DNA from: a bacterium
GTDB lineage: Bacteria > Patescibacteriota > Minisyncoccia > Phycocordibacterales > UBA9973
Direction: 5' to 3'
Assembly (NCBI GenBank): GCA_021824345.1
Contig: JAKAKW010000002.1
Span: forward strand, 22,552 to 86,551
Length of the DNA: 64,000 nt
Part shown: positions 1-64,000 of the stretch, in pieces
Layout: every line of letters starts with the position of its first letter
Position numbering within the stretch: the first letter of the stretch is position 1
Notes under the pieces: model-generated
Database searches by the model: none
Told to the model about the DNA's origin: nothing
The model's input: the letters and a program-made list of their open reading frames with translations, nothing else
Program-made: the position numbers and the translations under genes

Positions 1-93
1 GTTCTATATTATTTTTCCAGTTAAAGCCACCTTGCTCATCTTTTGTCAGTAAATCATCTACCTTGTCATATGTTTCTTCTTGCGGTGATATTT

Positions 94-915
94 TCATATT
101 GGAGAATAAGGATCAAAATCGTCATCCCTTCGGTTAGAATTGAACCGCTCGTTGAATATCTGTTCGCGGATCTTGTCTATGATAATATCTTTTGCAATTT
201 GAATATCAGTCATTCTCAGCTCTTCTAAAAAGTCATCAAGCAGATCGAACGATACAACATCAATTAGAAAATATTTGTTTATTTGGCGATCCTTTTTTAG
301 GTAAGAATAATCAACTCCTAGTTGAAAATTGTTTTCAATCTTTTCATACTTATTTGTGCTATCTTCGGCAACTCTGTATGTTCTTTTAAAAGAATCGAGA
401 ATGATTATAGGATAATCTAGACGATAGCTTTCATAATTGTAATTTTCAAGCGATATTAAGCTGTGAAGCGATCCATTCGTTCCATCATAAAAAATGTCTA
501 CATTTCCAGATTTGGCATTTAGTTTAGCAACAGGCTCATTCTTCAGATAGTGATGAGGTCTTGCTTTTAATTCTTCTGTTACCATAAGCTCGGTGTCTGC
601 ACAGTCTCTCATTATTTGATTTTCTTGAATAAGGTCTTTCGTTTTTTTCATATCCTTTTCCACGAACCACAATACATTGTCATTGTCTACATACTTACAC
701 TCTGCAAAAAGCCGGACAGAAAGTCTCTGACCGCTGTCGCCAATAGAAAATTTCTTTTGCGCCAATATATCAATTTCACGAGGTTTATCTGTAACAGGAT
801 CCGCATAATATTGTCCAACAGTTGCTTCCCACCCAAGAGACTCCAAATGTTTGGCAACCTTTAAATGAAAGCCGTTGCCACTTTTTTCTATTATTTTTAG
901 GATAGAATCATTCAT
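94..915 (-). CDS. hypothetical protein with a PD-(D/E)xK-like nuclease motif; candidate restriction endonuclease partner of the adjacent Vsr/MTase
   Basis: 273-aa ORF. Motif PREIDILAQ...RLFAECKYV matches the D...(D/E)xK spacing. Lies directly downstream of vsr on the same strand with a 13-bp gap. Confidence 0.4.
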   Translation of the reverse strand: MNDSILKIIEKSGNGFHLKVAKHLESLGWEATVGQYYADPVTDKPREIDILAQKKFSIGDSGQRLSVRLFAECKYVDNDNVLWFVEKDMKKTKDLIQENQIMRDCADTELMVTEELKARPHHYLKNEPVAKLNAKSGNVDIFYDGTNGSLHSLISLENYNYESYRLDYPIIILDSFKRTYRVAEDSTNKYEKIENNFQLGVDYSYLKKDRQINKYFLIDVVSFDLLDDFLEELRMTDIQIAKDIIIDKIREQIFNERFNSNRRDDDFDPYSPI

Positions 916-928
916 TTTTCTAGTTTAC

Positions 929-1372
929 TCATTCATCCCTTAGAAAATCTTCAATATTATTTAATGTGTTTCTTTCTGTATTTAATAAATCCCTTCCCCA
1001 AACTCTTAAAACTTTCCATCCCTCTCTCCGTAATTTTGCCCTGTTTCTTTTGTCTCGCGCAATATTGCCCTCTATCTTTTCCCGCCAATACTTCTTCGGC
1101 AACCTGTTCTTTTCTTTTGCAAAATTCCTTCCGTGCCAGAAATCTCCGTCTATGAATATGGCTATCTTCTTGCGGGGCAGGGCGATATCAGGGGTTCCAG
1201 GGGCTTTTTTGTAATGCTTTTGGAAATAAATCTTCCTTTTCCTGAGCTCCTTGAATGCTATAAGCTCCGGCCTTGTGTTTTTAGAGCGTATTTTCGACAT
1301 TATTTCGCTCCGCTTCTTTTTTGTGAATACGTCCATCGTTTTTCTGTCTTGCCAATGGCTATTGCCTTGCAT
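929..1372 (-). CDS. vsr: very short patch repair (Vsr) endonuclease
   Basis: 147 aa. Carries the Vsr hallmark FIDGDFWHG plus RSKNTRPE and LRREGWKVLRVW motifs. Transcribed divergently from a C5-MTase. Confidence 0.85.
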   Translation of the reverse strand: MQGNSHWQDRKTMDVFTKKKRSEIMSKIRSKNTRPELIAFKELRKRKIYFQKHYKKAPGTPDIALPRKKIAIFIDGDFWHGRNFAKEKNRLPKKYWREKIEGNIARDKRNRAKLRREGWKVLRVWGRDLLNTERNTLNNIEDFLRDE

Positions 1373-1386
1373 TTCGGTTTTTGTTC

Positions 1387-1407
1387 GGTATAATAGGATT
1401 ATATACC
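1387..1407. promoter_or_regulatory. imperfect palindrome GGTATAATAGGATTATATACC whose two halves each contain a TATAAT-like -10 box for the divergent vsr and MTase promoters; candidate operator for the LexA-like domain
   Basis: Read directly from the 55-bp divergent intergenic region. TATAAT at 1389-1394 on the plus strand and ATTATA at 1398-1403 (TATAAT on the minus strand). ATG of the MTase at 1427. Confidence 0.3.
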
Positions 1408-1426
1408 TAATATTTTTTATCGCAAT

Positions 1427-3010
1427 ATGGAAACGTTAACAAAAAAGCAGAAGCAGGTTCTTGATTTCATAAACGCATACAGGGCGGAGAACGGCATTTC
1501 GCCCACGATCGAGGAAATAAGAAAAGGCCTGAAGCTGAAGGCGGTTTCTACCGTGCACGAGCACGTGAATGCCTTGAAGGAGAAAGGATACATATCCGGC
1601 GAGGAAAATTCTGCAAGAAGCCTTGTTCCTAAAAAGGCGATAAAGACGATAGTTGAAATCCCCATAGTGGGAAGAATAGCCGCGGGCGACCCTATTGAGG
1701 CTATTGAAGACTTTCAGGACACTGTTTCCATATCCGATCCTTCAATAAAAAGCCACAAAGATTATTACGCCTTGAAAGTGGCAGGCGATAGCATGATAGA
1801 AGAGGGAATATTCGACGGAGATATAGTGGTGATAAAAAAGCAGTCTTCGGCGGAAAACGGGCAGACGGTTGTTGCTATCATTGATGATGAAAAAGCCACC
1901 TTGAAGAAGCTATACAGGGAAAAAGACCGATTCAGGCTGCAGCCGGCAAATTCAAGGATGAAGCCTCTTTTTAGGACGGAAGTAGAGGTAAGGGGAGTTG
2001 TGGCGCAAATAATCAGAAACTTGGCTAATGCGCAAAATACCGCAGAGGAGAAAAAGGTGACAACAAGCAAATTCAGGACAATTGATTTATTCGCGGGGAT
2101 AGGAGGAATAAGGATAGGGTTCGAGAAGGCAGGGTTTAATACCGTCTTTGCAAACGATTTCGATGAACAGTGCAAGAAAACCTATGATTTGAATTTTCCT
2201 ACTTCTAAATTGGTGGTGGAAGACATAAGAAAACTAGGAATAGAGGATCTACCTGATTTTGATTTTCTCTTGGGCGGGTTTCCTTGCCAGGCCTTTTCCA
2301 TAGCGGGGTATAGGCAGGGCTTCAAGGATGAAAAGGGAAGAGGAAACTTGTTTTTTGATATTGCCAGGATAATTGAAGCGCGGAAGCCTGAAGGGTTCCT
2401 GTTGGAAAACGTTAAGAATCTTAAAAGCCACGACAATGGCAAGACTTTCAGAGTGATAGAAAAAACCTTGAAAGAATTGGGATATCACATACAAACAAAA
2501 GTTTTGAATACCATGGACTACGGCAATGTTCCGCAGAATAGGGAAAGGATATACATAGTCGGGTTCAAGGATAAAAATCGCGCGGATAGGTTTTCCTTCC
2601 CCGAGCCCGTAAAGCTTAGGAGGAAAGTCACCCATTTATTGGATAAGAAAGTTCCAGAAAAATATTACTATAACGGCAAGCCTCTTTATGAAAAGCTCAA
2701 GCATTTTGTAAAAGAAGAGGGAAAAGTATATCAGTGGAGGCGCCAGTATGTGAGAGAAAATAAGAGCGGAGTATGTCCGACCTTGACGGCGAATATGGGA
2801 ATGGGGGGGCATAATGTGCCCATTATCAAAGACAAGAAAGGAATACGGAAGCTTACTCCCCGGGAGTGCGCCCGCATACAGGGATTCTCCGATGATTACA
2901 AGCTTCCCGAAATTGCGGATTCCGCGCTATATAAGCAATTAGGGAATTCTGTCAGCGTGCCTGTTATAGAAGCAGTAGCCAAGCAGATGAAGAAAGTTCT
3001 AAACGGCTAA
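1427..3010 (+). CDS. fusion protein: full-length LexA (winged-helix domain, Ala-Gly cleavage site, S24 Ser/Lys dyad) fused to a C5-cytosine DNA methyltransferase
   Basis: N-terminal 205 aa aligns with LexA: VGRIAAGDP (cleavage site), GDSM (Ser), KKLYR (Lys), VVAQIIRN. C-terminal domain carries MTase motifs I (DLFAGIGG), IV (GFPCQAFS), VI (ENVKNL) and X (QLGNSVSVPV). Confidence 0.85.
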   Translation: METLTKKQKQVLDFINAYRAENGISPTIEEIRKGLKLKAVSTVHEHVNALKEKGYISGEENSARSLVPKKAIKTIVEIPIVGRIAAGDPIEAIEDFQDTVSISDPSIKSHKDYYALKVAGDSMIEEGIFDGDIVVIKKQSSAENGQTVVAIIDDEKATLKKLYREKDRFRLQPANSRMKPLFRTEVEVRGVVAQIIRNLANAQNTAEEKKVTTSKFRTIDLFAGIGGIRIGFEKAGFNTVFANDFDEQCKKTYDLNFPTSKLVVEDIRKLGIEDLPDFDFLLGGFPCQAFSIAGYRQGFKDEKGRGNLFFDIARIIEARKPEGFLLENVKNLKSHDNGKTFRVIEKTLKELGYHIQTKVLNTMDYGNVPQNRERIYIVGFKDKNRADRFSFPEPVKLRRKVTHLLDKKVPEKYYYNGKPLYEKLKHFVKEEGKVYQWRRQYVRENKSGVCPTLTANMGMGGHNVPIIKDKKGIRKLTPRECARIQGFSDDYKLPEIADSALYKQLGNSVSVPVIEAVAKQMKKVLNG

Positions 3011-3571
3011 GCCTTTCATTTTTTTGAACAGGTTTTCCATATCCTTTAAATCATCCCAATATACGAACATGTTATCATTATTAAAAGACATGCCTTTAAA
3101 GTTTTTACCCGCGGCTAGTTCCTGAAAATCATTCCTAGAGGCCCAGCCCCTTCTTTCAACTCGTATGCCGTTAAGAGCCGGAAAATCAGAAAATATTTCT
3201 TCTCCCCGGCCTCCCAAGCTCCTGAAAAATCTCTGCCCGGTGCTGGATTTTTTCCAATGCACTTTATAGCCTATGAATAATCCCGCTTGCCTGTCTCCCT
3301 CGAATTCATTTTTTGAAATCAGCATGAAATACTGCACGTCTTTTACCTGTATCTTGGTTTTTGGGGCAAAATAAGAACCTCCGGAAAACTTTATTTTCTT
3401 TACATCCTGCCCCTCATCTGTGTTTGAGGTTCCGATATAAAAATCCCTGTTCAGTTCTATACCTATACCATGTTTCTCGCAGTCCATCTTAAAGGCCACT
3501 TCATTTAAAAGGCCTTTAGTAATATCCATCATGGCCTCTATATCATATCTTGTTTTTCCGCTTGAATACAA
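2999..3571 (-). CDS. hypothetical protein
   Basis: 190-aa ORF with no recognisable motifs. Overlaps the MTase 3' end by 12 nt on the opposite strand. Confidence 0.35.
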   Translation of the reverse strand: MYSSGKTRYDIEAMMDITKGLLNEVAFKMDCEKHGIGIELNRDFYIGTSNTDEGQDVKKIKFSGGSYFAPKTKIQVKDVQYFMLISKNEFEGDRQAGLFIGYKVHWKKSSTGQRFFRSLGGRGEEIFSDFPALNGIRVERRGWASRNDFQELAAGKNFKGMSFNNDNMFVYWDDLKDMENLFKKMKGLAV

Positions 3572-3618
3572 TGTAATAAAATTTTCATTTACCGCTTTCT
3601 TTGCCCAATTAAATTCCC

Positions 3619-4164
3619 CTATAATGCTTCCAGGGGGATTAAAATAGAGTTATCAAGGACAGATTGGCAATATTCCGAAATTTTTTTAAAACTAGTAAAT
3701 CCGTTTTTAATCGATCCGTTTCCCTGTGCGAGATTCTCAATCTTATTTGAGGAATTGGCTGATCCGCCTGCTACTCTCCTAAATTGGCCCAAGGATACGC
3801 TTTCATATCCGTAAGGTCCAAGTATTTCATTTACAATTTCAAATACTCTAGGCAGGGCGTTTTCTTCTTCAAAGAAAATGTTTGTGTCTTCCTTTATGCC
3901 CCGGTTTGCTATGTTATCAGGGATTTTTATTTTCTCATTATTCATTTGTCCCCGGGCCAGGAGATTATTATAACTATCCTGTCGGACGGGGAATATATGG
4001 GGAGTTTGCATAACAAGCTCCTTTTTATCAGGGAAATGAGATAGGATAGGGGCGCTTTTAATTATTGTTTTAATTATTGCGGTTCCAAGGCATTGAACCA
4101 TTACGATACCTTGACATATAGCATAAAATGCTGTATTATATTTATAATTTCTGATCGTTGACAA
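3619..4164 (-). CDS. hypothetical protein (doubtful; TTG start; overlaps small-peptide copy 1 on the opposite strand)
   Basis: 181-aa ORF. Its reading frame through the repeat element is not conserved in the other three copies (stop codon in copy 2). Confidence 0.2.
   Translation of the reverse strand: MSTIRNYKYNTAFYAICQGIVMVQCLGTAIIKTIIKSAPILSHFPDKKELVMQTPHIFPVRQDSYNNLLARGQMNNEKIKIPDNIANRGIKEDTNIFFEEENALPRVFEIVNEILGPYGYESVSLGQFRRVAGGSANSSNKIENLAQGNGSIKNGFTSFKKISEYCQSVLDNSILIPLEAL
3946..4044 (+). CDS. small ORF family member 1 (32 aa: LSPGQEIIITILSDGEYMGSLHNKLLFIREMR)
   Basis: One of four paralogous copies. Substitutions between copies fall mainly at third codon positions in this frame. TTG start. 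Confidence 0.45.
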   Translation: MSPGQEIIITILSDGEYMGSLHNKLLFIREMR

Positions 4165-4264
4165 TCATCTCTTGTCTCGATTTGTTGATTAGTTTTTGTC
4201 TCCTTCTTAAAGGAGGTAGAAACTAATTAACAAATCTAAACAATCAATATAGGAGAAAATCTAA

Positions 4265-5056
4265 ATGGAAAAAAATATCAAAGTGTTCGCTTTAGGAAGC
4301 GAAAATGATACTGTATTACTTGCCTTGAAACAGGCACTTTCTATAACCGGCATAACTTTCATTAAGGACGTTGTAGAATCCGATCTAGTGGTTTCAACAT
4401 CAATTCACGACGTTGGCAGGATATATAATCCTGAGAAAAACTACGCTGTTGTCTCGATGGGGGAAAAGAAAACTGCTACATTACCTCGTAATGTAGAAAT
4501 TTTCAACGGCCCGCCTAATCTTCTTGAAATTCTGAAATATATTTCTTCAATTGAGGTCTCTCAAGAAGAAGAAATACAAAAAGCAGAATTACTTCCTGAT
4601 GCAAAAAAGATTCTTGTTGTTGACGATACTCTTAGGCATCGAAATAGCGCAAAGGATCTATTAAAAGGTCATATTTTGACAATAGTTGATGGATACGAAC
4701 TGGCGCTTGACGCTCTTTCGTCGCAGAAGTTTGATGTCGTTCTTACAGATCTTAAACTTCCCATGAGCTCTTCCATACTTTCCCCGAACGTATTTAAATG
4801 GGGTGAGCTGGAAAATTATGGAGTGTTTATCATGTTAGAGGCTGCAAGGGTTGGTGTAAAGCACATAGCAATTGTCACTGACCTAAATCATCATCTTGAT
4901 CCTTTTTCCGCCGCTTTTGATCACTTTTCTCAGTATTTGTTTAATATTAACGGCTCGGATGCAGTCATGATTCATGCCAACTTGGTTGATAACAAAAAAG
5001 GAGAGACGGTAAAAGATTGGGGAGAAGCACTATCACGGGTTATGTCTGCTGAATAA
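4265..5056 (+). CDS. REC (CheY-like receiver) domain protein, no recognised output domain
   Basis: KKILVVDD...FDVVLTDLKLP receiver motifs in the C-terminal two thirds. Good AGGAG ribosome-binding site. Confidence 0.5.
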   Translation: MEKNIKVFALGSENDTVLLALKQALSITGITFIKDVVESDLVVSTSIHDVGRIYNPEKNYAVVSMGEKKTATLPRNVEIFNGPPNLLEILKYISSIEVSQEEEIQKAELLPDAKKILVVDDTLRHRNSAKDLLKGHILTIVDGYELALDALSSQKFDVVLTDLKLPMSSSILSPNVFKWGELENYGVFIMLEAARVGVKHIAIVTDLNHHLDPFSAAFDHFSQYLFNINGSDAVMIHANLVDNKKGETVKDWGEALSRVMSAE

Positions 5057-5093
5057 AGTGACTTGTTAAATAACTATTTTAGGAGGAACAGAC

Positions 5094-6221
5094 GTGAAAA
5101 GACAACTCAAAAAATTCCAACTAGAAGGTTTTCCATCCAAGAAAGAAATCATTAAAGCAGAAAAAGAAATCTTTCCATTAGTCTTATCTCCTTCCGTGAG
5201 TGCGCTCTGTAATCTGAGGTGTATATACTGTTATACTCGTGCTGGAAAAAAATTACCCGGAGAATTAGATTTTGCAGATCATGCGAAAGCAATCAATGAA
5301 TTTACTGAGCTTAATAGGCACAACAAATACATGATTATTGCAATGATGGGGGAAACTTTTTTGGATAAAAGTCTTTATAATGTAAAGGGAAAAAATATTG
5401 TTGATCCTATTACAAAAAAGAACTTTGTATCCAAGTTTCCCATTATAGATTATGCAAATAGATGCGGTATCAAGGTGGTCTTTTTCACAAACACTACCGT
5501 AATAAATAAAAAGATAGCCGAAGAACTAAAGGGTAAAAATGTTTCCATCATAGGTAAACTTAACACACTCAATCCTAAATTACAGGAAGAAATGACGGGC
5601 GGAAAAGGATTCTTTGTTGAAGAAGAATGGGTAGACTACGAATATTTGGTTGGAGGCAAGAAAAAAAAGATAAAAATCCCGAAAGGTCTTAATGCTTTGA
5701 TTGAAGCAGGATTTAACAAAATCAACGAAAGAGGCAATACAAGTTTAGGAGTTGATATAATCCTTACTGAAAAAAATTACAAGGATGTTCCTAAGGTTGT
5801 AGAATTTTGTCTAGAGAATTTTATTCATCCTGTTTTAGATACAATGCTTCCTATAGGATCAGCGGCAGAAAATTATTTTGAGCTGAAACTAAAAACGGAA
5901 ACAAACAGATGGCTATACAAAAGATTGCTTCAGCTGCTAGGTTCAAATTTTGCCGAGGCGGAATTTACCGGCAATCCATGTTCAACTTTTCGCGCCGGCA
6001 TTGCCTATGATAATTTCGGTAATGTGCGAATGTGTTGCGGAGGTGAAGCTGACGGTATAGGCAATATCAAAAGGGATAGCCTTAAGGATATTTATCAAAA
6101 AATGATTAGATACAAGGGGAATTTCCTGTCTAATTTAAGAGAAAATAAACTTGGCAATGACGTATTTCCTGAATGTCCAGTAGCAAATTATTTTCGAAAA
6201 GAATTAGAGAAAAGTATCTAA
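5094..6221 (+). CDS. radical SAM enzyme with a C-terminal Cys-rich SPASM/twitch-like domain
   Basis: CNLRCIYCY is a CxxxCxxC radical SAM motif near the N-terminus. The C-terminal segment NPCS...MCCGG...ECP carries auxiliary-cluster cysteines. Confidence 0.75.
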   Translation: MKRQLKKFQLEGFPSKKEIIKAEKEIFPLVLSPSVSALCNLRCIYCYTRAGKKLPGELDFADHAKAINEFTELNRHNKYMIIAMMGETFLDKSLYNVKGKNIVDPITKKNFVSKFPIIDYANRCGIKVVFFTNTTVINKKIAEELKGKNVSIIGKLNTLNPKLQEEMTGGKGFFVEEEWVDYEYLVGGKKKKIKIPKGLNALIEAGFNKINERGNTSLGVDIILTEKNYKDVPKVVEFCLENFIHPVLDTMLPIGSAAENYFELKLKTETNRWLYKRLLQLLGSNFAEAEFTGNPCSTFRAGIAYDNFGNVRMCCGGEADGIGNIKRDSLKDIYQKMIRYKGNFLSNLRENKLGNDVFPECPVANYFRKELEKSI

Positions 6222-6239
6222 TTATATTAACTTCTTGAA

Positions 6240-6270
6240 GGCCGGACTGGTAAACAGTCTGGCCTTTTAT
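6240..6270 (+). terminator. rho-independent terminator hairpin GGCCGGACTG-gtaaa-CAGTCTGGCC followed by TTTT
   Basis: Seen directly downstream of the radical SAM gene stop codon. Confidence 0.6.
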
Positions 6271-6343
6271 ATATCTTATCTTGGAGGCGGTTCGATTCCT
6301 GTCTGGTCAAAACCCCTTGCTATTGTTAGCTTAGAGAAAATCC

Positions 6344-6448
6344 GTGTCCCCGGCTCAGGAGATTATTATAACCATCCTATCGGATGGGGAATATATGGGA
6401 AGTTTGTATAATAAACTGTTGTTAATAAAGGAAATGACAGCAATCTGA
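6344..6448 (+). CDS. small ORF family member 2 (34 aa: VSPAQEIIITILSDGEYMGSLYNKLLLIKEMTAI)
   Basis: GTG start preceded by the conserved upstream leader ttgttagcttagagaaaatcc shared with copy 3. Confidence 0.45.
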   Translation: MSPAQEIIITILSDGEYMGSLYNKLLLIKEMTAI

Positions 6449-6494
6449 AAAAGATTAGTCTAAGGCTGTAAGATAGCTGTATAATAATAGAGAG

Positions 6495-7277
6495 ATGAAA
6501 ACAGCAATGCCACAAAAAGTAAAAAAAGTACTTGAAGAACTTTCAAATTTTTTTCAAGAAGTTCTAGGGAGAAATTTGGTTGGAATATATTTACACGGCT
6601 CATTAGCTATGGGGTGTTTTAATCCGGCTTCAAGCGATATAGATATTATTGCAGTTATAAAAGGCAAATTATCTTTACAGGCGAAGAATAAATTGCAGGC
6701 CGGAATTAGATTATCATCAAAAAAGTATCCACAGAACGAGTTTGAGATAAGCGTAGTGAAACAAGATGTATTGCGTAAGTTTAAATATCCTACGCCTTTT
6801 GAATTTCATTTTTCAAAATCATCTAAAAATGTAAGTGCCAAAAACAATACGGGTTACGATAATGACTTGGTTGCCCATTTTGCCATGGTTAAAAAGAGAG
6901 GACTCTGTTTATATGGAAAACCAATTAGGTCAATTTTTCCCAACATACCCAAAAAGTATTTTCTTAAGTCTATAGCGCAGGATGCCAAATGGAGTGCGGA
7001 AAATGTGCGCAAGGCAAAAGAGAAAGGAAAATGTCCTGTACCGACTTATGCCGTATTGAACTTTTGCCGGGCCATTGCTTTCATCAGAAGTAATGAGTTC
7101 TTTTCAAAGAAGGAAGGCGGTGAATGGGGTCTAAAGCATCTACCGAAGAAATATGCGCCAATAATAAAAGAGGCGTTAAAAAAATACAGGAAAAGAAATT
7201 CCGCAAAGACGGTTGATTCCGAACTATTGAAACAGTTTAGCGAATATTCTTGGAATGTAATAAAGAAATATTACTAG
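6495..7277 (+). CDS. AadA/ANT(3'')(9)-like nucleotidyltransferase (NTase fold plus DUF4111-like C-terminal domain)
   Basis: GIYLHGSLAMGCFNPASSDIDIIAV fits the GS...DxD NTase motif. C-terminal LPKKYAPIIKEALKKY resembles the AadA C-terminus. About 260 aa, as in AadA. Confidence 0.6.
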   Translation: MKTAMPQKVKKVLEELSNFFQEVLGRNLVGIYLHGSLAMGCFNPASSDIDIIAVIKGKLSLQAKNKLQAGIRLSSKKYPQNEFEISVVKQDVLRKFKYPTPFEFHFSKSSKNVSAKNNTGYDNDLVAHFAMVKKRGLCLYGKPIRSIFPNIPKKYFLKSIAQDAKWSAENVRKAKEKGKCPVPTYAVLNFCRAIAFIRSNEFFSKKEGGEWGLKHLPKKYAPIIKEALKKYRKRNSAKTVDSELLKQFSEYSWNVIKKYY

Positions 7278-7330
7278 CTCGATCCCGGTCTGGTCAGAAT
7301 ACCTTGCCATTGTTAGCTTAGAGAAAATCC

Positions 7331-7435
7331 GTGTCCCGGCGGGAGGAGTTTATTATAACCATCCTTTCGGATGGGGAATATATGGGGAACTTATATAATA
7401 AATTGTTGTTTATAAATTCCCTGAAAAATTCTTAA
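7331..7435 (+). CDS. small ORF family member 3 (34 aa: VSRREEFIITILSDGEYMGNLYNKLLFINSLKNS)
   Basis: GTG start, same upstream leader as copy 2. Confidence 0.45.
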   Translation: MSRREEFIITILSDGEYMGNLYNKLLFINSLKNS

Positions 7436-7452
7436 ATGGTTTTTAGTAAAAA

Positions 7453-8091
7453 CTATTTGCCTAATTCTTGAGCTGATTTAGCAACTTCATCGTTGAACAT
7501 TCCTTGAATACCTGCTACGTATTTGTTCGCTTCTTCACCCGTAACCTCGGTTGATTCACCTGTGGCAAAATTTACCGCCTTAACAACATACCCGTTATTT
7601 TCGGCAGAAATGTCGTAAATAAATACATTCTCCGGGTCAAGGTCAGCCTCGACTTTCGCATTTTCTTGTAATTTGTCCAATGGTGTGAATGCGTCCATTT
7701 CATTAAAAGCTGATTTCTCACCTTTTATACCCGAGGTTTTATTCAAAACCATTCTGTCAGCTGAGCCATCAAGATTGTTATCGATAAGTAGTCGCCCTCC
7801 ATTCTTTTCTTCACTCATCATCCATTTTGCCTTTCCATTTTCATCATAACCCACGATTAATTTCTGACCATCGGGCGATACCCATTTCTCTACTTTTGTA
7901 TTTCCAATATTGCCTTTCTGGCCTTTCTCTGATATTTGCAAAACAATCTTTTGCTCATTCTGTTTAGCCAGAGCTTTTAGGTCATCTATGTTTTTTCCTC
8001 CTTTTTCTAAAGCTTGGGCAAACCCGGGAAGATTCATAAGTACGGACAATGCTACTACTTTTGATACAGTCTTTATCTTTTCAAAATTCAT
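7453..8091 (-). CDS. secreted hypothetical protein (signal peptide)
   Basis: N-terminal hydrophobic segment ALSVLMNLPGFAQA. Confidence 0.45.
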   Translation of the reverse strand: MNFEKIKTVSKVVALSVLMNLPGFAQALEKGGKNIDDLKALAKQNEQKIVLQISEKGQKGNIGNTKVEKWVSPDGQKLIVGYDENGKAKWMMSEEKNGGRLLIDNNLDGSADRMVLNKTSGIKGEKSAFNEMDAFTPLDKLQENAKVEADLDPENVFIYDISAENNGYVVKAVNFATGESTEVTGEEANKYVAGIQGMFNDEVAKSAQELGK

Positions 8092-8252
8092 AATATTTGC
8101 TAGTTATTCTTAAATTAAGATATGGTGATTGCGACGTTTTATTTATACAATTTTTTTGTAAATGATACAAGATAGCCAAGTGACTAGGACACTTCTAGTT
8201 ATAAGTACCATCTCCTAACGACAAAAGAGCCTTAGTTTATAAGGACGAAAAT

Positions 8253-8351
8253 TTGTCCGCGGTCCAGGAGATTATTATAACCATTCTTTCGGATGGGGAA
8301 TATATGGGGAGCTTGTATAACAAGCTTCTTTTTATTAAGGAAATGAGATAA
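8253..8351 (+). CDS. small ORF family member 4 (32 aa: LSAVQEIIITILSDGEYMGSLYNKLLFIKEMR)
   Basis: TTG start with AGGA 8 nt upstream. Confidence 0.45.
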   Translation: MSAVQEIIITILSDGEYMGSLYNKLLFIKEMR

Positions 8352-8379
8352 AATAAAATATTTTAATTTCCAAGAACCT

Positions 8380-9468
8380 TCATACTGCTTGTTGGCTACC
8401 TTTTATTTTTTCAAACAAAGACCGTAGAAAGTTTAAATACATTTCTAATAATTTTTTATGAATATATTGAAAATCTTCTTTCAAATAAGATTCTGATAAT
8501 TTATTCTCCTTTAATACTTTTGAAAGTTTTTCCTCTGACTGAGGATGTGCGGCAATCCTTATTACTATATTATTCAAGGTCCTTAGCCCGTATAAATCTT
8601 CTCCCACCTTTATTTTTTTGGATAGAAGGTATAGATGCAATAAATTTATACTTCCAGAAAGTTCATTTAACCCATTTATTTCTTTTCTTGCCTGATCTAA
8701 AGAAAATCCATGTTTTGAGAGATCCTCAGCATTTAGATCCTGGATGAACACTCTCAAATCCATGCAACGCCCCATTAATTCTGCTAATTTAGTCGGGCCC
8801 TCAATCTGCGAAATTATTCGTTCAGAGTCTGGAAATAAAGTAAATTTAAATCGATTATCTTCCACAGCTAACAAATTTATTTTTTTTCTTAATTCTGAAA
8901 TCTCTTTTACAATTTCAGTATTGTTGTATTTTTTTTCCTGTTCTTCTTCTTTCTCAATTTCTTTTCTCTTTATATTTTTTGAATTATTCTCTATAAGTTC
9001 TTGCGCACGATCAGAACCTTCCTTTGAAATTTTCTCTTTAATTTTTTCTATATTAGAGCCTTTCCATTTTAAAATTTCTTTTACGAATATAATCTCTGAG
9101 CTTTTACCCTTTATACTTTCGAAATTTTTTGAATAATATTCAAGCTGGTCTTTTGGATTTTCTCTAAGAAGATATTGTAACGATAGAACTCTTATGTCGC
9201 GTCTTACATTTTCGTTTTCAAATATTTCCTTCAAAAGAAAAACAATTTTGTTTAAGGATTTTGTTCTTAACATATATCCTAACAATGTGGTAATAATAGA
9301 TTCATTGGGGTCTGACGAATTCAATTCTTTTAGAGTCAAAGTGAATACTCTATCTGAAATGAAGTGTTCTTCCAAATTGTTTTCATTTAGAAACTCCACA
9401 GCATAAGAAAAATTAATGTCCCTTGTCTCTTGTTTTGAAAGGATTTCGCGGAAAGCCAAGCAGAGCAA
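8380..9468 (-). CDS. hypothetical protein, Lys/Glu-rich coiled-coil
   Basis: 362-aa ORF, AT-rich, no recognised motifs. Confidence 0.35.
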   Translation of the reverse strand: MLCLAFREILSKQETRDINFSYAVEFLNENNLEEHFISDRVFTLTLKELNSSDPNESIITTLLGYMLRTKSLNKIVFLLKEIFENENVRRDIRVLSLQYLLRENPKDQLEYYSKNFESIKGKSSEIIFVKEILKWKGSNIEKIKEKISKEGSDRAQELIENNSKNIKRKEIEKEEEQEKKYNNTEIVKEISELRKKINLLAVEDNRFKFTLFPDSERIISQIEGPTKLAELMGRCMDLRVFIQDLNAEDLSKHGFSLDQARKEINGLNELSGSINLLHLYLLSKKIKVGEDLYGLRTLNNIVIRIAAHPQSEEKLSKVLKENKLSESYLKEDFQYIHKKLLEMYLNFLRSLFEKIKGSQQAV

Positions 9469-9623
9469 TCAAAGTACGAGGTCAGCTGCGGCATCGCAAC
9501 CCCCAACCTGACTCAAGCGGAGAAGAAAGTTGAGAATTCTAGCCAATAAAATTGTAATTACCTACGCAATTTCAAAAAGGGAATACCAATCTAATAATAT
9601 TGATTCAAGACAATCACAAAACT

Positions 9624-11255
9624 TTATTCCATGATTTGGCCATCCCCGTCGTCAAGTTTGAATAAAAATTTCTGATTTTTTTTATCGAATGTAACGACCG
9701 GAAGGAGAACTTCCTCGAAGGTTGTTTTTTTATCTGCCATGAGTTCCCCGCTCAAAATTTTTGGTTTTATATCCTTGTAAAGAAATTCGATCATCTTTTT
9801 TCTTTCCTTACCTACTATACTTACTTCAGTCCCGTTAACCTTAAATCCAATGATATACAAATATACCTTCAAGACTGAAGGGAAAAATCCTTTTACATTA
9901 GACATAAAATCACCATTTATTTTTTCCCAGATTAGACCTATGATGGTTTCTGATAGTTTTTCAAATCCAGAAGTAAGGGAATGGAGTGGAATCGTCTCTC
10001 CCACAGTTTCCATTGCTAATATTCTTATTTTCCCATTGTATTCTTCCTTTACCTGGGCTAGGGATTCAATAAAACCACAAACAGTTTTTGCATAGGCAAA
10101 ATTTATGCTTGAACGGAATTCGTTGTCTTTTTTAACTTCCGTTTCATATATAGAGGCCTGTTTCCTCTTTAATGCTTCTTTATATTCTCGTATATAAGTA
10201 TGACCAAGAAAAAAACTTATTGTCTGGAGCCGAGATACAGCTTCTTTATGTTTGTTTTTTTCTTTACTTGAAAAAGCAAGTGACTGCGAGTAATCATTTA
10301 GTTTATCCAGTCCATTACAGATCTCTCTTCTCATTTCTACTGGACAATTATTTTCCCAATATCCTTTGATAGCATATTCTAAAGATTTTAAATAAACTGC
10401 CAAATATTTTTCATGTAGTCTGTCAAATTTACAGAAACTATAATCATTTCCGAATACACAAAAATTGTCTAGAAAATATGGTTCTGAAAATATTGCCTCA
10501 AAGGCATTAAGGGCTAGGGAAGTACCCCTATAATCAAGTTGACTATAAAAATATGAACTCTCTTCTCTAAACAATAATTCGATAATTCTGTCTAGTCCTA
10601 ATTGAGTATGGGCAGATGTGATTCTATATTTCTTGAATGTAGCTAGCAAATATAAAATAAAATCTATCCTCCCGGTTGCAATATATCTTGCTACTCTCTC
10701 TTCGCTTAAAATTACAGTTGTGACGGCATTGGCATAAATAGCATATTTTTCCTCATCGGAAAGGATATAATCCTTATCTCTTTGAAAAGGTATTGAGCTG
10801 ATACCAGCCAGTGCCTTCGTTATATTTTCAAGGTTGGCTCCCAGAATATCAATACAGACATCGATGTTATCAATTTTAGGTTTAGTTATTTCTCGTAGAA
10901 TAATGTTATAAAACTTTTCTGCACGCCTCTTGTTGAATAGCCCCTTCTTTCTTTTTCCGAAAAGTAGCAAACTTAATGGGGCAAAAATAAAACATAAGTA
11001 TCCTAAGAACTGCCAAAGAAATGTATTGTTCAAAAAAGAAAGGGGTAAACTAAAGAATTTTTGTTGGATAGTGATAGCAATGGCTATAGATACAAGCCCC
11101 CCAACACCCATGTACCATATTAAGTTTCTTTGCCATGAATCTCTAATTTTCAAAACAATGTCCCAAGATTTGTCTTTGAGTTGAAATACGGCAAAAATTA
11201 AACCGAAGGCGGCTACGGCCTCACCTAAAGAAAAATGTATTATGTTATCTGCCAT
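9624..11255 (-). CDS. membrane protein (N-terminal TM helices plus large cytoplasmic domain), last gene of the type I R-M operon
   Basis: Hydrophobic N-terminal 100 aa. Starts 43 bp downstream of the hsdR stop on the same strand. Confidence 0.45.
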   Translation of the reverse strand: MADNIIHFSLGEAVAAFGLIFAVFQLKDKSWDIVLKIRDSWQRNLIWYMGVGGLVSIAIAITIQQKFFSLPLSFLNNTFLWQFLGYLCFIFAPLSLLLFGKRKKGLFNKRRAEKFYNIILREITKPKIDNIDVCIDILGANLENITKALAGISSIPFQRDKDYILSDEEKYAIYANAVTTVILSEERVARYIATGRIDFILYLLATFKKYRITSAHTQLGLDRIIELLFREESSYFYSQLDYRGTSLALNAFEAIFSEPYFLDNFCVFGNDYSFCKFDRLHEKYLAVYLKSLEYAIKGYWENNCPVEMRREICNGLDKLNDYSQSLAFSSKEKNKHKEAVSRLQTISFFLGHTYIREYKEALKRKQASIYETEVKKDNEFRSSINFAYAKTVCGFIESLAQVKEEYNGKIRILAMETVGETIPLHSLTSGFEKLSETIIGLIWEKINGDFMSNVKGFFPSVLKVYLYIIGFKVNGTEVSIVGKERKKMIEFLYKDIKPKILSGELMADKKTTFEEVLLPVVTFDKKNQKFLFKLDDGDGQIME

Positions 11256-11298
11256 TTCTTATAATAAACTCAACTAGAAATATCCTAATAACGAAATG

Positions 11299-13755
11299 TT
11301 AATTCACTAAAGCATATACCTTTTCTTTTAAACCCAGCACGAACCCGAAAAGCCCTCCGGGGTACTTGGCCTGGATGGCTTCCTTTTTTGCGTTCATATT
11401 AGGCAATAGGAATGCTTGCGACGATAGATTTTCCTCACCACTGGTTTTGTACTTCTCCATAATGTCACGAATGGCTTCGCCGATTTCCTTGCCATATTGG
11501 TCAAGTGTTTGAGTATTTGCGCGCATGAATTGTTTAACTCGGTCCTCACGAGTCAGAAGGGGAGCGTCAAATGCTATATGCGCTATAACGTCGAAAGCGT
11601 CACTATCCTCTAAGTTCTCTATGGATTTGATTAGTGGAATGTTCACGTGTTTAGTTTCTAGGTCGGTTATGAGTAGTTCGCGTTTCTCTGGGTCAAGCCA
11701 TATTTTACGGAGTTCATCAGTGGTGTGTACCATTTCGGTTATCCTTTCACCGGAATACTTGCGATACTCTGCTTTTGAGAGCTTGATGCCGTCGAATTCT
11801 ATCTCAACCTCCTCATCAATACTCACCTCAATGCCTTTGACTATAATTTTCTTAGGAGTACCCTTGAGCGGCTTCAGGCGGAATTCATAGGGTGTTTCTG
11901 CTTCTGATTCATGCGGTTCAAGACGCTTGCTCAAATTTTTGTAATCGGCGTGCTCAATTTGTACAGACACTTCACCATTTGTCGGCAAACCGAATATCCT
12001 AAATAGACCGTCGTTGTCGGTTTTACCGATCTTCTCCCAGCGCCCGAGCTTAACTTTCACCACAGCGCTTGCCACATGCTCTTCTGTCTTGTTATTGACC
12101 ACTACACCTGTGATTAGTTTATCAAAAGGCGGTATCGGTTCTTCTGGGGTCGTAGGAGGCACTGGCGGTTGAGGAGCTACGTCCCACTCGTCCAGGAGCC
12201 GGGTAGCGTTTGTAAAATCAATAACGCGGAAGAAACCCTTACCTTCAGAAAGACGAGAACCTCGTCCTAATATCTGTTTAAACAGCACCCGTGAAGCTAT
12301 AGGACGCATAAAGACGATATTTTGTACGTGGGGGATGTCTACCCCAGTAGAAAGCAAATCTACTGTTGTTGCAACGACTGGTAAGGTACGTTCTTTGTCT
12401 CGAAAGGCAGTTAAGTCATCTTTGTCCTCAGCTACAATACGGGTAGCGTAGTCCTCGCGTCCCTTTAGTTCGTTTAATTTATCTTGTACCGCCTGTGCGT
12501 GTGCCATATCAACACAGAAAACGATAGTTTTTCCATAAGGGTTTGTTTCGTCAATCAGCTCAACCACCTTTTTTGCCAGCAGACCTATTTGCTCGGGAAT
12601 AGTGACGGCGCGTTCGTATTCTGATGGTTCGTAGAAATCTTTAATATCTTCTGGTTCAACTTCATCGTCGTATATAATTTCTTCTGCTGCGGCGACGGAG
12701 AGCCCTTTACGGTACAGATTCGTAGTGACCTTGTAGATTTTGTACGGTACGAGATAGCCGTCTTCAATAGCTTGCCCTAGGGAATACTGGAATACCGGTT
12801 CACCGAAGTATTCGTATACGTCAATATTGTCTTCCCGGCGTGGAGTTGCTGTCATGCCGAAGTGTACAGCAGAAGTGAAGTGATCAAGAATTTCTCCCCA
12901 GTCACCAAATCGCGAGCGGTGACATTCATCAATGACAATCAGATCAAAAAAGTCAGCTGGTATCTGCTTGTAGAGATCATTCGCGAAGAGCGTCTGGTAT
13001 GTTGAGAAATAAACGTCCCGGTTGCGATTGAAGTCACCACCTTCTATCTTTGCGCGGCCTTCGCCAAATGGTTCAAAATCTCGGCTATAGGCATCATCGC
13101 GCAGAATTATACGGTCACAAAGAAAAAGGATACGATGCATCGTTTTTGATTTCATCAATTTCCAAACAATTTGAAAGGCAGTGAATGTTTTACCAGTGCC
13201 GGTGGCCATTGTAAGAAGTGTTGTACGATTTCCTTTGATAATGTTTCTAACTACTGCATTGATCGCGGTTTCTTGATATGAACGCGGGCGCTTGGTACCA
13301 CTAATGTGAAGCGGATATTCGAGTGCAGACAACTTAGCATTTTCTAACCCTTTCCATTCTATGTATGCTTTATACATATCTTCAGGCGATAGGAAAGAAG
13401 AAACTGACTCTGGCGCTTTATTTGTGCGCCGATCATATAGGTATGAGGACTTGCCGTTAGATATATAGGCAAATGGTACGTCAAGACGCTCAGCATAATT
13501 TTGCACCTGTTTAATATGTTTCATCAAGTCCTCGTCCTCTGCTTTTGCTTCAAGCACTGCTACTGTAACTTGGTTGAACTGGACCACATAATCAGCAAAG
13601 AGCGAAGTCGGAAGACGTTTATATTCTTCTCCTTCAACGTAAAAACGATCGTCAGAAATAGGGTAGTTGCGAAGAATATATTCCTCTTTCCACCCTGCCT
13701 CGTGTATTTTGGGATCTATTATTTTGACTCTTGTGTCGTCCTCTGAAAAGGTCAT
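11299..13755 (-). CDS. hsdR: type I restriction enzyme R subunit (HsdR) with a C-terminal extension
   Basis: N-terminal PD-(D/E)xK (ADYVV...LEAKA). Helicase motifs TGTGKT and DECH. C-terminal region has a transthyretin/CarbopepD-reg-like segment (TDNDGLFRIFGLPTNGEVSVQ) and an EcoEI_R_C-like tail. Confidence 0.85.
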   Translation of the reverse strand: MTFSEDDTRVKIIDPKIHEAGWKEEYILRNYPISDDRFYVEGEEYKRLPTSLFADYVVQFNQVTVAVLEAKAEDEDLMKHIKQVQNYAERLDVPFAYISNGKSSYLYDRRTNKAPESVSSFLSPEDMYKAYIEWKGLENAKLSALEYPLHISGTKRPRSYQETAINAVVRNIIKGNRTTLLTMATGTGKTFTAFQIVWKLMKSKTMHRILFLCDRIILRDDAYSRDFEPFGEGRAKIEGGDFNRNRDVYFSTYQTLFANDLYKQIPADFFDLIVIDECHRSRFGDWGEILDHFTSAVHFGMTATPRREDNIDVYEYFGEPVFQYSLGQAIEDGYLVPYKIYKVTTNLYRKGLSVAAAEEIIYDDEVEPEDIKDFYEPSEYERAVTIPEQIGLLAKKVVELIDETNPYGKTIVFCVDMAHAQAVQDKLNELKGREDYATRIVAEDKDDLTAFRDKERTLPVVATTVDLLSTGVDIPHVQNIVFMRPIASRVLFKQILGRGSRLSEGKGFFRVIDFTNATRLLDEWDVAPQPPVPPTTPEEPIPPFDKLITGVVVNNKTEEHVASAVVKVKLGRWEKIGKTDNDGLFRIFGLPTNGEVSVQIEHADYKNLSKRLEPHESEAETPYEFRLKPLKGTPKKIIVKGIEVSIDEEVEIEFDGIKLSKAEYRKYSGERITEMVHTTDELRKIWLDPEKRELLITDLETKHVNIPLIKSIENLEDSDAFDVIAHIAFDAPLLTREDRVKQFMRANTQTLDQYGKEIGEAIRDIMEKYKTSGEENLSSQAFLLPNMNAKKEAIQAKYPGGLFGFVLGLKEKVYALVN

Positions 13756-13775
13756 ATTTTTATAAATTGCTATTT

Positions 13776-14456
13776 CTATCCTTCGCTTGGTTTTTTCTTT
13801 GATTCAGCGAGTGCTTTTAATTTTTCTGAACGAGTGCGCCGGTTTTCTCGATCAACATACCAGTCATCCACTAATTGTTCAATTAGGCCAATTAGAAGCT
13901 GGGCTTCTTCTGGCTCAACTTCAATGATGACGTTTATATCTTTTTCCATGTGTGCTCCAATATTCCCTACGCTTCTCACAGCATCAATACTAGTCCATGT
14001 GTCCGGATCAACTTTTTCTTCCAGAGCGTCAATCTCATCTTTCAAACGTGCCATTTTAATGTTCCAGAAGTCGCGTATCATCCCCTGGAGACATCGTCGT
14101 GCAAGCGTAGCCGATGCCTTTGGGCTTAGATCACGTATACGGCACGCTTCGTAGTAATTTTCTTGTATAGGTTTCGGTATATACTCTGGAAGTACTTTTG
14201 CCTCTGACTCCGGGAGTAAGCGCCACGTCTTTAGAGCTGCAGATTTTTTCCATTCACCATATTGCCAATAGGTACCGGTAAGCTCTGCAACAAGTGTTAG
14301 CTGTTGGCATTCTTTGTTAGGGCAAGTGACAGCAGAAATTCCGAAGCCAATATCCCCAAGGGTAGGTTTGGATATATTAATCTTATACCACATCGAATCT
14401 CGATTGGGATCAGTGATTGTTGTATGTCTTCCGCAAAATGGGCAAGTGTAGTTCAT
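13776..14456 (-). CDS. DUF4145-like protein with an N-terminal zinc ribbon, common in type I R-M loci
   Basis: CPFCG...CPNKEC zinc ribbon. Helical C-terminal domain with ARRCLQGMIRD. Confidence 0.5.
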   Translation of the reverse strand: MNYTCPFCGRHTTITDPNRDSMWYKINISKPTLGDIGFGISAVTCPNKECQQLTLVAELTGTYWQYGEWKKSAALKTWRLLPESEAKVLPEYIPKPIQENYYEACRIRDLSPKASATLARRCLQGMIRDFWNIKMARLKDEIDALEEKVDPDTWTSIDAVRSVGNIGAHMEKDINVIIEVEPEEAQLLIGLIEQLVDDWYVDRENRRTRSEKLKALAESKKKPSEG

Positions 14457-14467
14457 GAATAAATTTA

Positions 14468-16735
14468 TTATTTAATAAATGCTTGGCCTAGCACTGATGG
14501 ACGAAACCTAGCAAAATACTTTGCTTGTTTTGAAAACAATTCCCCTAACTCCTTGGACATGTCAAACATCTTGTCCAGAGTGTTTGCAATATACTTTTGT
14601 TTTTCAACGTCAAGTTTTCCATCCTTAAATGGAATTGGTATCTCAACTTTTCCAAGATTAGTGCGGCTAATTCTCTTTCGTGAAGAACCTGTGACCATTT
14701 GGTATACCTGAGATCGTGCATCATCTGAGTTTAGGAAGTAGTTAATGTAACGTGGGTCATAATCTTGTCCCAAGCGGACGATAGTACAATCAACCGCTGT
14801 GAGCATACGATGCCCTGTTTTTGGTACGATACATGATCGTCCGACCGGGTCAGGGAGTCGAGATACAAGAATATCTCCAGGCAAAATCTCTGTACAGTGT
14901 AAGCGCTGAAAAGTTTGCTCATTTACAAAACGCTTAGTTTCCTTATCTCGAAAGTCAATCACTCCTATGTTTCCGGTCTGTACCAGCCAATACCCTTGAG
15001 AAGATTGATCTTTACTCTCAATCCAGTTGCCGTCGTTGAAGAATGTACAAATGTCTGCAAGTGCAAAGCGTTCAACATCAGTATTGGAAAATGTTCTTTC
15101 TAATTCACTCTTAAGTGATGCTAATATTAATTTAATTTCTTTCTGCTTATCCTCTATTTTTATAATGATTTCAGCAGGCGGTAAGAGTACTTCATTCTCA
15201 ACACTACTAGGGTTCTTGGGTGAAATATCCCAGCCGTGCTCCTTTATGGTATCCACTGAAACGATCCACGATGTGTTAGATACCTCGCGACGTTTCCATT
15301 TCTCGAATATATCTTGTAAGTGCTCATCCTGTACCGTCTTCTTTTTCGTAAATTTACCTTGTACTTCGCCGTACCATATTTCCTTTGTCGCGCCTGTTTT
15401 CTCAAAGAAGACAAGGTTCGTTTTTACGCCCGCGCCCATCTGTGAGAATGTACCTTGCGGAAGTGAAATTATAGCGGAAACATTGAATTTTGTTAGAAGT
15501 TCTTCACGAATACGAGCCGTTGCGCCACCTCCGAACATAATGTTTCCTTCAGGTAAAATAATGCCACAGCGCCCTCCATTTTTAAGGCGTTTCATCACAT
15601 ATTGCAACGCAAGACCTTCAGTTGCCCCTATTTGGATAGGATAGTTGTTTTGTACTGCTTTTGATTCTTCCGCACCGAACGGTGGATTGGTAAGAATTAC
15701 ATCAACTTTCTCGCTTTCCGGCATATTATGCACGTCTTCCATGAATGTGTTGGTGCGTGTAAGGTTTGGAACGAGTATGTGATGGAGAATAAGGTTCATC
15801 GTACCTATGAGAAACGGTAGCGGTTTCTTTTCCTGCCCATATAGGGTGGAAGTTTGGAGAGTATTCCATGCACGCACGTCTTTCGCAGAGTTCTCGAACA
15901 TGTGGTTAAAACTCTCAACGAGGAAACCGCCAGAGCCAACAAATGGGTCCAGAACTGTTTCGCCTAACTTTGGGTTGACGATGCTTACCATAAGGCGTAT
16001 AAGCGGTCTTGGACTATAAAACTCTCCGGACCAGCCGCCCTCGCTACCCATCGCCTGCAGTATTTCTTCGTATACCTGTGAGAGCAGGTTTGTGTCTTGA
16101 AAATGATGCTTCTCTATTTTATCTAGCACATCGATAACATCCAACAAGTTGTGAGCAGAACGGACACGATTGCCCGGCAGTTCGCGAAAAATCTCTCCGA
16201 TTTTATCTCGGCGTGGATCTCCTTTCAGTGCTTGAAGATAAGGGAAGAGTTTTTGGTTTACAAAATGCATTAATTCATCCTTATCTTTCCAATCTTTCTT
16301 CGCCCATGCTGACCACTGGTACTCTGCATCGATGACCGGCTTGTACTTACGGCCTTCTGCCTCCTCGAGTTCTTTTAGTTGCGTCTCAACGCCTTCAAAT
16401 ATTTTTAGGAAGAGGATCCACGAGAACTGCTCGATATAATCCTTTGCCCCTACACCATCGTCACGACGAAGAATATCGCAAACATGCTTAATGTCCGCCT
16501 TTGTTAAACTCTCACGTTTAGAAACCATTTCTTTCTCTACTTTATGCGCCATCTCTGGGATTTTACCTTCAACGAATGTTTTTAGATCGCTTGTGGAAAT
16601 GCGCCATGTCCCCCCTACCTTCTTCGCAGATAGTTTTTTATTGTGAATGTAACGGAAAGCAGTCCGCTCACTCACGTGGAGCATATCTGCAACTTCTTCC
16701 AAGGTATAAAGGCGATCAGATGTATCTTTTGTCAT
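14468..16735 (-). CDS. hsdM: type I R-M HsdM N6-adenine methyltransferase fused to a single HsdS target-recognition domain; N-terminal excisionase/MerR-like HTH
   Basis: Motif I DPFVGSGGFL and motif IV NPPFG. C-terminal Methylase_S-like TRD. N-terminal LYTLEEVADMLHVSERTAFRYI HTH. Start probably MTKDTS at 16735; the ORF is open up to 16795. Confidence 0.8.
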   Translation of the reverse strand: MTKDTSDRLYTLEEVADMLHVSERTAFRYIHNKKLSAKKVGGTWRISTSDLKTFVEGKIPEMAHKVEKEMVSKRESLTKADIKHVCDILRRDDGVGAKDYIEQFSWILFLKIFEGVETQLKELEEAEGRKYKPVIDAEYQWSAWAKKDWKDKDELMHFVNQKLFPYLQALKGDPRRDKIGEIFRELPGNRVRSAHNLLDVIDVLDKIEKHHFQDTNLLSQVYEEILQAMGSEGGWSGEFYSPRPLIRLMVSIVNPKLGETVLDPFVGSGGFLVESFNHMFENSAKDVRAWNTLQTSTLYGQEKKPLPFLIGTMNLILHHILVPNLTRTNTFMEDVHNMPESEKVDVILTNPPFGAEESKAVQNNYPIQIGATEGLALQYVMKRLKNGGRCGIILPEGNIMFGGGATARIREELLTKFNVSAIISLPQGTFSQMGAGVKTNLVFFEKTGATKEIWYGEVQGKFTKKKTVQDEHLQDIFEKWKRREVSNTSWIVSVDTIKEHGWDISPKNPSSVENEVLLPPAEIIIKIEDKQKEIKLILASLKSELERTFSNTDVERFALADICTFFNDGNWIESKDQSSQGYWLVQTGNIGVIDFRDKETKRFVNEQTFQRLHCTEILPGDILVSRLPDPVGRSCIVPKTGHRMLTAVDCTIVRLGQDYDPRYINYFLNSDDARSQVYQMVTGSSRKRISRTNLGKVEIPIPFKDGKLDVEKQKYIANTLDKMFDMSKELGELFSKQAKYFARFRPSVLGQAFIK

Positions 16736-16851
16736 GCTGGGTATGATAGTCCAAGATAAATATTTTGTCAAGTTTTGGCAAGTATTGTAATACACTTGCC
16801 ATTTTATGACAACTTTATATTTGACATGTTCCCGTCTTTTTATTTTCTAGA

Positions 16852-17342
16852 TCTCCCGCGCGCGTAGGAAAAATCCGATTTTATCCCAGTACTATTTTTG
16901 CTTTTCTACTTTGTTACTACTAGCTATTTCTTCATTTTACCCCTATTCGGATTGAATTTTGGTTTTCGGGCAGTTTTTTCAGGTAACCCGGGGGTATTTT
17001 TTCTTGCCCTGACAGCTCTAAGACGTTCCCGGCATTCCCTGAGTTTTTATTTTCCCTCACGCGCGCGAGAAAATCCAAATCTATCACAGTCATATTTTCA
17101 GGATTTTTCTTTGTTATCATTAGGTATTTTCCCATTCTACCCCAATTGTGATTGGCAGTGCCGTTTTTTGTCTCTTTTTGGACGAAATCTTTTTTAGTTG
17201 AGTTATAATTTATAGATCACCTCGCGCGCCCGCGTGCGTAGAATAGAAATTTATGAAAGAGCTATTTTTGTGTTTTACGTTGTAATTACTAGATATTTCT
17301 CGTTTTTTGCCTATTTCAATTGAATTCTTGCAATTAAAGAGC
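16852..17342. repeat. three degenerate direct repeats of about 150-200 bp, each beginning with a CGCGCG box in otherwise AT-rich DNA
   Basis: Units begin near 16855, 17060 and 17222 (cgcgcgcgtaggaaaaatcc / cacgcgcgcgagaaaatcc / cgcgcgcccgcgtgcgtagaatagaaa) and share downstream tracts such as ctatttttg...ttactactag. Confidence 0.5.
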
Positions 17343-18281
17343 ATAACCAGGAGTTTTTGCGTAGGCCAACTGCCTCGTTCCGCCGTCCGCGAGCTCGTTC
17401 AGGGGGTGCTTGGTCATCTGCGATCGCAGGTGCTCCGCGCTGGCTGCCAGGTATATCGTGGTGGTCTTTATGTCGCTATGTCCCATCATTTTGGATAGGG
17501 AATAGATGTCGCACCCGCCCTCAAGCATCAGGGTTGCGAAAGTATGTCTCAGCTTGTGGACCGTAAACCTTATCTTCGATACCTCCCGTATTCTGTCTGT
17601 CAACACTTTCAGCCCGGAGTCTGTGAATCCCATGTTGCATCTGGATGACACGAAGAATTCCGGGCACGTTCTCCCTAGTTTTTTCCTTTCTTCCAGGTAT
17701 CTTTTCAGCGTCTGCGCCAGCGTGTAGCTCATCGGTATTATCCTATCCTTACTCCCTTTCCCTTGCCTTACGAAAATGGTCAGGTTTTCCAGGTCCACGT
17801 CCGTAAATTTAAGGTTTAGAAGCTCTTGTTTGCGCAGGCCGGCGAAGATGAAGGTAGAAAAGATCGCATGGTTGCGATAGCGCAGAAACTTTGTCCCATA
17901 AGGATAATTGTAAACAACCTCCAACAGCCGGAGCGCGTCCTGTTTGGTCAGCTTCGGCGGGAGCTTCTTCTCCAGCTTTGGCTTTTCAATGTCTATCACC
18001 GGATTCTTTTCCATGTAGCCCTGCTTTATGCACCAGCGGAAGAATACCAGCAGGGTTTTGTGGTAAATGATGAACGTATTTGTGGACCAGCTGCGCTGGA
18101 TCCGTCCGTAATAGAACAGCTCTCGCACATTCTCGTCCGTGACCTGGCTGATTTCCTTTACGCCGGCGGATCGGCAGTAATAGTTTATGATGCTCTTGTA
18201 TCTTTTAATGGTGGCTTTTGAATAGCCGCGAATGGAATCTGAATAGTCGCAAAATCTTTGCGCTAAAATTTCCATGTCCAT
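17334..18281 (-). CDS. tyrosine site-specific recombinase/integrase (XerC/XerD-like)
   Basis: R...HxLRHTFAT...Y catalytic motifs (HKLRHTFATLML, TTTIYL). Adjacent to tRNA-Lys. Confidence 0.85.
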   Translation of the reverse strand: MDMEILAQRFCDYSDSIRGYSKATIKRYKSIINYYCRSAGVKEISQVTDENVRELFYYGRIQRSWSTNTFIIYHKTLLVFFRWCIKQGYMEKNPVIDIEKPKLEKKLPPKLTKQDALRLLEVVYNYPYGTKFLRYRNHAIFSTFIFAGLRKQELLNLKFTDVDLENLTIFVRQGKGSKDRIIPMSYTLAQTLKRYLEERKKLGRTCPEFFVSSRCNMGFTDSGLKVLTDRIREVSKIRFTVHKLRHTFATLMLEGGCDIYSLSKMMGHSDIKTTTIYLAASAEHLRSQMTKHPLNELADGGTRQLAYAKTPGYAL

Positions 18282-18412
18282 ATGTTTGTTTGGCGTTCGG
18301 CGGAGCGTTTTATCCTGGAAAATTCTTTTTGGCCTCTCGACCTGTTTACTGCGGGAACTGGTCTAGGAAACAGCCCTATTTTCCAAAATACCCTTATTTA
18401 GCTTATATAATG

Positions 18413-18485
18413 TCCGCCCACTCGGGATCGAACCGAGGACCTTCTCCTTAAAAGGGAGCTGCTCTACCATCTGAGCTATGGGCGG
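18413..18485 (-). tRNA. tRNA-Lys (anticodon UUU)
   Basis: Cloverleaf folded by hand from the reverse complement: acceptor CCGCCCA/TGGGCGG, anticodon loop CUUUUAA, T-arm CTCGG-TTCGATC-CCGAG. No encoded CCA. Confidence 0.8.
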
Positions 18486-18581
18486 AATTGAACTTATCGC
18501 AATGCCTGGCCTTTGCGCGCAAAGGGGAAGCATCGCGGAACAAGCCAAATATATAAGAAAATTACGGGAAAATCAAATTAT

Positions 18582-19130
18582 CTACCCTTGCTGTTTCAGC
18601 CAGTCGATCATTTTTTGGAACGTACCCGGCCCGGCATTGCCGTCTGCGGTGAGCCCTTGCGCTTTCTGGAAGGCCGATACGGCCGTGACAGTGCTTTTGC
18701 CGTAGTCGTTATCTGCCTTCAAGGACGAGTTTCCGTATACCTGCAGGAACTTTTGAACCGTACCTACGCGGGTGCCCTGGGATTTTTCTTTCATTACGAT
18801 ATTATCGCTGATCAGCTTCTGCAGTTGGCCTATCAGATCCTGATATTTATATGTTGTCGAAGGGGTCTGGCTCTGGGAAGGAGACGGGGCCGGCTGTTCC
18901 GCCGAAGGGGCGCCGGAGGCGGGCTGGTTTTCCGATTGCAAAGCCGCCAGCTGGTCTTGCAGACTGCTCACCTGGTCCTGTAATTCCTGGTTCTGCTTGG
19001 AAAGCTCGGCCTCTTTCTGTTTTTCCGCGCTCAAGCTTCCGGGTTCTAGAGTTGCGAAGGCCCAATATCCCACGATGGCCAAAGCGACCAAGACGATTAA
19101 AAGAATCAATGCCGATTTAAATTTTTTCAT
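18582..19130 (-). CDS. membrane-anchored protein with a coiled coil and a C-terminal peptidoglycan-binding (PG_binding_1-like) domain
   Basis: N-terminal TM segment. The C-terminal YGKSTVTAVSAFQKAQGLTADGNAGPGT matches the PG-binding motif. Confidence 0.55.
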   Translation of the reverse strand: MKKFKSALILLIVLVALAIVGYWAFATLEPGSLSAEKQKEAELSKQNQELQDQVSSLQDQLAALQSENQPASGAPSAEQPAPSPSQSQTPSTTYKYQDLIGQLQKLISDNIVMKEKSQGTRVGTVQKFLQVYGNSSLKADNDYGKSTVTAVSAFQKAQGLTADGNAGPGTFQKMIDWLKQQG

Positions 19131-19302
19131 CGCATTTTGATTATATCATTCTTGTGTGAAATGCAAAAATACTGTAACATTTAGAGATGTTGAAGTTTAG
19201 GATAAACAAAACATTGATCTATCTTTTGATTTTTACCGTAGCCACCTCCGCAATTGCGTACAATCTGGTCGTGCGGGCGTATGACGACGCTTTTAATATC
19301 GG

Positions 19303-20931
19303 TTACTTGTCCGCCGGAATGTAATTTTTTATCAAACCGTCCACCATTTCCGGCTGGCTCGGATACAGGAACGAAAGCCAGTGCTTGGCCATGGCGCCGT
19401 TTCCCTCGGCCAAATAAAGAAATGCAAGGTTTTCATAAGCGCCGGCATACGGATATTGCTGTTCCAGGGCTTCAATATATAACTCTCTTGCCTTGGCATA
19501 ATCGCCTAGCTTGAAATATACCAGGCCGAGATTATTCAAACCTTTTGAATATACAGGCTTGATGCTTCTTGAATGTTCCAGTTCCTGTTTTGCCTTTTCC
19601 AAATCCCCGTCAAGGATATATACCGCTCCGGCGTTGGAGGATGAAAGCACGCTGTCCGGAGCGCATTTTGCATCGGCAAGAAACAGCTGTTTTTCCGTGA
19701 GCCAATCGCTTTGGCGGTTGAAAGCGATAATCGTGTATGCAAGGAAAATGGCAATCGCAAGAAAAGCCGTTATCCAAAAGGCTCCGGTTTTGCCCCGCCT
19801 TGCCCGTTCAAATATCCAGCCGGATGTTTTCCACAGCAGAAAAATCACCAGGAAGCATATTCCCAGGGAGGGGAACAGGAAAAGGCGCTCCCCGGCGATG
19901 GTCCCTATTCCGAAGAAGAAATTGGAAACGGGCAGAAATGAAAAGATGAAAATTCCTGCGCCGAGCGAAACCGCCGGCTGTTTTTTTATGAACGCGAAGA
20001 ACAGAAAGACCATGAGGATGAAAAAAGCGAGGCCGAGCAGGGCGTCCGCGCTTTCAAAATTATGGATTACCGGTATCTGATTGAAGGAATAGTCGGAGCA
20101 AAGGTTTAAGGGTACGAATGTTTTTGAAACATACATCCACAGCACCTTCAAAGCGGTCGCTACGCGCGATATGGGATCTGCGTATAGAAGCGGATTTTCC
20201 ACCATGCTGGTTTTTACTCCGCCGATATAGTTTTGGGGAGTCAGGGCGAAAAAGCGGGCGAAGAAGTAGAAAGCGGCGGCAAGTATTGCGGCGTAAATCG
20301 GGCGGAAATTTTCTTTCCAGAATTTCCGGCCGAAGCTTTTTTCCCTGAAGAAAAGAATCAGAAAGACCAGCGGAACAGCCGCCACGGCGATTTCTTTTGA
20401 ACAGATTGCCAGGAATACCCATAGTCCCACGAGCCAGAATCTGGGCTTCTTTTCTCTGGCGGATTCGAGCATGGCCAGTATGGAAAAGAGCAGGGCCAAG
20501 ATATCCGCTCGGCCGGTAATATTCGCCACCGCTTCGGTATGAATGGGAAGGACAAGAAAAAGCAAAGCCGCCGCAAGCGCCGGAGCTTTGCTTTTGAATA
20601 TTCTTTCGGCCAAGAGATATATGAAGAAACAGGCCAATAAGTACAGCAAGATGTTTTCCAAATGAAACCAAGCGGGGCTTTGACCGAAAGCGGAAAGATC
20701 AAAAGCGAAATTTGCGATGGACAATGGGCGGTACAGCGCCGTGCCGCTGTCCCAATACGGATGCAAAAGTATTTGTCCGAGATTGCCGCCCGTCAGCCAA
20801 CTCGAGTTATCCAAAATATAGATATCGTCCTTTACAAAGTTTCCCGCCAGAGACTGGCCGTAGATTAAAATGACCAGAAAGAAAAAAAGGAAGAATATGG
20901 CCCGCTTCTTTTTCAGCATGTCTTTCAGCAT
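19303..20931 (-). CDS. polytopic membrane GT-C (PMT/TMTC-like) glycosyltransferase candidate with C-terminal TPR repeats
   Basis: Many TM helices. DD motif (VKDDIYILDN) in the first loop. C-terminal TPR-like LGLVYFKLGDYAKARELYIEAL. Confidence 0.5.
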   Translation of the reverse strand: MLKDMLKKKRAIFFLFFFLVILIYGQSLAGNFVKDDIYILDNSSWLTGGNLGQILLHPYWDSGTALYRPLSIANFAFDLSAFGQSPAWFHLENILLYLLACFFIYLLAERIFKSKAPALAAALLFLVLPIHTEAVANITGRADILALLFSILAMLESAREKKPRFWLVGLWVFLAICSKEIAVAAVPLVFLILFFREKSFGRKFWKENFRPIYAAILAAAFYFFARFFALTPQNYIGGVKTSMVENPLLYADPISRVATALKVLWMYVSKTFVPLNLCSDYSFNQIPVIHNFESADALLGLAFFILMVFLFFAFIKKQPAVSLGAGIFIFSFLPVSNFFFGIGTIAGERLFLFPSLGICFLVIFLLWKTSGWIFERARRGKTGAFWITAFLAIAIFLAYTIIAFNRQSDWLTEKQLFLADAKCAPDSVLSSSNAGAVYILDGDLEKAKQELEHSRSIKPVYSKGLNNLGLVYFKLGDYAKARELYIEALEQQYPYAGAYENLAFLYLAEGNGAMAKHWLSFLYPSQPEMVDGLIKNYIPADK

Positions 20932-21011
20932 CCATTTATGATATCACTTTTTTGGTGTATATTGGGATGACGGAATCGTTCCGGCGGCTGTCGGGACGGA
21001 CAACAGGAACT

Positions 21012-23243
21012 ATGGCCAAAACAGGCAAAAACTTCATATTAAAAAGCCCGTTTGCTCCCGCTGGGGACCAGCCCAAGGCTATTGCCGAACTCTCAAAAGG
21101 ATTGCAAAAAGGAATGCGAAAGCAGACCTTGCTCGGCGCCACCGGCACGGGCAAGACTTTTACCATGGCCAACGTGATTGCGGAATATGACAAGCCGACC
21201 CTGGTCATCGCGCACAACAAAACCCTGGCCGCCCAACTGGCCCAGGAATTTCGCGAATTTTTTCCGGATGCCGCCGTGCACTATTTCGTTTCATACTACG
21301 ACTATTATCAGCCGGAAGCGTATATGCCGGTGTCGGACACATATATAGAGAAGGACGCGCAGATAAATCAGGAGATCGACCGCCTGCGCCACGCCAGCAC
21401 CCAGGCTCTGCTTACCCGGCGGGACGTGATCATTGTGGCGAGCGTTTCCTGCATCTACGGATTGGGATCTCCGGAGGAATATGAGCGGGTAAACTTGAAA
21501 CTGGAGGTCGGCATGAAGGCGGACCGCACGGCCCTGATGAAAAAACTCATCAGCATATACTTTGAACGCACCAATGCAGACCTTCTGCCGGGCACCTTCC
21601 GTGCAATCGGTTCGCGGGTGGAATTCATGCCCGTATCCGAGACGGTAATGTATCAGGCGGAGCTTGAGGGAGGAAAAATTTCCAAGATTTTGAAAGTAGA
21701 CCCGGTGTCTTCGCATGTGCTGTCAGAGGAAAAAAGCGTTTTTATTTTCCCCGCCAAGCATTTCATCACGGAAGAGTCCGCAAAGAAAAGAGCGGTCGCC
21801 GATATCCGGGCTGAACTGAAGCAGCAGCTTAAAAAGTTTGAAAAAGAAGGAAAACTTTTAGAGGCTGAACGCTTAAAACGCAGGACGAATTATGATTTGG
21901 CAATGATCCAGGAAATCGGCTATTGCAACGGCATAGAAAATTATTCCAGGCATCTTTCCGGGAAGTCCCCCGGCCAGCCTCCGGAGACGCTGCTGTCATA
22001 TTTTCCGCACGCAAGTGCTGGAACAGGCAAGAACCTTTCTCTTCGGGGTGTCTCGCAGCGCGTCGGCGCGAGAGGCAGCGCCGGCCCAGCGGGGCCAGAC
22101 AGCGACCCCGAAAAGGAAGGCTCCTTACCTGTTCCGGATTTCCTTACGATCATAGACGAATCACATGTGACCTTGCCCCAGCTTTCCGGCATGTATGCCG
22201 GGGACGCATCCCGCAAAGAAACCTTGGTGGAGTATGGCTTCCGCCTGCCGAGCGCCAAGGACAATCGTCCTTTAAAATATGAGGAATTTCAGGAACGTAT
22301 AGGACCGGTGATTTACACCAGTGCCACGCCGGGAGAACAGGAGAGGGAAGAAAGCGCCCAGATAGTGGAGCAAATAATACGGCCGACAGGGCTTTTGGAT
22401 CCGGAGATATCCGTTCGTCCGATCAGTGAAAAAGGGAAATACCCCGGCCAGATACAGGATTTCATCGCGGAGGCAGAGAAGACAGTAAAGAATGGATTTA
22501 GGGTGTTGGCGACCACTCTCACCAAAAAAATGGCGGAGGATTTGTCCGCATATCTTAAAGAAAGAAAAATCAAGGCCGAATATTTGCATAGCGAGATAAA
22601 GACCATATACCGCATCCGCATTATCACCAAATTCCGCAAAGGCGAGTTTGACATTCTGGTGGGAGTGAACCTGTTGCGCGAGGGATTGGATCTTCCGGAG
22701 GTCGCCCTGATCGGAATCTTGGATGCGGACAAGGAAGGATTCCTCCGCTCTGAAACCGCCCTTGTCCAAACCATTGGCCGGGCCGCCCGGAATTCCGAAG
22801 GGCGGGTGATTCTTTATGCGGATGTTCCGACCGGTTCAATGCAGAGGGCTATAGAAGAAACCAACCGCCGGCGGGAGATCCAGATTGCGTACAACAAAAA
22901 ACATGGCATCACCCCGAAAACGATCATGAAGAATATCAAGGACATTGCCCAGGAACTGGAAAGCGAACACGACAAGGCGGTGGGGGCGGAGCTGTCTCTT
23001 GATACCGAGCTGTTTAAAAAAATATATGCCAAAGAGCTCGGGAATAAAGGGAAGACAGAGAGCCAAACACTCCGGAACGCGGCCCTGTCGGATGATGAAA
23101 GGGACAAGCTGGTGTATGAAAAAATAATCAAGATAAAAGAAAAAGACATGAGGAAAGCGGTAAAAGAGCTGGATTTTGAAACCGCGGCCATTCTTCGGGA
23201 CGAAATTTCCGCGCTGAAAGAGAAAATGGAAAAAGCCGAGTAG
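21012..23243 (+). CDS. uvrB: excinuclease ABC subunit B
   Basis: FKL.SPFAPAGDQP, GATGTGKTF, DESH and C-terminal UVR motifs. Start taken at MAKTGKNF (the ORF is open from 20952). Confidence 0.9.
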   Translation: MAKTGKNFILKSPFAPAGDQPKAIAELSKGLQKGMRKQTLLGATGTGKTFTMANVIAEYDKPTLVIAHNKTLAAQLAQEFREFFPDAAVHYFVSYYDYYQPEAYMPVSDTYIEKDAQINQEIDRLRHASTQALLTRRDVIIVASVSCIYGLGSPEEYERVNLKLEVGMKADRTALMKKLISIYFERTNADLLPGTFRAIGSRVEFMPVSETVMYQAELEGGKISKILKVDPVSSHVLSEEKSVFIFPAKHFITEESAKKRAVADIRAELKQQLKKFEKEGKLLEAERLKRRTNYDLAMIQEIGYCNGIENYSRHLSGKSPGQPPETLLSYFPHASAGTGKNLSLRGVSQRVGARGSAGPAGPDSDPEKEGSLPVPDFLTIIDESHVTLPQLSGMYAGDASRKETLVEYGFRLPSAKDNRPLKYEEFQERIGPVIYTSATPGEQEREESAQIVEQIIRPTGLLDPEISVRPISEKGKYPGQIQDFIAEAEKTVKNGFRVLATTLTKKMAEDLSAYLKERKIKAEYLHSEIKTIYRIRIITKFRKGEFDILVGVNLLREGLDLPEVALIGILDADKEGFLRSETALVQTIGRAARNSEGRVILYADVPTGSMQRAIEETNRRREIQIAYNKKHGITPKTIMKNIKDIAQELESEHDKAVGAELSLDTELFKKIYAKELGNKGKTESQTLRNAALSDDERDKLVYEKIIKIKEKDMRKAVKELDFETAAILRDEISALKEKMEKAE

Positions 23244-23295
23244 CCGTGCTATACTAAACGGAGTTTAATATGTAGATACACACCCCCATGGAACA

Positions 23296-26007
23296 ATGCG
23301 GGGTGCGATTGTCGTTATGCCAAAGAAAACGGCCGAGAGCCGAAAAAACCAAGAAAATAAAGGGTCAATTGCCCGCCAGGGAGGAGAACACTCACATGAT
23401 GAATCCGGACGGATAGTGATAAAGGGCGCCCGCACTCACAATCTCAAGAGCATAAATGTGGAGATGCCCCGCAACAAAATGATCGTACTGACGGGGGTAT
23501 CCGGATCGGGCAAAAGTTCTCTCGCTTTTGACACCGTCTTTGCCGAAGGCCAGCGCCGTTACGTGGAGTCGCTTTCTTCTTATGCCCGCCAGTTTCTGAA
23601 TCAGATGCCCAAGCCCGACGTGGATGAAATCAGCGGACTCTCTCCGGCCATTTCCATAGATCAAAAATCCCGTTCCAACAATCCGCGTTCCACAGTGGCG
23701 ACCATTACGGAAATATACGACTATCTGCGCGTGATGTACGCTCGCATCGGCCATCCGCACTGCCCGGTGTGCGGAGAGGAAATCAAAAAGCTTTCCAATG
23801 AGGAAATTTTCAACTTCATCATGGGCAAGTTGAAGGATTTTGAGAAGAAGAACAAGCGAAAGGTAATGGGCGTTGAATGGAACGAGACCGAAATGAGCAT
23901 TTTTTCTCCGGTCGTGCGAGGCCGCAAAGGCGAGTATTATCAATTGCTTTACGACTTGCTGGGCAAGGGCTTTTCCGAGGTGCGCCTGGACGGGACAATA
24001 AAGAAACTTCGCGAACAGATCGTACTTTCCAAGAATAAGGCGCACAATATTGATGTGCTGGTGGATCGTTTCTCTCTGCATGAATTTGACGCGGACAAGG
24101 AAGGAAGCGCGATGCGCTTGTCCGAAGCCATTGAGCGGGCCCTGCTTGAATCCGAGGGGCTGGTGGCCATCAAAATAGGGGAGGAAGAGGAGTTTATCAT
24201 GTCTGCCAAGTTCGCCTGCAAGAACGACGGATTTTCTTTTCCGGAAGTGGAGCCCCGGCTTTTTTCTTTCAACTCTCCGTACGGAGCCTGCCCCTCTTGC
24301 AACGGGCTGGGCACCAAATACTTCGGCGGGACGGAGCTGTGCGACGAATGCCGCGGCGCCCGCTTGCGCTCCGAGGCTTTGCACGTATATTTATATGCCG
24401 GGCCCGAACATTCTTCCGCCAAGGAAAATAGAAAAAATATTTTAGACCTGTCTTCCTTGTCCATCGCCGAGGCGGCTGAATTTTTTAAGAAGCTGAAGCT
24501 GTCTGAAAAAGAGCGGGAGATATCTCTGCCGGTGGTAAAGGAAATAGAGGCCCGCCTCCAATTCATGCTGGACGTGGGTTTGGATTATCTGCAATTGTCC
24601 CGCAAGGCAAACACCCTTTCCGGCGGAGAGGCCCAGCGCATAAGGCTGGCCAGCCAATTGGGTTCCCGGCTGGTGGGCGCCCTGTATGTGCTCGACGAAC
24701 CCACTATCGGCCTGCATCAGCGCGACAACGACCGGCTGATCCGAACTCTTTTAAACTTGCGGGACTTGGGCAACACCATTTTGGTGGTGGAGCACGACGA
24801 AGACACGATTTATGCTTCCGATTATATCGTAGATATAGGGCCGAAGGCGGGAGTGCACGGCGGAGAAGTGGTGGTTTCCGGATATTTGGACGATCTGCTT
24901 ACCGCAAAAAAGAACGCGAGCGAATCCCGCACTCTTTCGTATTTGCGGGGAGAAGAAAAAATATTAGTGCCGGAAAAGCGGCGGAGCGGGAAAGGCGCTC
25001 TGCGGGTGGCGGGAGGAAAAATTTTCAACATCAAGAACATGAATGTGGATATTCCGCTCGGAGTGATGAGCGTGATCACCGGCGTGTCCGGGAGCGGAAA
25101 AAGCTCCCTTATGTATGAGATTATATACAAAAACCTGCAAGCCAGATTTGAGCGCAAATATCGTTCCGCGCAGACGTTCAATTGCGCTTCTTTTTCGGGC
25201 ACGGAGTATCTCTCTCGGGCCATACTCATAGACCAGTCGCCCATCGGCAGAACTCCCCGCTCCAATCTTGCCACCTACACGGGCGCTTTTACTCATATCC
25301 GGGAGCTTTTTGCCGCCACTGAAGACGCCAGGCTGAGAGGATGGAAGCTGAATCGATTTTCTTTCAATGTTAAAGGGGGCCGGTGCGAGGCCTGCGAAGG
25401 GAACGGCATGATCGCGGTGGAAATGCACTTCTTGCCGACGGTATACGTTACTTGCGACGTGTGCGGAGGCAAGCGCTTTGACAAAGAAACCCTGACGGTA
25501 AAATACAAGAAGAAAAATATTTATGAGGTGCTGAAAATGACAGTCGAAGAAGGATTGGAATTTTTCAAAGACATTCCCGCCATTGCCGACCGCTTGCATA
25601 CTCTGTTTGACGTGGGGCTCGGATATCTTGAACTCGGCCAGCCAGCCACCACTTTGTCCGGCGGAGAGGCGCAAAGAGTGAAAATATCCAGCGAGCTGTA
25701 CCGCCCGCATCTGGAAAAGACCATATATCTCTTGGACGAACCGACTGTCGGCCTGCATTATGACGATGTGGCAAAGCTTCTGGAGGTTCTCGGAAAGCTT
25801 GTTGCGCACGGCAATACAGTGGTGCTCATCGAGCACAACCTGGACATTGTGAAGAGCGCGGATTATATAATAGATATCGGGCCGGAAGGGGGAGTGGGTG
25901 GTGGAACGCTCGTCGCCAAGGGTACGCCGGAGGATGTGGCCAATAATTCCAAGAGTTATACCGGACAGTATCTGAAAAAAGTTCTAAGAAATGCGGGAAG
26001 AATATGA
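23296..26007 (+). CDS. uvrA: excinuclease ABC subunit A
   Basis: Two ABC ATPase modules (GVSGSGKSSL twice), LSGGEAQR signature, zinc-finger CxxC motifs. Confidence 0.9.
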   Translation: MRGAIVVMPKKTAESRKNQENKGSIARQGGEHSHDESGRIVIKGARTHNLKSINVEMPRNKMIVLTGVSGSGKSSLAFDTVFAEGQRRYVESLSSYARQFLNQMPKPDVDEISGLSPAISIDQKSRSNNPRSTVATITEIYDYLRVMYARIGHPHCPVCGEEIKKLSNEEIFNFIMGKLKDFEKKNKRKVMGVEWNETEMSIFSPVVRGRKGEYYQLLYDLLGKGFSEVRLDGTIKKLREQIVLSKNKAHNIDVLVDRFSLHEFDADKEGSAMRLSEAIERALLESEGLVAIKIGEEEEFIMSAKFACKNDGFSFPEVEPRLFSFNSPYGACPSCNGLGTKYFGGTELCDECRGARLRSEALHVYLYAGPEHSSAKENRKNILDLSSLSIAEAAEFFKKLKLSEKEREISLPVVKEIEARLQFMLDVGLDYLQLSRKANTLSGGEAQRIRLASQLGSRLVGALYVLDEPTIGLHQRDNDRLIRTLLNLRDLGNTILVVEHDEDTIYASDYIVDIGPKAGVHGGEVVVSGYLDDLLTAKKNASESRTLSYLRGEEKILVPEKRRSGKGALRVAGGKIFNIKNMNVDIPLGVMSVITGVSGSGKSSLMYEIIYKNLQARFERKYRSAQTFNCASFSGTEYLSRAILIDQSPIGRTPRSNLATYTGAFTHIRELFAATEDARLRGWKLNRFSFNVKGGRCEACEGNGMIAVEMHFLPTVYVTCDVCGGKRFDKETLTVKYKKKNIYEVLKMTVEEGLEFFKDIPAIADRLHTLFDVGLGYLELGQPATTLSGGEAQRVKISSELYRPHLEKTIYLLDEPTVGLHYDDVAKLLEVLGKLVAHGNTVVLIEHNLDIVKSADYIIDIGPEGGVGGGTLVAKGTPEDVANNSKSYTGQYLKKVLRNAGRI

Positions 26008-26011
26008 ACAA

Positions 26012-26092
26012 GAAAAAAAGAGGTGGGAGGCCTTGCCTCCCACCAAAAAAGATGTGTTCTGCCAGAACATAAAATAAAAAGTGGGAGGCAAG
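26012..26092. repeat. pair of GC-rich palindromes (family A): GTGGGAGGC-ctt-GCCTCCCAC and GTGGGAGGC-aag-GCCTCCCAC
   Basis: Perfect 9-bp stems at 26013-26033 and 26071-26091. Located inside the N-terminal extension of the uvrC ORF, upstream of its likely start. Confidence 0.7.
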
Positions 26093-26124
26093 GCCTCCCA
26101 CCGGGCCTCGCTGACTTCAAAATC

Positions 26125-27432
26125 ATGAGAGCAGAAACATTTAAAAAATATAATTTGCCTGACAAGCCCGGAGTGTATTTTTTTCTGAAAGGGAAGCAGA
26201 TCCTATACATCGGCAAAGCAACTTCGCTCAAGAGCAGGGTGAAAAGCTATTTCTCCCGCGATCTTTTTGAAACCCGCGGTCCGCTTTTGGTGGAGATGCT
26301 CGCCAAGGCTACTCGCATTGAATGGCAAGCAACCGACAGCGTACTGGAAGCGCTGATCCTTGAAGCCAAACTGATCAAAAAGCGCCAGCCGAAATACAAT
26401 ACGGATCAGAAATCTGACAAAAGCTGGAACTATGTCTGTATTACCAAAGACCCTCTGCCGAAAGTGGTGCTGAAAAGAGAGCGCCAGCTTGAATTTGATG
26501 AAGAGAAAGCATATCGCGCGAGCTACGGGCCGTTCACCCAGGGCGGTCAGCTGCGCGAAGCTCTGAAAATCATTCGGCGCATCTTTCCTTATCTGGATGG
26601 CAGTTCAAAGCAGGGTTATGAGTTTTACAAACAGCTGGGTTTGGCGCCGGATTTGGCAAAAAAGAAAGCGTATTTGGAAAATATAAAAAATATCAGGCTT
26701 CTTTTTGAAGGAAAAAAGAAGAAAATTCTGAAAGACCTGGAGAAGAAGATGAAGGAATTTGCCAAAAGGAGTGAGTTTGAAATGGCCGGAGAATTCAAGC
26801 GCCAGCTTTTCGCCCTTAAGCATATAAATGACATCGCTTTGCTCAAGAACGAAAGCACGGCTTCGCAAAGATATGTTTTTCCTCAGGTCCTCGGTTCTCC
26901 TCGCCATAGGTCTGCTCCTGCGGAGCTGGAAGCTCGGCCAGACCATTCGGAAAGACATATCTTTGCTTTTCCGTTTAGGATTGAGGCATATGACGTTGCC
27001 CACATGGGCGGGAAGAATATGGTGGGGGTGATGACGGTGGTGGAAGACGGGCAGGCGGTAAAAAGCCAGTATCGCAAATTCAAAATCCGTACCAGGGAAG
27101 ATGCCGATGATACCGGCGCATTGCAGGAGGTGCTCTCCCGCCGCTGGGCGCACGAAGAGTGGCAATATCCGAACCTTATAGTGGTGGACGGCAGTACGGC
27201 GCAGATAAATGCGGCAGAAAAGGTTTTGCGGGAGGCCGGCTTGCCCGCAAAAGGCGCCGGCATTCCCGTTCTCTCCGTAGTCAAGGACGAGCGCCATCGC
27301 CCCAAGGCCATAAAAGGGGACAGAACCCTGGCCCGCAAGTATGAAGCTGAGGTTCTCCTTGCCAACAGCGAGGCTCACCGCTTTGCCATCGCCTACCACA
27401 AGAATCTCCGCAACCGGAATTTTTTGAACTAG
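26125..27432 (+). CDS. uvrC: UvrC-like excinuclease (GIY-YIG domain plus RNase H-like endonuclease domain) lacking the C-terminal (HhH)2 domain
   Basis: GIY-YIG motif PGVYFF...ILYIGKA..LKSRV.SYF. YDVAHMGG endonuclease domain. Ends at about 436 aa with no helix-hairpin-helix. Confidence 0.75.
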   Translation: MRAETFKKYNLPDKPGVYFFLKGKQILYIGKATSLKSRVKSYFSRDLFETRGPLLVEMLAKATRIEWQATDSVLEALILEAKLIKKRQPKYNTDQKSDKSWNYVCITKDPLPKVVLKRERQLEFDEEKAYRASYGPFTQGGQLREALKIIRRIFPYLDGSSKQGYEFYKQLGLAPDLAKKKAYLENIKNIRLLFEGKKKKILKDLEKKMKEFAKRSEFEMAGEFKRQLFALKHINDIALLKNESTASQRYVFPQVLGSPRHRSAPAELEARPDHSERHIFAFPFRIEAYDVAHMGGKNMVGVMTVVEDGQAVKSQYRKFKIRTREDADDTGALQEVLSRRWAHEEWQYPNLIVVDGSTAQINAAEKVLREAGLPAKGAGIPVLSVVKDERHRPKAIKGDRTLARKYEAEVLLANSEAHRFAIAYHKNLRNRNFLN

Positions 27433-27457
27433 GGCGTAGGGTACCCCTCCGCCCTAG
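27429..27457. repeat. GC-rich palindrome (family B): ctaGGGCGTAGGGTACCCCTCCGCCCtag
   Basis: Seen directly; one mismatch in the stem. Confidence 0.65.
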
Positions 27458-27488
27458 AATTTTGGTGTAAAGATGGTACTATTAATTT

Positions 27489-29228
27489 ATGACGGCTGAA
27501 ACCAGGCAATGCCAAAACTGCAAGCAAAACTTCGCCATCGCGCCCGATGATTTTTCCTTTTATGAGAAAATCCGCGTTCCTCCGCCGACTTTCTGTCCGG
27601 GGTGTCGGATGCAGAGACGGCTGGCGTATAGGAATACGCATGCATTTTACAAACGGAAGGATAGTTTTTCCGGAAAAGAAATGATTTCCATGTATTCTCC
27701 GGACAAGAACTTAACGGTCATAGACAGGAAGGCCTGGTGGGGAGATAGTTGGGATCCGATAAATTATGGCATTAATTATGATTTTACTAAATCTTTTTTT
27801 TCTCAGTGGAAAGAGTTTCGCGATAAATTTCCCCTGCAAAATTTACAGCAGACAAAATCAGTGAATAGCGAATATTGCAATGTGGCCGAAGAAAGCAAAG
27901 ATTGTTATCTTATATCAGCTTCTTGGAAAAATGAGAGAGTGTTGTATTCCGATTCTATTACTGAAATAAAAGATTCAGCGGATCTGCATGTTGTACGCAG
28001 GAGCCAGTTTTCGTATGAAGATACGGTATGTGCCGACTCTTACCAGCTTTTTTATAGCGAGGACTCTCATAATTGTGTAAATTCATATTTCCTTTTTGAT
28101 TGTCGAAACTGCACTGATTGTTTCATGTGCTCGGGCTTAAGAAGTAAGAGTCACTGTTTTTATAATCAACAATTAAACAAGGAGGAATATCAAAAGAAAA
28201 TGTCTAAAATGGATGTCGGCTCTCATACTCTAATTGAGAATCTGAAGAAAGATTTTGAGGGCATGAAATTGAAATCAATCCGCAAGTTCGCGCACATAGT
28301 AAATTCTTATGATGTTACAGGCGATAATATAGTAAACGCAAAGAATTGCCATATGTGTTTCGACTTGATGAGCGAATTGCAAGATTGCAAATATTCCTTT
28401 TGGGGCGTGCAAGGGAAAGACATATTTGATTGCGGTCCCGGGTTCGGGGTAGTGGAACTGATGTACGAAACCTTCGATGCGGGTCCTGGCGGGAAGAGCA
28501 TCCTTCTGAGCCACAGTATCCACACCTCCGAAAATGTGGAGTATAGTTTTTATTGCCACGATTGCTCTAATATCTTCGCTTGTTTCGGTCTTCGGAACAA
28601 GAGTTACTGCATATTTAACAAGCAGTATTCAAAAGACGAGTATAACGAATTGAGAGAGAAAATTATAAATCATATGAACGAAATGCCATACAAGGACGGC
28701 AAAGAAAACGTTTATAAATATGGCGAATTCTTTCCAGCGGATCTTTCTCCTTTCTGCTATAACGAAACAGTTGCCCAGGATCATTTTCCTATAAAAAAAG
28801 AGGATGCTTTGAAAACCGGCCTTTCCTGGAAAGATATGGAGACGCGCAACTATGTGCCCACTCTTTTTTCAAAAGACATTCCGGATAATATAAAGGATGT
28901 TCCTGACACTATCTTGAGTGAAGTAATAGAATGCGCGCATAAGGGCGCATGTTCTGACAGGTGCACCACTGCTTTTAGAGTTATTCCAAACGAGCTGACT
29001 TTTTATAGAAAGTTCAATATTCCGATTCCTAGGTTATGTTATGGGTGTCGTCATTATGCCAGATTGCACAAGCGCAATCCCATGAAACTCTGGCACAGGC
29101 AGTGCATGTGCGACAAATCCGGCCATGATCATTCAGACAAGTGTCCGAATGAATTTGAAACCAGCTATTCACCCAAGCGGCCGGAAGCGGTATACTGCGA
29201 GCAATGCTATCAAAAAGAAGTTTATTAA
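27489..29228 (+). CDS. Cys-rich protein family member P1 (579 aa) with N- and C-terminal zinc-ribbon modules
   Basis: N-terminal CQNC...CPGCR and C-terminal LCYGCRH...CMC...CEQC. About 35 Cys. Paralog of the genes at 57346-64000. Confidence 0.7.
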   Translation: MTAETRQCQNCKQNFAIAPDDFSFYEKIRVPPPTFCPGCRMQRRLAYRNTHAFYKRKDSFSGKEMISMYSPDKNLTVIDRKAWWGDSWDPINYGINYDFTKSFFSQWKEFRDKFPLQNLQQTKSVNSEYCNVAEESKDCYLISASWKNERVLYSDSITEIKDSADLHVVRRSQFSYEDTVCADSYQLFYSEDSHNCVNSYFLFDCRNCTDCFMCSGLRSKSHCFYNQQLNKEEYQKKMSKMDVGSHTLIENLKKDFEGMKLKSIRKFAHIVNSYDVTGDNIVNAKNCHMCFDLMSELQDCKYSFWGVQGKDIFDCGPGFGVVELMYETFDAGPGGKSILLSHSIHTSENVEYSFYCHDCSNIFACFGLRNKSYCIFNKQYSKDEYNELREKIINHMNEMPYKDGKENVYKYGEFFPADLSPFCYNETVAQDHFPIKKEDALKTGLSWKDMETRNYVPTLFSKDIPDNIKDVPDTILSEVIECAHKGACSDRCTTAFRVIPNELTFYRKFNIPIPRLCYGCRHYARLHKRNPMKLWHRQCMCDKSGHDHSDKCPNEFETSYSPKRPEAVYCEQCYQKEVY

Positions 29229-29251
29229 ATACCGGCGAAGAAAAAAAACAA

Positions 29252-29274
29252 GGGCGGAGGGTACCCCTCCGCCC
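29252..29274. repeat. GC-rich palindrome (family B): GGGCGGAGGGTACCCCTCCGCCC
   Basis: Perfect 10-bp stem. Confidence 0.7.
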
Positions 29275-29293
29275 CAGAAGGAGTGAAAATGTC

Positions 29294-29743
29294 GTGGTGT
29301 TGCACAATATTCGCAGTTCCGAAAATGTCGGGGCGATGTTGCGTACATGCGACGCGGCCGGGGCGGGGAAGGTATATTTAGCCGGCTATACTCCGGCGCC
29401 GACCGACCGCTTCGGCCGGCCGAATAAAAAGATTGCCAAGTCCGCTCTTGGAGCGGAGAAGTTCGTGCCTTGGGAACATAAGAAAACAATCACCGCGCTT
29501 CTTGCCAAGTTGAAAAAGGAAGGATATCAGATCGTCGGCGTGGAGCAGGCGCCGAGTTCCGTGAACTACAAAAAAATTCCGCTGAAAAAGAAAAACGCGT
29601 TTATCATGGGCGCGGAAGTGGCCGGCATTCCCGAAAGCGTGTTAAAAAAATGCGACGTAATCTCCGAGATTCCAATGTATGGGAAAAAAGAGTCGCTGAA
29701 TGTCTCCGTGGCGCTCGGGGTAATGCTGTTCGGGCGCTTATAG
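29294..29743 (+). CDS. SpoU/TrmH-family RNA 2'-O-methyltransferase (SPOUT)
   Basis: VVVLHNIRSSENVGAMLRTCDAAG and C-terminal IPMYGKKESLNVSVALGVMLF. Start uncertain (GTG/TTG near 29294-29300); the ORF is open from 29204 through the palindrome. Confidence 0.6.
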   Translation: MVLHNIRSSENVGAMLRTCDAAGAGKVYLAGYTPAPTDRFGRPNKKIAKSALGAEKFVPWEHKKTITALLAKLKKEGYQIVGVEQAPSSVNYKKIPLKKKNAFIMGAEVAGIPESVLKKCDVISEIPMYGKKESLNVSVALGVMLFGRL

Positions 29744-29784
29744 ATTGCGATGCGCGGCGCCCCGGCCTAGGCCGGGGCGCCGCT

Positions 29785-30696
29785 TCATTTCTGATGCACC
29801 GGACAAAAATGGGCGCTTCGTCCATTTATCACTTTCCGGACAATCTTTCCGCGGCAGCCGGGCTTTCTGCATTTTTCTCCGGTGCGCCGGTAGGCCTGGT
29901 GCTGGGATTGGAATTTTCCCGGCTTCCCGTATACGTTGCGATAGTCGGACATCGAGTCTCCTCCGAAATTTATGCCTTTTTTCAAAGTCGCTTTCATGGC
30001 TTTGAACATTTTTTGCAATTCAGGTTCCGTGACGGCCGAGACCCTTCGTTCCGGGCGCACTCCGGCTCGCCACAAAATTTCATCCGAATATATATTGCCG
30101 ATGCCGGCGATAATCGTCTGGTCCATCAGCGTCGTTTTAATCTTTCCGTTTGGTTTTTTCAACAGCCTCTCCTTAAATTTTCCGAAGGTGAAATTTTTTT
30201 CCAGCGGTTCCGGGCCTATTCCGAATAGGTGCTTGCTGTCATGAGCCATTTTCGTATTGAGAAGGGTAATCTTGCCGAACTTTCGCATGTCCGAAAGGGC
30301 CAGCTGTTTTCCTCCCGAGAGGGTGAAGACCACATGCAGAAAACGGTTGAACGGATCCGCCAAGGGTCCGCGGGGGCTTGCCGGAACCCATTTGTTTTCT
30401 TTCACTGAGAATTTGTATTTTCCGCAAAGCAAATGGCCGGTCATCTTCAAATGCACCAGCATAGTGTGCTTGCCGGAAAGGTTTATCAGAATATTTTTTG
30501 CCCGGCGCTCTACGGACAGGATTTTTTTGCCGGTCACTCCCTTTTTAAACCCGGCGAAATACTTCGGATTTGAAATAGTGTCGCCCTTTCGTTTGTCTTT
30601 GGTGGAAAGGTCGGTCCAGACGTCCAGAATAAAGCGTCCCGCGATTTCTTTTTGCAGTCCTCTTTTGGTCGTTTCCACTTCCGGCAGTTCAGGCAT
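29785..30696 (-). CDS. mutM: formamidopyrimidine-DNA glycosylase (Fpg/MutM)
   Basis: N-terminal MPELPEVE, H2TH region, C-terminal zinc finger CRKPGCRGKI...CPVHQ. Confidence 0.85.
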   Translation of the reverse strand: MPELPEVETTKRGLQKEIAGRFILDVWTDLSTKDKRKGDTISNPKYFAGFKKGVTGKKILSVERRAKNILINLSGKHTMLVHLKMTGHLLCGKYKFSVKENKWVPASPRGPLADPFNRFLHVVFTLSGGKQLALSDMRKFGKITLLNTKMAHDSKHLFGIGPEPLEKNFTFGKFKERLLKKPNGKIKTTLMDQTIIAGIGNIYSDEILWRAGVRPERRVSAVTEPELQKMFKAMKATLKKGINFGGDSMSDYRNVYGKPGKFQSQHQAYRRTGEKCRKPGCRGKIVRKVINGRSAHFCPVHQK

Positions 30697-30723
30697 GGCA
30701 TTAATTACACAACATTTTTAAAA

Positions 30724-30750
30724 ATGGGAGGCAAGGCCTCCCCCTGTTTT
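30724..30750. terminator. family A palindrome GGGAGGC-aag-GCCTCCC flanked by an A-tract and a T-tract; bidirectional terminator-like
   Basis: Seen between fpg and ruvA: aaaaatgggaggcaaggcctccccctgttttt. Confidence 0.55.
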
Positions 30751-31316
30751 TATTTGCCTCCGAGAATCTTTAGAGCCTCTTTTATTTTCCCGTTCGTGCT
30801 TCCTTCCGCGGAGACTTTTTTCAGCGCTTCGCGCGCTTCTCCCTCGCGATACCCGAGCGAGCGCAGAGCTTCCAAGGCATCCAGCTCTTCGTGCAGGGAA
30901 TTTTCCTCTCCGGCCGTTTCAATCTTGTCGCGCAGTTCCAACACGATTTTTTCCGCCGTTTTCTTTCCGATGCCGGATACCCGGGTGAGATAGGCGGTGT
31001 CGCCGGAGCTGACCGCTTTTTCCAAAGTGTCCACGCTGGCAATACCCAGGATGCCCAAAGCGCTTTTTGGACCTATGCCGGGCACATTCATGAGCATTTC
31101 AAAAAATTCAAGTTCTTTTCTGTCGGGGAATCCGTAAAGTTCCAATGCGTCCTCTCTGACATAAGTGTGGATCCAAAGAAAAATCTTGTCTTCCGCCTTG
31201 CCCGCCCTGGACAAAGTGTCCGACGAAACGCTTATTTTATACCCTATGCCGTTTGTCTCCACTATGAGGAATTTGTTCGTTTTGAGCTTTAGATTTCCGC
31301 TTATGCTTCCTATCAT
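30750..31316 (-). CDS. ruvA: Holliday junction DNA helicase subunit RuvA
   Basis: MIGSISG...GIGYKI N-terminus, HhH motifs (GIGPKSA, GIGKKTAEKI), 188 aa. Confidence 0.85.
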   Translation of the reverse strand: MIGSISGNLKLKTNKFLIVETNGIGYKISVSSDTLSRAGKAEDKIFLWIHTYVREDALELYGFPDRKELEFFEMLMNVPGIGPKSALGILGIASVDTLEKAVSSGDTAYLTRVSGIGKKTAEKIVLELRDKIETAGEENSLHEELDALEALRSLGYREGEAREALKKVSAEGSTNGKIKEALKILGGK

Positions 31317-31370
31317 GCCTATATTTTAGCATCATTTGCAAATTCTCGCTTCTTCTGTTAGATTATACCC

Positions 31371-31622
31371 ATGCCAATAACCAAATCAGCAAAGAAGGCG
31401 ATCCGCGGTTCCGCTCGAAAGCGGGCTTATAACGAGCGCAATAAGCGGGCCGTAAAGGAAGCCGTAAAGAAACTCGAAAAGCTGGCAAAAGAGGACAAAT
31501 CCAAAGCGGCGGAAAACCTGTCCCAGGCGTATGCCGCCATTGATAAAGCGGCCAAGCGGGGAGTAATAAAGAAAAACACCGCGGCCCGCAAAAAGTCCCG
31601 TCTTGCCAGGCTGTCCAGATAA
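31371..31622 (+). CDS. rpsT: 30S ribosomal protein S20
   Basis: MPITKSAKKAIRGSARKRAYNERNK, 83 aa, basic. Confidence 0.85.
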   Translation: MPITKSAKKAIRGSARKRAYNERNKRAVKEAVKKLEKLAKEDKSKAAENLSQAYAAIDKAAKRGVIKKNTAARKKSRLARLSR

Positions 31623-31649
31623 TTTTGCGCAAACCTAATTAAGGCTTAA

Positions 31650-31680
31650 AAGAAAAACCCTCCAATGGAGGGTTTTTCTT
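31650..31680. terminator. bidirectional intrinsic terminator AAAAACCCTCC-aatg-GAGGGTTTTT
   Basis: Between the convergent genes rpsT and the giant surface protein gene. Confidence 0.7.
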
Positions 31681-34600
31681 TTAAGCATGATGTTCTCCCG
31701 AAGGCGGGGCGACTATTACCGCCGCCGATCCATAAGCGGATCTTTCGTACAACCATCGAATCGCCGCAACCAGAAGAAGAATCAAAAGGATCAAGAGCAG
31801 CCAGCCGAGCAAGGTGGCGGGCAGGAAGCCCGTGCCGAAGATTGCCGCCGCTCCGAGCGATACGCCCCTGTCTTCCACCAGGTTTTCAAGATAAGCGAAC
31901 ACTTCCTGCTGGTCTCCGGTTCTCTGTATGGTATAAGCAAGGTCCGCGGTAACCACCACATTTTTGCCGGTTACGGCGCTGTCCAGCACCAGGACTGTAA
32001 CTTGAATGCTTCCTTCCTGCTGGGGAGCAAGGTTGCCGATATTGGCGATCACCATGTTATTTTGCGCGGAGTAAGTTCCGAGAGAAGTGCTGCGCCACTC
32101 AAGCTCTTTCGGCAAGGCCACTCTCAGAAGCACGTTGGTCAGGTTTTCCGTGGAAACATTTTTGTAATAGATGATATAGCTGACCGTGTCTCCCTTGTAT
32201 ATGATTTGGGTGTTGGTTGAGATGGAAAGGAATACGAGAGAAGGCTGAGCAGTCCCTCCGGTGACGGAAGAAGTATTGCTGGAAGTGTTGCTTACCACCG
32301 TGGTGTATCTATACACCGTATTGGATCCCGTATCGTTGGTATACACTATCGTGCTTCCGGTGCGGAAAGTATATATGGTTCCCCTGGAAGTGCCGTATGA
32401 GTTTACGACGACGGCCCGGAAATAATACGTGGTATTCGGAGCCAGGCCGGAAACGCCGGAGAAGAACGGCACCGAAGATACATTGCCCATCGGCTGGGAG
32501 TTGGTGGTAAGTCCGAGAGACTGAGTAGTTCCGTATTCAAAGTATCCGGTAGTGCTGGCATTTACATTGCTTCCGATTACCGCCGTTCCGTTCAAAGTTG
32601 CGGAGGTCTGGCCGATATTGCTGGCCGGCATGGTAATGGCTGTCGGGGCGCAGGTGCCGGTGGTAGAGCAGTCTCCGGGATTGATATATGACCCGGTGGT
32701 AGTAAAGGTGTAAGTATTTCCATATACCACATTGCCGTTTGAATCTCTGGCCGCGGCGCGATAGCGATAAGTAGTATTAGGGGAAAGACTGTAAATAGAC
32801 TGGTTGAAGTTTCCGCCTCCGCTGTATTGGCTGGTTTCGTTTGTTCTATTGTTCAAGTAACCGTTCGGGCCCCATTCAAACCATCTTGAAACGTAGTTGT
32901 TATAACTGTATCCGCTGGTGCTGATGTATCCATTCAAAGTGGCGGAAGTGTCAGTCACTCCGGTGGCGGAATAGGTGCTTACATACAGTTGGTTGTTATT
33001 ATTGCAGTTTCCGTAGTTGTTGTAGTAATTGCAGTTTCCGTTATTGTTGGTGGTGAAGCTTATCTGGTTTCCATATACAATCTGCCCGCTGTCGCCCTGG
33101 GCCACCGCGCGGTAGTAGTAAGTGGTATTCGGAGCCAGGCCGGAGAGGTAATAAGTGAAGCTGGTGCCTCCGGTAGACCCGTAGCTATTCTGGTTGGTTT
33201 GGTTATAGAAGTTTGAATTGGTGCCCCATTGGAACCAAGCCGTGGTGTTGTTCCCGCCGTTCGAGGTGACATATCCGTTCAAAGTTGCGCTGCCGTAGTC
33301 CACATTGGAAGCGTTCTGGGTGCTGACAGTAGGAGTGGTGTTGTTATTATTGTTGGTGTAAATGGTCACCGAACTGCTGGCAGACTGGCCCGAGCTGTTC
33401 TGGCAGGAAATGCTGTAAGTGGTAGTGCCGTAGAGCGTTCCGGTATTGAAGCTTCCGCTGGTGCCCCTGCTTCCGGACCACCCGTTGGTTCCTCCGCTGG
33501 CGCTGCAGGAGGTCGCGTTCTGAGAAGTCCAGCGCACGGTAGTGGAGCCGTTGTTATTTAGATTCGTATTATCCGCGGTAATGTTCACGCTCACCGGGTT
33601 GTTTTGCTGGTTCACGTATACGGTGACTGAATTTGTGGCTACCGCTCCGCTTGAACCTCCGCAGGTAATGGTGAAAGTAGAAGTCTGATACAAGGCTCCC
33701 GTGCTGGCGGAACCTGACATAGGCTTATTGCCGGACCAATTTCCTCCGCTTCCCGTACAATATGTGGCGTTCTGGGAATTCCAATTAAGGGTGGAGGAGT
33801 TTCCATAATCAACTGTTGTCGGATTGGCAGTAATAGTAACCGTCGGGTTGTTCGGAACATTTGTCATGCAGGCGGTGCCGTTCCAGGTGGTTCCATAGGC
33901 GCAGGAAGAGGTTGCCACCTTGCTGTCCAAGACAGAGCCTGAATTCTTCAGATAATAGATAGTGGAAGGATAGGCTACCCACGCGGTAATATTTCCGTTA
34001 GCCTGAGAGGAAAGGGTATTTCCGGTATTGCCGTCCACTACCGTTACGCTGTTTGCATTCTGGGTATTCCAGGAAGCGTTTACCGTACAAGTGCTCGCCC
34101 CGGTAGGAATGGTGCAAGAAGTGGGGGAAACCGTAAGGGTGCCTGTTGCGATGGGCTGGTTGCCGACGTTAACGGTCGCGGATCCGTATGCCACTGCGCC
34201 CGTGGAACCGTAACAATTAATGTTGTATGTAGTACTCTGAGTAAGAGCTCCGGTATTAAAACTTCCGGAAATGCTTTGCTGTCCGTTCGGCGCGTTCGTG
34301 CCTCCGGTGAAACTGCAGTAAGAGGCGTTTTGGGAAGTCCAGTTTATGGTAGAAGTTCCATTGTACTGCACGCTGGTCGGGTTGGCCGTTATGGTAACCG
34401 TAGGATTGTTAGGAACATTCGTCATGCAGGCGGTGCCGTTCCAGCTGGTTCCATAGGCGCAAGACGCGTTGGCGGTCTTCTGATCCAAAGTAACGCCGTT
34501 GTTTTTCAGATAATAAGTCGTGGAAGGATATGCCACCCACACCGTCTGGTAAGAGCTGTTCGGGGAAGTGGAAAGCACGTTGCCCGTATTTCCATCTACA

Positions 34601-36369
34601 ACTGAAACATTGTTTTCATTCTGCGTGCTCCAAGAAGCGTTTACCGTACAAGTGCTCTGTCCCGACTGAATAGTGCAGGAAACGGGGGAAACCGTAAGGG
34701 TGCCGGTGGCAACAGGCTGATTGCCGACGGTTACCGTGACGGAATCATAAGCCACCGCGCCGGTGGAATTATAACAATTGATGCTGTAAGTGGTACCGCT
34801 TTTTAGATTACCGCTATTGAAACTGCCGTAAGTATTTTGTTTTCCGCTCGGTGCGTTCGTGCCTCCGGTGAAACTACAGTAAGTGGCGTTTTGGGAAGTC
34901 CAGTTTATGGTAGAAGTTCCATTGTACTGCACGCTGGTCGGGTTGGCGGAAAGAGCTACCGTCGGGTTGCTCTGAGGGCCTACACTGACGGTAACCGATT
35001 GGCTGGCAGACTGTCCGTTTGAACCGTAACAAGTTATTCCGTAATTAGTATCAGCAGTCAGAGCCCCGGTGTTGAAAGAGCCGCCGGTTCCTTTTGAACC
35101 GCCCCAGTTTGTTCCGTTGCCGTAGGCGACGCAACTGCTTGCGCTCAAAGAGGACCAGGTGATGGTGGAAGATCCGCCATACTGAACGCTGGAAGGATTG
35201 GCGGAGATGGTGACGCTTACCGTAGGATTGGGCTGTCTGCTGACGTTGACCGTGACCGAGTTGGAAGCTGATTGGCCGGCGCTGTTGTAGCAGGTGATTC
35301 CGTAAGTAACAGTGGAAGTGAGGGAACCGGTGCTCTGGCTGCCGGAAGTGTTTATACTTCCGCCCCAGCTGTTCGCTCCGCCGGTGGCTGTGCAAGAAGT
35401 GGCGTACTGAGAAGACCAGCGGATGATTGTGGAACCTCCGTAGGAAAGATTGGTGTTGTCTGCGGAAATGCTCGCGGTAGGCGCCTGAATCTGCGGGTCC
35501 ACGGTGATAGTTACCGAATCGGAAGCGGATTTCCCTGCGCTGTTCTGGCAGGTGATGCTGTAAGTAGTGCTTGCGGTAAGATTGCCGGTGTAAGAGCTTC
35601 CATTCAGATTTTTGTTTCCTGCCCATCCGGCAGAACCGCCGTTAGCGATGCAGGAGCTGGCATACTGGGAGCTCCAAGTAATGGTGGTTCCGGTGTTGTA
35701 CGGTATGCGGGTCTGATTGGCGGAGATGCTGACAATCGGATCGGGAAGAGAATTTACTATTACCGTCGCCGACTGGGTGGGGGAGGTGCCTCCGGGCCCG
35801 GTGCAGTTGATGGAATAGGTGGTGGTGCTGGTGAGATTATTTGCATAAAAAGTTCCGCCTGTGCCCACGGTTCCCGCCCAATTGCTTGAGCCTCCGGTGG
35901 CGTTGCAGGAAGTGGCGTTCTGCGAACTCCAGGTGATGGCGGAAGAACCGCCATTCGCTACATTTGAAGGATTGGCGGAGATGGTGGCGGTGGGAGCGGA
36001 AACGGGACAGGCGGGAGTTTGAAAATTATTTATGTTCAGATAACTTGTGCCATAGTTGTTTGTCACTTCCAGCCTATAGTAGTAGGTGGTGCTTTCAGAG
36101 AGACCGTCAATATACTGCTGAATAGGAAAACTGCCTTGCGTATTGAAGGTCTGTACGGTCGTAGGAATGCCCGCTCCGCTTTGTACCTGGCTATAGCTGG
36201 TTCCGTATGTAAACCTGGCCCTAGTAGGCGGAGTTCCGGTGTCTACCGTACCTGTCAGAGTTGCGCTATGACAGGTCATTGCATAGGCCGGAGTCGCGAC
36301 GGAAAACGCCCCAACAAGGGTAACTATGCTGAGCACCGATATTACGCACAATTTTATTTTCCTATTCAT
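31681..36369 (-). CDS. giant repetitive cell-surface protein (1562 aa): signal peptide, about 14 repeats of roughly 85 aa rich in Ser/Thr/Asn/Gly, C-terminal TM anchor
   Basis: Signal peptide MNRKIKLCVISVLSIVTLVGAFSVATPAYA. The unit ANPSSVQYGGSSTITWSS..A.SC.A.GG...W.G.K...GS..TG.LT..T.Y.I.C recurs. C-terminal hydrophobic LLGWLLLILLILLLVAAI. Confidence 0.75.
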   Translation of the reverse strand: MNRKIKLCVISVLSIVTLVGAFSVATPAYAMTCHSATLTGTVDTGTPPTRARFTYGTSYSQVQSGAGIPTTVQTFNTQGSFPIQQYIDGLSESTTYYYRLEVTNNYGTSYLNINNFQTPACPVSAPTATISANPSNVANGGSSAITWSSQNATSCNATGGSSNWAGTVGTGGTFYANNLTSTTTYSINCTGPGGTSPTQSATVIVNSLPDPIVSISANQTRIPYNTGTTITWSSQYASSCIANGGSAGWAGNKNLNGSSYTGNLTASTTYSITCQNSAGKSASDSVTITVDPQIQAPTASISADNTNLSYGGSTIIRWSSQYATSCTATGGANSWGGSINTSGSQSTGSLTSTVTYGITCYNSAGQSASNSVTVNVSRQPNPTVSVTISANPSSVQYGGSSTITWSSLSASSCVAYGNGTNWGGSKGTGGSFNTGALTADTNYGITCYGSNGQSASQSVTVSVGPQSNPTVALSANPTSVQYNGTSTINWTSQNATYCSFTGGTNAPSGKQNTYGSFNSGNLKSGTTYSINCYNSTGAVAYDSVTVTVGNQPVATGTLTVSPVSCTIQSGQSTCTVNASWSTQNENNVSVVDGNTGNVLSTSPNSSYQTVWVAYPSTTYYLKNNGVTLDQKTANASCAYGTSWNGTACMTNVPNNPTVTITANPTSVQYNGTSTINWTSQNASYCSFTGGTNAPNGQQSISGSFNTGALTQSTTYNINCYGSTGAVAYGSATVNVGNQPIATGTLTVSPTSCTIPTGASTCTVNASWNTQNANSVTVVDGNTGNTLSSQANGNITAWVAYPSTIYYLKNSGSVLDSKVATSSCAYGTTWNGTACMTNVPNNPTVTITANPTTVDYGNSSTLNWNSQNATYCTGSGGNWSGNKPMSGSASTGALYQTSTFTITCGGSSGAVATNSVTVYVNQQNNPVSVNITADNTNLNNNGSTTVRWTSQNATSCSASGGTNGWSGSRGTSGSFNTGTLYGTTTYSISCQNSSGQSASSSVTIYTNNNNNTTPTVSTQNASNVDYGSATLNGYVTSNGGNNTTAWFQWGTNSNFYNQTNQNSYGSTGGTSFTYYLSGLAPNTTYYYRAVAQGDSGQIVYGNQISFTTNNNGNCNYYNNYGNCNNNNQLYVSTYSATGVTDTSATLNGYISTSGYSYNNYVSRWFEWGPNGYLNNRTNETSQYSGGGNFNQSIYSLSPNTTYRYRAAARDSNGNVVYGNTYTFTTTGSYINPGDCSTTGTCAPTAITMPASNIGQTSATLNGTAVIGSNVNASTTGYFEYGTTQSLGLTTNSQPMGNVSSVPFFSGVSGLAPNTTYYFRAVVVNSYGTSRGTIYTFRTGSTIVYTNDTGSNTVYRYTTVVSNTSSNTSSVTGGTAQPSLVFLSISTNTQIIYKGDTVSYIIYYKNVSTENLTNVLLRVALPKELEWRSTSLGTYSAQNNMVIANIGNLAPQQEGSIQVTVLVLDSAVTGKNVVVTADLAYTIQRTGDQQEVFAYLENLVEDRGVSLGAAAIFGTGFLPATLLGWLLLILLILLLVAAIRWLYERSAYGSAAVIVAPPSGEHHA
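34276..35022. repeat. near-identical direct repeats at the DNA level, about 560 bp apart, inside the giant gene
   Basis: Plus-frame ORFs 34276.. and 34837.. encode the identical peptide LSVRRVRASGETAVRGVLGSPVYGRSSIVLHAGRVG. The tract ggaagtccagtttatggtagaagttccattgtactgcacgctggtcgggttggc occurs twice. Confidence 0.7.
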
Positions 36370-36534
36370 ATATTTCTGATAATTTACCGATAATTATTGA
36401 TTTTACTAATTTGGCACAAGTAGAAAATCTGACCTGATTTCTACTCTTCAAAATCATGGATAACTGCGAACTACTTTCATGACTTTGAAGAGTACAGGAA
36501 GAAAAGTAATATGTTCTGTACTCCTCTTCCTGAA

Positions 36535-37287
36535 TTAGAAACTTAGTTGAGCCCCTATACCCAGCATTCTCCCGACCGTTTGCAGGAAGATCTTGAACAC
36601 TGGACCCGTAACTCCACTAGGCGGTGTTCCCCCGGTTGTAGCAACCTGATGGCCATTGTCATCATGGTTGTGGTGTGTAACCAGGAGGGCAATTCCTATA
36701 CCCAAGGCTGTTGCCGCAACAATTGCTACAATAACTTCAAGCCAAGGAAAGCTATTTGACACCGCGGTTGCAGATGATTCACTGGAAGTTTTTTCCCTAG
36801 GAATTTGAATGCCATCTATTTTTTTTGTCAAAGATGACACGTATCCTTCTAAACTTACAATTTTGTTTTGCAGAAGGTTTAACTCTTCCGCGATCAATTG
36901 AAGTTTGGGATCCTGCACAAACTTAACTTCATTATTGACGATCACTCTTTTTACTACAAGGACGCGTGAACGGTCAATGTAGTCCGGAAACTCGGAGAAG
37001 TTACCACATGCATAGACTGTCCCCTTGCCTATTTTTTTTCCTGGAGTAAAAAAATCAGCGGAATCTACGTCTACAATCAAGCCTGGTCTTGCCAAACCTG
37101 TCGTAAATTTCCCTGAGGCCCCCTCCGTAATAACCTTAGTTTCATAGAGAAGTTTTAAGGTTATTTTGCCTTGGGCCCCGTTGTAATTAATATTCATTGG
37201 ATCTGCCCCCCAATTGATATATTGAGCAGAAGCAGTTCCAAGAAAAAAAAAGGTAACAAAGGTAAAAAATAAAAGATTTACTTTCAT
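36535..37287 (-). CDS. secreted, C-terminally membrane-anchored hypothetical protein
   Basis: Signal peptide MKVNLLFFTFVTFFFLGTASA. C-terminal TM segment VIVAIVAATALGIGIALLV. AT-rich. Confidence 0.45.
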   Translation of the reverse strand: MKVNLLFFTFVTFFFLGTASAQYINWGADPMNINYNGAQGKITLKLLYETKVITEGASGKFTTGLARPGLIVDVDSADFFTPGKKIGKGTVYACGNFSEFPDYIDRSRVLVVKRVIVNNEVKFVQDPKLQLIAEELNLLQNKIVSLEGYVSSLTKKIDGIQIPREKTSSESSATAVSNSFPWLEVIVAIVAATALGIGIALLVTHHNHDDNGHQVATTGGTPPSGVTGPVFKIFLQTVGRMLGIGAQLSF

Positions 37288-37501
37288 TTTTAAACACCTT
37301 CCTTTCTAATTTATTGTTATAAAATAACATTATTTATTTCATTAAATTTTCCATAGAATAGCATTTTCGGCCTAAAATGTCAAGGGCACGTGCGGGGCGC
37401 ATACAAAGGCGGGAAAGGGCCCTAAAAACAGCCTAAAAAACTGGGAAATTGCCTGAAAAATGAAAATCGCTCCAGGCTGTGGCCGGAGCGATTTTCGTTT
37501 T

Positions 37502-37903
37502 TCATTTTCTTTTTTCCAATTCAATTTCTTTCCTGGTCCGGTCGAATTTAACGACGAAATTGTCGAAGAATCCATTTTGTCCGGCTATTCCATAGGGCAT
37601 TTCATTCTCTGTCATGTTTAGCATGAATCCAGCTTCAATTTCAAAATTTTGTCTTCCTACTCGCATAATTATCTTATGGAGATAGTAAGGAGAAATCTTT
37701 CCTCCAGCCCCAAGCGCTTCGCCTGTTCTTCCCTTTTGAATGTCTAAGCCCAATTCTATTCCTGTTTGAGAACTGAAAACGCAAAAATCAGCTCCAGAAT
37801 CAATGAGAACATCCTGATGTAAAGCGCGAAGCGGAGTTATTAAAGTAATTTCTATAACCGGACGAAATATCCCGGGATAGCATTCCGTATATTTCCACCT
37901 CAT
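37502..37903 (-). CDS. retropepsin-like (clan AA) aspartic protease
   Basis: VLIDSGADFCVF carries the D-S-G-A active-site motif. 133 aa from MRWKY. The ORF is open further upstream only in an overlapping frame. Confidence 0.55.
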   Translation of the reverse strand: MRWKYTECYPGIFRPVIEITLITPLRALHQDVLIDSGADFCVFSSQTGIELGLDIQKGRTGEALGAGGKISPYYLHKIIMRVGRQNFEIEAGFMLNMTENEMPYGIAGQNGFFDNFVVKFDRTRKEIELEKRK

Positions 37904-38097
37904 AGGATGCCTATATAGGCATCGTGTGTCTTTGGCACATAATTCATAATAGGGGATTTGTATCCCTTTTTTTCCGCTTTTGTTAGAGCAGAATGCAGAG
38001 TTCTGCCGGAAGCCAAAACAGTCACCTGATCGCCGGCTAAGGCGACCCATTTTCCAGGGTAATCTTTATACATTTGTGTCCAATCTATCGCTTTCAT
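37900..38097 (-). CDS. small protein (65 aa, DUF5678-like), translationally coupled to the protease (ATGA overlap)
   Basis: The stop TGA overlaps the ATG of the downstream protease gene. KWVALAGDQV motif. Confidence 0.35.
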   Translation of the reverse strand: MKAIDWTQMYKDYPGKWVALAGDQVTVLASGRTLHSALTKAEKKGYKSPIMNYVPKTHDAYIGIL

Positions 38098-38168
38098 TTC
38101 CGGATTATATGTTCATTTGACGCTTGCTTGCAACGCTTAATCCGTGCTCTGGTTATGTAAAAGAAGAA

Positions 38169-38216
38169 GCCGGACTGGCGAGGTCAGACCTCGCCAGTCC
38201 GGCATACGTGTCTTTT
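38169..38216. terminator. strong hairpin GCCGGACTGGCGAGGTC-aga-CCTCGCCAGTCCGGC (17-bp stem) flanked by an A-rich tract upstream and a T-tract downstream
   Basis: Downstream of the 38222..38698 gene on the minus strand. Probably terminates the ABC/MFP operon. Confidence 0.65.
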
Positions 38217-38221
38217 TCTTT

Positions 38222-38698
38222 TTACTGCTGCCCTTGGGGATTTCCGGGCGGTACCGCCGGACGAATCTGAATGGAATTGGCGCTGACACTGCCGTCGGAG
38301 TTGGTTGAACCGAGCACATTCACTTCTTCGCCGACCGAAAGGTCGCTTGCGGCCGCCGCGGCTGTCTTCATCACCTGCGTACTTCCGTTATAGAAGATTA
38401 TTTTTGATCCTCCGTCGCGAGTTTTGATGGTGATGCTCTCTGCATCCTTGGCTATGATAGTTCCCGCATCCATTCCTCCTGCTCCTCTGCTGACAAAAGT
38501 TCCGCTCCCGCTTCCGGCGAACCTTCCGGCGAAGTTTCCTCCGCTAAAATTCCCGGTGCGAGTTCCGTTTTGGGTAAATGTCGGTCCGGAAGTTCCGGCC
38601 TGTCCTTTTCCGACCATCATCCCCGCGTAAAACGCGAGCGCCAAAACGATAATTCCGACCGCAATGTAAACCACTTTCTTATTATTTGTATTTTGCAT
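38222..38698 (-). CDS. small membrane-anchored Gly-rich protein with a C-terminal beta-rich domain (paralogous to the 42486..43004 product)
   Basis: N-terminal TM helix. C-terminus GTIIAKDAESITIKTRDGGSKIIFYNGS...SANSIQIRP resembles the 42486 protein (GKIVKVSLPVIIVEDKDNTEKTVLIGNGT...AASLIRVMP). Confidence 0.45.
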   Translation of the reverse strand: MQNTNNKKVVYIAVGIIVLALAFYAGMMVGKGQAGTSGPTFTQNGTRTGNFSGGNFAGRFAGSGSGTFVSRGAGGMDAGTIIAKDAESITIKTRDGGSKIIFYNGSTQVMKTAAAAASDLSVGEEVNVLGSTNSDGSVSANSIQIRPAVPPGNPQGQQ

Positions 38699-38794
38699 GA
38701 CTTTTTTGATTAATTAATAATGCTTTGCAAGAAAACAATATATGCATCGCGAATCATTGCGCGATGAGCGGGGCATATATTGTTTTCTTGCTTG

Positions 38795-40018
38795 CTATTC
38801 ATAACGTAACGCATCTATCGGGCTCATTTCCGCCGCTTTCTTGGCAGGGTAGTAGCCGAAAACTATGCCGATGGCCGCCGAAACCCCGAAAGCGAGCAAC
38901 ACCGAATCAAGAGAAACGCTGGTATCCAAAACTCCGAGCTTGGTAATGGCAAAAGACCCGAGCCATCCGAGCGCCACCCCTATCAATCCGCCCAAGAAAG
39001 TAAGCATTACCGCTTCAGTCAGAAATTGCCTGTTTATATCCTTCTTCTTTGCTCCAATCGCCTTGCGCAGGCCGATCTCCCGGGTGCGTTCGGTGACGGT
39101 GGTGAGCATCATGTTCATAATGCCGATGCCGCCGACCAAAAGGGAAATGCCGGCAACGGCCGCCAAAAGGGTGGTGAATGTTCCGGTTACGGAAGAGGCG
39201 GTGGCGATTATGTCAGACTGATTCAAAGTATTGAAGTCGGCGCTGGCCGGGTTGGAAATATGGTGCCTCTCCAACAGCAGGGAAGTTATATCATTCTGCA
39301 CCTGGGTGGTATTTTGCGCGTCGTTCGCCGATACGTTAATGGTATTCACATACTTGTTGCCTGATAAAAGCAATTGCGCGGTAGAAATGGGAACGTAAAT
39401 CACGTCGTCCGCATTTGAAAATCCCGATCCTCCTTTTGATACCGTAACTCCTATTACCCTGAAAGGCTGTCCTTTGATGCGAATTTGCTGGCCCACCGCT
39501 TCTGACCCTGTTCCAAAAAGATCGTCGCTGGTGGTGGGTCCGAGCACCGCCACTCTGGCATTCCCGGCCACGTCTTGATCGCTGATGAAAGAGCCATCCG
39601 CCACTTCTACGTTTCGGACAGTGGTATAGGAACTGGTTACTCCGTCCACGGAGGTGTTGGTATTGGTGCCCGGGGCGGTAACCTGATATCTGCCGGACAC
39701 TTGCGGAGCGACCGCCTCTATATTCGTCACATTGGCCGCGATAGCATTTGCATCGTCTATGGTAAGCGACTGCGCCGAACCTCGGCCGGCCGATACCTGG
39801 AAGCCTGGCCCGCGTTCCGTTCCGGGCATCACGATGATCAGGTTTGAACCGATCGATTGAATGCTTGCTTGGATGGAGTTTTGGGCGCCCTGCCCGATAG
39901 CGGTCATGGCGATAACCGAAGCGATGCCGATAATTATGCCGAGCATGGTAAGCCCCGAACGGACTTTGTTGCCCGACAGCGCCGCATACGTTTGTTGCAA
40001 GAGGTCGTAAGTTTTCAT
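38795..40018 (-). CDS. ABC transporter permease, MacB/FtsX family
   Basis: 407 aa: N-terminal TM helix, periplasmic domain, C-terminal FtsX 3-TM bundle (GIGIMNMMLTTVTERTREIG). Confidence 0.8.
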   Translation of the reverse strand: MKTYDLLQQTYAALSGNKVRSGLTMLGIIIGIASVIAMTAIGQGAQNSIQASIQSIGSNLIIVMPGTERGPGFQVSAGRGSAQSLTIDDANAIAANVTNIEAVAPQVSGRYQVTAPGTNTNTSVDGVTSSYTTVRNVEVADGSFISDQDVAGNARVAVLGPTTSDDLFGTGSEAVGQQIRIKGQPFRVIGVTVSKGGSGFSNADDVIYVPISTAQLLLSGNKYVNTINVSANDAQNTTQVQNDITSLLLERHHISNPASADFNTLNQSDIIATASSVTGTFTTLLAAVAGISLLVGGIGIMNMMLTTVTERTREIGLRKAIGAKKKDINRQFLTEAVMLTFLGGLIGVALGWLGSFAITKLGVLDTSVSLDSVLLAFGVSAAIGIVFGYYPAKKAAEMSPIDALRYE

Positions 40019-40839
40019 TTTTTTGCGGGAAGCGTGGGAAGCCTTGCTTCCCCCTTATTATTTTTGTGGTCTGGCAGGACACGTATTTTAGAGGGGGAAG
40101 CAAGGCTTCCCACCGTTCCCGCCGTTTCTTCCTCCGCATTATGATTGGCCACTCTTTTTACATGCGTTCCGCGCTCTTCCAATAATCCATCCTTTATAAA
40201 AAGAATTCTGTCGGCGTGTTCCGCTATGTCCTGTTCGTGGGTTATGAGTACCACTGTCCTTCCAAGTTCGGTGTTTAATTTTTGAAAAGTGCCCAACACT
40301 ATTTCGCTTGTTTTTGAATCCAAGTTTCCCGTCGGTTCGTCCGCCAGAATAAGGGATGGTTGATTTACCAAGGCCCGGGCGATGGCCACGCGTTGAATCT
40401 GTCCTCCGGAAAGCTGGTTTGAAAGGTGCGTAAAGTATTCTTTATCCAATCCGGCGGAGGCGAGCGCTTTTTCAGCTCTTTTTTCCCGCTCTTCAGCATT
40501 TATGCCGTCATATACCAAGGGCAGCATCACGTTTGCCATAACCGTAGTGCGGGGAAGGAGGTTGAATGCCTGGAATACGAATCCGATTTTATTCTTTCGA
40601 ATGTCCGCCAGTTCATCATCGGAAAGAGTGGAAACATCTTTTCCGTCCAAAAGATATTTCCCATTGGTCGGAGTGTCCAGGCATCCGAGAATGTGCATAA
40701 GGGTGGATTTTCCGCTGCCCGACGGCCCCATGATGGCCACAAACTCGCCGTCTTTTATCGTGAAAGACACTCCTCGGAGCGCTGAGAATTCCACGTCTTC
40801 CGTCTTGTATACTTTTGTAATGTTTTGTACTTCTATCAT
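40015..40839 (-). CDS. ABC transporter ATP-binding protein (MacB/LolD-like) with a C-terminal extension of about 45 aa that reads through two palindromic repeats
   Basis: Walker A GPSGSGKST, signature LSGGQIQRVAIARAL, Walker B LILADEPTGNLD. The tail ...GEARLPTLPAKK is encoded by the palindromes at 40036-40111. ATGA overlap with the permease gene. Confidence 0.85.
   Translation of the reverse strand: MIEVQNITKVYKTEDVEFSALRGVSFTIKDGEFVAIMGPSGSGKSTLMHILGCLDTPTNGKYLLDGKDVSTLSDDELADIRKNKIGFVFQAFNLLPRTTVMANVMLPLVYDGINAEEREKRAEKALASAGLDKEYFTHLSNQLSGGQIQRVAIARALVNQPSLILADEPTGNLDSKTSEIVLGTFQKLNTELGRTVVLITHEQDIAEHADRILFIKDGLLEERGTHVKRVANHNAEEETAGTVGSLASPSKIRVLPDHKNNKGEARLPTLPAKK
40036..40111. repeat. 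pair of family A-variant palindromes GGGAAGC-ctt-GCTTCCC and GGGAAGC-aag-GCTTCCC
   Basis: 40036-40052 and 40095-40111. Same paired arrangement with inverted loops as at 26012-26092. Confidence 0.7.
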
Positions 40840-42473
40840 CTTCCCAATCTTGTCGCTCCTCCTCTTGCGGCATTAAGTATGCTTGGCGCGGAAGCGGAGC
40901 TGGTACTGCTTCCGGAAATTGTTTTGGTTACGATTTTGTCTCCCTCTTTCAGTCCGGATATGATTTCAGTGGAAGTGCTGTCGGAAATTCCGGTTTGCAC
41001 CGACACATCTTTCGGCGGAATCGCGGAAGGAGATCCTTGCTGGCCGAGAGCCGGATCGGGCAGAGCTGAGTCAAACATCTCCACATAGCTTGCGCCATTT
41101 GACGTTTTTACCGCTCCGTTCGGTACGGTGAGAACGTCTTGTTTTACAGCCGTGATTATGGCGGCATTCACAGTCATGCCCGGTTTTACCCGCTGGTCTT
41201 CCGTATCAAAAGAAATTTTTACGTCATAGCTCACCACTCCCTGAGAAACGGTGCCGATTGTGTCTATTTCCGCCACTTTTCCGGCCACGGTCAGATCCGG
41301 TAGCGCGTCGAAAGTCAGAGTTGCTTTTTGCCCGAGCTGTATCTTTGCGGCGTCCACTTCGTTTAGGGAAATAACCGCTGTCTTATCGGCAGTGATGATG
41401 GTGCCTATGGCAGTTCCGGTGCTGGCGTTATCTCCGACCTTTCCGTCTACCGCGGCCATTATTCCGCTGAAGGGCGCCGTGACATAATAATCCGCCAAAT
41501 TGCTCTTTGCGTCATCCAGGGCGTTCTGCGCTTTTTGTACCGAAAGCTGGCTGGACTGGATGTCCAAACCGGCGGTTGACTGCGAATCCCTCGCCGATTG
41601 GATGCTCGCCTGATCCGCAAGCAGGCTGGTTATGTCGGAGTTCACGGTATCGGCATAACCGGAGAGCGAACTCTGGGTGGAAGTATAGTTGCTGGCGCGG
41701 TTGGTGCTAATGGACAGATAATCCGCCAAGTCGCGGGTGCTTTTCACGGCATTAAAGAGCAGTTTTGAGGCGGACAGGGTTTCTTGCAGCATTTTGTCTA
41801 TCTCCGCATTGGAAGAACTGCTGTTGATGTTCGCATAGTTCAGCGTGGCCTGATCGAAGGCGCTGTTCGCCTTGTAGTATGCATCTTCCGCCGCCGTGCG
41901 ATAGCCGGCGCCGGTGTTTCCGCCGTTTGACCTCGCCGTATCCAAAGACATTGTTTTTTCCGCCAAGACACTTTGAACGTCATCTACAATAGAGGGTTCG
42001 TCCTGGAACGCCGAAGCGATGCCGCTTAATGCCGCGGTATACGCTTTTTCCAAACCCTGGTTCAAGTTCTGGCTGGAATTCTGGAGTTCCAGCTGTTGCA
42101 GGGACAATTTTGCGCTGTCCAAGCTCACTTGCGCGTCTCGCACTGTTTTTTCCGCGTCCGTGGTATCTATGGAAAAAAGAGTCTGCCCCTCCCGCACACT
42201 GTCTCCCGGATTTACTCCGACATAGGTTATGGTTCCGGATACTTTCGGCTTAATGTCGATTTGGTTTTCCGCAGACACTTGGCCGGATCCTTCCACGGAG
42301 GATACGATAGTTCCGCGGCTTACCGTGCCGAGCGCATATAATGTTTCTCCCGCCGTGCTGGTGGCATTTTTATATATCGCGTATCCGGCATATATGACGG
42401 CGATTGCCGCAACAATGCTTATGATCTTGTGCGCCCAAACAAACAGCTTTATTTTTTGAAAAAATTTAATCAT
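40836..42473 (-). CDS. periplasmic adaptor / membrane fusion protein (HlyD/MacA family), long coiled-coil variant
   Basis: N-terminal TM helix. Biotinyl-lipoyl-like beta segments flank long coiled coils; C-terminal beta-barrel. Overlaps the ATPase gene start by 4 nt. Confidence 0.75.
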   Translation of the reverse strand: MIKFFQKIKLFVWAHKIISIVAAIAVIYAGYAIYKNATSTAGETLYALGTVSRGTIVSSVEGSGQVSAENQIDIKPKVSGTITYVGVNPGDSVREGQTLFSIDTTDAEKTVRDAQVSLDSAKLSLQQLELQNSSQNLNQGLEKAYTAALSGIASAFQDEPSIVDDVQSVLAEKTMSLDTARSNGGNTGAGYRTAAEDAYYKANSAFDQATLNYANINSSSSNAEIDKMLQETLSASKLLFNAVKSTRDLADYLSISTNRASNYTSTQSSLSGYADTVNSDITSLLADQASIQSARDSQSTAGLDIQSSQLSVQKAQNALDDAKSNLADYYVTAPFSGIMAAVDGKVGDNASTGTAIGTIITADKTAVISLNEVDAAKIQLGQKATLTFDALPDLTVAGKVAEIDTIGTVSQGVVSYDVKISFDTEDQRVKPGMTVNAAIITAVKQDVLTVPNGAVKTSNGASYVEMFDSALPDPALGQQGSPSAIPPKDVSVQTGISDSTSTEIISGLKEGDKIVTKTISGSSTSSASAPSILNAARGGATRLGR

Positions 42474-42485
42474 GGCTGTGCGTTT

Positions 42486-43004
42486 CTAGTTGCCGGACGG
42501 AGTTGTTCCGGAACTGTTGTTAAAGATCAGGTTCGGGTCGGGCATTACCCGGATCAAACTGGCCGCAATTTGCCCGTTTTGGTTTGGATTTCCGATAACC
42601 ACAACGAAATCGCCCGTTTTAAGATTTGAGGAGCTTATATTTTCCCTTCGTTCCCGTATATCCGTTCCGTTTCCGATCAAAACGGTTTTCTCGGTATTGT
42701 CTTTATCCTCCACAATAATGACAGGCAAGGACACTTTGACTATTTTCCCGGTTGCGCCGTAAGCATTCGGCAGGTTTCCGCTTTCCGGTCCGAAACCCGG
42801 GAAAAGGCGCCCTCGCTGCATAGCTCCGAAATTTCTTTCATAATTTCTCTGCCAGGCGTCTCCGAAGGAAGCTCGGCGGAAGCCCAGGTTCATGCCCGCG
42901 GCAAACACGACCAGGAGCACCAGTAATGCGCCGATGCCGATCAAAACGCCGACAACGATTTTCGATTCAAACACTTTTTTTATTTCTTCGCTTATTTTTT
43001 TCAT
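42486..43004 (-). CDS. small membrane-anchored protein (paralogous C-terminal domain to the 38222..38698 product)
   Basis: N-terminal TM helix. C-terminal domain similarity noted above. Confidence 0.45.
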   Translation of the reverse strand: MKKISEEIKKVFESKIVVGVLIGIGALLVLLVVFAAGMNLGFRRASFGDAWQRNYERNFGAMQRGRLFPGFGPESGNLPNAYGATGKIVKVSLPVIIVEDKDNTEKTVLIGNGTDIRERRENISSSNLKTGDFVVVIGNPNQNGQIAASLIRVMPDPNLIFNNSSGTTPSGN

Positions 43005-43038
43005 CTTTTTTGACGAGGCATGCCCCCGCCGGTGATTT

Positions 43039-43440
43039 TTAAAATGATAATGCCGCCCCTTCTATATGTTTGCCCGCCTGTCTGGCCGACAGGAAGAATA
43101 TAAAAAGCAGAGACAGGGAAAACGCCATGCTTACGACCGGCATGGATTCAAGAAGAGACATTGAGAATTCGTTGAAATGGGAAAGCACTGTCTGCCCGTT
43201 TGAAAAGGCAAGGGATAGGTATTCATAGAAGCCGGAACCGGACATGGTTTTGAGAGTGGCGCCGATGGCCGGAACAGCCGCCACAAAGGAAGCCAGGCCC
43301 AATCCGGAAAGCAACCATAATTTCCGCCGAGCGGTTCTTTTTTCCCGCACTTTAATTGCGAGCCATATCCCGCCGGACAGGTCCTCTTCCGGCTCATATT
43401 TGGCTTCCGCCATAAGTTTTCTGAATTTTTCTTCCCTCAT
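43039..43440 (-). CDS. putative anti-sigma factor-like membrane protein
   Basis: Downstream of the ECF sigma gene on the same strand. Single TM segment after a charged N-terminal region. Confidence 0.3.
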   Translation of the reverse strand: MREEKFRKLMAEAKYEPEEDLSGGIWLAIKVREKRTARRKLWLLSGLGLASFVAAVPAIGATLKTMSGSGFYEYLSLAFSNGQTVLSHFNEFSMSLLESMPVVSMAFSLSLLFIFFLSARQAGKHIEGAALSF

Positions 43441-43492
43441 ATATTACATATATACGGGAAAGATCTTCATTTTGGTGCATTGGAGTAAAAAA

Positions 43493-43527
43493 GTAGAAGG
43501 GCGGAGGGTAACCCTCCGCCCTTCTAC
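43493..43527. repeat. family B palindrome with an extended 16-bp stem GTAGAAGGGCGGAGGG-taa-CCCTCCGCCCTTCTAC
   Basis: Seen between the sigma and the putative anti-sigma genes. Confidence 0.7.
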
Positions 43528-43540
43528 GCCCATCGGCTTG

Positions 43541-44083
43541 TTAAAGCATTTTGCGCAGGGATATGAGCGCCCGCCTATGCGAGCTTTTTACCGTATTCAG
43601 CGGCATTTTCATTACTTCTCCGATTTCTTTGAAAGTCATTTCTTCCTGATAATAGAGAACAAGTATTGCCTTGTAGTTTTCGGGAAGTTTTTCCAGGACC
43701 TGTTCCAGCAGCTTTTTGTCTTCAATTTTTGCCAAGGCTTCATCCGGCAAGAGCTCTTCGTCGGGAAGGTCCGCAAACGGCTCTTCATCCGTTCCAAGGT
43801 CTGAAAAGGACGGTATTTTCTTTCTTCGCAAATAGTCCGTAGCGGTATTTCTGGCGATGGCGAAAAGCCAGGTCTTAAAACATGCCTTTTTAGGATTAAA
43901 TTTTTTCAAGTGTTTCCACGCCTTCAAAAACGTGTCTTGAGTCAGATCTGAAGCATTTTCCCTGCCAGCCAAGCGGGCGCAAACATTAAAAACGGGCGAA
44001 GCATATTTTTCCACCAATTCCCGGAAATAGTCGTCGTTTCCGTTCCGGCATTCCAGAACTTTTTCTTCGTCTGACTTTTCCAT
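43541..44083 (-). CDS. RNA polymerase sigma-70 factor, ECF subfamily
   Basis: Region 2 (DLTQDTFLKAWKHLKKF, WLFAIARNTATDYLRRKK) and region 4 (KAILVLYYQEEMTFKEIGEVMKMPLNTVKS). Confidence 0.8.
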   Translation of the reverse strand: MEKSDEEKVLECRNGNDDYFRELVEKYASPVFNVCARLAGRENASDLTQDTFLKAWKHLKKFNPKKACFKTWLFAIARNTATDYLRRKKIPSFSDLGTDEEPFADLPDEELLPDEALAKIEDKKLLEQVLEKLPENYKAILVLYYQEEMTFKEIGEVMKMPLNTVKSSHRRALISLRKML

Positions 44084-44170
44084 GAGGGTAACAATACCAC
44101 GCCGTCAATGCCGCAGGGCATTTTATTAGAACGCAAATTGGTCACAACTCTCGCCCTTGCAGCAGCTCGG

Positions 44171-44217
44171 GCTCGGTCGCACCATTTGCTTCGCAAATGG
44201 TGCTCCCGGCAGGAATC
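44171..44217. repeat. 47-bp direct repeat copy containing the last 20 nt of tRNA-Arg plus 27 nt of 3' flank (second copy at 44319-44365, which includes the tRNA 3' end)
   Basis: gctcggtcgcaccatttgcttcgcaaatggtgctcccggcaggaatc occurs identically at both positions. Confidence 0.7.
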
Positions 44218-44345
44218 TCCCCCTACGGGGGCGGGTGCTTTTCCATTCGCTGGCGGTTTACCGCCAGCTCATAAGGAAAAGCCTTTCGATTCCCGCACGC
44301 GGGCAAAGCAGTTTGCCCGCTCGGTCGCACCATTTGCTTCGCAAA

Positions 44346-44420
44346 TGGTGCTCCCGGCAGGAATCGAACCTGCATCACAACTTCCGCAAAGTTGCATTCT
44401 ATCCATTGAACTACGGGAGC
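44346..44420 (-). tRNA. tRNA-Arg with an apparent GCG anticodon (unusual), encoded CCA
   Basis: Hand-folded: acceptor GCTCCCG/CGGGAGC, D-arm GTTC-AATGGATA-GAAT, anticodon stem CAACT/AGTTG with loop TTGCGGA, T-arm GCAGG-TTCGATT-CCTGC, then ACCA. Confidence 0.6.
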
Positions 44421-44513
44421 GTTCAAGCGTTTTAAGCGCTTGCCTGCCTGCCGGCAGGCTAATTTAAGTTAGCAGTTTTCCGGAGAAAAATCCACTGTAA
44501 TTTTCGTTGGAAG

Positions 44514-45026
44514 CTAGAATCCCAAAAATTCCATCACCGCGTCCGAGAAATGCTCTTTCATCTTTTCCTCCTCCACGTCGTGGTTTCTGAAAATATTCCG
44601 GATATTGTCCGCCAATTCTTCTTCTATCGGAACGGAAAGTATGGGCATCAGCCACCCTTCGGATTTTATGAACAAAGTCGGCCGTATTTCCTCTTCCGGC
44701 AGGCTTCCATGCAGTTCCCGCTCTTCGTCGGTCGGATTTTTTTGCACCCAGAAAGATTTGATTTTTTCGTAAGGGTAGATGCGGTTCTTGATTTTAAAAC
44801 CCATTCGGTTCAGTTCGTAGGTAATGTTCTCCGGTTCCTTTACGGAAAAGAAAGCCATGAGCACTCCGCTTACCACAAGAAGAAGGGCGAAAAAGAAGTT
44901 TCCAAAAAGAATTGAGGCAATCGCTCCCGCCACCACCACTATTCCCAACGCCCAAAACCAGTCCGGAGTTTTTTCTTTCAATTCATATTCCAGAGCCGAC
45001 CATTGCAATTTATTCGGCATGTCCAT
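44514..45026 (-). CDS. hypothetical membrane protein
   Basis: Two hydrophobic helices near the N-terminus. 170 aa. Confidence 0.4.
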   Translation of the reverse strand: MDMPNKLQWSALEYELKEKTPDWFWALGIVVVAGAIASILFGNFFFALLLVVSGVLMAFFSVKEPENITYELNRMGFKIKNRIYPYEKIKSFWVQKNPTDEERELHGSLPEEEIRPTLFIKSEGWLMPILSVPIEEELADNIRNIFRNHDVEEEKMKEHFSDAVMEFLGF

Positions 45027-45126
45027 ATTATGGTAATTATAACAACAAGCGGGATGTTAAACAAATGCAAAAGGGCATTTGTTTGGAGCCTGGGCGCCGT
45101 TATTCGGCGATAATCATCATATCGTG

Positions 45127-46662
45127 ATGCAAAATTTGGAAAAGTTAAAGAAAAGCTGGAAAGAGGGGAAGTATTTGTGCGTAGGACTGGATACGGATCC
45201 GGCCAAGATTCCCGATTTTCTGGCCGGGAGCGCGAGTGACATACCCGCGGCCATGCTTGATTTCAATAAGCGAATTATAGATTCCACCCGCGATCTGGTG
45301 TGCGCCTATAAGCTTAATTCCGCTTTTTACGAAAAATACCGGCAGGGGATGAAAGTGATGAAAGACACCGTAGATTATATAAAAGAAACCGCCCCGGAAG
45401 CTTTTGTTATCGCGGATGCCAAGCGCGGAGATATCGGCAATACCAATCTCGGATATGAATATTTCATCAATGATGGAAAACCCGATTCATTGCTCGGATT
45501 TGACTCTGTTTCTGCCGGAGAATGGTCCATGGGATTTGATGCGATGACCATGCACGGGTATCTCGGCCGGGAGGCTAACGGGCCCTTCCTTTCGCACAAT
45601 GATAAGTTTTTCTTCATACTCGGCAAGACTTCCAATCCCGGATCCGGAGAATTTCAGGATCTGGAAACGGAAGGACTGCCTCTGTATCTGCGAGTGGCAA
45701 AAAACGTGAAAAAAGATTGGAACGCGAATGGAAACTGCGGGCTTGTAGTCGGTGCCCCTTACCCGGAACACCTTATGCGCGCAAGGAATATGGCTGGAGA
45801 AGGCGTCGTTTTTCTGGTGCCGGGCGTGGGAGCTCAGGGCGGGAACTTGAAAGACGTAATTCAGTGCGGAATGAATTCGCAAAACGAAGGAGTGATAGTG
45901 AATATGAGCCGGTCGGTCATTTATGCCTCAGCAGGGGAAGATTTTGCCGAAGCGGCCCGCGATCAGGCGATGAAGTTCAATAAGGAAGCGAAAGATTTCC
46001 TGAAGCTGCCCAAGCGTCTTTGGCCGGAGGAAAGAGCCGAAACATATAAAAAGCGAACCATGGAAATTTTTGAAAAAACCGGAGCTTTGATTGCCGGCGG
46101 GCATTTTGTATATCAAACCAAAACTCACGGCGACACTTATATGACCAAGGACCGCCTTCTGCAGGACCCGATAGTGATAAACGAAGTGGGAATGATGCTG
46201 GCGGATATGATCAAAGAAAAAGACATAGAAACAGTGGCCGTGCCGGCCGTGGGCGGAATCGTTCTCGGCCACGTGGTTGCCAAGTACTTAAGCTATTTCA
46301 AGGGTAAAACGGTGAACAGCGTATTTATTGAAAAGTCCGGCAAGGACGCGGGAGGGCGGGATACTTTCAAGATTACCCGCGGATACGATAAATTCCTGTC
46401 GGGCAAAAAAGTGGCGGTAGTTGAAGACACGGTAAATACCGGCTACAGCGTAAAGAGGGTCATTGATTGCGTGAAGGATGCAGGGGGAAAGGTTGAGACG
46501 CTGGCGGTAATTTTTAATCGCGGATCGGCGGGAGAAGATCTGGAAAAAGAAACAAAGATGATCAGCCTTGTAAAAATGAATTTGAAGAAATACGATCCAA
46601 ATGACTGCCCTCTATGCAAAGCGGGAGTGCCGATTAATACCGACTTCGGCCACGGGAAGTAA
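45127..46662 (+). CDS. pyrF-pyrE: bifunctional orotidine-5'-phosphate decarboxylase (type 2) / orotate phosphoribosyltransferase fusion
   Basis: N-terminal LCVGLDTDP...DAKRGDIGNT (ODCase type 2). C-terminal GGHFVYQTKTHGDTYM and PRTase motif KVAVVEDTVNTGYS (OPRTase). Confidence 0.75.
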   Translation: MQNLEKLKKSWKEGKYLCVGLDTDPAKIPDFLAGSASDIPAAMLDFNKRIIDSTRDLVCAYKLNSAFYEKYRQGMKVMKDTVDYIKETAPEAFVIADAKRGDIGNTNLGYEYFINDGKPDSLLGFDSVSAGEWSMGFDAMTMHGYLGREANGPFLSHNDKFFFILGKTSNPGSGEFQDLETEGLPLYLRVAKNVKKDWNANGNCGLVVGAPYPEHLMRARNMAGEGVVFLVPGVGAQGGNLKDVIQCGMNSQNEGVIVNMSRSVIYASAGEDFAEAARDQAMKFNKEAKDFLKLPKRLWPEERAETYKKRTMEIFEKTGALIAGGHFVYQTKTHGDTYMTKDRLLQDPIVINEVGMMLADMIKEKDIETVAVPAVGGIVLGHVVAKYLSYFKGKTVNSVFIEKSGKDAGGRDTFKITRGYDKFLSGKKVAVVEDTVNTGYSVKRVIDCVKDAGGKVETLAVIFNRGSAGEDLEKETKMISLVKMNLKKYDPNDCPLCKAGVPINTDFGHGK

Positions 46663-46711
46663 CGTTGAAGAAAGCGGAAGCCCTGTCTCCCGCTTTCTTT
46701 CACTTTCCACG

Positions 46712-47287
46712 CTAGTTTTTTCTGCCGTAGAGTCCGGTAAGCTCAAAATTTTCCAAAATGTGTCTTTCCATCGCTTTTTCAAGCGCTTCTTTGCCAGAAG
46801 AAGGCGGCAGAGAGAGTTTTTTATCCAGAGCGTAAAGCTTGAAAATATAGCGGTGCGTTCCGGCCGGAGGACAGGGCGCCACGAAGCCGGGCTTGCCCAA
46901 GCTGGTCGTTCCCTGCACCGATCCTTCCGGCGGATTGTCGGTGGAAAGAACGGAAGTTTTCGGATCTATGTTCCAGATCACCCAATGCACAAATGTGCCG
47001 GAAGGCGCGTCCGGATCGTCCGCAATTATAGCCAGGCTTTTGGTTTCCGCAGGTACGCCGGAAACTCTAAGCGGTATGGCTTGAGCGGTCCCGTAGCAAG
47101 AGTATTGCTCGGGAATCTTGCCATTGTTTGAAAAGGCGTCGCTTTCTATTTTCATGGCATTGTTCGGAGTCAGGCTGTTAACATTATTTATGACGTATGA
47201 ACCGTTATTTTCTTTCCGGACAAAAAGAAGCCAAATGGCTGCCAGCGCCAAGCAAATCGCTGCAGCTATTAGGATTTTCTTCTTCAT
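46712..47287 (-). CDS. PEBP/YbhB/YbcL-family protein with N-terminal signal/anchor
   Basis: HRYIFKLYALD and DPDAPSGTFVHWV motifs. Start taken at MKKKILIAAA. Confidence 0.6.
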   Translation of the reverse strand: MKKKILIAAAICLALAAIWLLFVRKENNGSYVINNVNSLTPNNAMKIESDAFSNNGKIPEQYSCYGTAQAIPLRVSGVPAETKSLAIIADDPDAPSGTFVHWVIWNIDPKTSVLSTDNPPEGSVQGTTSLGKPGFVAPCPPAGTHRYIFKLYALDKKLSLPPSSGKEALEKAMERHILENFELTGLYGRKN

Positions 47288-47288
47288 T

Positions 47289-48428
47289 TTAATTTGAGGC
47301 GGAAACGATTCTGGCGTTTCCGGGCACATCGTTGTGCGGAGTATAGCTGAAAGACAGAAGCTTGTATCTGTTGAGAAGCGAACCGATGAAAACTTGGTCG
47401 AACATTTTTGCTTTCGGTTCGTCTGAAAGGCGGGAAAATCCGCCGAAGACCGCGAAGTATGCGGGGCCGGTTGAGGTATAAGCGATGCCTGCGTAGTTGA
47501 GATGATAATCAACCGAGCCTGATTTTGCCACGATACCCAAAGTGTCGGGAATAGTGGGGAAGGCTTTGTCTAAAACTCCCGGATCAACTCGCGGTACGGA
47601 CATAATGTTGAAAATTCCGATGCTGAGAGAGCCGGCAGTGTACTCCAAATGCTTCATTACCTTTATAGTCAGTCCGCAAGTGGTGTAATTGCCGGACAAT
47701 CCGGATCCTGTACTAAATTTTATCGTTGAACTGTTTACCCCGTAGGTTTTTTGCATGTATTTTGTGAACGCGTCCGCTCCTCCCGCCTTTTCAAACATCA
47801 TGTCGGCGGTGAGGTTGTTGGACCAGTTGTTGGTCTGCTTTATGAGCATGTAAAGGGGGGCCGATTGGAGCTGGTATTTTAAGCCCCGGCCGTAATAGGG
47901 GACGGAGGAATAGTTTACGGAAAAGTTCGGATCAATCGGAGCCCCGGAATCTTCCTTGAGTGATGCTGTTATCGATGAAGCGACATCGGCCGGATCTGTT
48001 TTCCAATTGAAATAAAAGTTTGGCGAGAATACGAAGCGGGAAATGGTTATATGACGCTCATTGCTTATTTTTTTTACAATTGAACGAAGGTTTTCAATCA
48101 CAAAATGCGGGTCGCCTCCGCCGTTCAGATATAAAGTGGTGCCGTCTAGGAAAGTATCGGTGGTGTAACGGAAATTCTTGCCAATGGTGTTTAGAGCAAA
48201 ATCAAAAGTATAAAGCTTTGAAATTGAAGCCGGGATGACCCGTACGCTGTCGCTGTCATTATATCCCGCTATCCTGCCCGCGGAATTATACGCGCAAAAG
48301 ACTTCCTTATTGAGCGGAAGGCCGTATACTTTTGCCAGGGAAGTGAAGGTGTCCGTGATGCCGGAAGCGTGGGCGGAGAAAAAAGGTGAAAGCAGCAGTA
48401 TTATGGTTGCGGCGGCGATTTTCTTCAT
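47289..48428 (-). CDS. secreted D-Ala-D-Ala carboxypeptidase/endopeptidase, peptidase S13 (PBP4) family candidate
   Basis: Signal peptide. SxxK (PASISKLYT), SxN (SNN) and KSG (VAKSGS) motifs in the correct order. Confidence 0.55.
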   Translation of the reverse strand: MKKIAAATIILLLSPFFSAHASGITDTFTSLAKVYGLPLNKEVFCAYNSAGRIAGYNDSDSVRVIPASISKLYTFDFALNTIGKNFRYTTDTFLDGTTLYLNGGGDPHFVIENLRSIVKKISNERHITISRFVFSPNFYFNWKTDPADVASSITASLKEDSGAPIDPNFSVNYSSVPYYGRGLKYQLQSAPLYMLIKQTNNWSNNLTADMMFEKAGGADAFTKYMQKTYGVNSSTIKFSTGSGLSGNYTTCGLTIKVMKHLEYTAGSLSIGIFNIMSVPRVDPGVLDKAFPTIPDTLGIVAKSGSVDYHLNYAGIAYTSTGPAYFAVFGGFSRLSDEPKAKMFDQVFIGSLLNRYKLLSFSYTPHNDVPGNARIVSASN

Positions 48429-48991
48429 GATTTATTTTGCGCTTCTAAGAGCAGTACAGGATACCCTTTCAGAATTTGAGCTTGTTCCACGTCTTTTATG
48501 CCCAGATCTTCCAGAAACTTTTTACATGCTTGTTTTGCCTCCACTGGATTTTTAAAATTTCCTTTTGCTTCTGCTTCTATGAAATCTCCAAGATCTTTTA
48601 TCCGATCTAGGGCGACTTCAATGTCTCCGCACATCCAATATTCCCTTCGTTTGTCAATGATGGCGGATTTTTTAAAATCAAGGAACCCCAAAATTTTTCT
48701 GAAAGCTTCCGGATCTGAAATTTCTGTTTCATATTCCTCCGCATATTCCTGTTCCCCAGTGTCTTTTTTGTTCACTGCCCTGTCGTATTCAAATATTGTT
48801 TTATCCGGATTAGTTCTTATCCTCATCCATTCAATCGGATGGGGTTTGTGGGCGAAGAAATCCCGATGGGGCGGTACATAATAATCATCAATCTGGGTGA
48901 TTGATTTTATCAGTTTTCCTTTTGAGGCGACCTTCTTTTTGATTTCCTCAAAATTGTCTATCTTTACTTTGATTTCAACTTCTATGTTCAT
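48425..48991 (-). CDS. CYTH-domain protein (class IV adenylyl cyclase / triphosphatase fold)
   Basis: N-terminal EVEIKVKI (ExExK) motif and other charged beta-strand motifs. 188 aa. Confidence 0.6.
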   Translation of the reverse strand: MNIEVEIKVKIDNFEEIKKKVASKGKLIKSITQIDDYYVPPHRDFFAHKPHPIEWMRIRTNPDKTIFEYDRAVNKKDTGEQEYAEEYETEISDPEAFRKILGFLDFKKSAIIDKRREYWMCGDIEVALDRIKDLGDFIEAEAKGNFKNPVEAKQACKKFLEDLGIKDVEQAQILKGYPVLLLEAQNKS

Positions 48992-48994
48992 TGT

Positions 48995-49273
48995 TTATTG
49001 CCTCCCGGATCTTTGCTCTTGGTCCCGCCTCTCCCGTTCTTTTCTTTGCTCTTCCTCTTCTTTTCTCCTTTTTTCTTCTTGGTCAGCGCGCGCCAGATTT
49101 TCTTTTGCAAGCCGAAGCCCTTCCTCTGCTTTCCGCACCTCTCCCTTGGCTTCCTCTTCCTTTATCTTCGCTCTTTCCATTTCTCTGCTGGCCTCAACTG
49201 CTCTGTCTTTCCGAAGGCGAAGCTCGTCTTCCCACCATCTTACTTTCTCCTTTAGTTCGTATGTGTCTGCCAT
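48995..49273 (-). CDS. hypothetical highly charged coiled-coil protein
   Basis: 92 aa, Glu/Lys/Arg-rich. Could be spurious. Confidence 0.25.
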   Translation of the reverse strand: MADTYELKEKVRWWEDELRLRKDRAVEASREMERAKIKEEEAKGEVRKAEEGLRLAKENLARADQEEKRRKEEEEQRKERERRDQEQRSGRQ

Positions 49274-49362
49274 AAGAAATATAGATTATTGATAATTTTC
49301 ATATTATAGCATGTTGATTATTTTCATATGAAAAGGCATCGATTTTGGGATATAATGGACAC

Positions 49363-50403
49363 ATGAGCACAAAAGCATATGCGGCCAGCGGGCCGAAGGA
49401 AAAATTAGAACCGTTTTCTATTGAGAGAAGAAAACCCGGTCCAAAGGACGTGAAAATAGACATTCTGTACTGCGGAGTATGCCATTCCGACATTCACGAG
49501 GCAAGAGATGAATGGGGAGGAACCGTTTACCCCGTGGTTCCCGGCCATGAAATTGTGGGCAAAGTTTCAGCTGTCGGCTCCGAGGTAAAAAAGTTCAAAG
49601 AAGGAGATATCGTCGGCGTGGGATGCTTGGTGGATTCATGCAGGACCTGCGAGAATTGCAAACAGGGCTTGGAACAATACTGTCTTCCGGGAGGAACTTT
49701 TACTTACAACAGCATGGATAAAAAAACCGGCGGGGTTACCTACGGAGGATATTCCAAAGACATCGTGGTAGACGAGGATTTCGTATTGCGAGTCACCCAC
49801 AAAGATTCAATTGAGAAAGTTGCTCCGCTTCTTTGCGCCGGCATTACCACTTACTCTCCGCTTCGCCATTGGAAAGCGGGGAAAGGAAGCAAGGTGGGGG
49901 TTGTCGGCTTGGGTGGGCTCGGCCACATGGCAGTGAAGCTGGCATCTTCCTTCGGAGCCGACGTCACCATGTTCAGCACCTCTCCTTCAAAAGAAAAAGA
50001 CGCGGAAAAGCTGGGCGCCCATCATTTTATTTTGACTAAAGATCCAGAATCGGTTAAAAAAGCCGCCGGGAGTTTTGATTTTATTCTGGATACCGTCTCC
50101 GCGCCCCATGACTATAATATGTATCTGAATATGTTAAAAATGGGAGGGCAGATGGTGTGCGTGGGTCTTCCGCCCGTGCCTGCAGAGATTAATATGAGTG
50201 GCTTGATTCACGCCAGAAGGGGATTGAACGGTTCTTTAATCGGAGGACTGCCCGAGACGCAGGAGATGCTTGATTATTGCGCGGAGCATAATATTCTGCC
50301 GGAAGTGGAAATGATCCGCATGGACCAAATCAATGAAGCATATGATCGGGTGGTAAAGGGAGACGTAAAATACCGCTTTGTTATAGATATGAGAACGCTG
50401 TAA
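49363..50403 (+). CDS. zinc-dependent NADP alcohol dehydrogenase (YahK/AdhA-like)
   Basis: GVCHSDIHEARDEWGGTVYPVVPGHEIVGKV, GLGGLGHMAVKLA Rossmann motif. Start at MSTKAY. Confidence 0.85.
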   Translation: MSTKAYAASGPKEKLEPFSIERRKPGPKDVKIDILYCGVCHSDIHEARDEWGGTVYPVVPGHEIVGKVSAVGSEVKKFKEGDIVGVGCLVDSCRTCENCKQGLEQYCLPGGTFTYNSMDKKTGGVTYGGYSKDIVVDEDFVLRVTHKDSIEKVAPLLCAGITTYSPLRHWKAGKGSKVGVVGLGGLGHMAVKLASSFGADVTMFSTSPSKEKDAEKLGAHHFILTKDPESVKKAAGSFDFILDTVSAPHDYNMYLNMLKMGGQMVCVGLPPVPAEINMSGLIHARRGLNGSLIGGLPETQEMLDYCAEHNILPEVEMIRMDQINEAYDRVVKGDVKYRFVIDMRTL

Positions 50404-50539
50404 AAGTTTGCGGAGGCGGTGAGATACTCACCCCGGATGAAGTTTCAATCTACGGGCCACTCGGGTTAAGTGCCGAAGGGTTCAAGCCACGCAAGGGTAT
50501 TTTAGCGCGGTTTGACTACTGGAAACAAGGCACTCGGGT

Positions 50540-51004
50540 CTATATACGTTTTGCGGCAATTGGCTTGTAAAAGTAAAGAAATTGTTCTAGTGACCAAAAA
50601 CAACTGCCGTTTTCAATAGAGGTAGCGTGCCGAACCTCTCTATTCTTTTCTCCTGTATATAAAGCTGTGTGGAGTGAAATAATGTACTCGTCTAGTGATG
50701 AAAAAATCCGCTCGCTTTTGTCTACCTTCTCGCCCTGCCTATCGCGGATCTTCTCGGCGTAGATGATATCGCCATCCGCAAGAGATTCAAAGGAGAATTT
50801 CTGACCCTTATTGATAACGAACGAGCCTGTCTCATTATAGGCTCCAGGACAAAGCACCTGTTCGGGTTTCAAAAATATTTTTTTCTTTTTAAAGATATAA
50901 AGCTGAAGTGCTCGACGGCAATTACCTTCTTTCCAATCGCCTAACAACTCTTCTTGAGTGCCGAATGGACCTTCGTTAAAATTGTAAGCGAATTCTTTTG
51001 TCAT
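50540..51004 (-). CDS. hypothetical protein flanked by 13-bp direct repeats
   Basis: About 155 aa from MTKEF. Direct repeat aggcactcgggtc at 50528-50540 and 51005-51017. Confidence 0.4.
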   Translation of the reverse strand: MTKEFAYNFNEGPFGTQEELLGDWKEGNCRRALQLYIFKKKKIFLKPEQVLCPGAYNETGSFVINKGQKFSFESLADGDIIYAEKIRDRQGEKVDKSERIFSSLDEYIISLHTALYTGEKNREVRHATSIENGSCFWSLEQFLYFYKPIAAKRI

Positions 51005-51038
51005 AGGCACTCGGGTCACCCGATAAAAAAACTTTGGG

Positions 51039-51121
51039 CGGAGGGTAGAGGACTCGAACCTCTAAGGGCTTTCGCCCGCTTGTTTTCAAGACAAGTGCCT
51101 TACCATTCGGCGCAACCCTCC
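51039..51121 (-). tRNA. tRNA-Ser (anticodon UGA), long variable arm
   Basis: Hand-folded: acceptor GGAGGGT/ACCCTCC, anticodon loop CUUGAAA, variable arm CGGGCGAAAGCCC, T-arm GAGG-TTCGAGT-CCTC. Confidence 0.75.
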
Positions 51122-51178
51122 ATTCCGACACCGCAAAAGGTTTCGGCGATGTCCATAATTTATGATAACAAATTCAAG

Positions 51179-51445
51179 TTATCTCTTCTTCGGCACGAAG
51201 ATTTTTTCGAGGATTCTCTTTACATCGCCCCAATTCTTCTTGGCGATCCAGAAGAGGTAGATTATTTCCAGTATTCCAAAAGTGTTTACTATGAGCAGGA
51301 CAACGAACCACACCTTGTGGTTCTTGTGGGCGGCCGTCCAGAGGGCAAATCCTTTCCAAAATACGGTCCACACCAGGATGGGGAAGAATATCCAGCTGTT
51401 CATAATGCCTATTATTGGATTAAATGATGTCATGATGAAAATCAT
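51179..51445 (-). CDS. small hydrophobic membrane protein
   Basis: 88 aa with two predicted TM helices. Confidence 0.3.
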   Translation of the reverse strand: MIFIMTSFNPIIGIMNSWIFFPILVWTVFWKGFALWTAAHKNHKVWFVVLLIVNTFGILEIIYLFWIAKKNWGDVKRILEKIFVPKKR

Positions 51446-51480
51446 ACCAGAAAGTCGGTTTTTATGCTAGCATCAAGCCA

Positions 51481-51864
51481 ATGAGATATCTGGGGATAGA
51501 TTACGGGGAAAAGAGAATAGGCCTGGCCCTGTCGGACGAAGCCGGGAAAATGGCTTTTCCAAAGGAAGTATTGGAAAACGGCCCGAAGGCAATTGGACAA
51601 ATTGGGCAAATGGTAAAAGAGGAAAGCGTGGGCGGGATAATAGTCGGCGAGTCTGTAAATTCTTCCGGCCGGCCGAACTATATCATGAAAGCCATAGAAG
51701 AATTTGCGGAAAAGGCGAGAGCGGAGCTTTGTTTGCCGGTGAATATGCAGAAGGAATTTTTTACCACCGTGGAGGCCAGGCGGCTTGCCGGCTCTGAATC
51801 TCCGGCTGATGCCAACGCCGCCGCTTTGATACTTCAGCGGTATTTGGATAAAATAAACAAATGA
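51481..51864 (+). CDS. ruvX: Holliday junction resolvase-like RuvX/YqgF
   Basis: MRYLGIDYGEKRIGLALSD N-terminal motif. 127 aa. Confidence 0.85.
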   Translation: MRYLGIDYGEKRIGLALSDEAGKMAFPKEVLENGPKAIGQIGQMVKEESVGGIIVGESVNSSGRPNYIMKAIEEFAEKARAELCLPVNMQKEFFTTVEARRLAGSESPADANAAALILQRYLDKINK

Positions 51865-52193
51865 GCATAAGTTTGGATGATTTCAAAAAAGTGGAGATAA
51901 AGGCCGGGAAGATCCTGTCGGCGGAGAAGATTCCGGATACGGACAAGCTTTTGAAGCTTTCTGTGGATATGGGGGAAGAATCTCCGAGGCAGATAATTTC
52001 CGGAATCTCGGCGTATTTTCCGGATTGTTCGGTTTTAGTGGGCAAGAAATGCATGTTCGTAGCAAATCTTGAACCGAGAACCATACGCGGATATGAAAGC
52101 AATGGCATGCTTTTCGCTCTTTCCACTCCGGACGGGAAATTTTCTCTGCTTGAACCGAGTGATGACATCCCGGCAGGGACCGTGGCGGTGTAG
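51861..52193 (+). CDS. tRNA-binding domain protein (CsaA/Trbp111/MetRS C-terminal-like OB fold)
   Basis: VEIKAGKILSAEKIPDTDKLLKLSVDMG...ISGI...ANLEPRTIRGYESNGML. Confidence 0.65.
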   Translation: MSISLDDFKKVEIKAGKILSAEKIPDTDKLLKLSVDMGEESPRQIISGISAYFPDCSVLVGKKCMFVANLEPRTIRGYESNGMLFALSTPDGKFSLLEPSDDIPAGTVAV

Positions 52194-52259
52194 AAAAGAA
52201 AGCGGCGGGCGCCGCCCGGGCGTAGCCGGGCGGCGCCCTTTGTCGTATAATATACGCAT

Positions 52260-53099
52260 ATGTTCAAAAGCTCGCATATAGGCATTTCTTTTTCCGACTC
52301 GGCCGTGAACTTCATAAAGCTTTCAAAAAAGAAAGGCGAATTTTTCCTGGACAATTATGAGGAGATAAAACTTCCTCCGGGCGCGGTGGCGGACGGAAAG
52401 GCTGAAAATTTTAAAGCGGTGGCCTCGGCCATAAGCTCCCTGCGGCAGAAATACGGCATAAAGTTCGCCCGAGTCGTCCTGCCGGAAGAAGAGCAGGATA
52501 TTTTTACAGACTATCTTGATGATTGGAAAGAGGCTTTGAACGGCACCGGAGTGTATGTTCAATCGTATGAACCCCTTGGACAGGCGCTTTTGCGGGCGGT
52601 TATAAAAAAAGGCGATCGCGGAACATACATGGTAGTGAACGTAAACGAAGGGAGCACTGATGTGTTTGTGGCGGATCAGGGGAGAGTGGTGCTCGGCTCC
52701 GTATTAGACACCGGGGGAGAAATGCTCGTGCGCATCGCAGAAAAAGAAAGCATCAGGCGCAGTTCCGGGCTTAGCCGGAGCGTAGTCGTGGCTGAAATAT
52801 CGTCATCCCTGATCGGGGGGATAACCATCCTCCGCGAAGAATTATCAAAAATTTTTATGAACTGGAATAATCTGCGCTACGAGGACGGGAGCAGAATGCC
52901 GGAAATCAGAAAGATCATACTTTGCGGAAAGAGCGCGCACCTGAAAGGCTTAGATGAGTTTCTTTCGGTCAGTTTTAAGATCAAAGCAGAGCTGGCAAAC
53001 GTTTGGACCAATGTTTTTGATCCCGCGGAAAGAGTTCCGGATCTGACTTTCCGGGAATCTCTATCCTACGCCGGCGCTATCGGCGCGGCCCTGAAGTAA
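52260..53099 (+). CDS. type IV pilus assembly protein PilM-like (actin-like ATPase fold)
   Basis: HIGISFSDSAVNFIKL start and C-terminal GAIGAAL, typical of PilM. Confidence 0.5.
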   Translation: MFKSSHIGISFSDSAVNFIKLSKKKGEFFLDNYEEIKLPPGAVADGKAENFKAVASAISSLRQKYGIKFARVVLPEEEQDIFTDYLDDWKEALNGTGVYVQSYEPLGQALLRAVIKKGDRGTYMVVNVNEGSTDVFVADQGRVVLGSVLDTGGEMLVRIAEKESIRRSSGLSRSVVVAEISSSLIGGITILREELSKIFMNWNNLRYEDGSRMPEIRKIILCGKSAHLKGLDEFLSVSFKIKAELANVWTNVFDPAERVPDLTFRESLSYAGAIGAALK

Positions 53100-53180
53100 C
53101 CGAATACTCCGCCGATTTGAAGGCCAGAGATTTTCCGCATTGTTTTCGGCCGTTTTTATGCTAAATTTAGGAATACCTAC

Positions 53181-53254
53181 GCGCGCTTAGCTCAGTTGGT
53201 TAGAGCGTCCCGTTTACACCGGGAAGGTCCAGGGTTCGAATCCTTGAGCGCGCA
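53181..53254 (+). tRNA. tRNA-Val (anticodon UAC)
   Basis: Hand-folded: GCGCGCT acceptor, GCTCAGTTGGTTAGAGC D-arm, anticodon loop TTTACAC, T-arm CCAGGGTTCGAATCCTTG. Confidence 0.8.
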
Positions 53255-53258
53255 CCCC

Positions 53259-53333
53259 GCCCCTGTAGTTAAATGGATATAACTGCGGACTTCTAAGCCG
53301 CTATTCGAGGTTCGATTCCTCGCGGGGGCACCA
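53259..53333 (+). tRNA. tRNA-Arg (anticodon UCU), encoded CCA
   Basis: Hand-folded: acceptor GCCCCTG/CGGGGGC, anticodon loop CTTCTAA, T-arm CGAGG-TTCGATT-CCTCG, then ACCA. Confidence 0.7.
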
Positions 53334-54019
53334 TGAAAAGATTTGCAAGCCGGTATTCAATATACAAAGACAAGAAAAATCTGGCGCGACTGGCCGCGAG
53401 TGTCCTCTTTCTCGCTGTCAGCATTTTCGCCACGTATTTTGCCATATTGTATGCGACTGATCACGCAAGCTTCCCCGTAACTGACATAATATTAAGCAAT
53501 ATTCCAACATACAACGTTGATGCGATATTTTTGTATGGGCCGGTGATATTCTGGACGGTGATCGGCGTATATCTGATATTTTTTGCTCCGGAAAAGATTC
53601 CTTTCTCCTTAAAGACGATCGCTCTTTTTCTCCTAATCCGTTCCGCATTTCTTTGCATGACTCATATCGGGCCTTTCCCTTCTCACGCCTTGATACGCGG
53701 GGGAGGAATCATAGGGGTGTTCAATTCCGGAGACGATTTGTTCTTTTCAAGCCATACCGGCTTGCCGTTTCTTATGGCCCTAATATTATGGGACAAAAAA
53801 CCATGGCGCATTTTCTGCATAATCGGCTCGATATTCTTCGGCATTATAGTGCTCATGGCCCATTTGCATTATTCCATAGACGTCTTTGCCGCCTTTTTCA
53901 TAACTTATGCCATTTATCGCATTGCTTTCCGATTCTTGAAGAGGGAGAAATTGCTTTTTGATAAGCATGTGGAGAACGATCCCGTCGTATCTGCGCTTAA
54001 TTCCGCCGATTTGGAATAA
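53333..54019 (+). CDS. PAP2-superfamily membrane phosphatase-like protein
   Basis: Six TM helices. PAP2 motif 2-like FFSSHTG and motif 3-like AHLHYSIDV. ATG overlaps the last base of the tRNA-Arg CCA. Confidence 0.55.
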   Translation: MKRFASRYSIYKDKKNLARLAASVLFLAVSIFATYFAILYATDHASFPVTDIILSNIPTYNVDAIFLYGPVIFWTVIGVYLIFFAPEKIPFSLKTIALFLLIRSAFLCMTHIGPFPSHALIRGGGIIGVFNSGDDLFFSSHTGLPFLMALILWDKKPWRIFCIIGSIFFGIIVLMAHLHYSIDVFAAFFITYAIYRIAFRFLKREKLLFDKHVENDPVVSALNSADLE

Positions 54020-54049
54020 ATCTTCCTGCAGGTATACTATATTGTAATC

Positions 54050-55369
54050 ATGCCAGAGAAAGAAATGCCGGTTCCGCTTTCCGTTGAAGACAAAGCCCTT
54101 ATCGAACGAGTGGCCAAAGACGCCGTACGCAATCTTGAGAAATGCTACCAGCCGGGTTTCGGCGTTTTTCCCACAGGCGACCCGAATGACGTTTTTTACA
54201 ACATGCTCTGGTCTCGCGATTTCTCTCATGCCGGCGGATATTTTGCTGTTGGAAATATCAATGCCCTTCTGGATTCATTAAACACGATTTTTTCTTTTCA
54301 GAAGAAGGACGGATCTTTGCCATACAGAGTTGAGAAAAAGAGATTCATACTTGAGTACTTCCTTCGCGTTTTGTTCGGGATTGACCCCGGCGCCTTGAGG
54401 AAAATCGGGATTGACTTTGTGACCAGAAGGAAAAAGAGGCCCATATATGAAGGAGAACGAGGTAATAATGCGGAAGATACCATTCCTTCCGTAATTTCGT
54501 CAATCGGGGAATTTTTTATGGCTTCCAAAGAGAGAAGAGAGTTTGCGGAGAATAATTATGAAAAGATCAGGTTGGCCATTGAAAATTTCATAAAAAGGAT
54601 CGATCCGGAAGACGGCCTGGAAAGCTCTGGGGTGAATAATCCAGATTGGGCGGACAGCATAAAACGCGGAGGAAAAAAATTAAGTACGGTAAACATTCGT
54701 TGGGAAATCGCTCTGGAGAGGGCTGAAAAAATTTCGGCGGAGCTGGGAATGGGGGAAGCGAAAAAATACGATGCGCTGGCAAAAAAAGCAAGGAAAGGAA
54801 TAATGGACAAATTATATAACGAGAAGGATCACTATTTCAGAACCGGAGAAGGGGAAGAAAGAATGGATGCCGTTGCGTCAATTCTCGGCTGCCTTCATAT
54901 CTTGCCGGTGGAAGAATCTGTAAGAGTGCAGGAGTCAATGAGGAAGCGCTTGTCCTGCAAGTCCGGCCTAAGAAATTTTTATCCTCCATATCCCAAAAAA
55001 CGCCTTTCCTTTATCCTGCGTATCATCGGCATGGGCGGATATCACAATGAAGCGGTGTGGCCCTGGGTTGCCGCGGTCAATATCCATGCAAAAATTAAAA
55101 TAGCGCAAGAACATCCGGACAAGGAAGTCAGAGAGCAATACAGAAATGAATCAGTGCGGGACTTGCTCAACCTTGCCGCGCTTTTTGAGTCAGCCGGGGG
55201 AGCTTATGAAGTATTCGACCCCGACAGGCCCGAGCAATATCGGAAGCTTCGGACCGGAATAATGAAGTATCAGGTTCCAAAGAATTTCATGGGAAACCTC
55301 GCTTCTTATCAGAGCGTTTATCATCGTTTAAAAAAGCTGGGCTGGATTTCCAGCGACATATCAAAATGA
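54050..55369 (+). CDS. (alpha/alpha)6-barrel glycoside hydrolase candidate (debranching enzyme / GH63-like)
   Basis: GDPNDVFYNMLWSRD and later acidic motifs. Weak family-level call. Confidence 0.4.
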   Translation: MPEKEMPVPLSVEDKALIERVAKDAVRNLEKCYQPGFGVFPTGDPNDVFYNMLWSRDFSHAGGYFAVGNINALLDSLNTIFSFQKKDGSLPYRVEKKRFILEYFLRVLFGIDPGALRKIGIDFVTRRKKRPIYEGERGNNAEDTIPSVISSIGEFFMASKERREFAENNYEKIRLAIENFIKRIDPEDGLESSGVNNPDWADSIKRGGKKLSTVNIRWEIALERAEKISAELGMGEAKKYDALAKKARKGIMDKLYNEKDHYFRTGEGEERMDAVASILGCLHILPVEESVRVQESMRKRLSCKSGLRNFYPPYPKKRLSFILRIIGMGGYHNEAVWPWVAAVNIHAKIKIAQEHPDKEVREQYRNESVRDLLNLAALFESAGGAYEVFDPDRPEQYRKLRTGIMKYQVPKNFMGNLASYQSVYHRLKKLGWISSDISK

Positions 55370-56484
55370 AAATTGCTTATTTCAACGGCTCATTCAAGAA
55401 AGAGGACGGCGTGGTGAGGGTTATTTTGGCGCTGGTGGAGCAGGCAAAAAAACAGGGAGTGGAGACGGCAATAGTCGCAACCAAGTCAAAAGACACTGAA
55501 GTCTCTCCGGTTCCATTAATGGAGATAAATTCGGTGGAAATTCCTTTCTATAGGGATTACTCCCTGGCTTTTCCCGGGATCAAAGGTTTTGAAAAAAAGC
55601 TTGACGAATGGAAGCCGGATATTATCCACATAAACAGCCCCGATACTGTCGGATGGGCTGGTTTGAAATATGCGAAAAAAAATAATATTCCCATAGTGGC
55701 CACTTTTCACACGTATTTTTCTCGATACCTCAGATATTATCACCTATCATTTGCCGAGTCCTTCGCATGGCATCTTCAAAAAAAACTTTATAAGCGCGTC
55801 AGTTTTACTACCGCTCCCTCAACCTCCACGGCCGAAGATATAAAAAAGCACGGCGTACCGAACGTGTATCCGGTTCCCTGGGGCGTGGATTTCAAAAGTT
55901 TTAACCCCGCCTTTCGGTCCCAAGAGTGGCGAACGAAAATTTTCGGGGAAAGCAACAAGGAAAAAGCGATAATACTCTGCATATGTCGGCTGGTATCATA
56001 TAAAGATACCCGGATTCTCTCCGAGGTATACAAGCTCCTTAAGAAAAACAATAAAGATTTTTCTATGGTAATTGCGGGCAACGGACCGGAAAAAGAAAAA
56101 ATGAAATCCGCGATGCCGGAAGCCATTTTTCTCGGGCATCTTGAAGGCAAGGAACTTTCCGAGGCGTACGCTTCGTCAGATATTTTTCTTTTTCCGTCCC
56201 AAACGGAAACATTCGGAAATGTGAATGTGGAAGCCATTGCGTCCGGCCTGCCGCTGGTGGTGGCGAATTCCGGAGGTCCGGCAATGTTTGTCCAACGAGG
56301 CAACGGGTTTGCCGTCCGCCCGGGAGATGCAAATGATTTTTATGAAAAAGTATGCGTAATTTTAGATGATCAAGATTTGCGAAGAAAAATGAGCCAAGCC
56401 AGCCTGGAATACTCCAAGCAGTTCACCTGGGAAAAGACTTTCAGCGAACTGATGTCTCTATATTCGAAGTTTTTAAAAAAATAA
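55366..56484 (+). CDS. GT4-family glycosyltransferase
   Basis: C-terminal domain EAIASGLPLVVANSGGPAMFV and FPSQTETFGNV (E-x7-E motif). Confidence 0.75.
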   Translation: MKIAYFNGSFKKEDGVVRVILALVEQAKKQGVETAIVATKSKDTEVSPVPLMEINSVEIPFYRDYSLAFPGIKGFEKKLDEWKPDIIHINSPDTVGWAGLKYAKKNNIPIVATFHTYFSRYLRYYHLSFAESFAWHLQKKLYKRVSFTTAPSTSTAEDIKKHGVPNVYPVPWGVDFKSFNPAFRSQEWRTKIFGESNKEKAIILCICRLVSYKDTRILSEVYKLLKKNNKDFSMVIAGNGPEKEKMKSAMPEAIFLGHLEGKELSEAYASSDIFLFPSQTETFGNVNVEAIASGLPLVVANSGGPAMFVQRGNGFAVRPGDANDFYEKVCVILDDQDLRRKMSQASLEYSKQFTWEKTFSELMSLYSKFLKK

Positions 56485-56529
56485 AAATGCCCTCCTTTTA
56501 AATGGCATTTTTGTGTTAACATATTCCAT

Positions 56530-57243
56530 ATGAAAATCCTCTACGAAGACGAAGACGTACTGGCCGTAGAAAAGCCCTCCGGGCTCATGGTGCATCCGGA
56601 TGGCCGCAGTTCTGAACCCGCTGTGACCGATTGGGTTTTGAAGCATTATCCGGAATTGAAAGGAGTGGGGGAGCCGGTGACATTCGGGGAGGAGGAAATA
56701 GACCGCCCCGGGATAGTGCACCGGCTGGACCGCGAAACTTCCGGCGTTTTGCTTATTATGAAAAATCCGAAAGCCTTCGCGTATTTCAAGAAGCAGTTCA
56801 TGGAAAGGAAAATAAAGAAGAGATACGCGGCAATAGTATACGGACATGTGAAAAGCGACAGGGGGAAAGTGGACAAGCCCATCGGCCGAAGCCCTTCGGA
56901 TTTTCGCCGCAAACTTGCGGGCCGGGGCGCGAAAGGGGAGCTTCGAGAGGCCGTAACAGAATATAGCGTATTGAAAAGATTTGAAGACAAGGCCGGCGGA
57001 AAATACAGTTTCTTGGAAGTCCGCCCCCGCACCGGGCGAACCCATCAGATCCGAGTGCACATGAAATTTCTGAACCACCCGGTAGTGTGCGACTCCCTGT
57101 ATGCCTCGAAAAACGCATGTCCCTCCGAGCTTGGGCGCCTGGCGCTTCATGCGGAGTCCATAGAATTCAAAACTCCTCACGGCAAAACGGTGAAAGTGGA
57201 ATCGCCCTTGCCGGCGGAATTCAAAAAATTCTCCGGGCTATAA
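56530..57243 (+). CDS. RluA-family pseudouridine synthase
   Basis: HRLDRETSGVLLIMKN catalytic Asp motif. TGRTHQIRVH. Confidence 0.8.
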   Translation: MKILYEDEDVLAVEKPSGLMVHPDGRSSEPAVTDWVLKHYPELKGVGEPVTFGEEEIDRPGIVHRLDRETSGVLLIMKNPKAFAYFKKQFMERKIKKRYAAIVYGHVKSDRGKVDKPIGRSPSDFRRKLAGRGAKGELREAVTEYSVLKRFEDKAGGKYSFLEVRPRTGRTHQIRVHMKFLNHPVVCDSLYASKNACPSELGRLALHAESIEFKTPHGKTVKVESPLPAEFKKFSGL

Positions 57244-57267
57244 TATTGGTGCGGAGGGAAGACGGAG

Positions 57268-57308
57268 AGGGCGGAGGGTAACCCCTGCCTGCCGGCAGGC
57301 AGGCTCCG
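57268..57308. repeat. composite nested palindrome: outer family B stem GGGCGGAG...CTCCGCCC enclosing the perfect palindrome CCTGCCTGCCGGCAGGCAGG
   Basis: Seen directly upstream of the Cys-rich paralog array. Confidence 0.65.
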
Positions 57309-57345
57309 CCCTATGAATTTTCTGCAAGCGTGGTAGAGTTAATTC

Positions 57346-59097
57346 ATGCAAAGCGAAATCAGAGAATGCGCAAAGTGCGGGAAAAACTTCACCATAGAAA
57401 CGGACGATTTTGCATTTTACGAAAAGCTTGGCGTTCCTGCGCCGACATGGTGTCCTCACTGCAGATTTATTCGCAAAGCATCATTTATTAATGAGCGTTT
57501 TTTGTACAAAAGGAACTGCGGGCACTGCGGCAAGTCAATAGTTTCCATGTATCACCCGGATATCCAAATTTCTGCGTTGTGCGCGAAGTGCTATTTGAGC
57601 GATGTTTGGGATGCGCGAGACTACGGGCGGGAATATGATTTTTCAAGAAATTTCTTTGAACAATTCAAGGAGCTGAAATATGCCGTTCCTCAGCGAGCTC
57701 TTGATCAGAATGAAAGGAACGGGGAAGGCTGCGAGTATTCAAACTTATGCTATTCCAGCAAAGGCATCTATCTTTCTTATGATGTTATCGGGAGCGAATA
57801 CATTAAATATTCCAGCCACGTCCTGAAGCGCAATAAAAACTGCTTGGACAGCATGATTATCACCGGCAATGATCGCGGGTACGAACTTGTGCGCTCAGCG
57901 GATAATTTTAATTCTTCCTTTCTGGTGGATTGCGACCAATGCGTGGAATCAAATTTTTTGTATGATTGTTTGAATTGCGTAAATTGCTGCCTATCCTCTA
58001 ATCTGCGGAATAAAAGTTATTATTTTAGAAATAAGCAATTGACAAAAGAAGAATACGATAAAGCTCTGGATATGCTGAAGCTTGGAACGCATTCAGGACA
58101 ATTGAAGACAAAAAACGAATTCAAAGAAATGTCGAAGAAGGCTATCCATCGATATGCCCACATAAAAAATTGTGTTAACTCAGTGGGAGATTTACTGGAA
58201 AATTCAAAAAATATTTATCACGGTTATGCCCTTGCAGACGGGTCGGAAAACACCAAGTATGCCTATATGGGAGGAGGGGTTGCAAAAGATTCTCAAGATC
58301 TTATTTATACGGGACGAATTGAAGAATGCTATGAATTTACGTTGGGTGGCCGAGGAGGAAGCCGAATAATTTTTTCCCTGAGTTGCGCTGGCGGAAACAA
58401 GAACTTGTTTTATTGCGACAGTTGCAGAGGATGCTCCGATTGTTTTGGCTGTATTAGTCTCGTGAAAAAACAATATTGTGTCTTTAATAAACAATACTCA
58501 AAAGAGGAATATGGCGCCCTGGTGGAAAAAATAAAAAAACACATGTGTGAAATGCCGTATATAGATATGAAAGGCATGGTATATAAATTCGGAGAGTGTT
58601 TCCCGACAGAAATATCTATATTTGCCTACAATGAAACTATTGCATTTGAAGAAACACCTCTTTCTAAAGAAGAATCGCTTGCCGAAGGATATAGATGGAG
58701 GGAAACGGAAGAAAAGAAATATACAGCCACTGTGCAAGCTGAAAACTTGCCGGATAATATTAATGATGTGAAAGACGGTATTTGTAATGAAACTCTGGAG
58801 TGTCCGAATAAGGGGACAATGGAAACCCAATGCACTTCCGCATACAGAATATTACCCGACGAACTCGTTTTCTATCGGCAGATGAATTTACCATTGCCCA
58901 GACTATGCCCGAACTGCCGCTATTACGAGAGAAAAAAATGGATAAATCATTTTGAATTCTATAAGCGCCAATGCATGTGCGATCTGGAAAGTCACGGCCA
59001 TGCCGGAGCTTGTCCGAATCAGTTTGAGACAATGTACGCTCCCGAGCGCCCGGAAAAGATATTCTGCGATTCGTGCTATAAAAAAGAAGTGTATTAA
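57346..59097 (+). CDS. Cys-rich protein family member P2 (583 aa)
   Basis: Paralog of P1; same N- and C-terminal zinc-ribbon modules. Confidence 0.7.
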   Translation: MQSEIRECAKCGKNFTIETDDFAFYEKLGVPAPTWCPHCRFIRKASFINERFLYKRNCGHCGKSIVSMYHPDIQISALCAKCYLSDVWDARDYGREYDFSRNFFEQFKELKYAVPQRALDQNERNGEGCEYSNLCYSSKGIYLSYDVIGSEYIKYSSHVLKRNKNCLDSMIITGNDRGYELVRSADNFNSSFLVDCDQCVESNFLYDCLNCVNCCLSSNLRNKSYYFRNKQLTKEEYDKALDMLKLGTHSGQLKTKNEFKEMSKKAIHRYAHIKNCVNSVGDLLENSKNIYHGYALADGSENTKYAYMGGGVAKDSQDLIYTGRIEECYEFTLGGRGGSRIIFSLSCAGGNKNLFYCDSCRGCSDCFGCISLVKKQYCVFNKQYSKEEYGALVEKIKKHMCEMPYIDMKGMVYKFGECFPTEISIFAYNETIAFEETPLSKEESLAEGYRWRETEEKKYTATVQAENLPDNINDVKDGICNETLECPNKGTMETQCTSAYRILPDELVFYRQMNLPLPRLCPNCRYYERKKWINHFEFYKRQCMCDLESHGHAGACPNQFETMYAPERPEKIFCDSCYKKEVY

Positions 59098-59148
59098 AGC
59101 CGTCGAGGTCTTTCCTCGGCAGTAGAATAAATGTGTCATAATAAATAA

Positions 59149-60897
59149 ATGCAAAGCGAAACCAGAAAATGCGGTTTTTGCGGAAAAGATTTTGAAATCC
59201 TGCCAAAGGACTTCGCCTTTTATGCGCAGATAAAAACCCCTCCGCCGACTTGGTGTCCGACATGCCGGTGCATGAGGCGTATGGTCCACAGGAACGAACG
59301 GCATTTATACAAGCGCACCTGCGACGTAACCGGCAAAAATATCATTTCAATATATCGCCCCGACTGTCCGTATGCGGTATGCGACAAGGATTACTATTTC
59401 TCGGAAAAGTTTGATCCGTTTTCTTATGGAGTGAAATACGATCCCGGCCGAAAATTCTTTGAACAGTTTTATGAATTCGCCAAAAAGGTTCCTCTGGCTT
59501 CGCTTTTCGTGCGCAAGTCGGAAAATTGCGCATATAACCAGGATATGGGAGGTTCAAAGAATTGCTATTTATGTTTCCGAACCCACAATTCCGAGAATAT
59601 GCTGTATACCTATCGGGGAAACCATTCCAGCTATTGCGTGGATTGTTTCCAGGCGATTGAGCACTCTGAATTTTTATATGAATGCGTCAATGTCTCTTCC
59701 TGCGGCAACAGCCGTTTCCTGCACTATTGCGAAAAGTGTTCCGACTCCGATTTTTTGTACAATTGCACGGGCTGCGTAGACTGTTTTATGTGCACAGATC
59801 TTAGAAACAAGCAGTGCTGTTTTAAAAACCAACAATATTCCCGGGAAGAATATGAAAAGATACGCGACTCGTACGGTATCCATACGCGCGCGGGCCAATC
59901 AAAAGCTCTGAAAGAATTTGAAGATTTCCTGAAAGAGCATCCGCGGAGAAACCTGACCGTCGTGAGGTCGGTAAACGTGTCAGGCGACATGATTTTTGAT
60001 TCCAAAAACTGCTCCGACGTATTTTTTGTGCGAGATCTGCAAAACTGTTCCCATATATGGGATTCCCACCGGTTCAGCGATTCCATGGACACTTATTCCG
60101 GCATGTCTACCGAGCTTACGTATGAAGCCACGGCCACTACCGGGCACAGCCACAATTGCCATTTCTGCGTAAGAGTTTATGACGGTTCTCGCGACTGCGA
60201 ATACAGTTGGTTCCTCCAGGCGTGCTCAAATTGCTTCGCCTGCGTGGGGCTTAGAAATGCGGAATACTGCATCTTTAATGTTAAATATTCCAAAGAAAAA
60301 TATGAAAAGTTGGTCGGGGAAATTAAATTGCGGATGGCGGAAGACAAGGAGTACGGAGAATTTTTTCCTCTCTATACTTCTCCTTTCCCGTATAACGATA
60401 CGGTGGCCCAGGAATTTTTCCCTTTTGATGAACAAAGCGCTACCGAGAAGAACTTGAAATGGGGCGAGATGGGAGAGAAAAACTACAAGCCTACCATTGA
60501 CGAAGAAAGTATTCCCGGGACCATAGAAGAAACCTCCGATTCTATTTTAAGCGAAGTCATCCGTTGTAATCATGAAGGGAAATGCACCCACGGTTGTACA
60601 AAGGCTTTCAACATAACCGCCGACGAGCTTTCCTTTTACAAGAGGAAAAATATTCCTATTCCAATTCTGTGCCCGAACTGCCGCCATTATCGCCGGTTGG
60701 AATATCGCAATCCCACAAGTTTGAGAAGCACGGTATGCATGTGCCAGGGGAGCAATCCAGCCGGCGGCAAATACAAAAATACTTCTACCCATTCGCACGG
60801 ACCCGCTCCCTGCGGCAAAAAAATCCAGACCGCAATCAAAGACGGTTCCGGTTATATAATTTACTGCGAGGAATGTTATAAAAAAGAAGTGTATTAA
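59149..60897 (+). CDS. Cys-rich protein family member P3 (582 aa)
   Basis: Paralog; C-terminal module partly degenerate (extra Gly/Ser-rich insert). Confidence 0.7.
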   Translation: MQSETRKCGFCGKDFEILPKDFAFYAQIKTPPPTWCPTCRCMRRMVHRNERHLYKRTCDVTGKNIISIYRPDCPYAVCDKDYYFSEKFDPFSYGVKYDPGRKFFEQFYEFAKKVPLASLFVRKSENCAYNQDMGGSKNCYLCFRTHNSENMLYTYRGNHSSYCVDCFQAIEHSEFLYECVNVSSCGNSRFLHYCEKCSDSDFLYNCTGCVDCFMCTDLRNKQCCFKNQQYSREEYEKIRDSYGIHTRAGQSKALKEFEDFLKEHPRRNLTVVRSVNVSGDMIFDSKNCSDVFFVRDLQNCSHIWDSHRFSDSMDTYSGMSTELTYEATATTGHSHNCHFCVRVYDGSRDCEYSWFLQACSNCFACVGLRNAEYCIFNVKYSKEKYEKLVGEIKLRMAEDKEYGEFFPLYTSPFPYNDTVAQEFFPFDEQSATEKNLKWGEMGEKNYKPTIDEESIPGTIEETSDSILSEVIRCNHEGKCTHGCTKAFNITADELSFYKRKNIPIPILCPNCRHYRRLEYRNPTSLRSTVCMCQGSNPAGGKYKNTSTHSHGPAPCGKKIQTAIKDGSGYIIYCEECYKKEVY

Positions 60898-60899
60898 TT

Positions 60900-62600
60900 A
60901 TGCAAAGCGAAATTCGGCAATGTGAAAAGTGCGAGCAGAGCTTCACTATTGAACCTGATGATTTCGCTTACTATAAAAAGATCGGGGTGCTTGTGCCAAA
61001 ACTGTGTCCGGTGTGCCGGGCGCGGCTACGGCTTACTTTCCGCAATGAGCGTTTCTTTTATCATCGCAAGTGCGACAGCTGCGGGAAGGAGATGATTACC
61101 ATGTACAACTCCGACAAATCTTTCCCCGTATGGTGCCATGAATGCTGGTGGAGCGATAAGCTGGATGCGGAAGATTATGGTCTGGAGTATGATCATGCCA
61201 AGCCCTTTTTTGATCAGGTAAAGGAGCTGTGGAACAAGGTTCCGAAGCTCGGCATGGTTTCCACCAACGGAGAAACTTCAAGTTTTCTGAATTATGCGGC
61301 GGATAACAAAAATTGCTACATGATCATTGAGTGTTCAAACAACGAGAATTGCATAAATTGTTACTGGATCCAGTTGTCCAAGGATCTGACAGACTGTTCT
61401 TTCACCCAAAATGTGGAGCTTTCATACGAAGTTGACGATAGTTACGATTCCAGCGGCTTGCAATATTCAAAGGGGTGTTACAACTGCCTGGACAGCGCGT
61501 TTCTTATGGACTGCCGGGGATGCTCCCACTGCCTGGGATGCGTCAATCAGCGCAATCGGCAATACTATATTTTCAACCGTCCGTATTCAAAGGAAGAGTA
61601 CGAGAAAAAGTTGGAGTCTTTACGCCTGGATACCCATTCAGGGGTGGAAGAATTCAAAAGAAGGTTCGCGGATTTTGTAAAAGACAAGCCGAGAAAATTT
61701 GCGGAGATTACCAACGTGATTAATTCCACCGGCACATATTTGAAGGATGTAAAAAATGTCAAAAATTGTTTTCATTCTTACACTGCCGAAGATTGCGCCA
61801 ACTCGGAACATGTGTGGCGGGAAGCTAAAGATTGCGTGGACTGTTCCACTGCCGGCCGTTCCGCTGAACTTGTTTTTAATACCTTAAACACCGGCTTGGG
61901 AGCTTTCGATGTGATATGCGGTTCCATGTGCTGGGGTTCGCAACATATGGAATATTCCGTATATTGTCCAAGTTCCCAATATTGCTTGGGGTGCACCGGC
62001 GCGAAGAACAAAAAATATTGCATTTTAAACAAGCAATATTCAAAAGGAGAGTATGAAAAACTGCGCGCCGAGATAGTCGCCAGATTAAAGAAAGAAGAAA
62101 TTTACGGCGATTTCTTTCCCGCCGAGCTTTCTCCGTTCGGCTACAACGAATCTTCCGCCATTGACGAATTTCCGCTTGAAAAGGAGGAGGCAATCGCGCA
62201 AGGTTTCAAGTGGGAAGATGCCGAGCGGGGGACATACGGCAAAGAAACAATAAATTGGGACAACTTTCCGGATTCTATACGCGACCTTCCTAAAGATTTT
62301 AACGTGAACAAAGAAGTGTTCGTGTGCGTAAAATGCAAAAAGAACTACCGAGTAATCGGAAACGAACTCGCCTTTTACCGCCGAATGGGAATTCCTGTTC
62401 CGCGCGAGTGTCCCGAGTGCCGGCATGTTCGCCGTTTCCGCGCTCGCGGACCGAACAAACTCTGGCGCCGGCAGTGTATGTGCAACAAAGAAAATCATGG
62501 CCATAAAGGCGTTTGTCCGAACGAATTTGAGACGAATTACGCGCCGAAAGGGCCGGATATCATATACTGCGAAAGTTGCTATAATAAAGAGGTATATTGA
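60900..62600 (+). CDS. Cys-rich protein family member P4 (566 aa)
   Basis: Paralog; retains the full second N-terminal CxxC...CxxC ribbon. Confidence 0.7.
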   Translation: MQSEIRQCEKCEQSFTIEPDDFAYYKKIGVLVPKLCPVCRARLRLTFRNERFFYHRKCDSCGKEMITMYNSDKSFPVWCHECWWSDKLDAEDYGLEYDHAKPFFDQVKELWNKVPKLGMVSTNGETSSFLNYAADNKNCYMIIECSNNENCINCYWIQLSKDLTDCSFTQNVELSYEVDDSYDSSGLQYSKGCYNCLDSAFLMDCRGCSHCLGCVNQRNRQYYIFNRPYSKEEYEKKLESLRLDTHSGVEEFKRRFADFVKDKPRKFAEITNVINSTGTYLKDVKNVKNCFHSYTAEDCANSEHVWREAKDCVDCSTAGRSAELVFNTLNTGLGAFDVICGSMCWGSQHMEYSVYCPSSQYCLGCTGAKNKKYCILNKQYSKGEYEKLRAEIVARLKKEEIYGDFFPAELSPFGYNESSAIDEFPLEKEEAIAQGFKWEDAERGTYGKETINWDNFPDSIRDLPKDFNVNKEVFVCVKCKKNYRVIGNELAFYRRMGIPVPRECPECRHVRRFRARGPNKLWRRQCMCNKENHGHKGVCPNEFETNYAPKGPDIIYCESCYNKEVY

Positions 62601-62602
62601 CT

Positions 62603-64000
62603 ATGGGATCTGAAACAAAAACTTGCCAAAACTGCAAAAAGGATTTCACAATTGAGCCGGAAGACTTTAATTTCTATCAAAAAATGCAGGTTCCTCCGCC
62701 GACCTTCTGCCCGCTCTGCCGGGCGCAGAGACGGTTCGCTTTTAGGAACGAGCGCACTTTATATAAGGTAAAAAGTGCATGGAGCGGCAAGGAAATATTC
62801 TCTATGTTTTCTCCCGCTTCCGGTATTACCGTTTATGAGAATGAAGTCTGGCAGGGAGACGAATGGGATCCTATGAGCTTCGGGCGGGAATATGATTTTT
62901 CAAAATCTTTTTTTGAACAATTTTTTGAGCTTGTGAAAGAAGTTCCATTCAGGAATTTAAACGCCCTTTTTACGGTTAATAGCCCTTACACCAATAACAT
63001 CAGCTATCCGAAGAATAGTTACTTGGTATTCAATGCCAAATCTCCCGAAGACTGTATGTATTCGCATGCTATCAATGATTCAAAATGGTGCGCAGACTGC
63101 TCTCACGTATCGAGGTGCGAATATTGTTACGAATGTTTCTGGACGACTGATTGTTCAAACTGTACTTTTTCATCCAGTTGTGAAAGTTCTTACAATATGA
63201 TGTTCTGCAAAAATTGCTCCTGTTGCCATGACTGTTTCGGATGCGCAAATTTACGCAATGCATCATACTATATTTACAACAAGAAATTCTCCAAGGAAGG
63301 GTATTCCGAAAAAATCAAATCTTTGCAACTCAAGTCATTCAATAATGTTGAAAAGATAAAGAAAGAAGCGGAAGAATTCTGGCTTAAGTTTCCGAATAAA
63401 TACTTGCAAGGGTTTCAGAACACGAAAGTGTCCGGAAACTATATTGAACATTCCAAAGAAGTGCAAAACTCCTTTATGGTTCGCGAAGGACAGAATCTGC
63501 ATTACTGCCAATATCTTCAGGAACTTCCGGGTTGTAAAGATTGTTGGGACTATTCCATCTGGGGAGACAATAGCCAGTTTCTTTATGAATGCCACGCTTC
63601 CGGATTCGGAGCCCAGAATTTAAAATTTTGCCTGTTTGGACAAGAAGACGTACGAGATATGGAATATTGCATATTCTGCACCAGGGGATCCGCTGAGCTT
63701 TTTGGCTGCGTAGGGTTAAAAAAGAAGCAGTATTGCATTTTGAACAAGCAATATTCCAAAGAAGAATATATTGGCTTAGTGAAAAAGATTAAAAAGCAAA
63801 TGGACGAAGTTCCATATGTAGACCAAAAAGGCAGGGTATATAAATACGGAGAATATTTCCCCGTTGAGCTTTCTCCATTTTCATACAACACTACCATGGC
63901 CCAAGAATATTTCCCTATTACCGTAAAAAACGCTGAAGAGGAGGGATACTTTTGGGAAAATGCTGCGGAGAGAAGCTACAACCCTGACTATAAACATACC
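62603..64000 (+). CDS. Cys-rich protein family member P5 (partial, continues beyond the window)
   Basis: Paralog; AAAGAGG ribosome-binding site. N-terminus MGSETKTCQNCKKDFTIEPEDFNFYQKMQVPPPTFCPLCR. Confidence 0.65.
   Translation, partial: MGSETKTCQNCKKDFTIEPEDFNFYQKMQVPPPTFCPLCRAQRRFAFRNERTLYKVKSAWSGKEIFSMFSPASGITVYENEVWQGDEWDPMSFGREYDFSKSFFEQFFELVKEVPFRNLNALFTVNSPYTNNISYPKNSYLVFNAKSPEDCMYSHAINDSKWCADCSHVSRCEYCYECFWTTDCSNCTFSSSCESSYNMMFCKNCSCCHDCFGCANLRNASYYIYNKKFSKEGYSEKIKSLQLKSFNNVEKIKKEAEEFWLKFPNKYLQGFQNTKVSGNYIEHSKEVQNSFMVREGQNLHYCQYLQELPGCKDCWDYSIWGDNSQFLYECHASGFGAQNLKFCLFGQEDVRDMEYCIFCTRGSAELFGCVGLKKKQYCILNKQYSKEEYIGLVKKIKKQMDEVPYVDQKGRVYKYGEYFPVELSPFSYNTTMAQEYFPITVKNAEEEGYFWENAAERSYNPDYKHT

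Follow-up and report, generated by a model that had tools for sequence, protein, structure and literature searches.

A predicted type IB restriction-modification locus with a natural HsdM–half-HsdS fusion, an embedded RAZR-like gene and a trailing membrane protein gene in an uncultured Patescibacteria genome

Four closely packed genes, separated by gaps of 11, 20 and 43 nt, occupy the minus strand between 9624 and 16795 of the window, i.e. the whole 64-kb stretch of DNA analyzed here, and all their open reading frames lie where a first-pass annotation of the sequence had placed them (Table 1). Their order is M(S)-x-R, namely a fusion of an HTH domain, HsdM and half of HsdS, a gene for a DUF4145 protein and hsdR, followed by the gene for a 543-aa membrane protein. 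The concern raised at that first pass, that the fusion might be an artefact of assembly or conceal a frameshift, can be set aside: no frameshift is present, and the 7.3-kb locus is 100% identical across contigs of four assemblies (the NCBI MAG GCA_027428375.1, an ENA assembly and two Logan runs); therefore, the HTH-HsdM-TRD fusion is not an assembly error.

Table 1. Positions in the window of the genes, domains and sites of the locus and of its flank
Feature	Position	Strand	Basis
Membrane-anchored α-solenoid protein, uncharacterised family, 543 aa	9624..11255	-	AF2 model, neighbourhood
HsdR, EcoAI/FtnUII family (type IB), 818 aa	11299..13755	-	NCBIfam NF046051, PDB 3h1t, Pfam
CarboxypepD_reg-like β-sandwich insert of HsdR	11908..12114	-	residues 548-616, Pro-rich linker before insert
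RAZR/PD-T7-4-like gene: Cys4 zinc ribbon + DUF4145 HEPN-like RNase (predicted), 226 aa	13776..14456	-	Pfam, PADLOC, PHROG, PDB
HTH_17–HsdM–½HsdS fusion gene	14468..16735 (ATG 16735, 755 aa); mechanical ORF to GTG 16795, 775 aa	-	Pfam, PADLOC, relatives
Single TRD + conserved C-terminal S helix	14471..15079	-	residues 573-775
HTH_17 (excisionase/MerR-like)	16565..16711	-	residues 29-77, Pfam E=7e-13
Sigma-70-like promoter TTGACA-17-TATCAT (11/12), predicted	16743..16771	-	consensus match only
Candidate operator, imperfect palindrome TTGTCA-N5-TGGCAAGT-N10-ACTTGCCA-AAAC-TTGACA	16765..16812	.	inverted repeat I2; overlaps -35 box
Tyrosine integrase flanking locus	17334..18281	-	Pfam Phage_integrase E=3e-29
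tRNA-Lys(UUU), probable island integration site	18412..18485	-	flanks locus beyond integrase

The fusion protein, which more probably starts at the ATG than at the upstream GTG, comprises, after the HTH, a complete HsdM that a 5-aa linker joins to one TRD and a conserved S helix. Beyond the HTH_17 domain, Pfam recovers HsdM_N (residues 99-222) and N6_Mtase (235-533, E=1e-56), with motifs I (DPFVGSGGF, 283) and IV (NPPF, 370) of HsdM intact. Since the Pfam match to Methylase_S (572-745) is marginal (E=1.4e-4; 22.5 bits vs a threshold of 22), we base the TRD assignment on the PADLOC Specificity_I models (E=4e-19) and on similarity to the HsdS of a relative. The complete 547-aa HTH-HsdM of that relative is 85.7% identical to residues 21-567, and TRD2 and the C-terminal helix of the HsdS from the same system match residues 573-775 (E=2e-16). 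What remains of the specificity subunit, one TRD plus the helix, continues the HsdM chain in frame at its C-terminus; the first-pass reading of this polypeptide as an M–S(half) fusion headed by an HTH was correct.

Comparable fusions recur among relatives: an extension of single-TRD size is found in 18 of the 120 best relatives, an Adlerbacteria relative has the same fusion junction with a different TRD, and 23 aligned half-S segments share the conserved helix EQxRIxxxLxxxF...LRSSxL. At four loci (L003, L016, L017 and L018) the fusion is followed directly by hsdR, and no hsdS was found there within 7-10 kb. The closest relatives (86% identity) show the canonical HTH-hsdM/hsdS/hsdR layout with a separate two-TRD hsdS, from which it follows that the fusion is the derived form, and a further locus (L109) encodes a half-size hsdS as a separate gene; thus, the clade holds full, half and fused forms of S. 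A derived form of this kind could be a decaying remnant, in which TRD1 and the stop codon were deleted and the system was left inactive. We regard this as extremely improbable, as the catalytic motifs are all intact in both M and R, and relatives whose M cores are 64-84% identical keep the same architecture with different TRDs, which argues for selection for specificity change and not for decay. Judged by its sequence, the R-M system is a working-looking one.

HsdR scores 648 bits against the NCBIfam NF046051 EcoAI/FtnUII equivalog (cut-off 550), and its residues 2-519 match PDB 3h1t (E=2e-111). Pfam recognizes ResIII/SWI2_SNF2/Helicase_C and, at 663-789, EcoEI_R_C, and the motifs D55/E69-A-K71, GTGKT186, DECH276 and QILGRGSR494 are found. 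The claim that this subunit carries extra C-terminal domains holds for the CarboxypepD_reg-like β-sandwich and fails for EcoEI_R_C: by sequence comparison the latter is the normal tail of the EcoAI/FtnUII family, and the insert is the sole lineage-specific part. CarboxypepD_reg falls below the Pfam threshold in this HsdR (25.4 bits vs a cut-off of 32.3), but the domain is hit in 6 of the 8 relatives in the HsdR alignment, the strongest match having E=2e-11. The insert is common to CPR and Herpetosiphon HsdRs, while the Vibrio EcoAI-family HsdR has a short acidic linker in its place.

Because HsdR is a separate subunit and exceeds the equivalog cut-off, the system is best classified as type IB with a fused M-½S, and the type ISP-like intermediate suggested in the first-pass annotation is disfavored. 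Two fusion polypeptides would dimerize via their S helices to form the equivalent of an M2S1 methyltransferase, with a symmetric (palindromic) bipartite target in which adenine would be methylated on both strands; with two HsdR subunits, the complex would translocate on and cut unmodified DNA. A precedent is offered by the engineered Sau CC398-1 M½Sfus, which forms dimers that methylate the palindromic site ACCN5GGT and, together with HsdR, restrict DNA (PMC6158711); an EcoKI M-S fusion, named 'Type IMS', is also functional (PMC3510504).

Alternatively, the fusion might remain monomeric, read a continuous, asymmetric half-site and recruit one HsdR per copy, and would then resemble a type IIG-like enzyme or a split version of a type ISP (LlaGI-like) one. 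Type ISP/IIG enzymes also have the MTase followed by the TRD within a single chain (PMC3874165), among them LlaGI and LlaBIII, which likewise have a single C-terminal TRD and an SF2 motor. However, every fused half-S keeps the S-dimerizing C-terminal helix, an S-type element that monomeric γ-MTases lack (PMC3874165), and the engineered M½Sfus dimerized. Furthermore, type ISP enzymes unite nuclease, motor, MTase and TRD in one polypeptide with an asymmetric target, whereas R is here a separate, full EcoAI-family subunit, and the sole sequence that LlaGI and LlaBIII share with it is the helicase N-terminal motif. We consider a monomeric enzyme distinctly unlikely. It is also conceivable that a separate full or half hsdS elsewhere in the genome adds specificity, the fused TRD being one of several, given that type I systems often include hsdS genes that are orphans or can be shuffled, and that the search covered 64 kb only. 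This window holds no other S-like ORF (best other match E=0.63), no hsdS lies within 7-10 kb at the four other fusion loci, and CPR genomes are small, all of which makes such a gene very unlikely.

Like the EcoAI/EcoEI/FtnUII type IB systems, the dimerizing system favored here combines a γ-class N6-adenine HsdM with an HsdR bearing the EcoEI_R_C tail. It differs from them in the absence of a separate two-TRD HsdS, with both TRD and HTH fused to HsdM, and from the EcoAI family in the β-sandwich of HsdR, which the Vibrio member lacks, and in the gene order. By analogy, the engineered Type IMS/M½Sfus enzymes, in which HsdM is fused to HsdS or half of it and HsdR is separate, have a natural counterpart in this fusion. 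Whereas those are laboratory constructs in type IA and S. aureus Sau1 (CC398-1) systems, the present one is natural, type IB, recurrent in a clade of uncultured bacteria, equipped with an added HTH and known from sequence. In the 'Type 1½' M.AhdI (2M+2S) a single-TRD module is used twice for a symmetric bipartite site (PMC3874165), as we infer for the fusion; however, AhdI has a separate S and a type IIP nuclease, whereas the present system has S joined to M and uses HsdR as a translocating nuclease.

The HTH is a candidate regulator of the operon. The predicted promoter stops 7 nt ahead of the ATG at 16735, so a near-leaderless transcript would result; the -35/-10/ATG geometry, judged by eye, is alike in L001, L003 and L018, and promoter scans returned no excess of sites over shuffled sequence. 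The candidate operator is conserved in two loci only: the Adlerbacteria relative L003 has the same TGGCAAG-N12-CTTGCCA palindrome at -66 from its ATG, with a diverged spacer, and the element is degenerate in L001. A homologous HTH is encoded by a small separate gene immediately upstream of hsdM in L016 and L018, and a small separate HTH gene also heads the operon of the EcoAI-family locus on a Vibrio plasmid. HTH-MTases acting as autorepressors, and a C protein of a type I system, have been described (PMC12707154), and by analogy with such regulators the HTH here is predicted to autoregulate the operon at the palindromic operator over the -35 box. As in those cases (the Ecl18kI, SsoII and EcoRII MTases; the Mycoplasma gallisepticum type I C gene), an HTH, fused or separate, heads the R-M operon with a palindrome at the promoter (PMC12707154); the HTH-fused methylases, however, belong to the type II m5C MTases and carry an HTH of another family, whereas here a predicted regulatory HTH_17 sits on a type I HsdM.

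The DUF4145 assignment of the 226-aa protein is borne out by Pfam (E=6e-12) and is accompanied by matches to PADLOC PD-T7-4 (E=4e-11) and PHROG 1305 (E=1e-34). C5, C8, C45, C50 and R161-x7-H169 are invariant. PDB 9y9c (RAZR) matches over the HEPN part only (E=4e-8), with R and H aligned to RAZR R146/H154 and the zinc ribbon unaligned by HMMER. Domains, catalytic residues and genomic position are established from the sequence, and the protein is identifiable as a putative RAZR/PD-T7-4-like abortive-infection RNase, distantly related to RAZR, with which it shares a length of ~220 aa, an N-terminal Cys4 zinc ribbon and a C-terminal DUF4145 HEPN-like domain (PMC13017515); RAZR, however, stands alone, whereas this gene is part of a type I operon. 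R-M operons into which a HEPN gene is embedded are a described pattern (PMC3710099). The protein would serve as a second-line abortive-infection RNase. The E. coli RAZR is a single-gene defence directly activated by phage ring proteins (PMC13017515), and the RNase encoded here would most likely be triggered autonomously by ring-forming phage proteins in the same way.

A different trigger is suggested by PrrC of the type IC system EcoprrI, likewise a HEPN RNase and a second line of defence, whose gene lies between hsdS and hsdR (PMC3710099). The RAZR-like RNase could similarly be kept latent by the type I complex and freed when a phage anti-restriction protein disables that complex. Its gene occupies the prrC slot, between the M-S fusion gene (gap of 11 nt) and hsdR (20 nt), and in another type I family relatives have the same location, flanked by hsdS and hsdR (Methylase_S upstream in 6/70, HsdR downstream in 5/63). 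Such guarding is nonetheless rather unlikely: RAZR defends alone, about 85-90% of the close relatives (80 species-representative genomes) have no R-M neighbour, and the zinc ribbon stands in place of the N-terminal ABC-ATPase regulatory domain of PrrC, which is silenced by the R-M complex.

The 543-aa protein, flagged at first pass as a membrane protein possibly coupled to the operon, indeed has three N-terminal hydrophobic segments (TM helices), followed by KRKK..KRR, and its large α-solenoid is probably cytoplasmic. It had no match in Pfam, PADLOC, NCBIfam or PHROGs, and its AF2 model (pLDDT 82, pTM 0.80) found no fold match in the PDB (TM ≤0.25) or among viral structures (TM ≤0.25). The family comprises 355 50%-identity clusters of uniform length. 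At ~11 of the 31 non-redundant loci, the family gene is directly adjoined by a gene for a DNA MTase or for an R-M component, usually upstream on the same strand with a gap of 8-100 nt; these neighbours are of at least five unrelated kinds, types I, II and III-like among them. Occurrence beside unrelated operons, named at first pass as grounds against coupling, is seen in about two-thirds of the loci, which lack an R-M neighbour. About one-third lie beside other, unrelated R-M systems, and this points to a recurrent link with R-M in general, though not one specific to the present operon. Proteins 85-90% identical to each other are paired with different R-M systems in otherwise unrelated flanks; the family moves as a single-gene module.

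These associations weakly suggest that the 543-aa protein has an auxiliary role in defence or exclusion and is of advantage beside R-M systems. There is nevertheless a substantial, if minority, chance that it has nothing to do with restriction or defence and is an island hitchhiker, its neighbours reflecting the abundance of R-M genes in hypervariable islands. The first four contexts (4/4) and two later ones contain no R-M genes but integrases, resolvases, primase-D5 or CYTH/PIF1; the protein has no enzymatic or known defence fold; and G+C falls at its gene boundary (33% vs 41-46% in the R-M genes), which suggests that the gene was acquired separately. Against hitchhiking speak the immediate adjacency to such varied MTase and R-M genes and the pairing of 85-90% identical proteins with different R-M systems.

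Taken together, the best explanation, which we hold to be reasonably probable as a whole, is that the region belongs to a variable island linked to tRNA-Lys and an integrase in a Patescibacteria (CPR) genome; a search of the window revealed no att repeat. Three elements would be stacked in this island: a complete type IB (EcoAI/FtnUII-family) R-M system with fused M-½S, the RAZR/PD-T7-4-like RNase gene and the gene for the 543-aa protein. The locus, which comes from an uncultured ultra-small bacterium, is a natural variant of known R-M systems and not a new kind of system.

The four adjacent minus-strand genes noticed in the first-pass annotation (coordinates in the table below) were confirmed, while the interpretation placed on them was right only in part. 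At its core lies an ordinary type IB R-M system whose fused form, though unusual, is mechanistically predictable. The first gene had been read as an HTH-HsdM-single-TRD (target-recognition domain) fusion, and this is borne out by Pfam and PADLOC domains and by alignment to the HsdM and HsdS of the homologous locus L001. Numbering residues on the 775-aa ORF, Pfam recovers HTH_17 (29-77, E=7e-13), HsdM_N, N6_Mtase and a marginal Methylase_S (572-745), and PADLOC recovers both the full-length type I MTase model PDLC03021 (E=3e-131) and several Specificity_I models (best E=4e-19). The HsdM portion is a γ-class N6-adenine MTase with motif I (DPFVGSGGF) and motif IV (NPPF) intact. The closest relatives, 86% identical, are encoded as a 547-aa HTH-HsdM, after which come an independent two-TRD hsdS (399 aa) and an hsdR (820 aa), as in L001. 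Fusion residues 21-567 correspond to the whole of the L001 HsdM (85.7% identity) and, past a 5-residue linker, residues 573-775 match TRD2 and the conserved C-terminal helix of the L001 HsdS (E=2e-16). Translation probably begins at the ATG at 16735, because the relatives align from there and a promoter-like TTGACA-17-TATCAT ends 7 nt upstream of it.

Coordinates of the R-M locus, its flanking island elements and further features of the window
Feature	Position	Strand	Remarks
Vsr very-short-patch endonuclease gene	929..1372	minus	divergent neighbour of the LexA-C5 methylase gene
LexA-C5 cytosine DNA methylase gene	1427..3010	plus	complete LexA fused to the methylase
Four long ORFs	9624..16795	minus	gaps of 11, 20 and 43 nt
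543-aa membrane protein gene	9624..11255	minus	
HsdR gene	11299..13755	minus	
DUF4145 gene	13776..14456	minus	
Methylase-specificity fusion gene	14468..16735	minus	775-aa ORF from GTG at 16795
Promoter-like site	16743..16771	minus	
Candidate operator	16765..16812		
~100-nt unit, three copies	16852-16958, 17053-17158, 17226-17326		between integrase and hsdM
Tyrosine integrase gene	17334..18281	minus	upstream of the R-M genes
tRNA-Lys(UUU)	18412..18485	minus	directly upstream of the tyrosine integrase

Such a fusion could in principle reflect a frameshift or an assembly artefact, or be accompanied by a separate hsdS. Both possibilities were checked: the 7.3-kb locus is 100% identical across four assemblies and the architecture recurs elsewhere, which rules out the former, and when the 64-kb window was searched with a custom HMM of 23 half-S segments, no other S-like ORF emerged, so that the fusion stands. 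An Adlerbacteria protein shows 78% identity up to the same fusion junction with an unrelated TRD beyond it, and an extension of single-TRD size (179-218 aa) is found in 18 of the 120 best matches to the fusion, an upper bound since the ranking of hits favors fusions. Inspection of four loci showed in each an hsdR of 817-819 aa immediately after the fusion, without an hsdS. The separate two-TRD HsdS expected of a type IB system is not present in the window, where a single TRD is instead fused to HsdM. The conserved C-terminal helix, which aligns with the C-terminal conserved region of canonical HsdS, is kept in all 23 half-S segments. As judged from these sequences, the fusion is neither an artefact nor a remnant. 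A more distant type IB locus, L109 (85-4482), has a separate 207-aa half-S between hsdM and hsdR that matches the half-S HMM with E=1.7e-17; hence full (L001), half (L109) and fused forms of S coexist in the clade. Separately, two HsdM-half-S fusions, P0015 (885 aa) and P0022 (864 aa; L017:7001-9595), are extended at the C-terminus by another domain of ~190 aa (…LGxNAxKILKYSxSALARR…), which fails to align with a second TRD.

The first-pass annotation had also suggested a type ISP-like intermediate. This did not hold: in type ISP systems the nuclease, motor, MTase and TRD lie in one polypeptide, whereas here an 818-aa HsdR has its own gene and neither nuclease nor motor domains are found in the M-S fusion. 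Membership in type ISP, type IIG, BREX PglX and MADS is likewise ruled out by domain content and sub-threshold scores, the MADS equivalogs falling below their cut-offs (MAD2 93.6 bits versus 720, MAD1 35.6 versus 80, MAD5 29.3 versus 400). A closer precedent is offered by the name 'Type IMS', proposed for fused M-S proteins that have either one or two TRDs alongside a separate HsdR (PMC3510504), and by the related M½Sfus constructs (Roberts 2012; Bower 2018). As in these, HsdM and HsdS are joined in one polypeptide with HsdR separate, and the helix for dimerization is kept in the half-S. In type I enzymes the C-terminal S helix zips the two TRDs together, and it is absent from monomeric γ-MTases (PMC3874165). 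The engineered S. aureus M½Sfus, of the same design as the fusion described here, was dimeric on elution; it methylated the palindromic site ACCN5GGT and gave restriction in combination with HsdR (PMC6158711), and an EcoKI M-S fusion was also functional (PMC3510504). Because the half-S helix is kept and these two constructs work, we infer that two fusion chains and two HsdR subunits would assemble into an (M-½S)2·R2 enzyme reading a symmetric bipartite site. In its architecture, the system is a natural 'Type IMS' with a half S subunit and a fused controller. No description of natural M-½S fusions was found in the literature searched (REBASE being outside its scope).

The HsdR component scores 647.9 bits against the EcoAI/FtnUII equivalog NF046051 (cut-off 550; residues 4-783) and matches the solved Vibrio vulnificus HsdR fragment 3h1t in the PDB (E=2e-111). 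All its nuclease and motor motifs are present, namely D55 and E69-A-K71 of the PD-(D/E)xK nuclease and GTGKT186, DECH276 and QILGRGSR494 of the SF2 motor. It had been proposed to carry extra C-terminal domains; of these, the EcoEI_R_C segment (Pfam E=7e-15) is the normal tail of the family, but a CarboxypepD_reg-like segment (548-616) is a genuine addition. The latter is below threshold in the window HsdR and matched in six of eight aligned relatives (best E=2e-11). In the alignment of these proteins (A2), HsdRs from the CPR and Herpetosiphon share a Pro-rich linker and a β-rich block, while in an EcoAI-family HsdR from Vibrio a shorter, acidic linker takes the place of the insert. The segment is therefore predicted to be a CarboxypepD_reg-like β-sandwich insert, an assignment drawn from the Pfam matches in relatives and alignment A2; a single-sequence AF2 model (pLDDT 37) was set aside. 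The same insert is seen in an EcoAI-like HsdR encoded by the Herpetosiphon aurantiacus plasmid pHAU02 (L020, 4246-11833), followed by an N-6 MTase, an S and a second N-6 MTase, an arrangement that may represent a type I system with two methylases (M1M2S).

Counterparts of the N-terminal HTH occur as a separate 62-82-aa gene abutting hsdM in two homologous loci (L016 and L018), and a Vibrio plasmid EcoAI-family operon also starts with a small HTH gene, suggesting that the HTH is a controller module that merely happens to be fused here. The palindrome TGGCAAGT-N10-ACTTGCCA, with TTGTCA/TTGACA flanks, overlaps the -35 box of the promoter-like site and recurs in the Adlerbacteria locus L003 at the same distance from the ATG with a diverged spacer; it is thus conserved in two loci. 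By eye, a -10-like hexamer also ends 6-7 nt ahead of the ATG of the HTH-bearing gene in four loci (window 16733-16771, L001, L003 and L018), a spacing from which leaderless transcripts would be predicted to result. Leaderless transcripts are a feature of C-protein genes of type II R-M systems. Precedents have been described for MTases that repress themselves through a fused HTH and for a type I C protein (PMC12707154). The window locus has an HTH at the MTase N-terminus and a palindrome, as a candidate operator, at the promoter-like site; autoregulation by the fused HTH is plausible.

The DUF4145 gene inserted between the fusion and hsdR matches the PADLOC model for PD-T7-4 (PDLC04109; E=4e-11, residues 23-199) and PHROG 1305 (E=1e-34). 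PD-T7-4 has been renamed RAZR, which combines a Cys4 zinc ribbon with a divergent HEPN RNase (catalytic R146 and H154), and which oligomerizes to a 24-mer on rings of phage portal or recombinase protein and aborts infection (PMC13017515). Both the zinc ribbon and the HEPN-like catalytic R/H are matched, at the sequence level, in the window protein: C5, C8, C45 and C50 (the Cys4 zinc ribbon) and R161-x7-H169 are invariant in 22 relatives, and the family profile hits PDB entry 9y9c, a solved DUF4145 protein of 24 chains (E=4e-8), with R161-x7-H169 aligned to its CRIVGNQAVH stretch, R and H included. The RAZR-like family is large and unusually well conserved: scanning 185,579 species-representative genomes with a pattern yielded 369 relatives, the best 80 of which are at least 47% identical to the query and span CPR, Proteobacteria, Bacteroidota, Acidobacteriota, Firmicutes and an Asgard archaeon MAG, implying wide horizontal spread under strong constraint. 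Among these best 80 loci, the upstream neighbor is Methylase_S in 6/70 and N6_Mtase in 3/70, and the downstream neighbor a HindI-like HsdR in 5/63, from which it appears that the gene is usually autonomous and yet recurs in the hsdS-hsdR slot. This is also the slot of PrrC in EcoprrI, and HEPN genes in R-M operons have been read as second-line defense (PMC3710099). PrrC has an N-terminal ABC-ATPase, whereas the 226-aa window protein, embedded in the equivalent position, consists only of the zinc ribbon and DUF4145. The gene belongs to an abortive-infection family that is already known, and its setting is likewise of a known kind.

The 543-aa protein encoded last in the locus is matched by no family library. 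Its N-terminus contains three hydrophobic segments and, after them, a KRKK..KRR cluster, from which the positive-inside rule assigns the other 440 residues to the cytoplasm. A confident AF2 model based on 16 homologs (pLDDT 82, pTM 0.80) is an all-α solenoid, probably cytoplasmic in view of this predicted topology; searches of the PDB and BFVD with this model returned only generic ARM/HEAT-like matches (TM ≤0.25). Exhaustive profile searches retrieve 355 50%-identity clusters of similar lengths with no extra domains. Ten distant members scanned against Pfam gave no usable match, and of ten uncharacterized neighbors scanned with Pfam and PADLOC only an AAA(RuvB_N)-HNH protein (L108) did. No relatives were found in IMG/VR, plasmids or phages. 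Two further candidate elements were dismissed: a conserved 68-nt element 3' of the family's ORF is merely an unaligned ORF end, and terminator-like hairpins at 11201-11222 lie inside the 543-aa ORF.

The first-pass annotation had suggested that this protein could be a component coupled to the R-M system, and contextual evidence bears on this both ways. Six gene-annotated contexts of the family had no R-M neighbors, holding instead integrases, resolvases, a primase-D5 element, CYTH/PIF1 and RhuM. In one locus (L012:7429-9779) the start of the family gene shares 4 nt with a CYTH-domain gene and a PIF1 helicase comes next; L014 likewise has a CYTH gene close by, such cases being few in all. A view of the gene as unrelated to R-M, formed from four contexts, was revised after a metagenome scan added 33 loci. 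Among these, family members adjoin an N6_N4 MTase with an MvaI/BcnI REase (L127/L128), an MTase with a MutH-like nuclease (L116), a Mod-like MTase with a ResIII helicase (L112), an MTase with an uncharacterized 467-aa protein (L107) or an MTase alone (L102, L113, L114 and L118); in L109 a type IB hsdM/half-hsdS/hsdR and two small ORFs precede the homolog, and in L129 a C5 MTase lies directly downstream of it. Altogether, ~11 of 31 non-redundant loci, including the window, have an R-M or methylase neighbor. These neighbors fall into five or more unrelated kinds of R-M and lie 8-100 nt away when upstream on the same strand. Members of one subclade share 85-90% protein identity yet have different R-M partners, and nucleotide similarity is limited to the ORF and ~25 nt upstream, pointing to a single-gene module in hypervariable DNA that is markedly prone to sit beside R-M genes. 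The slot after hsdR is itself variable in the homologous loci L001, L003, L016 and L018 and occupied by defense-type genes (RmuC with GmrSD; DUF2130 with an uncharacterized protein; an OLD-family AAA_15/TOPRIM nuclease; Trypsin_2 with an HTH). A defense-related role for the 543-aa protein is plausible; that its family is a previously unrecognized accessory partner of R-M systems in general we consider rather doubtful. The protein might act as a membrane-located sensor or effector upon restriction failure, or alternatively might position R-M enzymes at the DNA entry site in ultra-small bacteria.

The placement of the tRNA-Lys next to the tyrosine integrase suggests an island integrated at tRNA-Lys, a layout typical of such elements. 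The search for att repeats in the window did not locate its far boundary: neither a duplicated att core of at least 13 nt nor a copy of the tRNA-Lys 3' end with three or fewer mismatches is present there. The G+C content is 41-46% across the R-M genes and ~33% from the 543-aa gene onward; more broadly it is 31-44% at 1-11000 and 46-53% past 17000. The named relatives of the locus genes are from Adlerbacteria, Magasanikbacteria, Parcubacteria and other Patescibacteria. Also seen in this region are three copies of a degenerate ~100-nt unit, spaced by 200 and ~170 nt with matched segments 65-82% identical, each starting with a CGCGCG-rich palindrome; Rfam gave no match over them. Elsewhere in the window, the LexA-methylase fusion comprises LexA_DNA_bind (1-64), Peptidase_S24 (79-192) and a C5 methylase (216-523, E=6e-96), an unusual joining of a self-cleaving SOS repressor to a Dcm-type methylase.

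The membrane-protein family, which recurs beside unrelated R-M systems, is a concrete candidate for a new defense-associated component. The locus further puts a RAZR-type RNase in the slot of the EcoprrI PrrC. M-S fusion with loss of one TRD has been predicted as a route from type I to simpler R-M systems, and constructs built on this principle worked (PMC3510504, PMC6158711). Here, one type IB clade in uncultured bacteria holds the full S, the separate half-S and the fused M-½S, with the HTH either separate or fused, including compact two-gene type I systems with specificity in a single swappable domain. Such a clade provides natural material for testing the evolutionary-intermediate model of type I systems.

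Follow-up and report, generated by a model that had tools for sequence, protein, structure and literature searches.

Short palindromic repeat families of probable REP/REPIN type at gene junctions of a Patescibacteria genome

Genomes of the Patescibacteria (CPR) are very small and tightly packed. REP/REPIN-RAYT systems comprise tens to hundreds of copies genome-wide, and the RAYT gene is typically flanked by REPs; Correia and ERIC elements belong to the bacterial MITEs. Rickettsia palindromic elements (RPEs) are 100-150 bp long, numerous and often internal to genes; they were reportedly described by Ogata and colleagues in 2000. Mobile GC clusters of yeast mtDNA and double-hairpin elements of Allomyces mtDNA are said to have been described by Weiller and colleagues in 1989 and Paquin and colleagues in 2000, respectively. 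A REPIN consists of two inverted REPs and a hairpin-forming spacer, with a central asymmetry that marks its orientation; spacings are variable, and singlets occur as remnants (PMC3337134). REPs and REPINs are mobilised by RAYT transposases in Pseudomonas and Enterobacteria (Bertels & Rainey 2011, PMC3116915, PMC3337134). No description of REP, REPIN or MITE-type repeats in Patescibacteria was found in the literature searched.

Here, we analysed a stretch of 64,000 nucleotides from a member of the Patescibacteria (the window), in which an earlier note had described two families of GC-rich palindromes and suggested that they remodel gene termini. All family A and B hairpins named there are present, with corrected coordinates for a composite at 57 kb; however, at least three families (A, B and C) can be distinguished rather than two. 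The copy survey covered 81 kb of the genome (MAG GCA_027428375.1), namely the window and extensions of 8.6 kb and 8.5 kb, and yielded 12 copies in total: five of family A, four of family B plus one decayed B outside the window, and two of family C. All copies seen fall into a single stretch of 31 kb in the 81 kb surveyed, and the two extensions add only the decayed B. The family A pattern has five matches with up to two mismatches (0.18 expected; none of 100 shuffles reaches five), and the family B pattern has three with up to three mismatches (0.00 expected). The hairpins are not assembly artefacts, as independent assemblies (one NCBI MAG, two ENA assemblies and Logan assemblies) agree at these loci with 100% identity. 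Every copy lies 0-25 nt past the upstream stop codon or replaces it, and 10 of the 12 are intergenic; the exceptions are two family A REPs inside an ABC ATPase ORF. A recently acquired low-GC island contains no copies, and no transposase, IS or RAYT (Y1 transposase, PF01797) is encoded in the 81 kb. We regard the palindromes, with a probability of roughly 0.55, as lineage-specific, non-autonomous families of REP/REPIN type, which colonised gene junctions after the split from the sister species.

Both family A "pairs" represent the same unit of ~110 nt, composed of a REP(ctt), a spacer of ~37 nt and a REP(aag). The REPs are mutually inverted, as their asymmetric loops differ (ctt, then aag). 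The unit at the uvrA/uvrC junction (A26; 25993..26102, + strand, 110 nt) contains GGTGGGAGGC-ctt-GCCTCCCACC at 26022-26044 and GTGGGAGGC-aag-GCCTCCCAC at 26081-26101; its left flank starts with GCGGGAAGAA, and its A-rich spacer of 36 nt bears an apical mini-hairpin. The unit in the ABC ATPase gene (A40; 40024..40137, - strand, 114 nt) carries REPs at 40034-40054 and 40093-40113 with the cores GGGAAGC-ctt-GCTTCCC (40036-40052) and GGGAAGC-aag-GCTTCCC (40095-40111), and has extra outer arms at 40025-40031 and 40116-40122. The palindromes of the unit are 21-23 nt long, and its short left flank begins with GCGG. The spacers of A26 and A40 are identical at 29 of 39 positions (74%), a score that none of 5000 shuffles reaches and that is orientation-specific. 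The family A unit has thus been copied whole from locus to locus, including the non-palindromic spacer. A26 folds into a single hairpin with a 22-bp stem (-60 kcal/mol, z -9.4) and A40 into a single long hairpin (-65 kcal/mol, z -9.0); the units have stems of 22-23 bp plus an apical hairpin, and z for the long hairpins ranges from -8.5 to -9.6. Both units are preceded by AAT, and the edge AAT|GCGG is found in three sequences including the allele of strain L112, whereas the right edges of the A26 and A40 insertions differ. Relative to the empty sites, neither unit is surrounded by a direct repeat that could represent a target-site duplication. A conserved 5' GTAG is absent from family A, whose copies begin with GTGG, GGGG or ATGG. 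The remaining copy, GGGAGGC-aag-GCCTCCC (A30; 30726-30742, strand undefined), is located between the - strand genes ruvA and fpg and is a decayed or solo copy.

Insertion of these elements has changed the ends of several genes. A40 was inserted in frame two codons ahead of the ABC ATPase stop codon, which has been kept; the 114-nt insertion encodes 38 aa (AEEETAGTVGSLASPSKIRVLPDHKNNKGEARLPTLPA), and the ORF reads through it and overlaps the permease gene at ATGA, an overlap that has also been kept. The tail and the permease overlap noticed earlier are therefore present, but the tail comprises 40 aa, 38 of them inserted, and not about 45. It is not conserved: among the best 120 ATPase homologs listed, ~85% of the query is covered and nearly all proteins are 232-243 aa long, without the tail. 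The ATPase locus is the only one with an in-frame, stop-free insertion and homologs that lack the segment (114 nt; 69 nt in strain L112). At the uvrA/uvrC junction, the first 15 nt of A26, part of its left flank, lie inside uvrA and provide its last four codons and a new stop codon. The unit has hence replaced the native stop, and UvrA has four additional C-terminal residues compared to the sister species. In spoU, about the first six codons were replaced and the original start was lost; the gene now starts with a GTG (29294), preceded by a new GGAG directly after a family B hairpin (B29). Remodelling of termini thus holds for the ATPase, UvrA and the SpoU start, whereas the proposed N-terminal extensions of UvrC and SpoU do not stand. 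The longest uvrC ORF does begin in or before the element, but UvrC is not extended since every homolog begins at ATG 26125, and the longest SpoU ORF (179 aa), which likewise starts in or before the element, is an ORF artefact. The public 469-aa UvrC annotation begins within an element. A common reading frame of A26 and A40, which gives the UvrC extension and the ATPase tail similar peptide sequences, was judged not meaningful, because just one to two of the three frames are open and the UvrC homologs start downstream.

Family B is found mainly next to genes for a family of Cys-rich P paralogs (four of five copies). The hairpin TAGGGCGTAGGG-tac-CCCTCCGCCCTA (B27; 27430..27456, + strand, core 27432-27454 with one mismatch) overlaps the uvrC stop codon and lies 33 nt 5' of the ATG of P1, a protein of 579 aa (27489..29228, + strand). 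The sequence downstream of B27 is homologous to the region upstream of P2, including TGGTA...TTAATT.ATG. The hairpin GGGCGGAGGG-tac-CCCTCCGCCC (B29; 29252..29274, - strand) follows 24 nt past the P1 stop codon, and the family B units on either side of P1 are in inverted orientation. A hairpin with a 16-bp stem, GTAGAAGGGCGGAGGG-tta-... (B43; 43493..43527, - strand), is located after an ECF sigma factor gene and is identical in strain L112. The composite between rluA and P2 (B57) had been placed at 57268-57308; it is present, but its true extent is 57269-57311 (+ strand). That family B copies flank P1 on both sides and precede P2 was thus seen correctly. In the 3' arm of B57, a family C palindrome, CCTGCCTGCCGGCAGGCAGG (57284..57303, strand undefined), is nested; as read from the sequence, B57 without these 20 nt is exactly GGGCGGAGGGTAACCCTCCGCCC, and its core is identical to the 43499-43521 core of B43. 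The second family C copy, GCCTGCC-tgcc-GGCAGGC (44442..44459, strand undefined), lies 22 nt 5' of tRNA-Arg and matches the nested copy at 18 of 18 positions. The 5' tetranucleotide of family B is GTAG at B43 and CTAG at B27, with none at B29 and B57. The decayed B copy outside the window follows P6. The P family has no match in Pfam, NCBIfam or PDB except for a terminal treble-clef zinc finger, and its AlphaFold2 model has a pLDDT of 43. P1 was also considered as an integron attC-like cassette, which was rejected as there are no hairpins between P2, P3, P4 and P5.

Comparison of the orthologous loci, as proposed in the earlier note, revealed that neither the sister species nor more distant relatives carry the elements at these sites. 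The ATPase/permease site is empty (ATGA or a 4-nt junction) in L126 (89% identity) and L113 (86%), and the ruvA/fpg spacer, also empty, measures 1-2 nt in the sister species L115 and in L113. In the sister species, the uvrA/uvrC junction contains unrelated sequence, and the uvrC/spoU junction is devoid of B hairpins and of the whole block 27433-29293, which comprises P1 and its hairpins. Altogether, the junctions are empty or filled with unrelated sequence in L115-L118, L113 and L126, and no A or B hairpin was found in L125 or across ~30 kb of DNA from the sister species with a comparable GC content. A different element of ~170 nt with 24-bp TIRs is present in the same syntenic block of the sister species. 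Strains differ in structure as well. L112 has a spacer-less version of 69 nt (23 aa) at the ATPase site, with GGGAGGC stems instead of the GGGAAGC stems of the window, and L005 carries GTGGGAAGC-ctt-GCTTCCCAC at the ruvA/fpg site, where the stem variants are reversed relative to the ATPase locus. Despite these G-C/A-T swaps, the stems are perfectly paired. The uvrA/uvrC and P1 loci of a divergent strain were sought via the SpoU protein, which returned only identical contigs. Given the empty orthologous junctions, the structural differences between strains and the precise nesting, the hairpins are not ordinary conserved terminators.

A genome-collection scan for the family A 17-mer GGGAGGCAAGGCCTCCC found it as a singleton in at least 106 unrelated genomes among the matches listed, ~30 of which have A/T-rich flanks typical of terminators; one A copy is therefore not diagnostic. 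The exact family A 21-mer had one unrelated match in the JGI metagenome scan, IMG/VR scans for the A 21-mer and the B 23-mer yielded 0 matches, and both sequences are essentially absent from JGI metagenomes. A search for ORF-embedded copies with six-frame peptides of the A unit returned only the known uvrC ORF. At gathering and permissive thresholds, Rfam matched only tRNAs and, below threshold, generic miRNA-precursor hairpins.

Some copies resemble intrinsic terminators in that a stop codon is immediately followed by a short-looped GC stem with a sense-strand T-run (B43, with a T6 tail, and A30; weakly B27 and B57), and unique terminators of the same genome are alike in style, with perfect GC stems and loops of 3-6 nt. 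B43 looks like a canonical terminator and A30, owing to T/A runs on both sides, like a bidirectional one. Judged by these tails, the hairpins after the sigma factor gene, ruvA, uvrC and rluA are most likely intrinsic terminators or insulators. In contrast to terminators, however, the T-run is on the wrong, antisense strand at A26, A40 and B29 (at B29, an A-run lies ahead on the + strand), all of which are located within co-directional gene pairs; furthermore, the same sequences recur at several loci, and relatives lack the hairpins at the orthologous sites.

It has to be considered whether dedicated transposition is needed to explain this distribution. Terminators or insulators could have been multiplied as parts of cassettes by duplication, translocation and gene conversion, with B as a terminator-plus-promoter module of the P paralogs and A homogenised by conversion between nearby loci. 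This has some plausibility, although we consider it the lesser possibility: the sequences downstream of B27 and B57 are homologous and share a conserved TGGTA (extended -10-like) and TTAATT.ATG, the decayed B follows P6, four copies have sense-strand T tails in the style of the genome's unique terminators, and all copies cluster in 31 kb. Since most B copies lie beside P genes and the P1/P2 upstream homology goes beyond the hairpin, the B copies could indeed stem from gene duplication plus constraint, and family B may mostly be carried along with P gene cassettes instead of spreading alone. However, P1 shares no more than 33-42% identity with the other P proteins, whereas its hairpins match at 22-23 of 23 positions; simple co-duplication therefore fails to explain the hairpin identity. 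Neither do antisense T tails in co-directional gene pairs, an A unit within an ORF and at positions where relatives have junctions of 0-4 nt, or a nested 20-nt insertion, which is no duplication product of its surroundings, fit such a process. Classical MITEs, i.e. deletion derivatives of IS that are mobilised by a DDE transposase via their TIRs and flanked by target-site duplications, are an unlikely explanation. The A unit has terminal inverted repeats of 22-23 bp and a size of ~80-110 nt, and the sister species' element with its 24-bp TIRs lies in the same syntenic block; yet neither A unit is flanked by a direct repeat, each "TIR" is a complete palindrome, singlets and 20-nt units occur as is typical for REPs, and the 81 kb lack IS and transposases.

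Functional structured RNAs, either cis-regulators of translational coupling or small antisense RNAs that end at the T-tailed hairpins, would agree with the very stable folds, the compensatory stem changes and the sites directly ahead of uvrC and of the permease start codon. This is highly improbable: close relatives have the same operons without hairpins, Rfam gave no match above threshold and only generic miRNA-precursor matches below it, and no promoter was evident. Moreover, the paired stem changes are no proof of selection at the RNA level because palindromes self-correct at the DNA level. That ordinary intrinsic terminators evolved separately at each site and look alike through favoured GC stems of the GGAGG/CCTCC type would be in line with the many single occurrences of the 17-nt core, partly with A/T-rich flanks, and with the position of all copies after stop codons; this explanation is effectively refuted by the recurrence at a chance expectation of ~0, the absence from the sister species and the identity over 21-23 nt and, for A, over the non-palindromic spacer, and it is also contradicted by the orientation at three loci. 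It is tempting to speculate about a RAYT-free, REPIN-like system native to Patescibacteria, whose ~110-nt units insert in frame after AAT in the last codons of genes and whose partner or mobiliser is the Cys-rich treble-clef P family. The bracketing of P1, a gene that the sister species lacks, by inverted B hairpins is reminiscent of RAYT genes bracketed by REPs; nevertheless, we consider this quite improbable.

According to the preferred reading, colonisation by REP/REPIN-type families, the units would move as single-stranded DNA hairpins. A trans-acting enzyme could act as the mover, a RAYT/IS200-IS605-like Y1 transposase being the obvious candidate; alternatively, template switching or recombination between copies might suffice. 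Selection would afterwards retain only tolerated insertions: within operons (uvrA/uvrC, ATPase/permease and P1/spoU) those with the T-tail on the antisense strand, and inside an ORF those that preserve the frame and are stop-free. In every case, the hairpins would form very stable 3' structures in the mRNA.

As judged from sequence, these families probably extend the known REP/REPIN phenomenon to a new host group, the uncultured small-genome Patescibacteria, rather than representing a new phenomenon. Within the time of sister-species divergence, the elements entered gene junctions of 0-4 nt, replaced stop and start codons and added peptide tails. In Patescibacteria, they thus drive rapid change at gene termini, can insulate operons, offer markers at strain level and also cause annotation errors such as the 469-aa UvrC call. 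A cognate enzyme, if found, would widen the host range of REP/RAYT-type associations.

Several described systems share single traits with the palindromes reported here. Like Correia and ERIC elements, the A units are ~100 nt long, have terminal inverted repeats, insert at gene junctions and affect neighbouring gene ends; in contrast to these, no target-site duplication was seen for them, and their termini are self-complementary, REP-like palindromes that are also found alone. The yeast and Allomyces mtDNA elements are likewise short GC-rich palindromic or double-hairpin units at gene termini and in spacers of an AT-richer compact genome, and they too show nesting and vary in presence between close relatives; however, they are organellar and belong to other sequence families, and the likeness is one of form. 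As in RPEs, a palindromic repeat lies in frame in a coding gene and adds a peptide that does not disrupt the protein: the ABC ATPase gains 38 aa close to its C-terminus, with a different 23-aa version in another strain; in contrast to RPEs, just one of the 12 copies is necessarily translated, and it sits two codons ahead of the stop. REP/REPIN systems differ from the families described here in that the host is a Patescibacteria MAG, with 12 copies in 81 kb and no RAYT there, stems are perfectly palindromic around 3-nt loops, family A has GTGG and no conserved GTAG, and one unit is in frame within a coding region. They share with them short GC-rich palindromes, inverted doublets with a central asymmetry (ctt/aag here, TT/AA in SBW25), a unit of ~80-110 nt that folds as one hairpin, a spacer with a mini-hairpin and a length that varies between copies, solo copies, species-specific families and a location just 3' of genes.

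Reading of the sequence found each GC-rich hairpin where the earlier note had placed it, except that the composite at 57268-57308 ends at 57311, and an independent survey of the window, set to perfect GC-rich stems with 7 bp or more, recovered the same set together with other strong, unrelated hairpins (29754-29783, 31644-31686, 38169-38203 and 52207-52238). Family A can be summarised by the pattern GTGGGARGC-NNN-GCYTCCCAC and family B by GGGCGGAGGG-N3-4-CCCTCCGCCC. With at most two mismatches the family A core has five matches, where 0.18 are expected and none of 100 shuffles gives as many; the family B core has three with at most three mismatches (0.00 expected), and a fourth copy is the composite at 57 kb. 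Since an NCBI MAG (GCA_027428375.1, contig DAICBP010000002.1), two ENA assemblies and Logan assemblies all carry the hairpin region with 100% identity, the hairpins are not assembly artefacts. The portion of the genome read comprises 81 kb (the window and two 8.5-kb extensions); it holds 12 copies, all between 26 and 58 kb (a 31-kb stretch), and encodes no transposase. Metagenome and viral scans gave essentially no hairpin matches, and a search with peptides for copies embedded in ORFs returned nothing beyond the uvrC ORF.

The window's protein homologs carry Patescibacteria/CPR source names (Paceibacteria- or Nomurabacteria-like). Here, uvrB and uvrA are followed by a family A doublet, uvrC, a family B copy, the gene for the Cys-rich protein P1, a further family B copy and spoU, and then by fpg, the family A singlet and ruvA. 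Thereafter come a sigma factor gene with a family B copy and, further along, hlyD, an ABC ATPase gene, the second family A doublet and the macB permease gene; still further on, rluA precedes a family B copy with a nested family C palindrome and the genes P2 to P7. The first ~18.4 kb (1-18485) form a low-GC island (32-44% GC), which continues upstream in the adjoining sequence L122, ends with a tyrosine integrase gene (17334-18281, minus strand) and adjoins tRNA-Lys (18412-18485). It carries type I restriction-modification genes, Vsr, a LexA-like/DNA methylase fusion and a radical SAM protein, and at 3894-8338 there are four paralogous repeats of ~138 nt; BrnT and CopG lie upstream, and the hairpin survey found no A, B or C hairpins in it. 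Elsewhere, a second copy exists of the last 20 nt (3' end) of tRNA-Arg(gcg) (44346-44420, minus strand) together with the hairpin downstream of it (44168-44215 vs 44320-44366). Between the two copies (44168-44366 in all) lies a GC-rich segment of 105 nt that has two hairpins; the arrangement resembles an att-type scar left by a small element that integrated or was excised.

The two family A "pairs" are copies of one unit: 25993-26102 (plus strand) aligns with 40024-40137 (minus strand) across the left flank (GCGGGAAGAA vs GCGGAGGAAGAA), the REP with loop ctt, the spacer and the REP with loop aag. Their non-palindromic spacers are identical at 29 of 39 positions, a score reached by 0 of 5000 shuffles, and are similar in one relative orientation only. 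Each unit folds as a whole into one long hairpin, its stem measuring 22-23 bp and its apex bearing a small further hairpin (-60 to -69 kcal/mol, z-scores -8.5 to -9.6); Rfam returned no family above threshold for the elements. The left edge of all three occupied doublet sites reads AAT|GCGG (25990-25996; 40135-40140, minus strand; 4025-4031 of L112, a contig of a divergent strain from another sample), which in these three sites only might be a target motif or the unit's first bases.

The rival named in the earlier note, ordinary conserved terminators, is contradicted by hairpin-free junctions in relatives and by differences between strains. At the ATPase/permease junction, the relative L126 (ATPase 89% identical) has the ancestral ATGA overlap (...GCA AAA TTA TGA) and L113 (86% identical) a 4-nt spacer. 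In the sister species (UvrC 77% identical, similar GC content of 47.7%), ~30 kb of syntenic DNA contains no A or B hairpins: the ruvA/fpg spacer is 1 nt, spoU directly follows uvrC without hairpins or P1, and the uvrA/uvrC spacer contains a structured but unrelated sequence of 70 nt. A third lineage (L125) likewise has none of these hairpins. In the divergent strain, the ATPase/permease junction holds, in a locally divergent tract, another version of the insert at this position: it measures 69 nt, lacks the spacer and has GGGAGGC-type stems vs GGGAAGC in the window. At ruvA/fpg the variants are swapped (GGGAGGC in the window vs GTGGGAAGC...GCTTCCCAC in L005, from the same sample as L112); thus, one and the same stem position can be G-C or A-T, the two arms changing together. 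In the otherwise near-identical L112, a tract of ~560 nt in hlyD (window 41523-42084) is also divergent, as is another at the 3' end of the gene for the ATPase (about 80% nucleotide identity); this points to homologous recombination with a less closely related lineage. Within the same syntenic block the sister species carries a palindromic insert unlike those of the window, a ~170-nt element in the ruvA/rpsT spacer (L115 13371-13542) with 24-bp terminal inverted repeats (GGTTCCGAACCGTGCATAGTGT...) and a DNA fold z-score of -9.7; the window's spacer at this place (31317-31370) is empty and only 54 nt long. Inside the uvrC coding region of the sister species lies a perfect palindrome with a 12-bp stem (L115 10775-10802; TTGAAATCTGCC-accc-GGCAGATTTCAA), which matches 8 additional aa (LKSATRQI) in the variable linker compared with the window protein.

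The proposed remodelling of gene ends is measurable at three genes, those for the ATPase, UvrA and SpoU. The ATPase tail is real insofar as the frame stays open up to the ATGA: between ...ANHN and KK* lies an in-frame insertion of 114 nt free of stop codons, and the ATGA overlap is preserved. Among the best-scoring 120 homologs listed, nearly all have 232-243 aa and coverage ends at ~85% of the query. UvrA ends in ...VLRNAGRI* vs ...VLKK* in the sister species, and the extra codons and new stop lie within the left flank of the A unit. For SpoU, homology to the sister protein starts at residue 5 of the latter, and the start in the window is GTG 29294, behind a GGAG directly after the family B copy at 29 kb. 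The N-terminal extensions claimed for UvrC and SpoU did not hold. The public UvrC call P0121 (469 aa; 26023-27432) takes as its start a GTG within the first hairpin of family A; in all homologs, however, the start aligns with ATG 26125 (435 aa). The 34 aa added through the element are therefore an ORF and annotation artefact, as is the 179-aa spoU ORF.

The family B copies at 27 and 29 kb flank P1, as had been noted, and do so as inverted units with their T-rich tails facing inward. Homologous sequence follows the copies at 27 and 57 kb up to the start codons of P1 and P2, and a decayed copy lies after P6, just outside the window; on these grounds family B is largely tied to the P paralogs. 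The copy at 43 kb, however, lies in an unrelated context after the sigma factor gene and looks like a canonical terminator. P1 shares only 33-42% identity with the other P proteins, whereas the family B hairpins are identical at 22-23 of 23 positions. The seven paralogs (P1-P7; ~580 aa, Cys-rich; 27489-29228 and 57346-64000) continue to about +4 kb in the downstream sequence L119. Apart from treble-clef zinc fingers at their ends (PF23477), nothing in them is recognisable; NCBIfam and PDB gave no match, an AF2 model reached a pLDDT of 43, and P1 is absent from this locus in the sister species. The nesting described at 57 kb is genuine, and the count of two families has to be raised to three: the composite consists of a core of the 43-kb type (GGGCGGAGGGTAACCCTCCGCCC) with exactly 20 nt (CCTGCCTGCCGGCAGGCAGG, the family C consensus) inside its 3' arm. 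A palindrome at 44442-44459 matches this insert at 18 of 18 positions; the two form family C, and the copy at 57 kb is a clean nested insertion.

For every copy, the distance from the preceding gene's stop codon is 0-25 nt, or the copy takes that codon's place. T-runs on the sense strand, strong at 43 kb (B) and 30 kb (A) and weak at 27 and 57 kb (B), mark four copies that probably terminate or insulate transcription. At 26 and 40 kb (A) and 29 kb (B), within co-directional gene pairs, the T-run is on the antisense strand, as expected if operon-terminating insertions are purged; three cases are suggestive only. Between the convergent genes for rpsT and a 1562-aa DUF11 repeat protein, a perfect palindrome with a 20-bp stem (31644-31686; GCTTAAAAGAAAAACCCTCC-aat-GGAGGGTTTTTCTTTTAAGC) is a predicted textbook bidirectional terminator; it contains the GGAGG/CCTCC core common to families A and B.

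Taken together, the elements are, judged from sequence, real, lineage-specific and structurally dynamic palindromic repeats. With 12 copies known from 81 kb of genome, they are by anatomy best described as REP/REPIN-like, a known kind of element that, as far as the searched literature shows, has not been described in this phylum. Two of the defining features of REP/RAYT systems are genome-wide copy number and mobilising activity. Published REPINs consist of two inverted REPs with a central asymmetry marking orientation, a hairpin-forming spacer and variable spacings, with singlets as remnants (PMC3337134), and the anatomy of the family A unit matches them.

Follow-up and report, generated by a model that had tools for sequence, protein, structure and literature searches.

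A conserved structured non-coding element with gene-matching arms behind tRNA-Arg(GCG) and other tRNA and tmRNA genes

The gene encoding a tRNA-Arg with a GCG anticodon is located at 44346..44420 on the minus strand of the window, the whole stretch of 64 kb (64,000 nucleotides) analysed here, and its CCA end is encoded in the DNA. ARAGORN denotes the gene tRNA-Arg(gcg), and the Rfam tRNA model (RF00005) matches it with 68.3 bits against a gathering threshold of 29, in line with the preliminary description of this DNA. The same description called a GCG anticodon rare for bacterial arginine tRNAs, which does not hold for the CPR bacteria, where it is ordinary. We scanned with the last 20 nt of the tRNA, taking one genome per species, and obtained 85 stretches, nearly all from Patescibacteria. 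Counting the arginine anticodons over all fetched loci (numbered with L below) gave 48 gcg, 30 ccg, 21 tct, 16 cct, 8 tcg and no acg. CPR bacteria as a group have been described as lacking tRNA-Arg(ACG), with GCG reading both CGU and CGC (Shulgina & Eddy, eLife 2021, PMC8629427). The anticodon is already known and typical of the CPR/Patescibacteria lineage, and it carries no novelty.

The tRNA end takes part in an exact 47-nt direct repeat, whose copies lie at 44171-44217 and 44319-44365, 148 nt apart from start to start and separated by an insert of 101 bp, at the coordinates reported earlier. Each copy consists of the last 20 nt of tRNA-Arg and 27 nt of flank and includes a 16-nt arm hairpin. 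Read along the tRNA strand, the tRNA end (GATTCCTGCCGGGAGCACCA) is followed by the 27 nt (TTTGC-GAA-GCAAA, TGGTGCGACCG and AGC), by 101 nt holding three hairpins, and then by the 47-mer again. The 25-nt palindromic core of the 47-mer occurs twice in the window, both times in the repeat, with 0 occurrences expected from 100 shuffles. The three hairpins described in the insert (CCCCC-GTA-GGGGG, GCTGGCGG-TAAA-CCGCCAGC and GGGCAAA-CTGC-TTTGCCC) are found in the sequence as well as in minimum-free-energy folds, and the described pairing of the tRNA 3' end with its flank is present as an inverted repeat, GCACCATTTGC-GAA-GCAAATGGTGC. Fold z-scores against shuffled sequences were -10.8 for 276 nt folded as RNA and -8.7 for the 148-nt unit folded as DNA. 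The 101-nt insert holds no credible ORF. Within 10 kb on either side of the element there is no recombinase gene, the nearest being an Xer-like tyrosine recombinase gene (17334-18281, minus strand) at a distance of 26 kb.

The preliminary description had allowed for an assembly error. Short-k Logan contigs break inside the repeat, as one might expect if an assembler had collapsed or expanded it; a true repeat, however, would end such contigs in the same way. The 430-bp spacer is base-for-base the same in the NCBI MAG GCA_021842645.1 (contig JAKBYY010000001.1, which holds the window) and in a megahit k141 assembly from ENA (L002, ERZ27237554), and homologous architectures are present in many other assemblies. 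Because the separate ENA assembly carries the identical spacer, we take the repeat to be real and consider an artefact exceedingly improbable.

Dissection of the region showed that 44171-44345 comprises one complete copy, and the first 27 nt of a second copy, of a small non-coding structured element, whose family sits directly behind tRNA and tmRNA genes of Patescibacteria. All parts are on the minus strand and are given here in the direction of the tRNA. The last 20 nt of the tRNA, denoted A(1) (44346..44365), run from T-loop position 57 through the 3' strand of the T-stem, the 3' strand of the acceptor and the discriminator to CCA, and form the first direct-repeat copy. The mini-hairpin TTTGC-GAA-GCAAA (44333..44345), which contains GCGAAGC and appears both as an inverted repeat and in the folds, is the palindrome centre that joins A(1) to an inverted copy. 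The first part of this inverted copy, A'acc (TGGTGCGACCG, 44322..44332), corresponds to the acceptor 3' strand, discriminator and CCA in reverse complement, matching at 9/11 positions, and has counterparts in L103, L104, L106 and L082. It is followed by the H0 hairpin, GC-GGGCAAA-CTGC-TTTGCCC-GC (44299..44320), set between a conserved A-GC and a conserved GC-GT and supported by covariation: seven of its nine pairs have changed on both sides across the family, and 99% of cells are paired. The second part, A'T (GCGGGAATC, 44288..44296), is the reverse complement of the T-loop GATT and the T-stem 3' strand, seen as an inverted repeat, and acts as the 5' strand of a helix P1 whose covariation tracks the local T-stem.

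Beyond A'T lies an invariant GAAAG (44283-44287), followed by P2 (44237..44282), in which an outer stem, GCTTTTCC/GGAAAAGC, with 8 pairs of which 6 have changed on both sides, surrounds a variable inner hairpin (44249-44268; GCTGGCGG-TAAA-CCGCCAGC in the window, GC-GAA-GC instead in L097). The invariant junction ACCCG, the P3 hairpin CCCCC-GTA-GGGGG and a junction A occupy 44218..44236; this block is invariant in the M1 sub-family, and P3 covaries in L106b, L082 and L029. A(2), in which the last 20 nt of the tRNA recur in direct orientation, is at 44198..44217; its first 9 nt are the 3' strand of P1, and the remainder can pair with A'acc. A second unit then starts at 44171..44197 with the mini-hairpin, A'acc and AGC and stops where H0 would begin, the exact repeat ending at 44171; a comparable partial second unit is present in L082. 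The covariance model described below matches 44198-44332 with 134.6 bits.

The 27-nt repeated flank is part of the element itself, namely its mini-hairpin and inverted acceptor arm, and the 47-mer is made up of A (20 nt), the GCGAAGC mini-hairpin, the inverted acceptor arm and AGC. The insert also holds an inverted copy of the tRNA end, so that in a single strand A' has two mutually exclusive partners: with A(1) it can give a long branched hairpin, with A(2) it can give P1 and an acceptor-like stem. The pairing of A' with A(2) would look like the acceptor/T-arm helix of the tRNA.

Further copies came from a metagenome scan with the invariant 24-nt core motif CCCGCCCCCGTNGGGGGAGATTCC. The scan detected the module behind a tmRNA gene (L103), behind tRNA-Glu (L104, with anticodon CTC, L107 and L109), behind tRNA-Met(CAT) (L105, as three tandem units) and behind a truncated tRNA of unassigned isotype (L106), and it found the tRNA-Arg(GCG) locus of L097 again as L108, on the same contig as L099. 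A homologue of the insert follows tRNA-Arg(GCG) in a Parcubacteria MAG (L039), where two of its stems show compensatory changes. With 8 copies as its basis, a covariance model recognised 12 copies at 100-145 bits and a second sub-family, behind tRNA-Lys (L082, L029), at 44-49 bits; over the 64-kb window it gave a single match and no further copies. Sub-families with other cores lie behind tRNA-Val, tRNA-Arg(TCT) and tRNA-Arg(CCG). The loci were sampled through two exact seed patterns, which makes the census a biased one, and in it a unit of ~130 nt with the same internal order and boundaries is present at at least 10 independent loci, behind five kinds of gene. Direct repeats of 13-20 nt analogous to that of the window are found in L097, L103, L104, L106, L012, L030 and L093. 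Some copies form arrays, with three identical units of 136 nt in L105 (100%) and diverged units in L083 (68%), L039 (65%) and L060 (47%).

The 8 copies align well, and RNAalifold assigns them four helices: H0 with 9 bp and a 4-nt loop, P1 with 9 bp, P2 with 8 bp and the variable inner hairpin, and P3 with 5 bp and the loop GTA. All aligned copies share the same joining strands, GAAAG, ACCCG and A. Among 12 distinct sequences, in an alignment fitted to the covariance model, 97.5% of cells pair and both sides change in 22 of the 31 pairs; none of 500 shuffles attained the observed values, and slid controls paired in 34-55% of cells. A model-free MAFFT/RNAalifold alignment pointed in the same direction, with compensatory changes at 12/31 pairs. 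Together these data demonstrate that the insert is the core of a conserved element, composed of H0 and a three-way junction of P1, P2 and P3 and backed by base-pair covariation.

Across the family the order in the tRNA direction is A(1), a short or terminator-type hairpin, A'acc, H0, A'T, the core (GAAAG, P2, ACCCG, P3 and A) and A(2). The arms differ between loci and copy the local gene, the T-stem and acceptor complements in most copies fitting Arg, Glu, Met, Lys and tmRNA respectively. The 5' side of H0 is taken up by the acceptor 3' strand in reverse complement, often extended through the discriminator and the trailer, and the tRNA end and this extended mirror make one long palindrome centred on the terminator or mini-hairpin. 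On its 3' side the T-stem 3' strand and T-loop follow in reverse complement, and 3' of the core comes a direct copy from the T-loop GATT onwards. In L029 and L106b, in which the T-loop reads GAGT instead of GATT, both arms are altered to match. H0 and P2 are nearly alike behind tRNA-Glu (L104) and another tRNA (L106), while the arms of these two copies are wholly different. An inverted T-loop/T-stem copy lies at most 450 nt downstream in 18 of 178 tRNAs, as against upstream in 4. In L039, L105 and L103, A(2) is degenerate or shrunk to GATTCC, indicating that A(2) is not always an intact displaced tRNA end.

Two ideas on the origin of the arms were rejected. An inverted arm templated by a mature tRNA, as at a primer-binding site, disagrees with mirrors that extend into gene-specific, non-CCA trailers (L104, L106 and L103). 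A duplicated or permuted tRNA gene disagrees with L104, in which the inverted acceptor arm reads GACCCTA, complementary to the 3' strand, whereas a copy of the 5' strand, which forms a G-U pair, would read GGCCCTA. The L104 arm and the non-CCA trailers in the mirrors together indicate that the arms were copied from DNA or a primary transcript, and neither from a mature tRNA nor from a tRNA 5' half.

Two layouts were noticed beside the family. In L120 (2100-2200, minus strand) there is a partial match to the core, GACCTTTTG...CAAAAGGTGTAC followed by CTCC-TGTAA-GGAG and GATTTC; no tRNA is called in this 2.4-kb locus, which stops at a contig end, and the matching copy could be remote from any tRNA, or its tRNA could lie past the contig end. 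In L070 (4972-5128, minus strand), from a Deltaproteobacteria MAG, behind tRNA-Arg(CCT) stand its 3' end in inverted form without interruption, a GC-rich stretch of 60 nt and the last 20 nt again in direct orientation; this is either a minimal mirror arrangement outside Patescibacteria or a binning contaminant.

The preliminary description had proposed comparing the locus with that of relatives, and we fetched orthologous loci through the neighbouring 170-aa protein. The element is present behind the orthologous tRNA-Arg(GCG) in the window and in L097, whose neighbouring protein is 75% identical. Counted from the sequences, the core of L097 is ~97% identical to that of the window apart from one hairpin indel, and the tRNAs are ~92% identical, with differences at 6/73 positions. 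At the same tRNA the element is absent from L094 (neighbouring protein 82% identical), L101 (68%), L112 (67%) and L113 (63%), at a divergence too large to place exact insertion boundaries. An empty and filled pair at tRNA-Glu was sought through the pyrophosphatase gene beside L104; synteny was lost and no tRNA was found there. In L110 a 4.7-kb island (6410-11170) begins exactly after the last base of tRNA-Arg(GCG), and L101, with an identical neighbouring protein, is empty at the corresponding position, 3136. The island encodes an HTH_3 protein, a trypsin-like peptidase, an S49 peptidase and a large serine recombinase of 444 aa, and its junctions lack the core of the element. Comparison of the L110 island with the empty site in L101 indicates that this tRNA end is a recombination target in the lineage.

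The spacer after tRNA-Arg(GCG) attracts several kinds of hairpin repeat, since in L113 (2096-2200) the downstream spacer holds other repeated palindromes, GTAAGGGGACCCCTTAC twice and TGCAAGGGGTCCCCTTGCA. Of the relatives that lack the element L094 is the closest, and past its tRNA terminator (3210-3360) comes a non-coding stretch of ~400 nt with a higher GC content; this stretch could be another small RNA.

Database searches of the element returned no known family. With Rfam 15 at gathering thresholds only tRNAs match in the window, and at E values up to 10 there was no consistent match over the core in the window, L103, L105, L106 or L107. IMG/VR was scanned with the tRNA 20-mer, a window-specific 28-mer, the 24-nt core and an 18-nt core, yielding only one chance match, inside a coding region; a viral origin was rejected because no viral contig in IMG/VR carries the element. 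Known RNA motifs were examined by eye and likewise rejected. The internal loop of P2 in the window (CUUAUGAG...CGAAU) is similar to a hammerhead core or a kink-turn, but the invariant positions differ and the loop is not kept in L039, L104 or L105; an HDV-type ribozyme would have a nested pseudoknot, which is missing; and a group II intron domain V would have a bulge and a GNRA loop, neither of which is present in H0 with its AGC flank. The Rfam searches agree with these rejections. A full-text literature search found no paper describing the element.

Among known systems, the att duplications of tRNA-targeting integrative elements, including non-autonomous cis-mobilisable ones that possess att sites only, are similar in that a direct repeat from T-loop to 3' end flanks an insert, the tRNA stays intact, arrays form at one tRNA and related genomes have what look like empty sites. 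The element described here, in contrast, is 130-200 nt long and gene-less, with no integrase gene in the insert, has an inverted att-segment copy split by a hairpin, and carries its core to at least five tRNA/tmRNA targets with arms changed to match. Folded single-strand sites (the attP(+) of CTX-phi, recombined via XerCD, and integron attC) would offer an analogy in being imperfect palindromes with a branched or variable tip, in having one strand that folds into a target-like duplex, and in forming tandem arrays; by the same analogy, the A'/A duplex would correspond to the double-stranded end of a tRNA gene rather than to dif or attI, and the sequence of its stem varies by locus. In tRNA-like RNAs such as the tRNA-like domain of tmRNA and the Y RNA YrlA, an acceptor-like stem is likewise stacked on a T-stem-like helix and the remaining tRNA body is replaced, whereas the element has a three-way junction in place of the T-loop, stems that copy the neighbouring gene, and no Rfam match. 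REP/BIME and other miniature inverted-repeat elements are also short, non-coding and hairpin-forming, lie after genes or terminators and are patchy among relatives; the element differs in its low copy number, its strict link to tRNA/tmRNA 3' ends, its arms taken from the local gene and its conserved multi-helix core. Nor does it fit a miniature inverted-repeat transposable element, for its inverted arms copy the local tRNA end instead of being element-specific, a short target-site duplication is lacking, and 64 kb contain one match; a single copy per 64-kb window counts against a typical high-copy miniature element. It is a miniature tRNA-end-associated element that, for each of the closest known systems, either lacks at least one defining feature or cannot be matched fully.

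As the best reading of these data we regard a non-autonomous mobile or integrative element that targets tRNA/tmRNA ends, and we give it about an even chance. The preliminary description had offered two alternatives, and its miniature element targeting tRNA ends comes closest; the other, a duplicated att site inherited from a large element since decayed, is poorly supported, given the same ~130-nt unit at many unrelated loci. Recombination within the segment from T-loop to 3' end of a tRNA/tmRNA gene would insert the element, which would bring along a new 3' end together with a hairpin or terminator, so that the 3' end would be found a second time further downstream; the recombination enzyme would be supplied in trans and encoded elsewhere. 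The second occurrence of the 47-mer in the window may be due to a second insertion or to unequal recombination, truncated later, and loss of the 148-nt unit would join the tRNA directly to ...CCGAGCTGCTGC.

The functional form would be the folded tRNA-sense single strand, as ssDNA or RNA. A 148-nt circle or single strand is predicted to fold as a rod, an A/A' stem with an H0 branch, capped by the mini-hairpin at one end and the P2/P3 junction at the other. Over 3.8 kb of element sequence from family members, the tRNA-sense strand carries GCGAAGC at 9 places and the complement of this motif at none. Folded as DNA, the sense strand reaches -55.2 kcal/mol and the antisense strand -51.2, the sense strand being better by 4. 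Wobble pairs occupy 7/361 cells, with 7 G-U against 3 A-C. In DNA, d(GCGAAGC) and loops of the C-GNA-G type show exceptional stability, and this together with the scarcity of wobble pairs makes us lean towards a DNA strand, with RNA as a further possibility. Simple recombination into a new tRNA would give a chimeric, dead tRNA, and the switching of targets is thus left without explanation under such recombination. The 5-nt complement of the target's T-stem, placed between the conserved H0 and the junction core, is not easily explained by ordinary DNA insertion.

The element may instead encode a small RNA or act in cis as RNA. It would be transcribed together with the tRNA or following it, and its fold would mimic the top half of the neighbouring tRNA: an acceptor-like stem and P1, H0 replacing the tRNA body and the three-way core replacing the T-loop. 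Such an RNA could be processed by tRNA enzymes, serve as a decoy, or act as a switch in which A' pairs with the tRNA 3' half or with A(2); the likeness of the cores would come from gene conversion between loci, and the arms would be held by selection. The strong covariation in four helices, the invariant junction nucleotides and the strand-asymmetric loop motifs point this way, as do the constant position directly downstream of the gene on the tRNA-sense strand, the two mutually exclusive partners of A', and the place of H0 between acceptor-side and T-stem-side arms, which is that of the D and anticodon arms in a tRNA. However, a canonical terminator with a T-run separates tRNA and element in L103, L104, L106 and L097 and leaves no space for a promoter of its own; A' mirrors A(1) and the trailer better than it pairs with A(2); the acceptor-like stem is absent or degenerate in about half of the copies; the 7 wobble pairs in 361 cells read as atypical for RNA helices; no Rfam family matches; and absence from the closest relatives implies that the element is dispensable. 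We therefore hold an RNA to be possible, at a distinctly minor probability.

Two further explanations were weighed. The arrangement may be the remnant of a larger integrative element, a prophage or island at the tRNA 3' end, reduced to two att copies and an att arm of ~100 bp; a direct repeat of a tRNA 3' end is the classic att signature, the relative L110 has its 4.7-kb recombinase-bearing island at this very tRNA, and the conserved block beside A(2) could be an attP arm. Independent deletions, though, would leave differing residues, and the ~130-nt unit keeps its order and boundaries at at least 10 loci behind five gene kinds, so that random deletion remnants are disfavoured; the covariation of the hairpins speaks for selection on single-strand structure rather than for decaying DNA, and the junctions of the serine-recombinase island do not contain this core. 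We consider a remnant unlikely. Alternatively, template switching at the palindromes of the T-arm and terminator may have produced a functionless, immobile triplication of the tRNA 3' end. In tandem inversion duplications, snap-back template switching gives a direct-inverted-direct order, and A, inverted A and A with hairpins at both junctions are what it would leave; the mirror takes in locus-specific trailers (L104, L103 and L106), and L070 has the minimal succession of A, inverted A, 60 nt and A. Such a local rearrangement is quite unlikely nonetheless, as the core that is not tRNA-derived (H0, P2, P3 and the junctions) is at least 90% identical across unrelated loci and species and shows compensatory evolution.

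Returning to the non-autonomous element that targets tRNA/tmRNA ends, its specificity might be achieved by base-pairing and not by a protein that recognises a single site. The mirrored arms, split by the H0 handle, would then be a rewritable guide to the local tRNA/tmRNA 3' end, as gene or as transcript, and the element would be a programmable mobile element targeting tRNA ends, or else a cis-encoded guide or decoy RNA for tRNA 3' halves. We put this forward as a doubtful proposal, and we know of no described bacterial counterpart to either form. The ends of tRNA and tmRNA genes are classic landing sites of mobile DNA, and to our knowledge every known system relies on an integrase devoted to a single site. 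In the present family, a single conserved non-coding core of 130 nt stands behind at least five different genes, with arms that mirror the local gene in most copies, and there is a modest chance that these target-matching arms reflect something categorically new. If mobile, the element would represent an undescribed way of recognising or copying targets; if an RNA, a new class of tRNA look-alikes, from bacteria about whose RNA biology little has been learnt. By placing exact repeats and long palindromes beside tRNA genes, the elements also break short-read assemblies of Patescibacteria, and they could be misread as prophage att sites.

Other features of the window and the fetched loci were noted in passing. 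The Xer-like recombinase gene lies 130 nt downstream of tRNA-Lys(TTT) (18412-18485, minus strand); behind it comes a type I restriction-modification set consisting of an hsdM-like gene (14468-16795), a DUF4145 gene (13776-14456) and an hsdR-like gene (11299-13755). The region 11299-18485 could be an island at tRNA-Lys or a recombinase-controlled restriction-modification locus; no second copy of the tRNA-Lys end that would delimit an island by the Xer-like gene is present in the window. On the plus strand, a fragment resembling the 3' end of a tRNA, GGTTCGATTCCTGTCTGGTCA (6288-6308), stands right behind a terminator with no tRNA called, and may be a leftover att copy of another insertion. Also on the plus strand, at 1427-3010, a single ORF of 527 aa combines LexA DNA-binding and S24 peptidase domains with a complete domain of a C-5 cytosine DNA methyltransferase; such a joining of an SOS-type repressor to a methylase is unusual. 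Verrucomicrobia contigs that share the tRNA 20-mer (L028, L031, L036, L040, L050, L056 and L079) contain dense arrays of 8-20 tRNA genes, including a 92-nt tRNA-Ile(TAT) call and Leu calls of odd length, and these arrays may be of mobile or viral origin.
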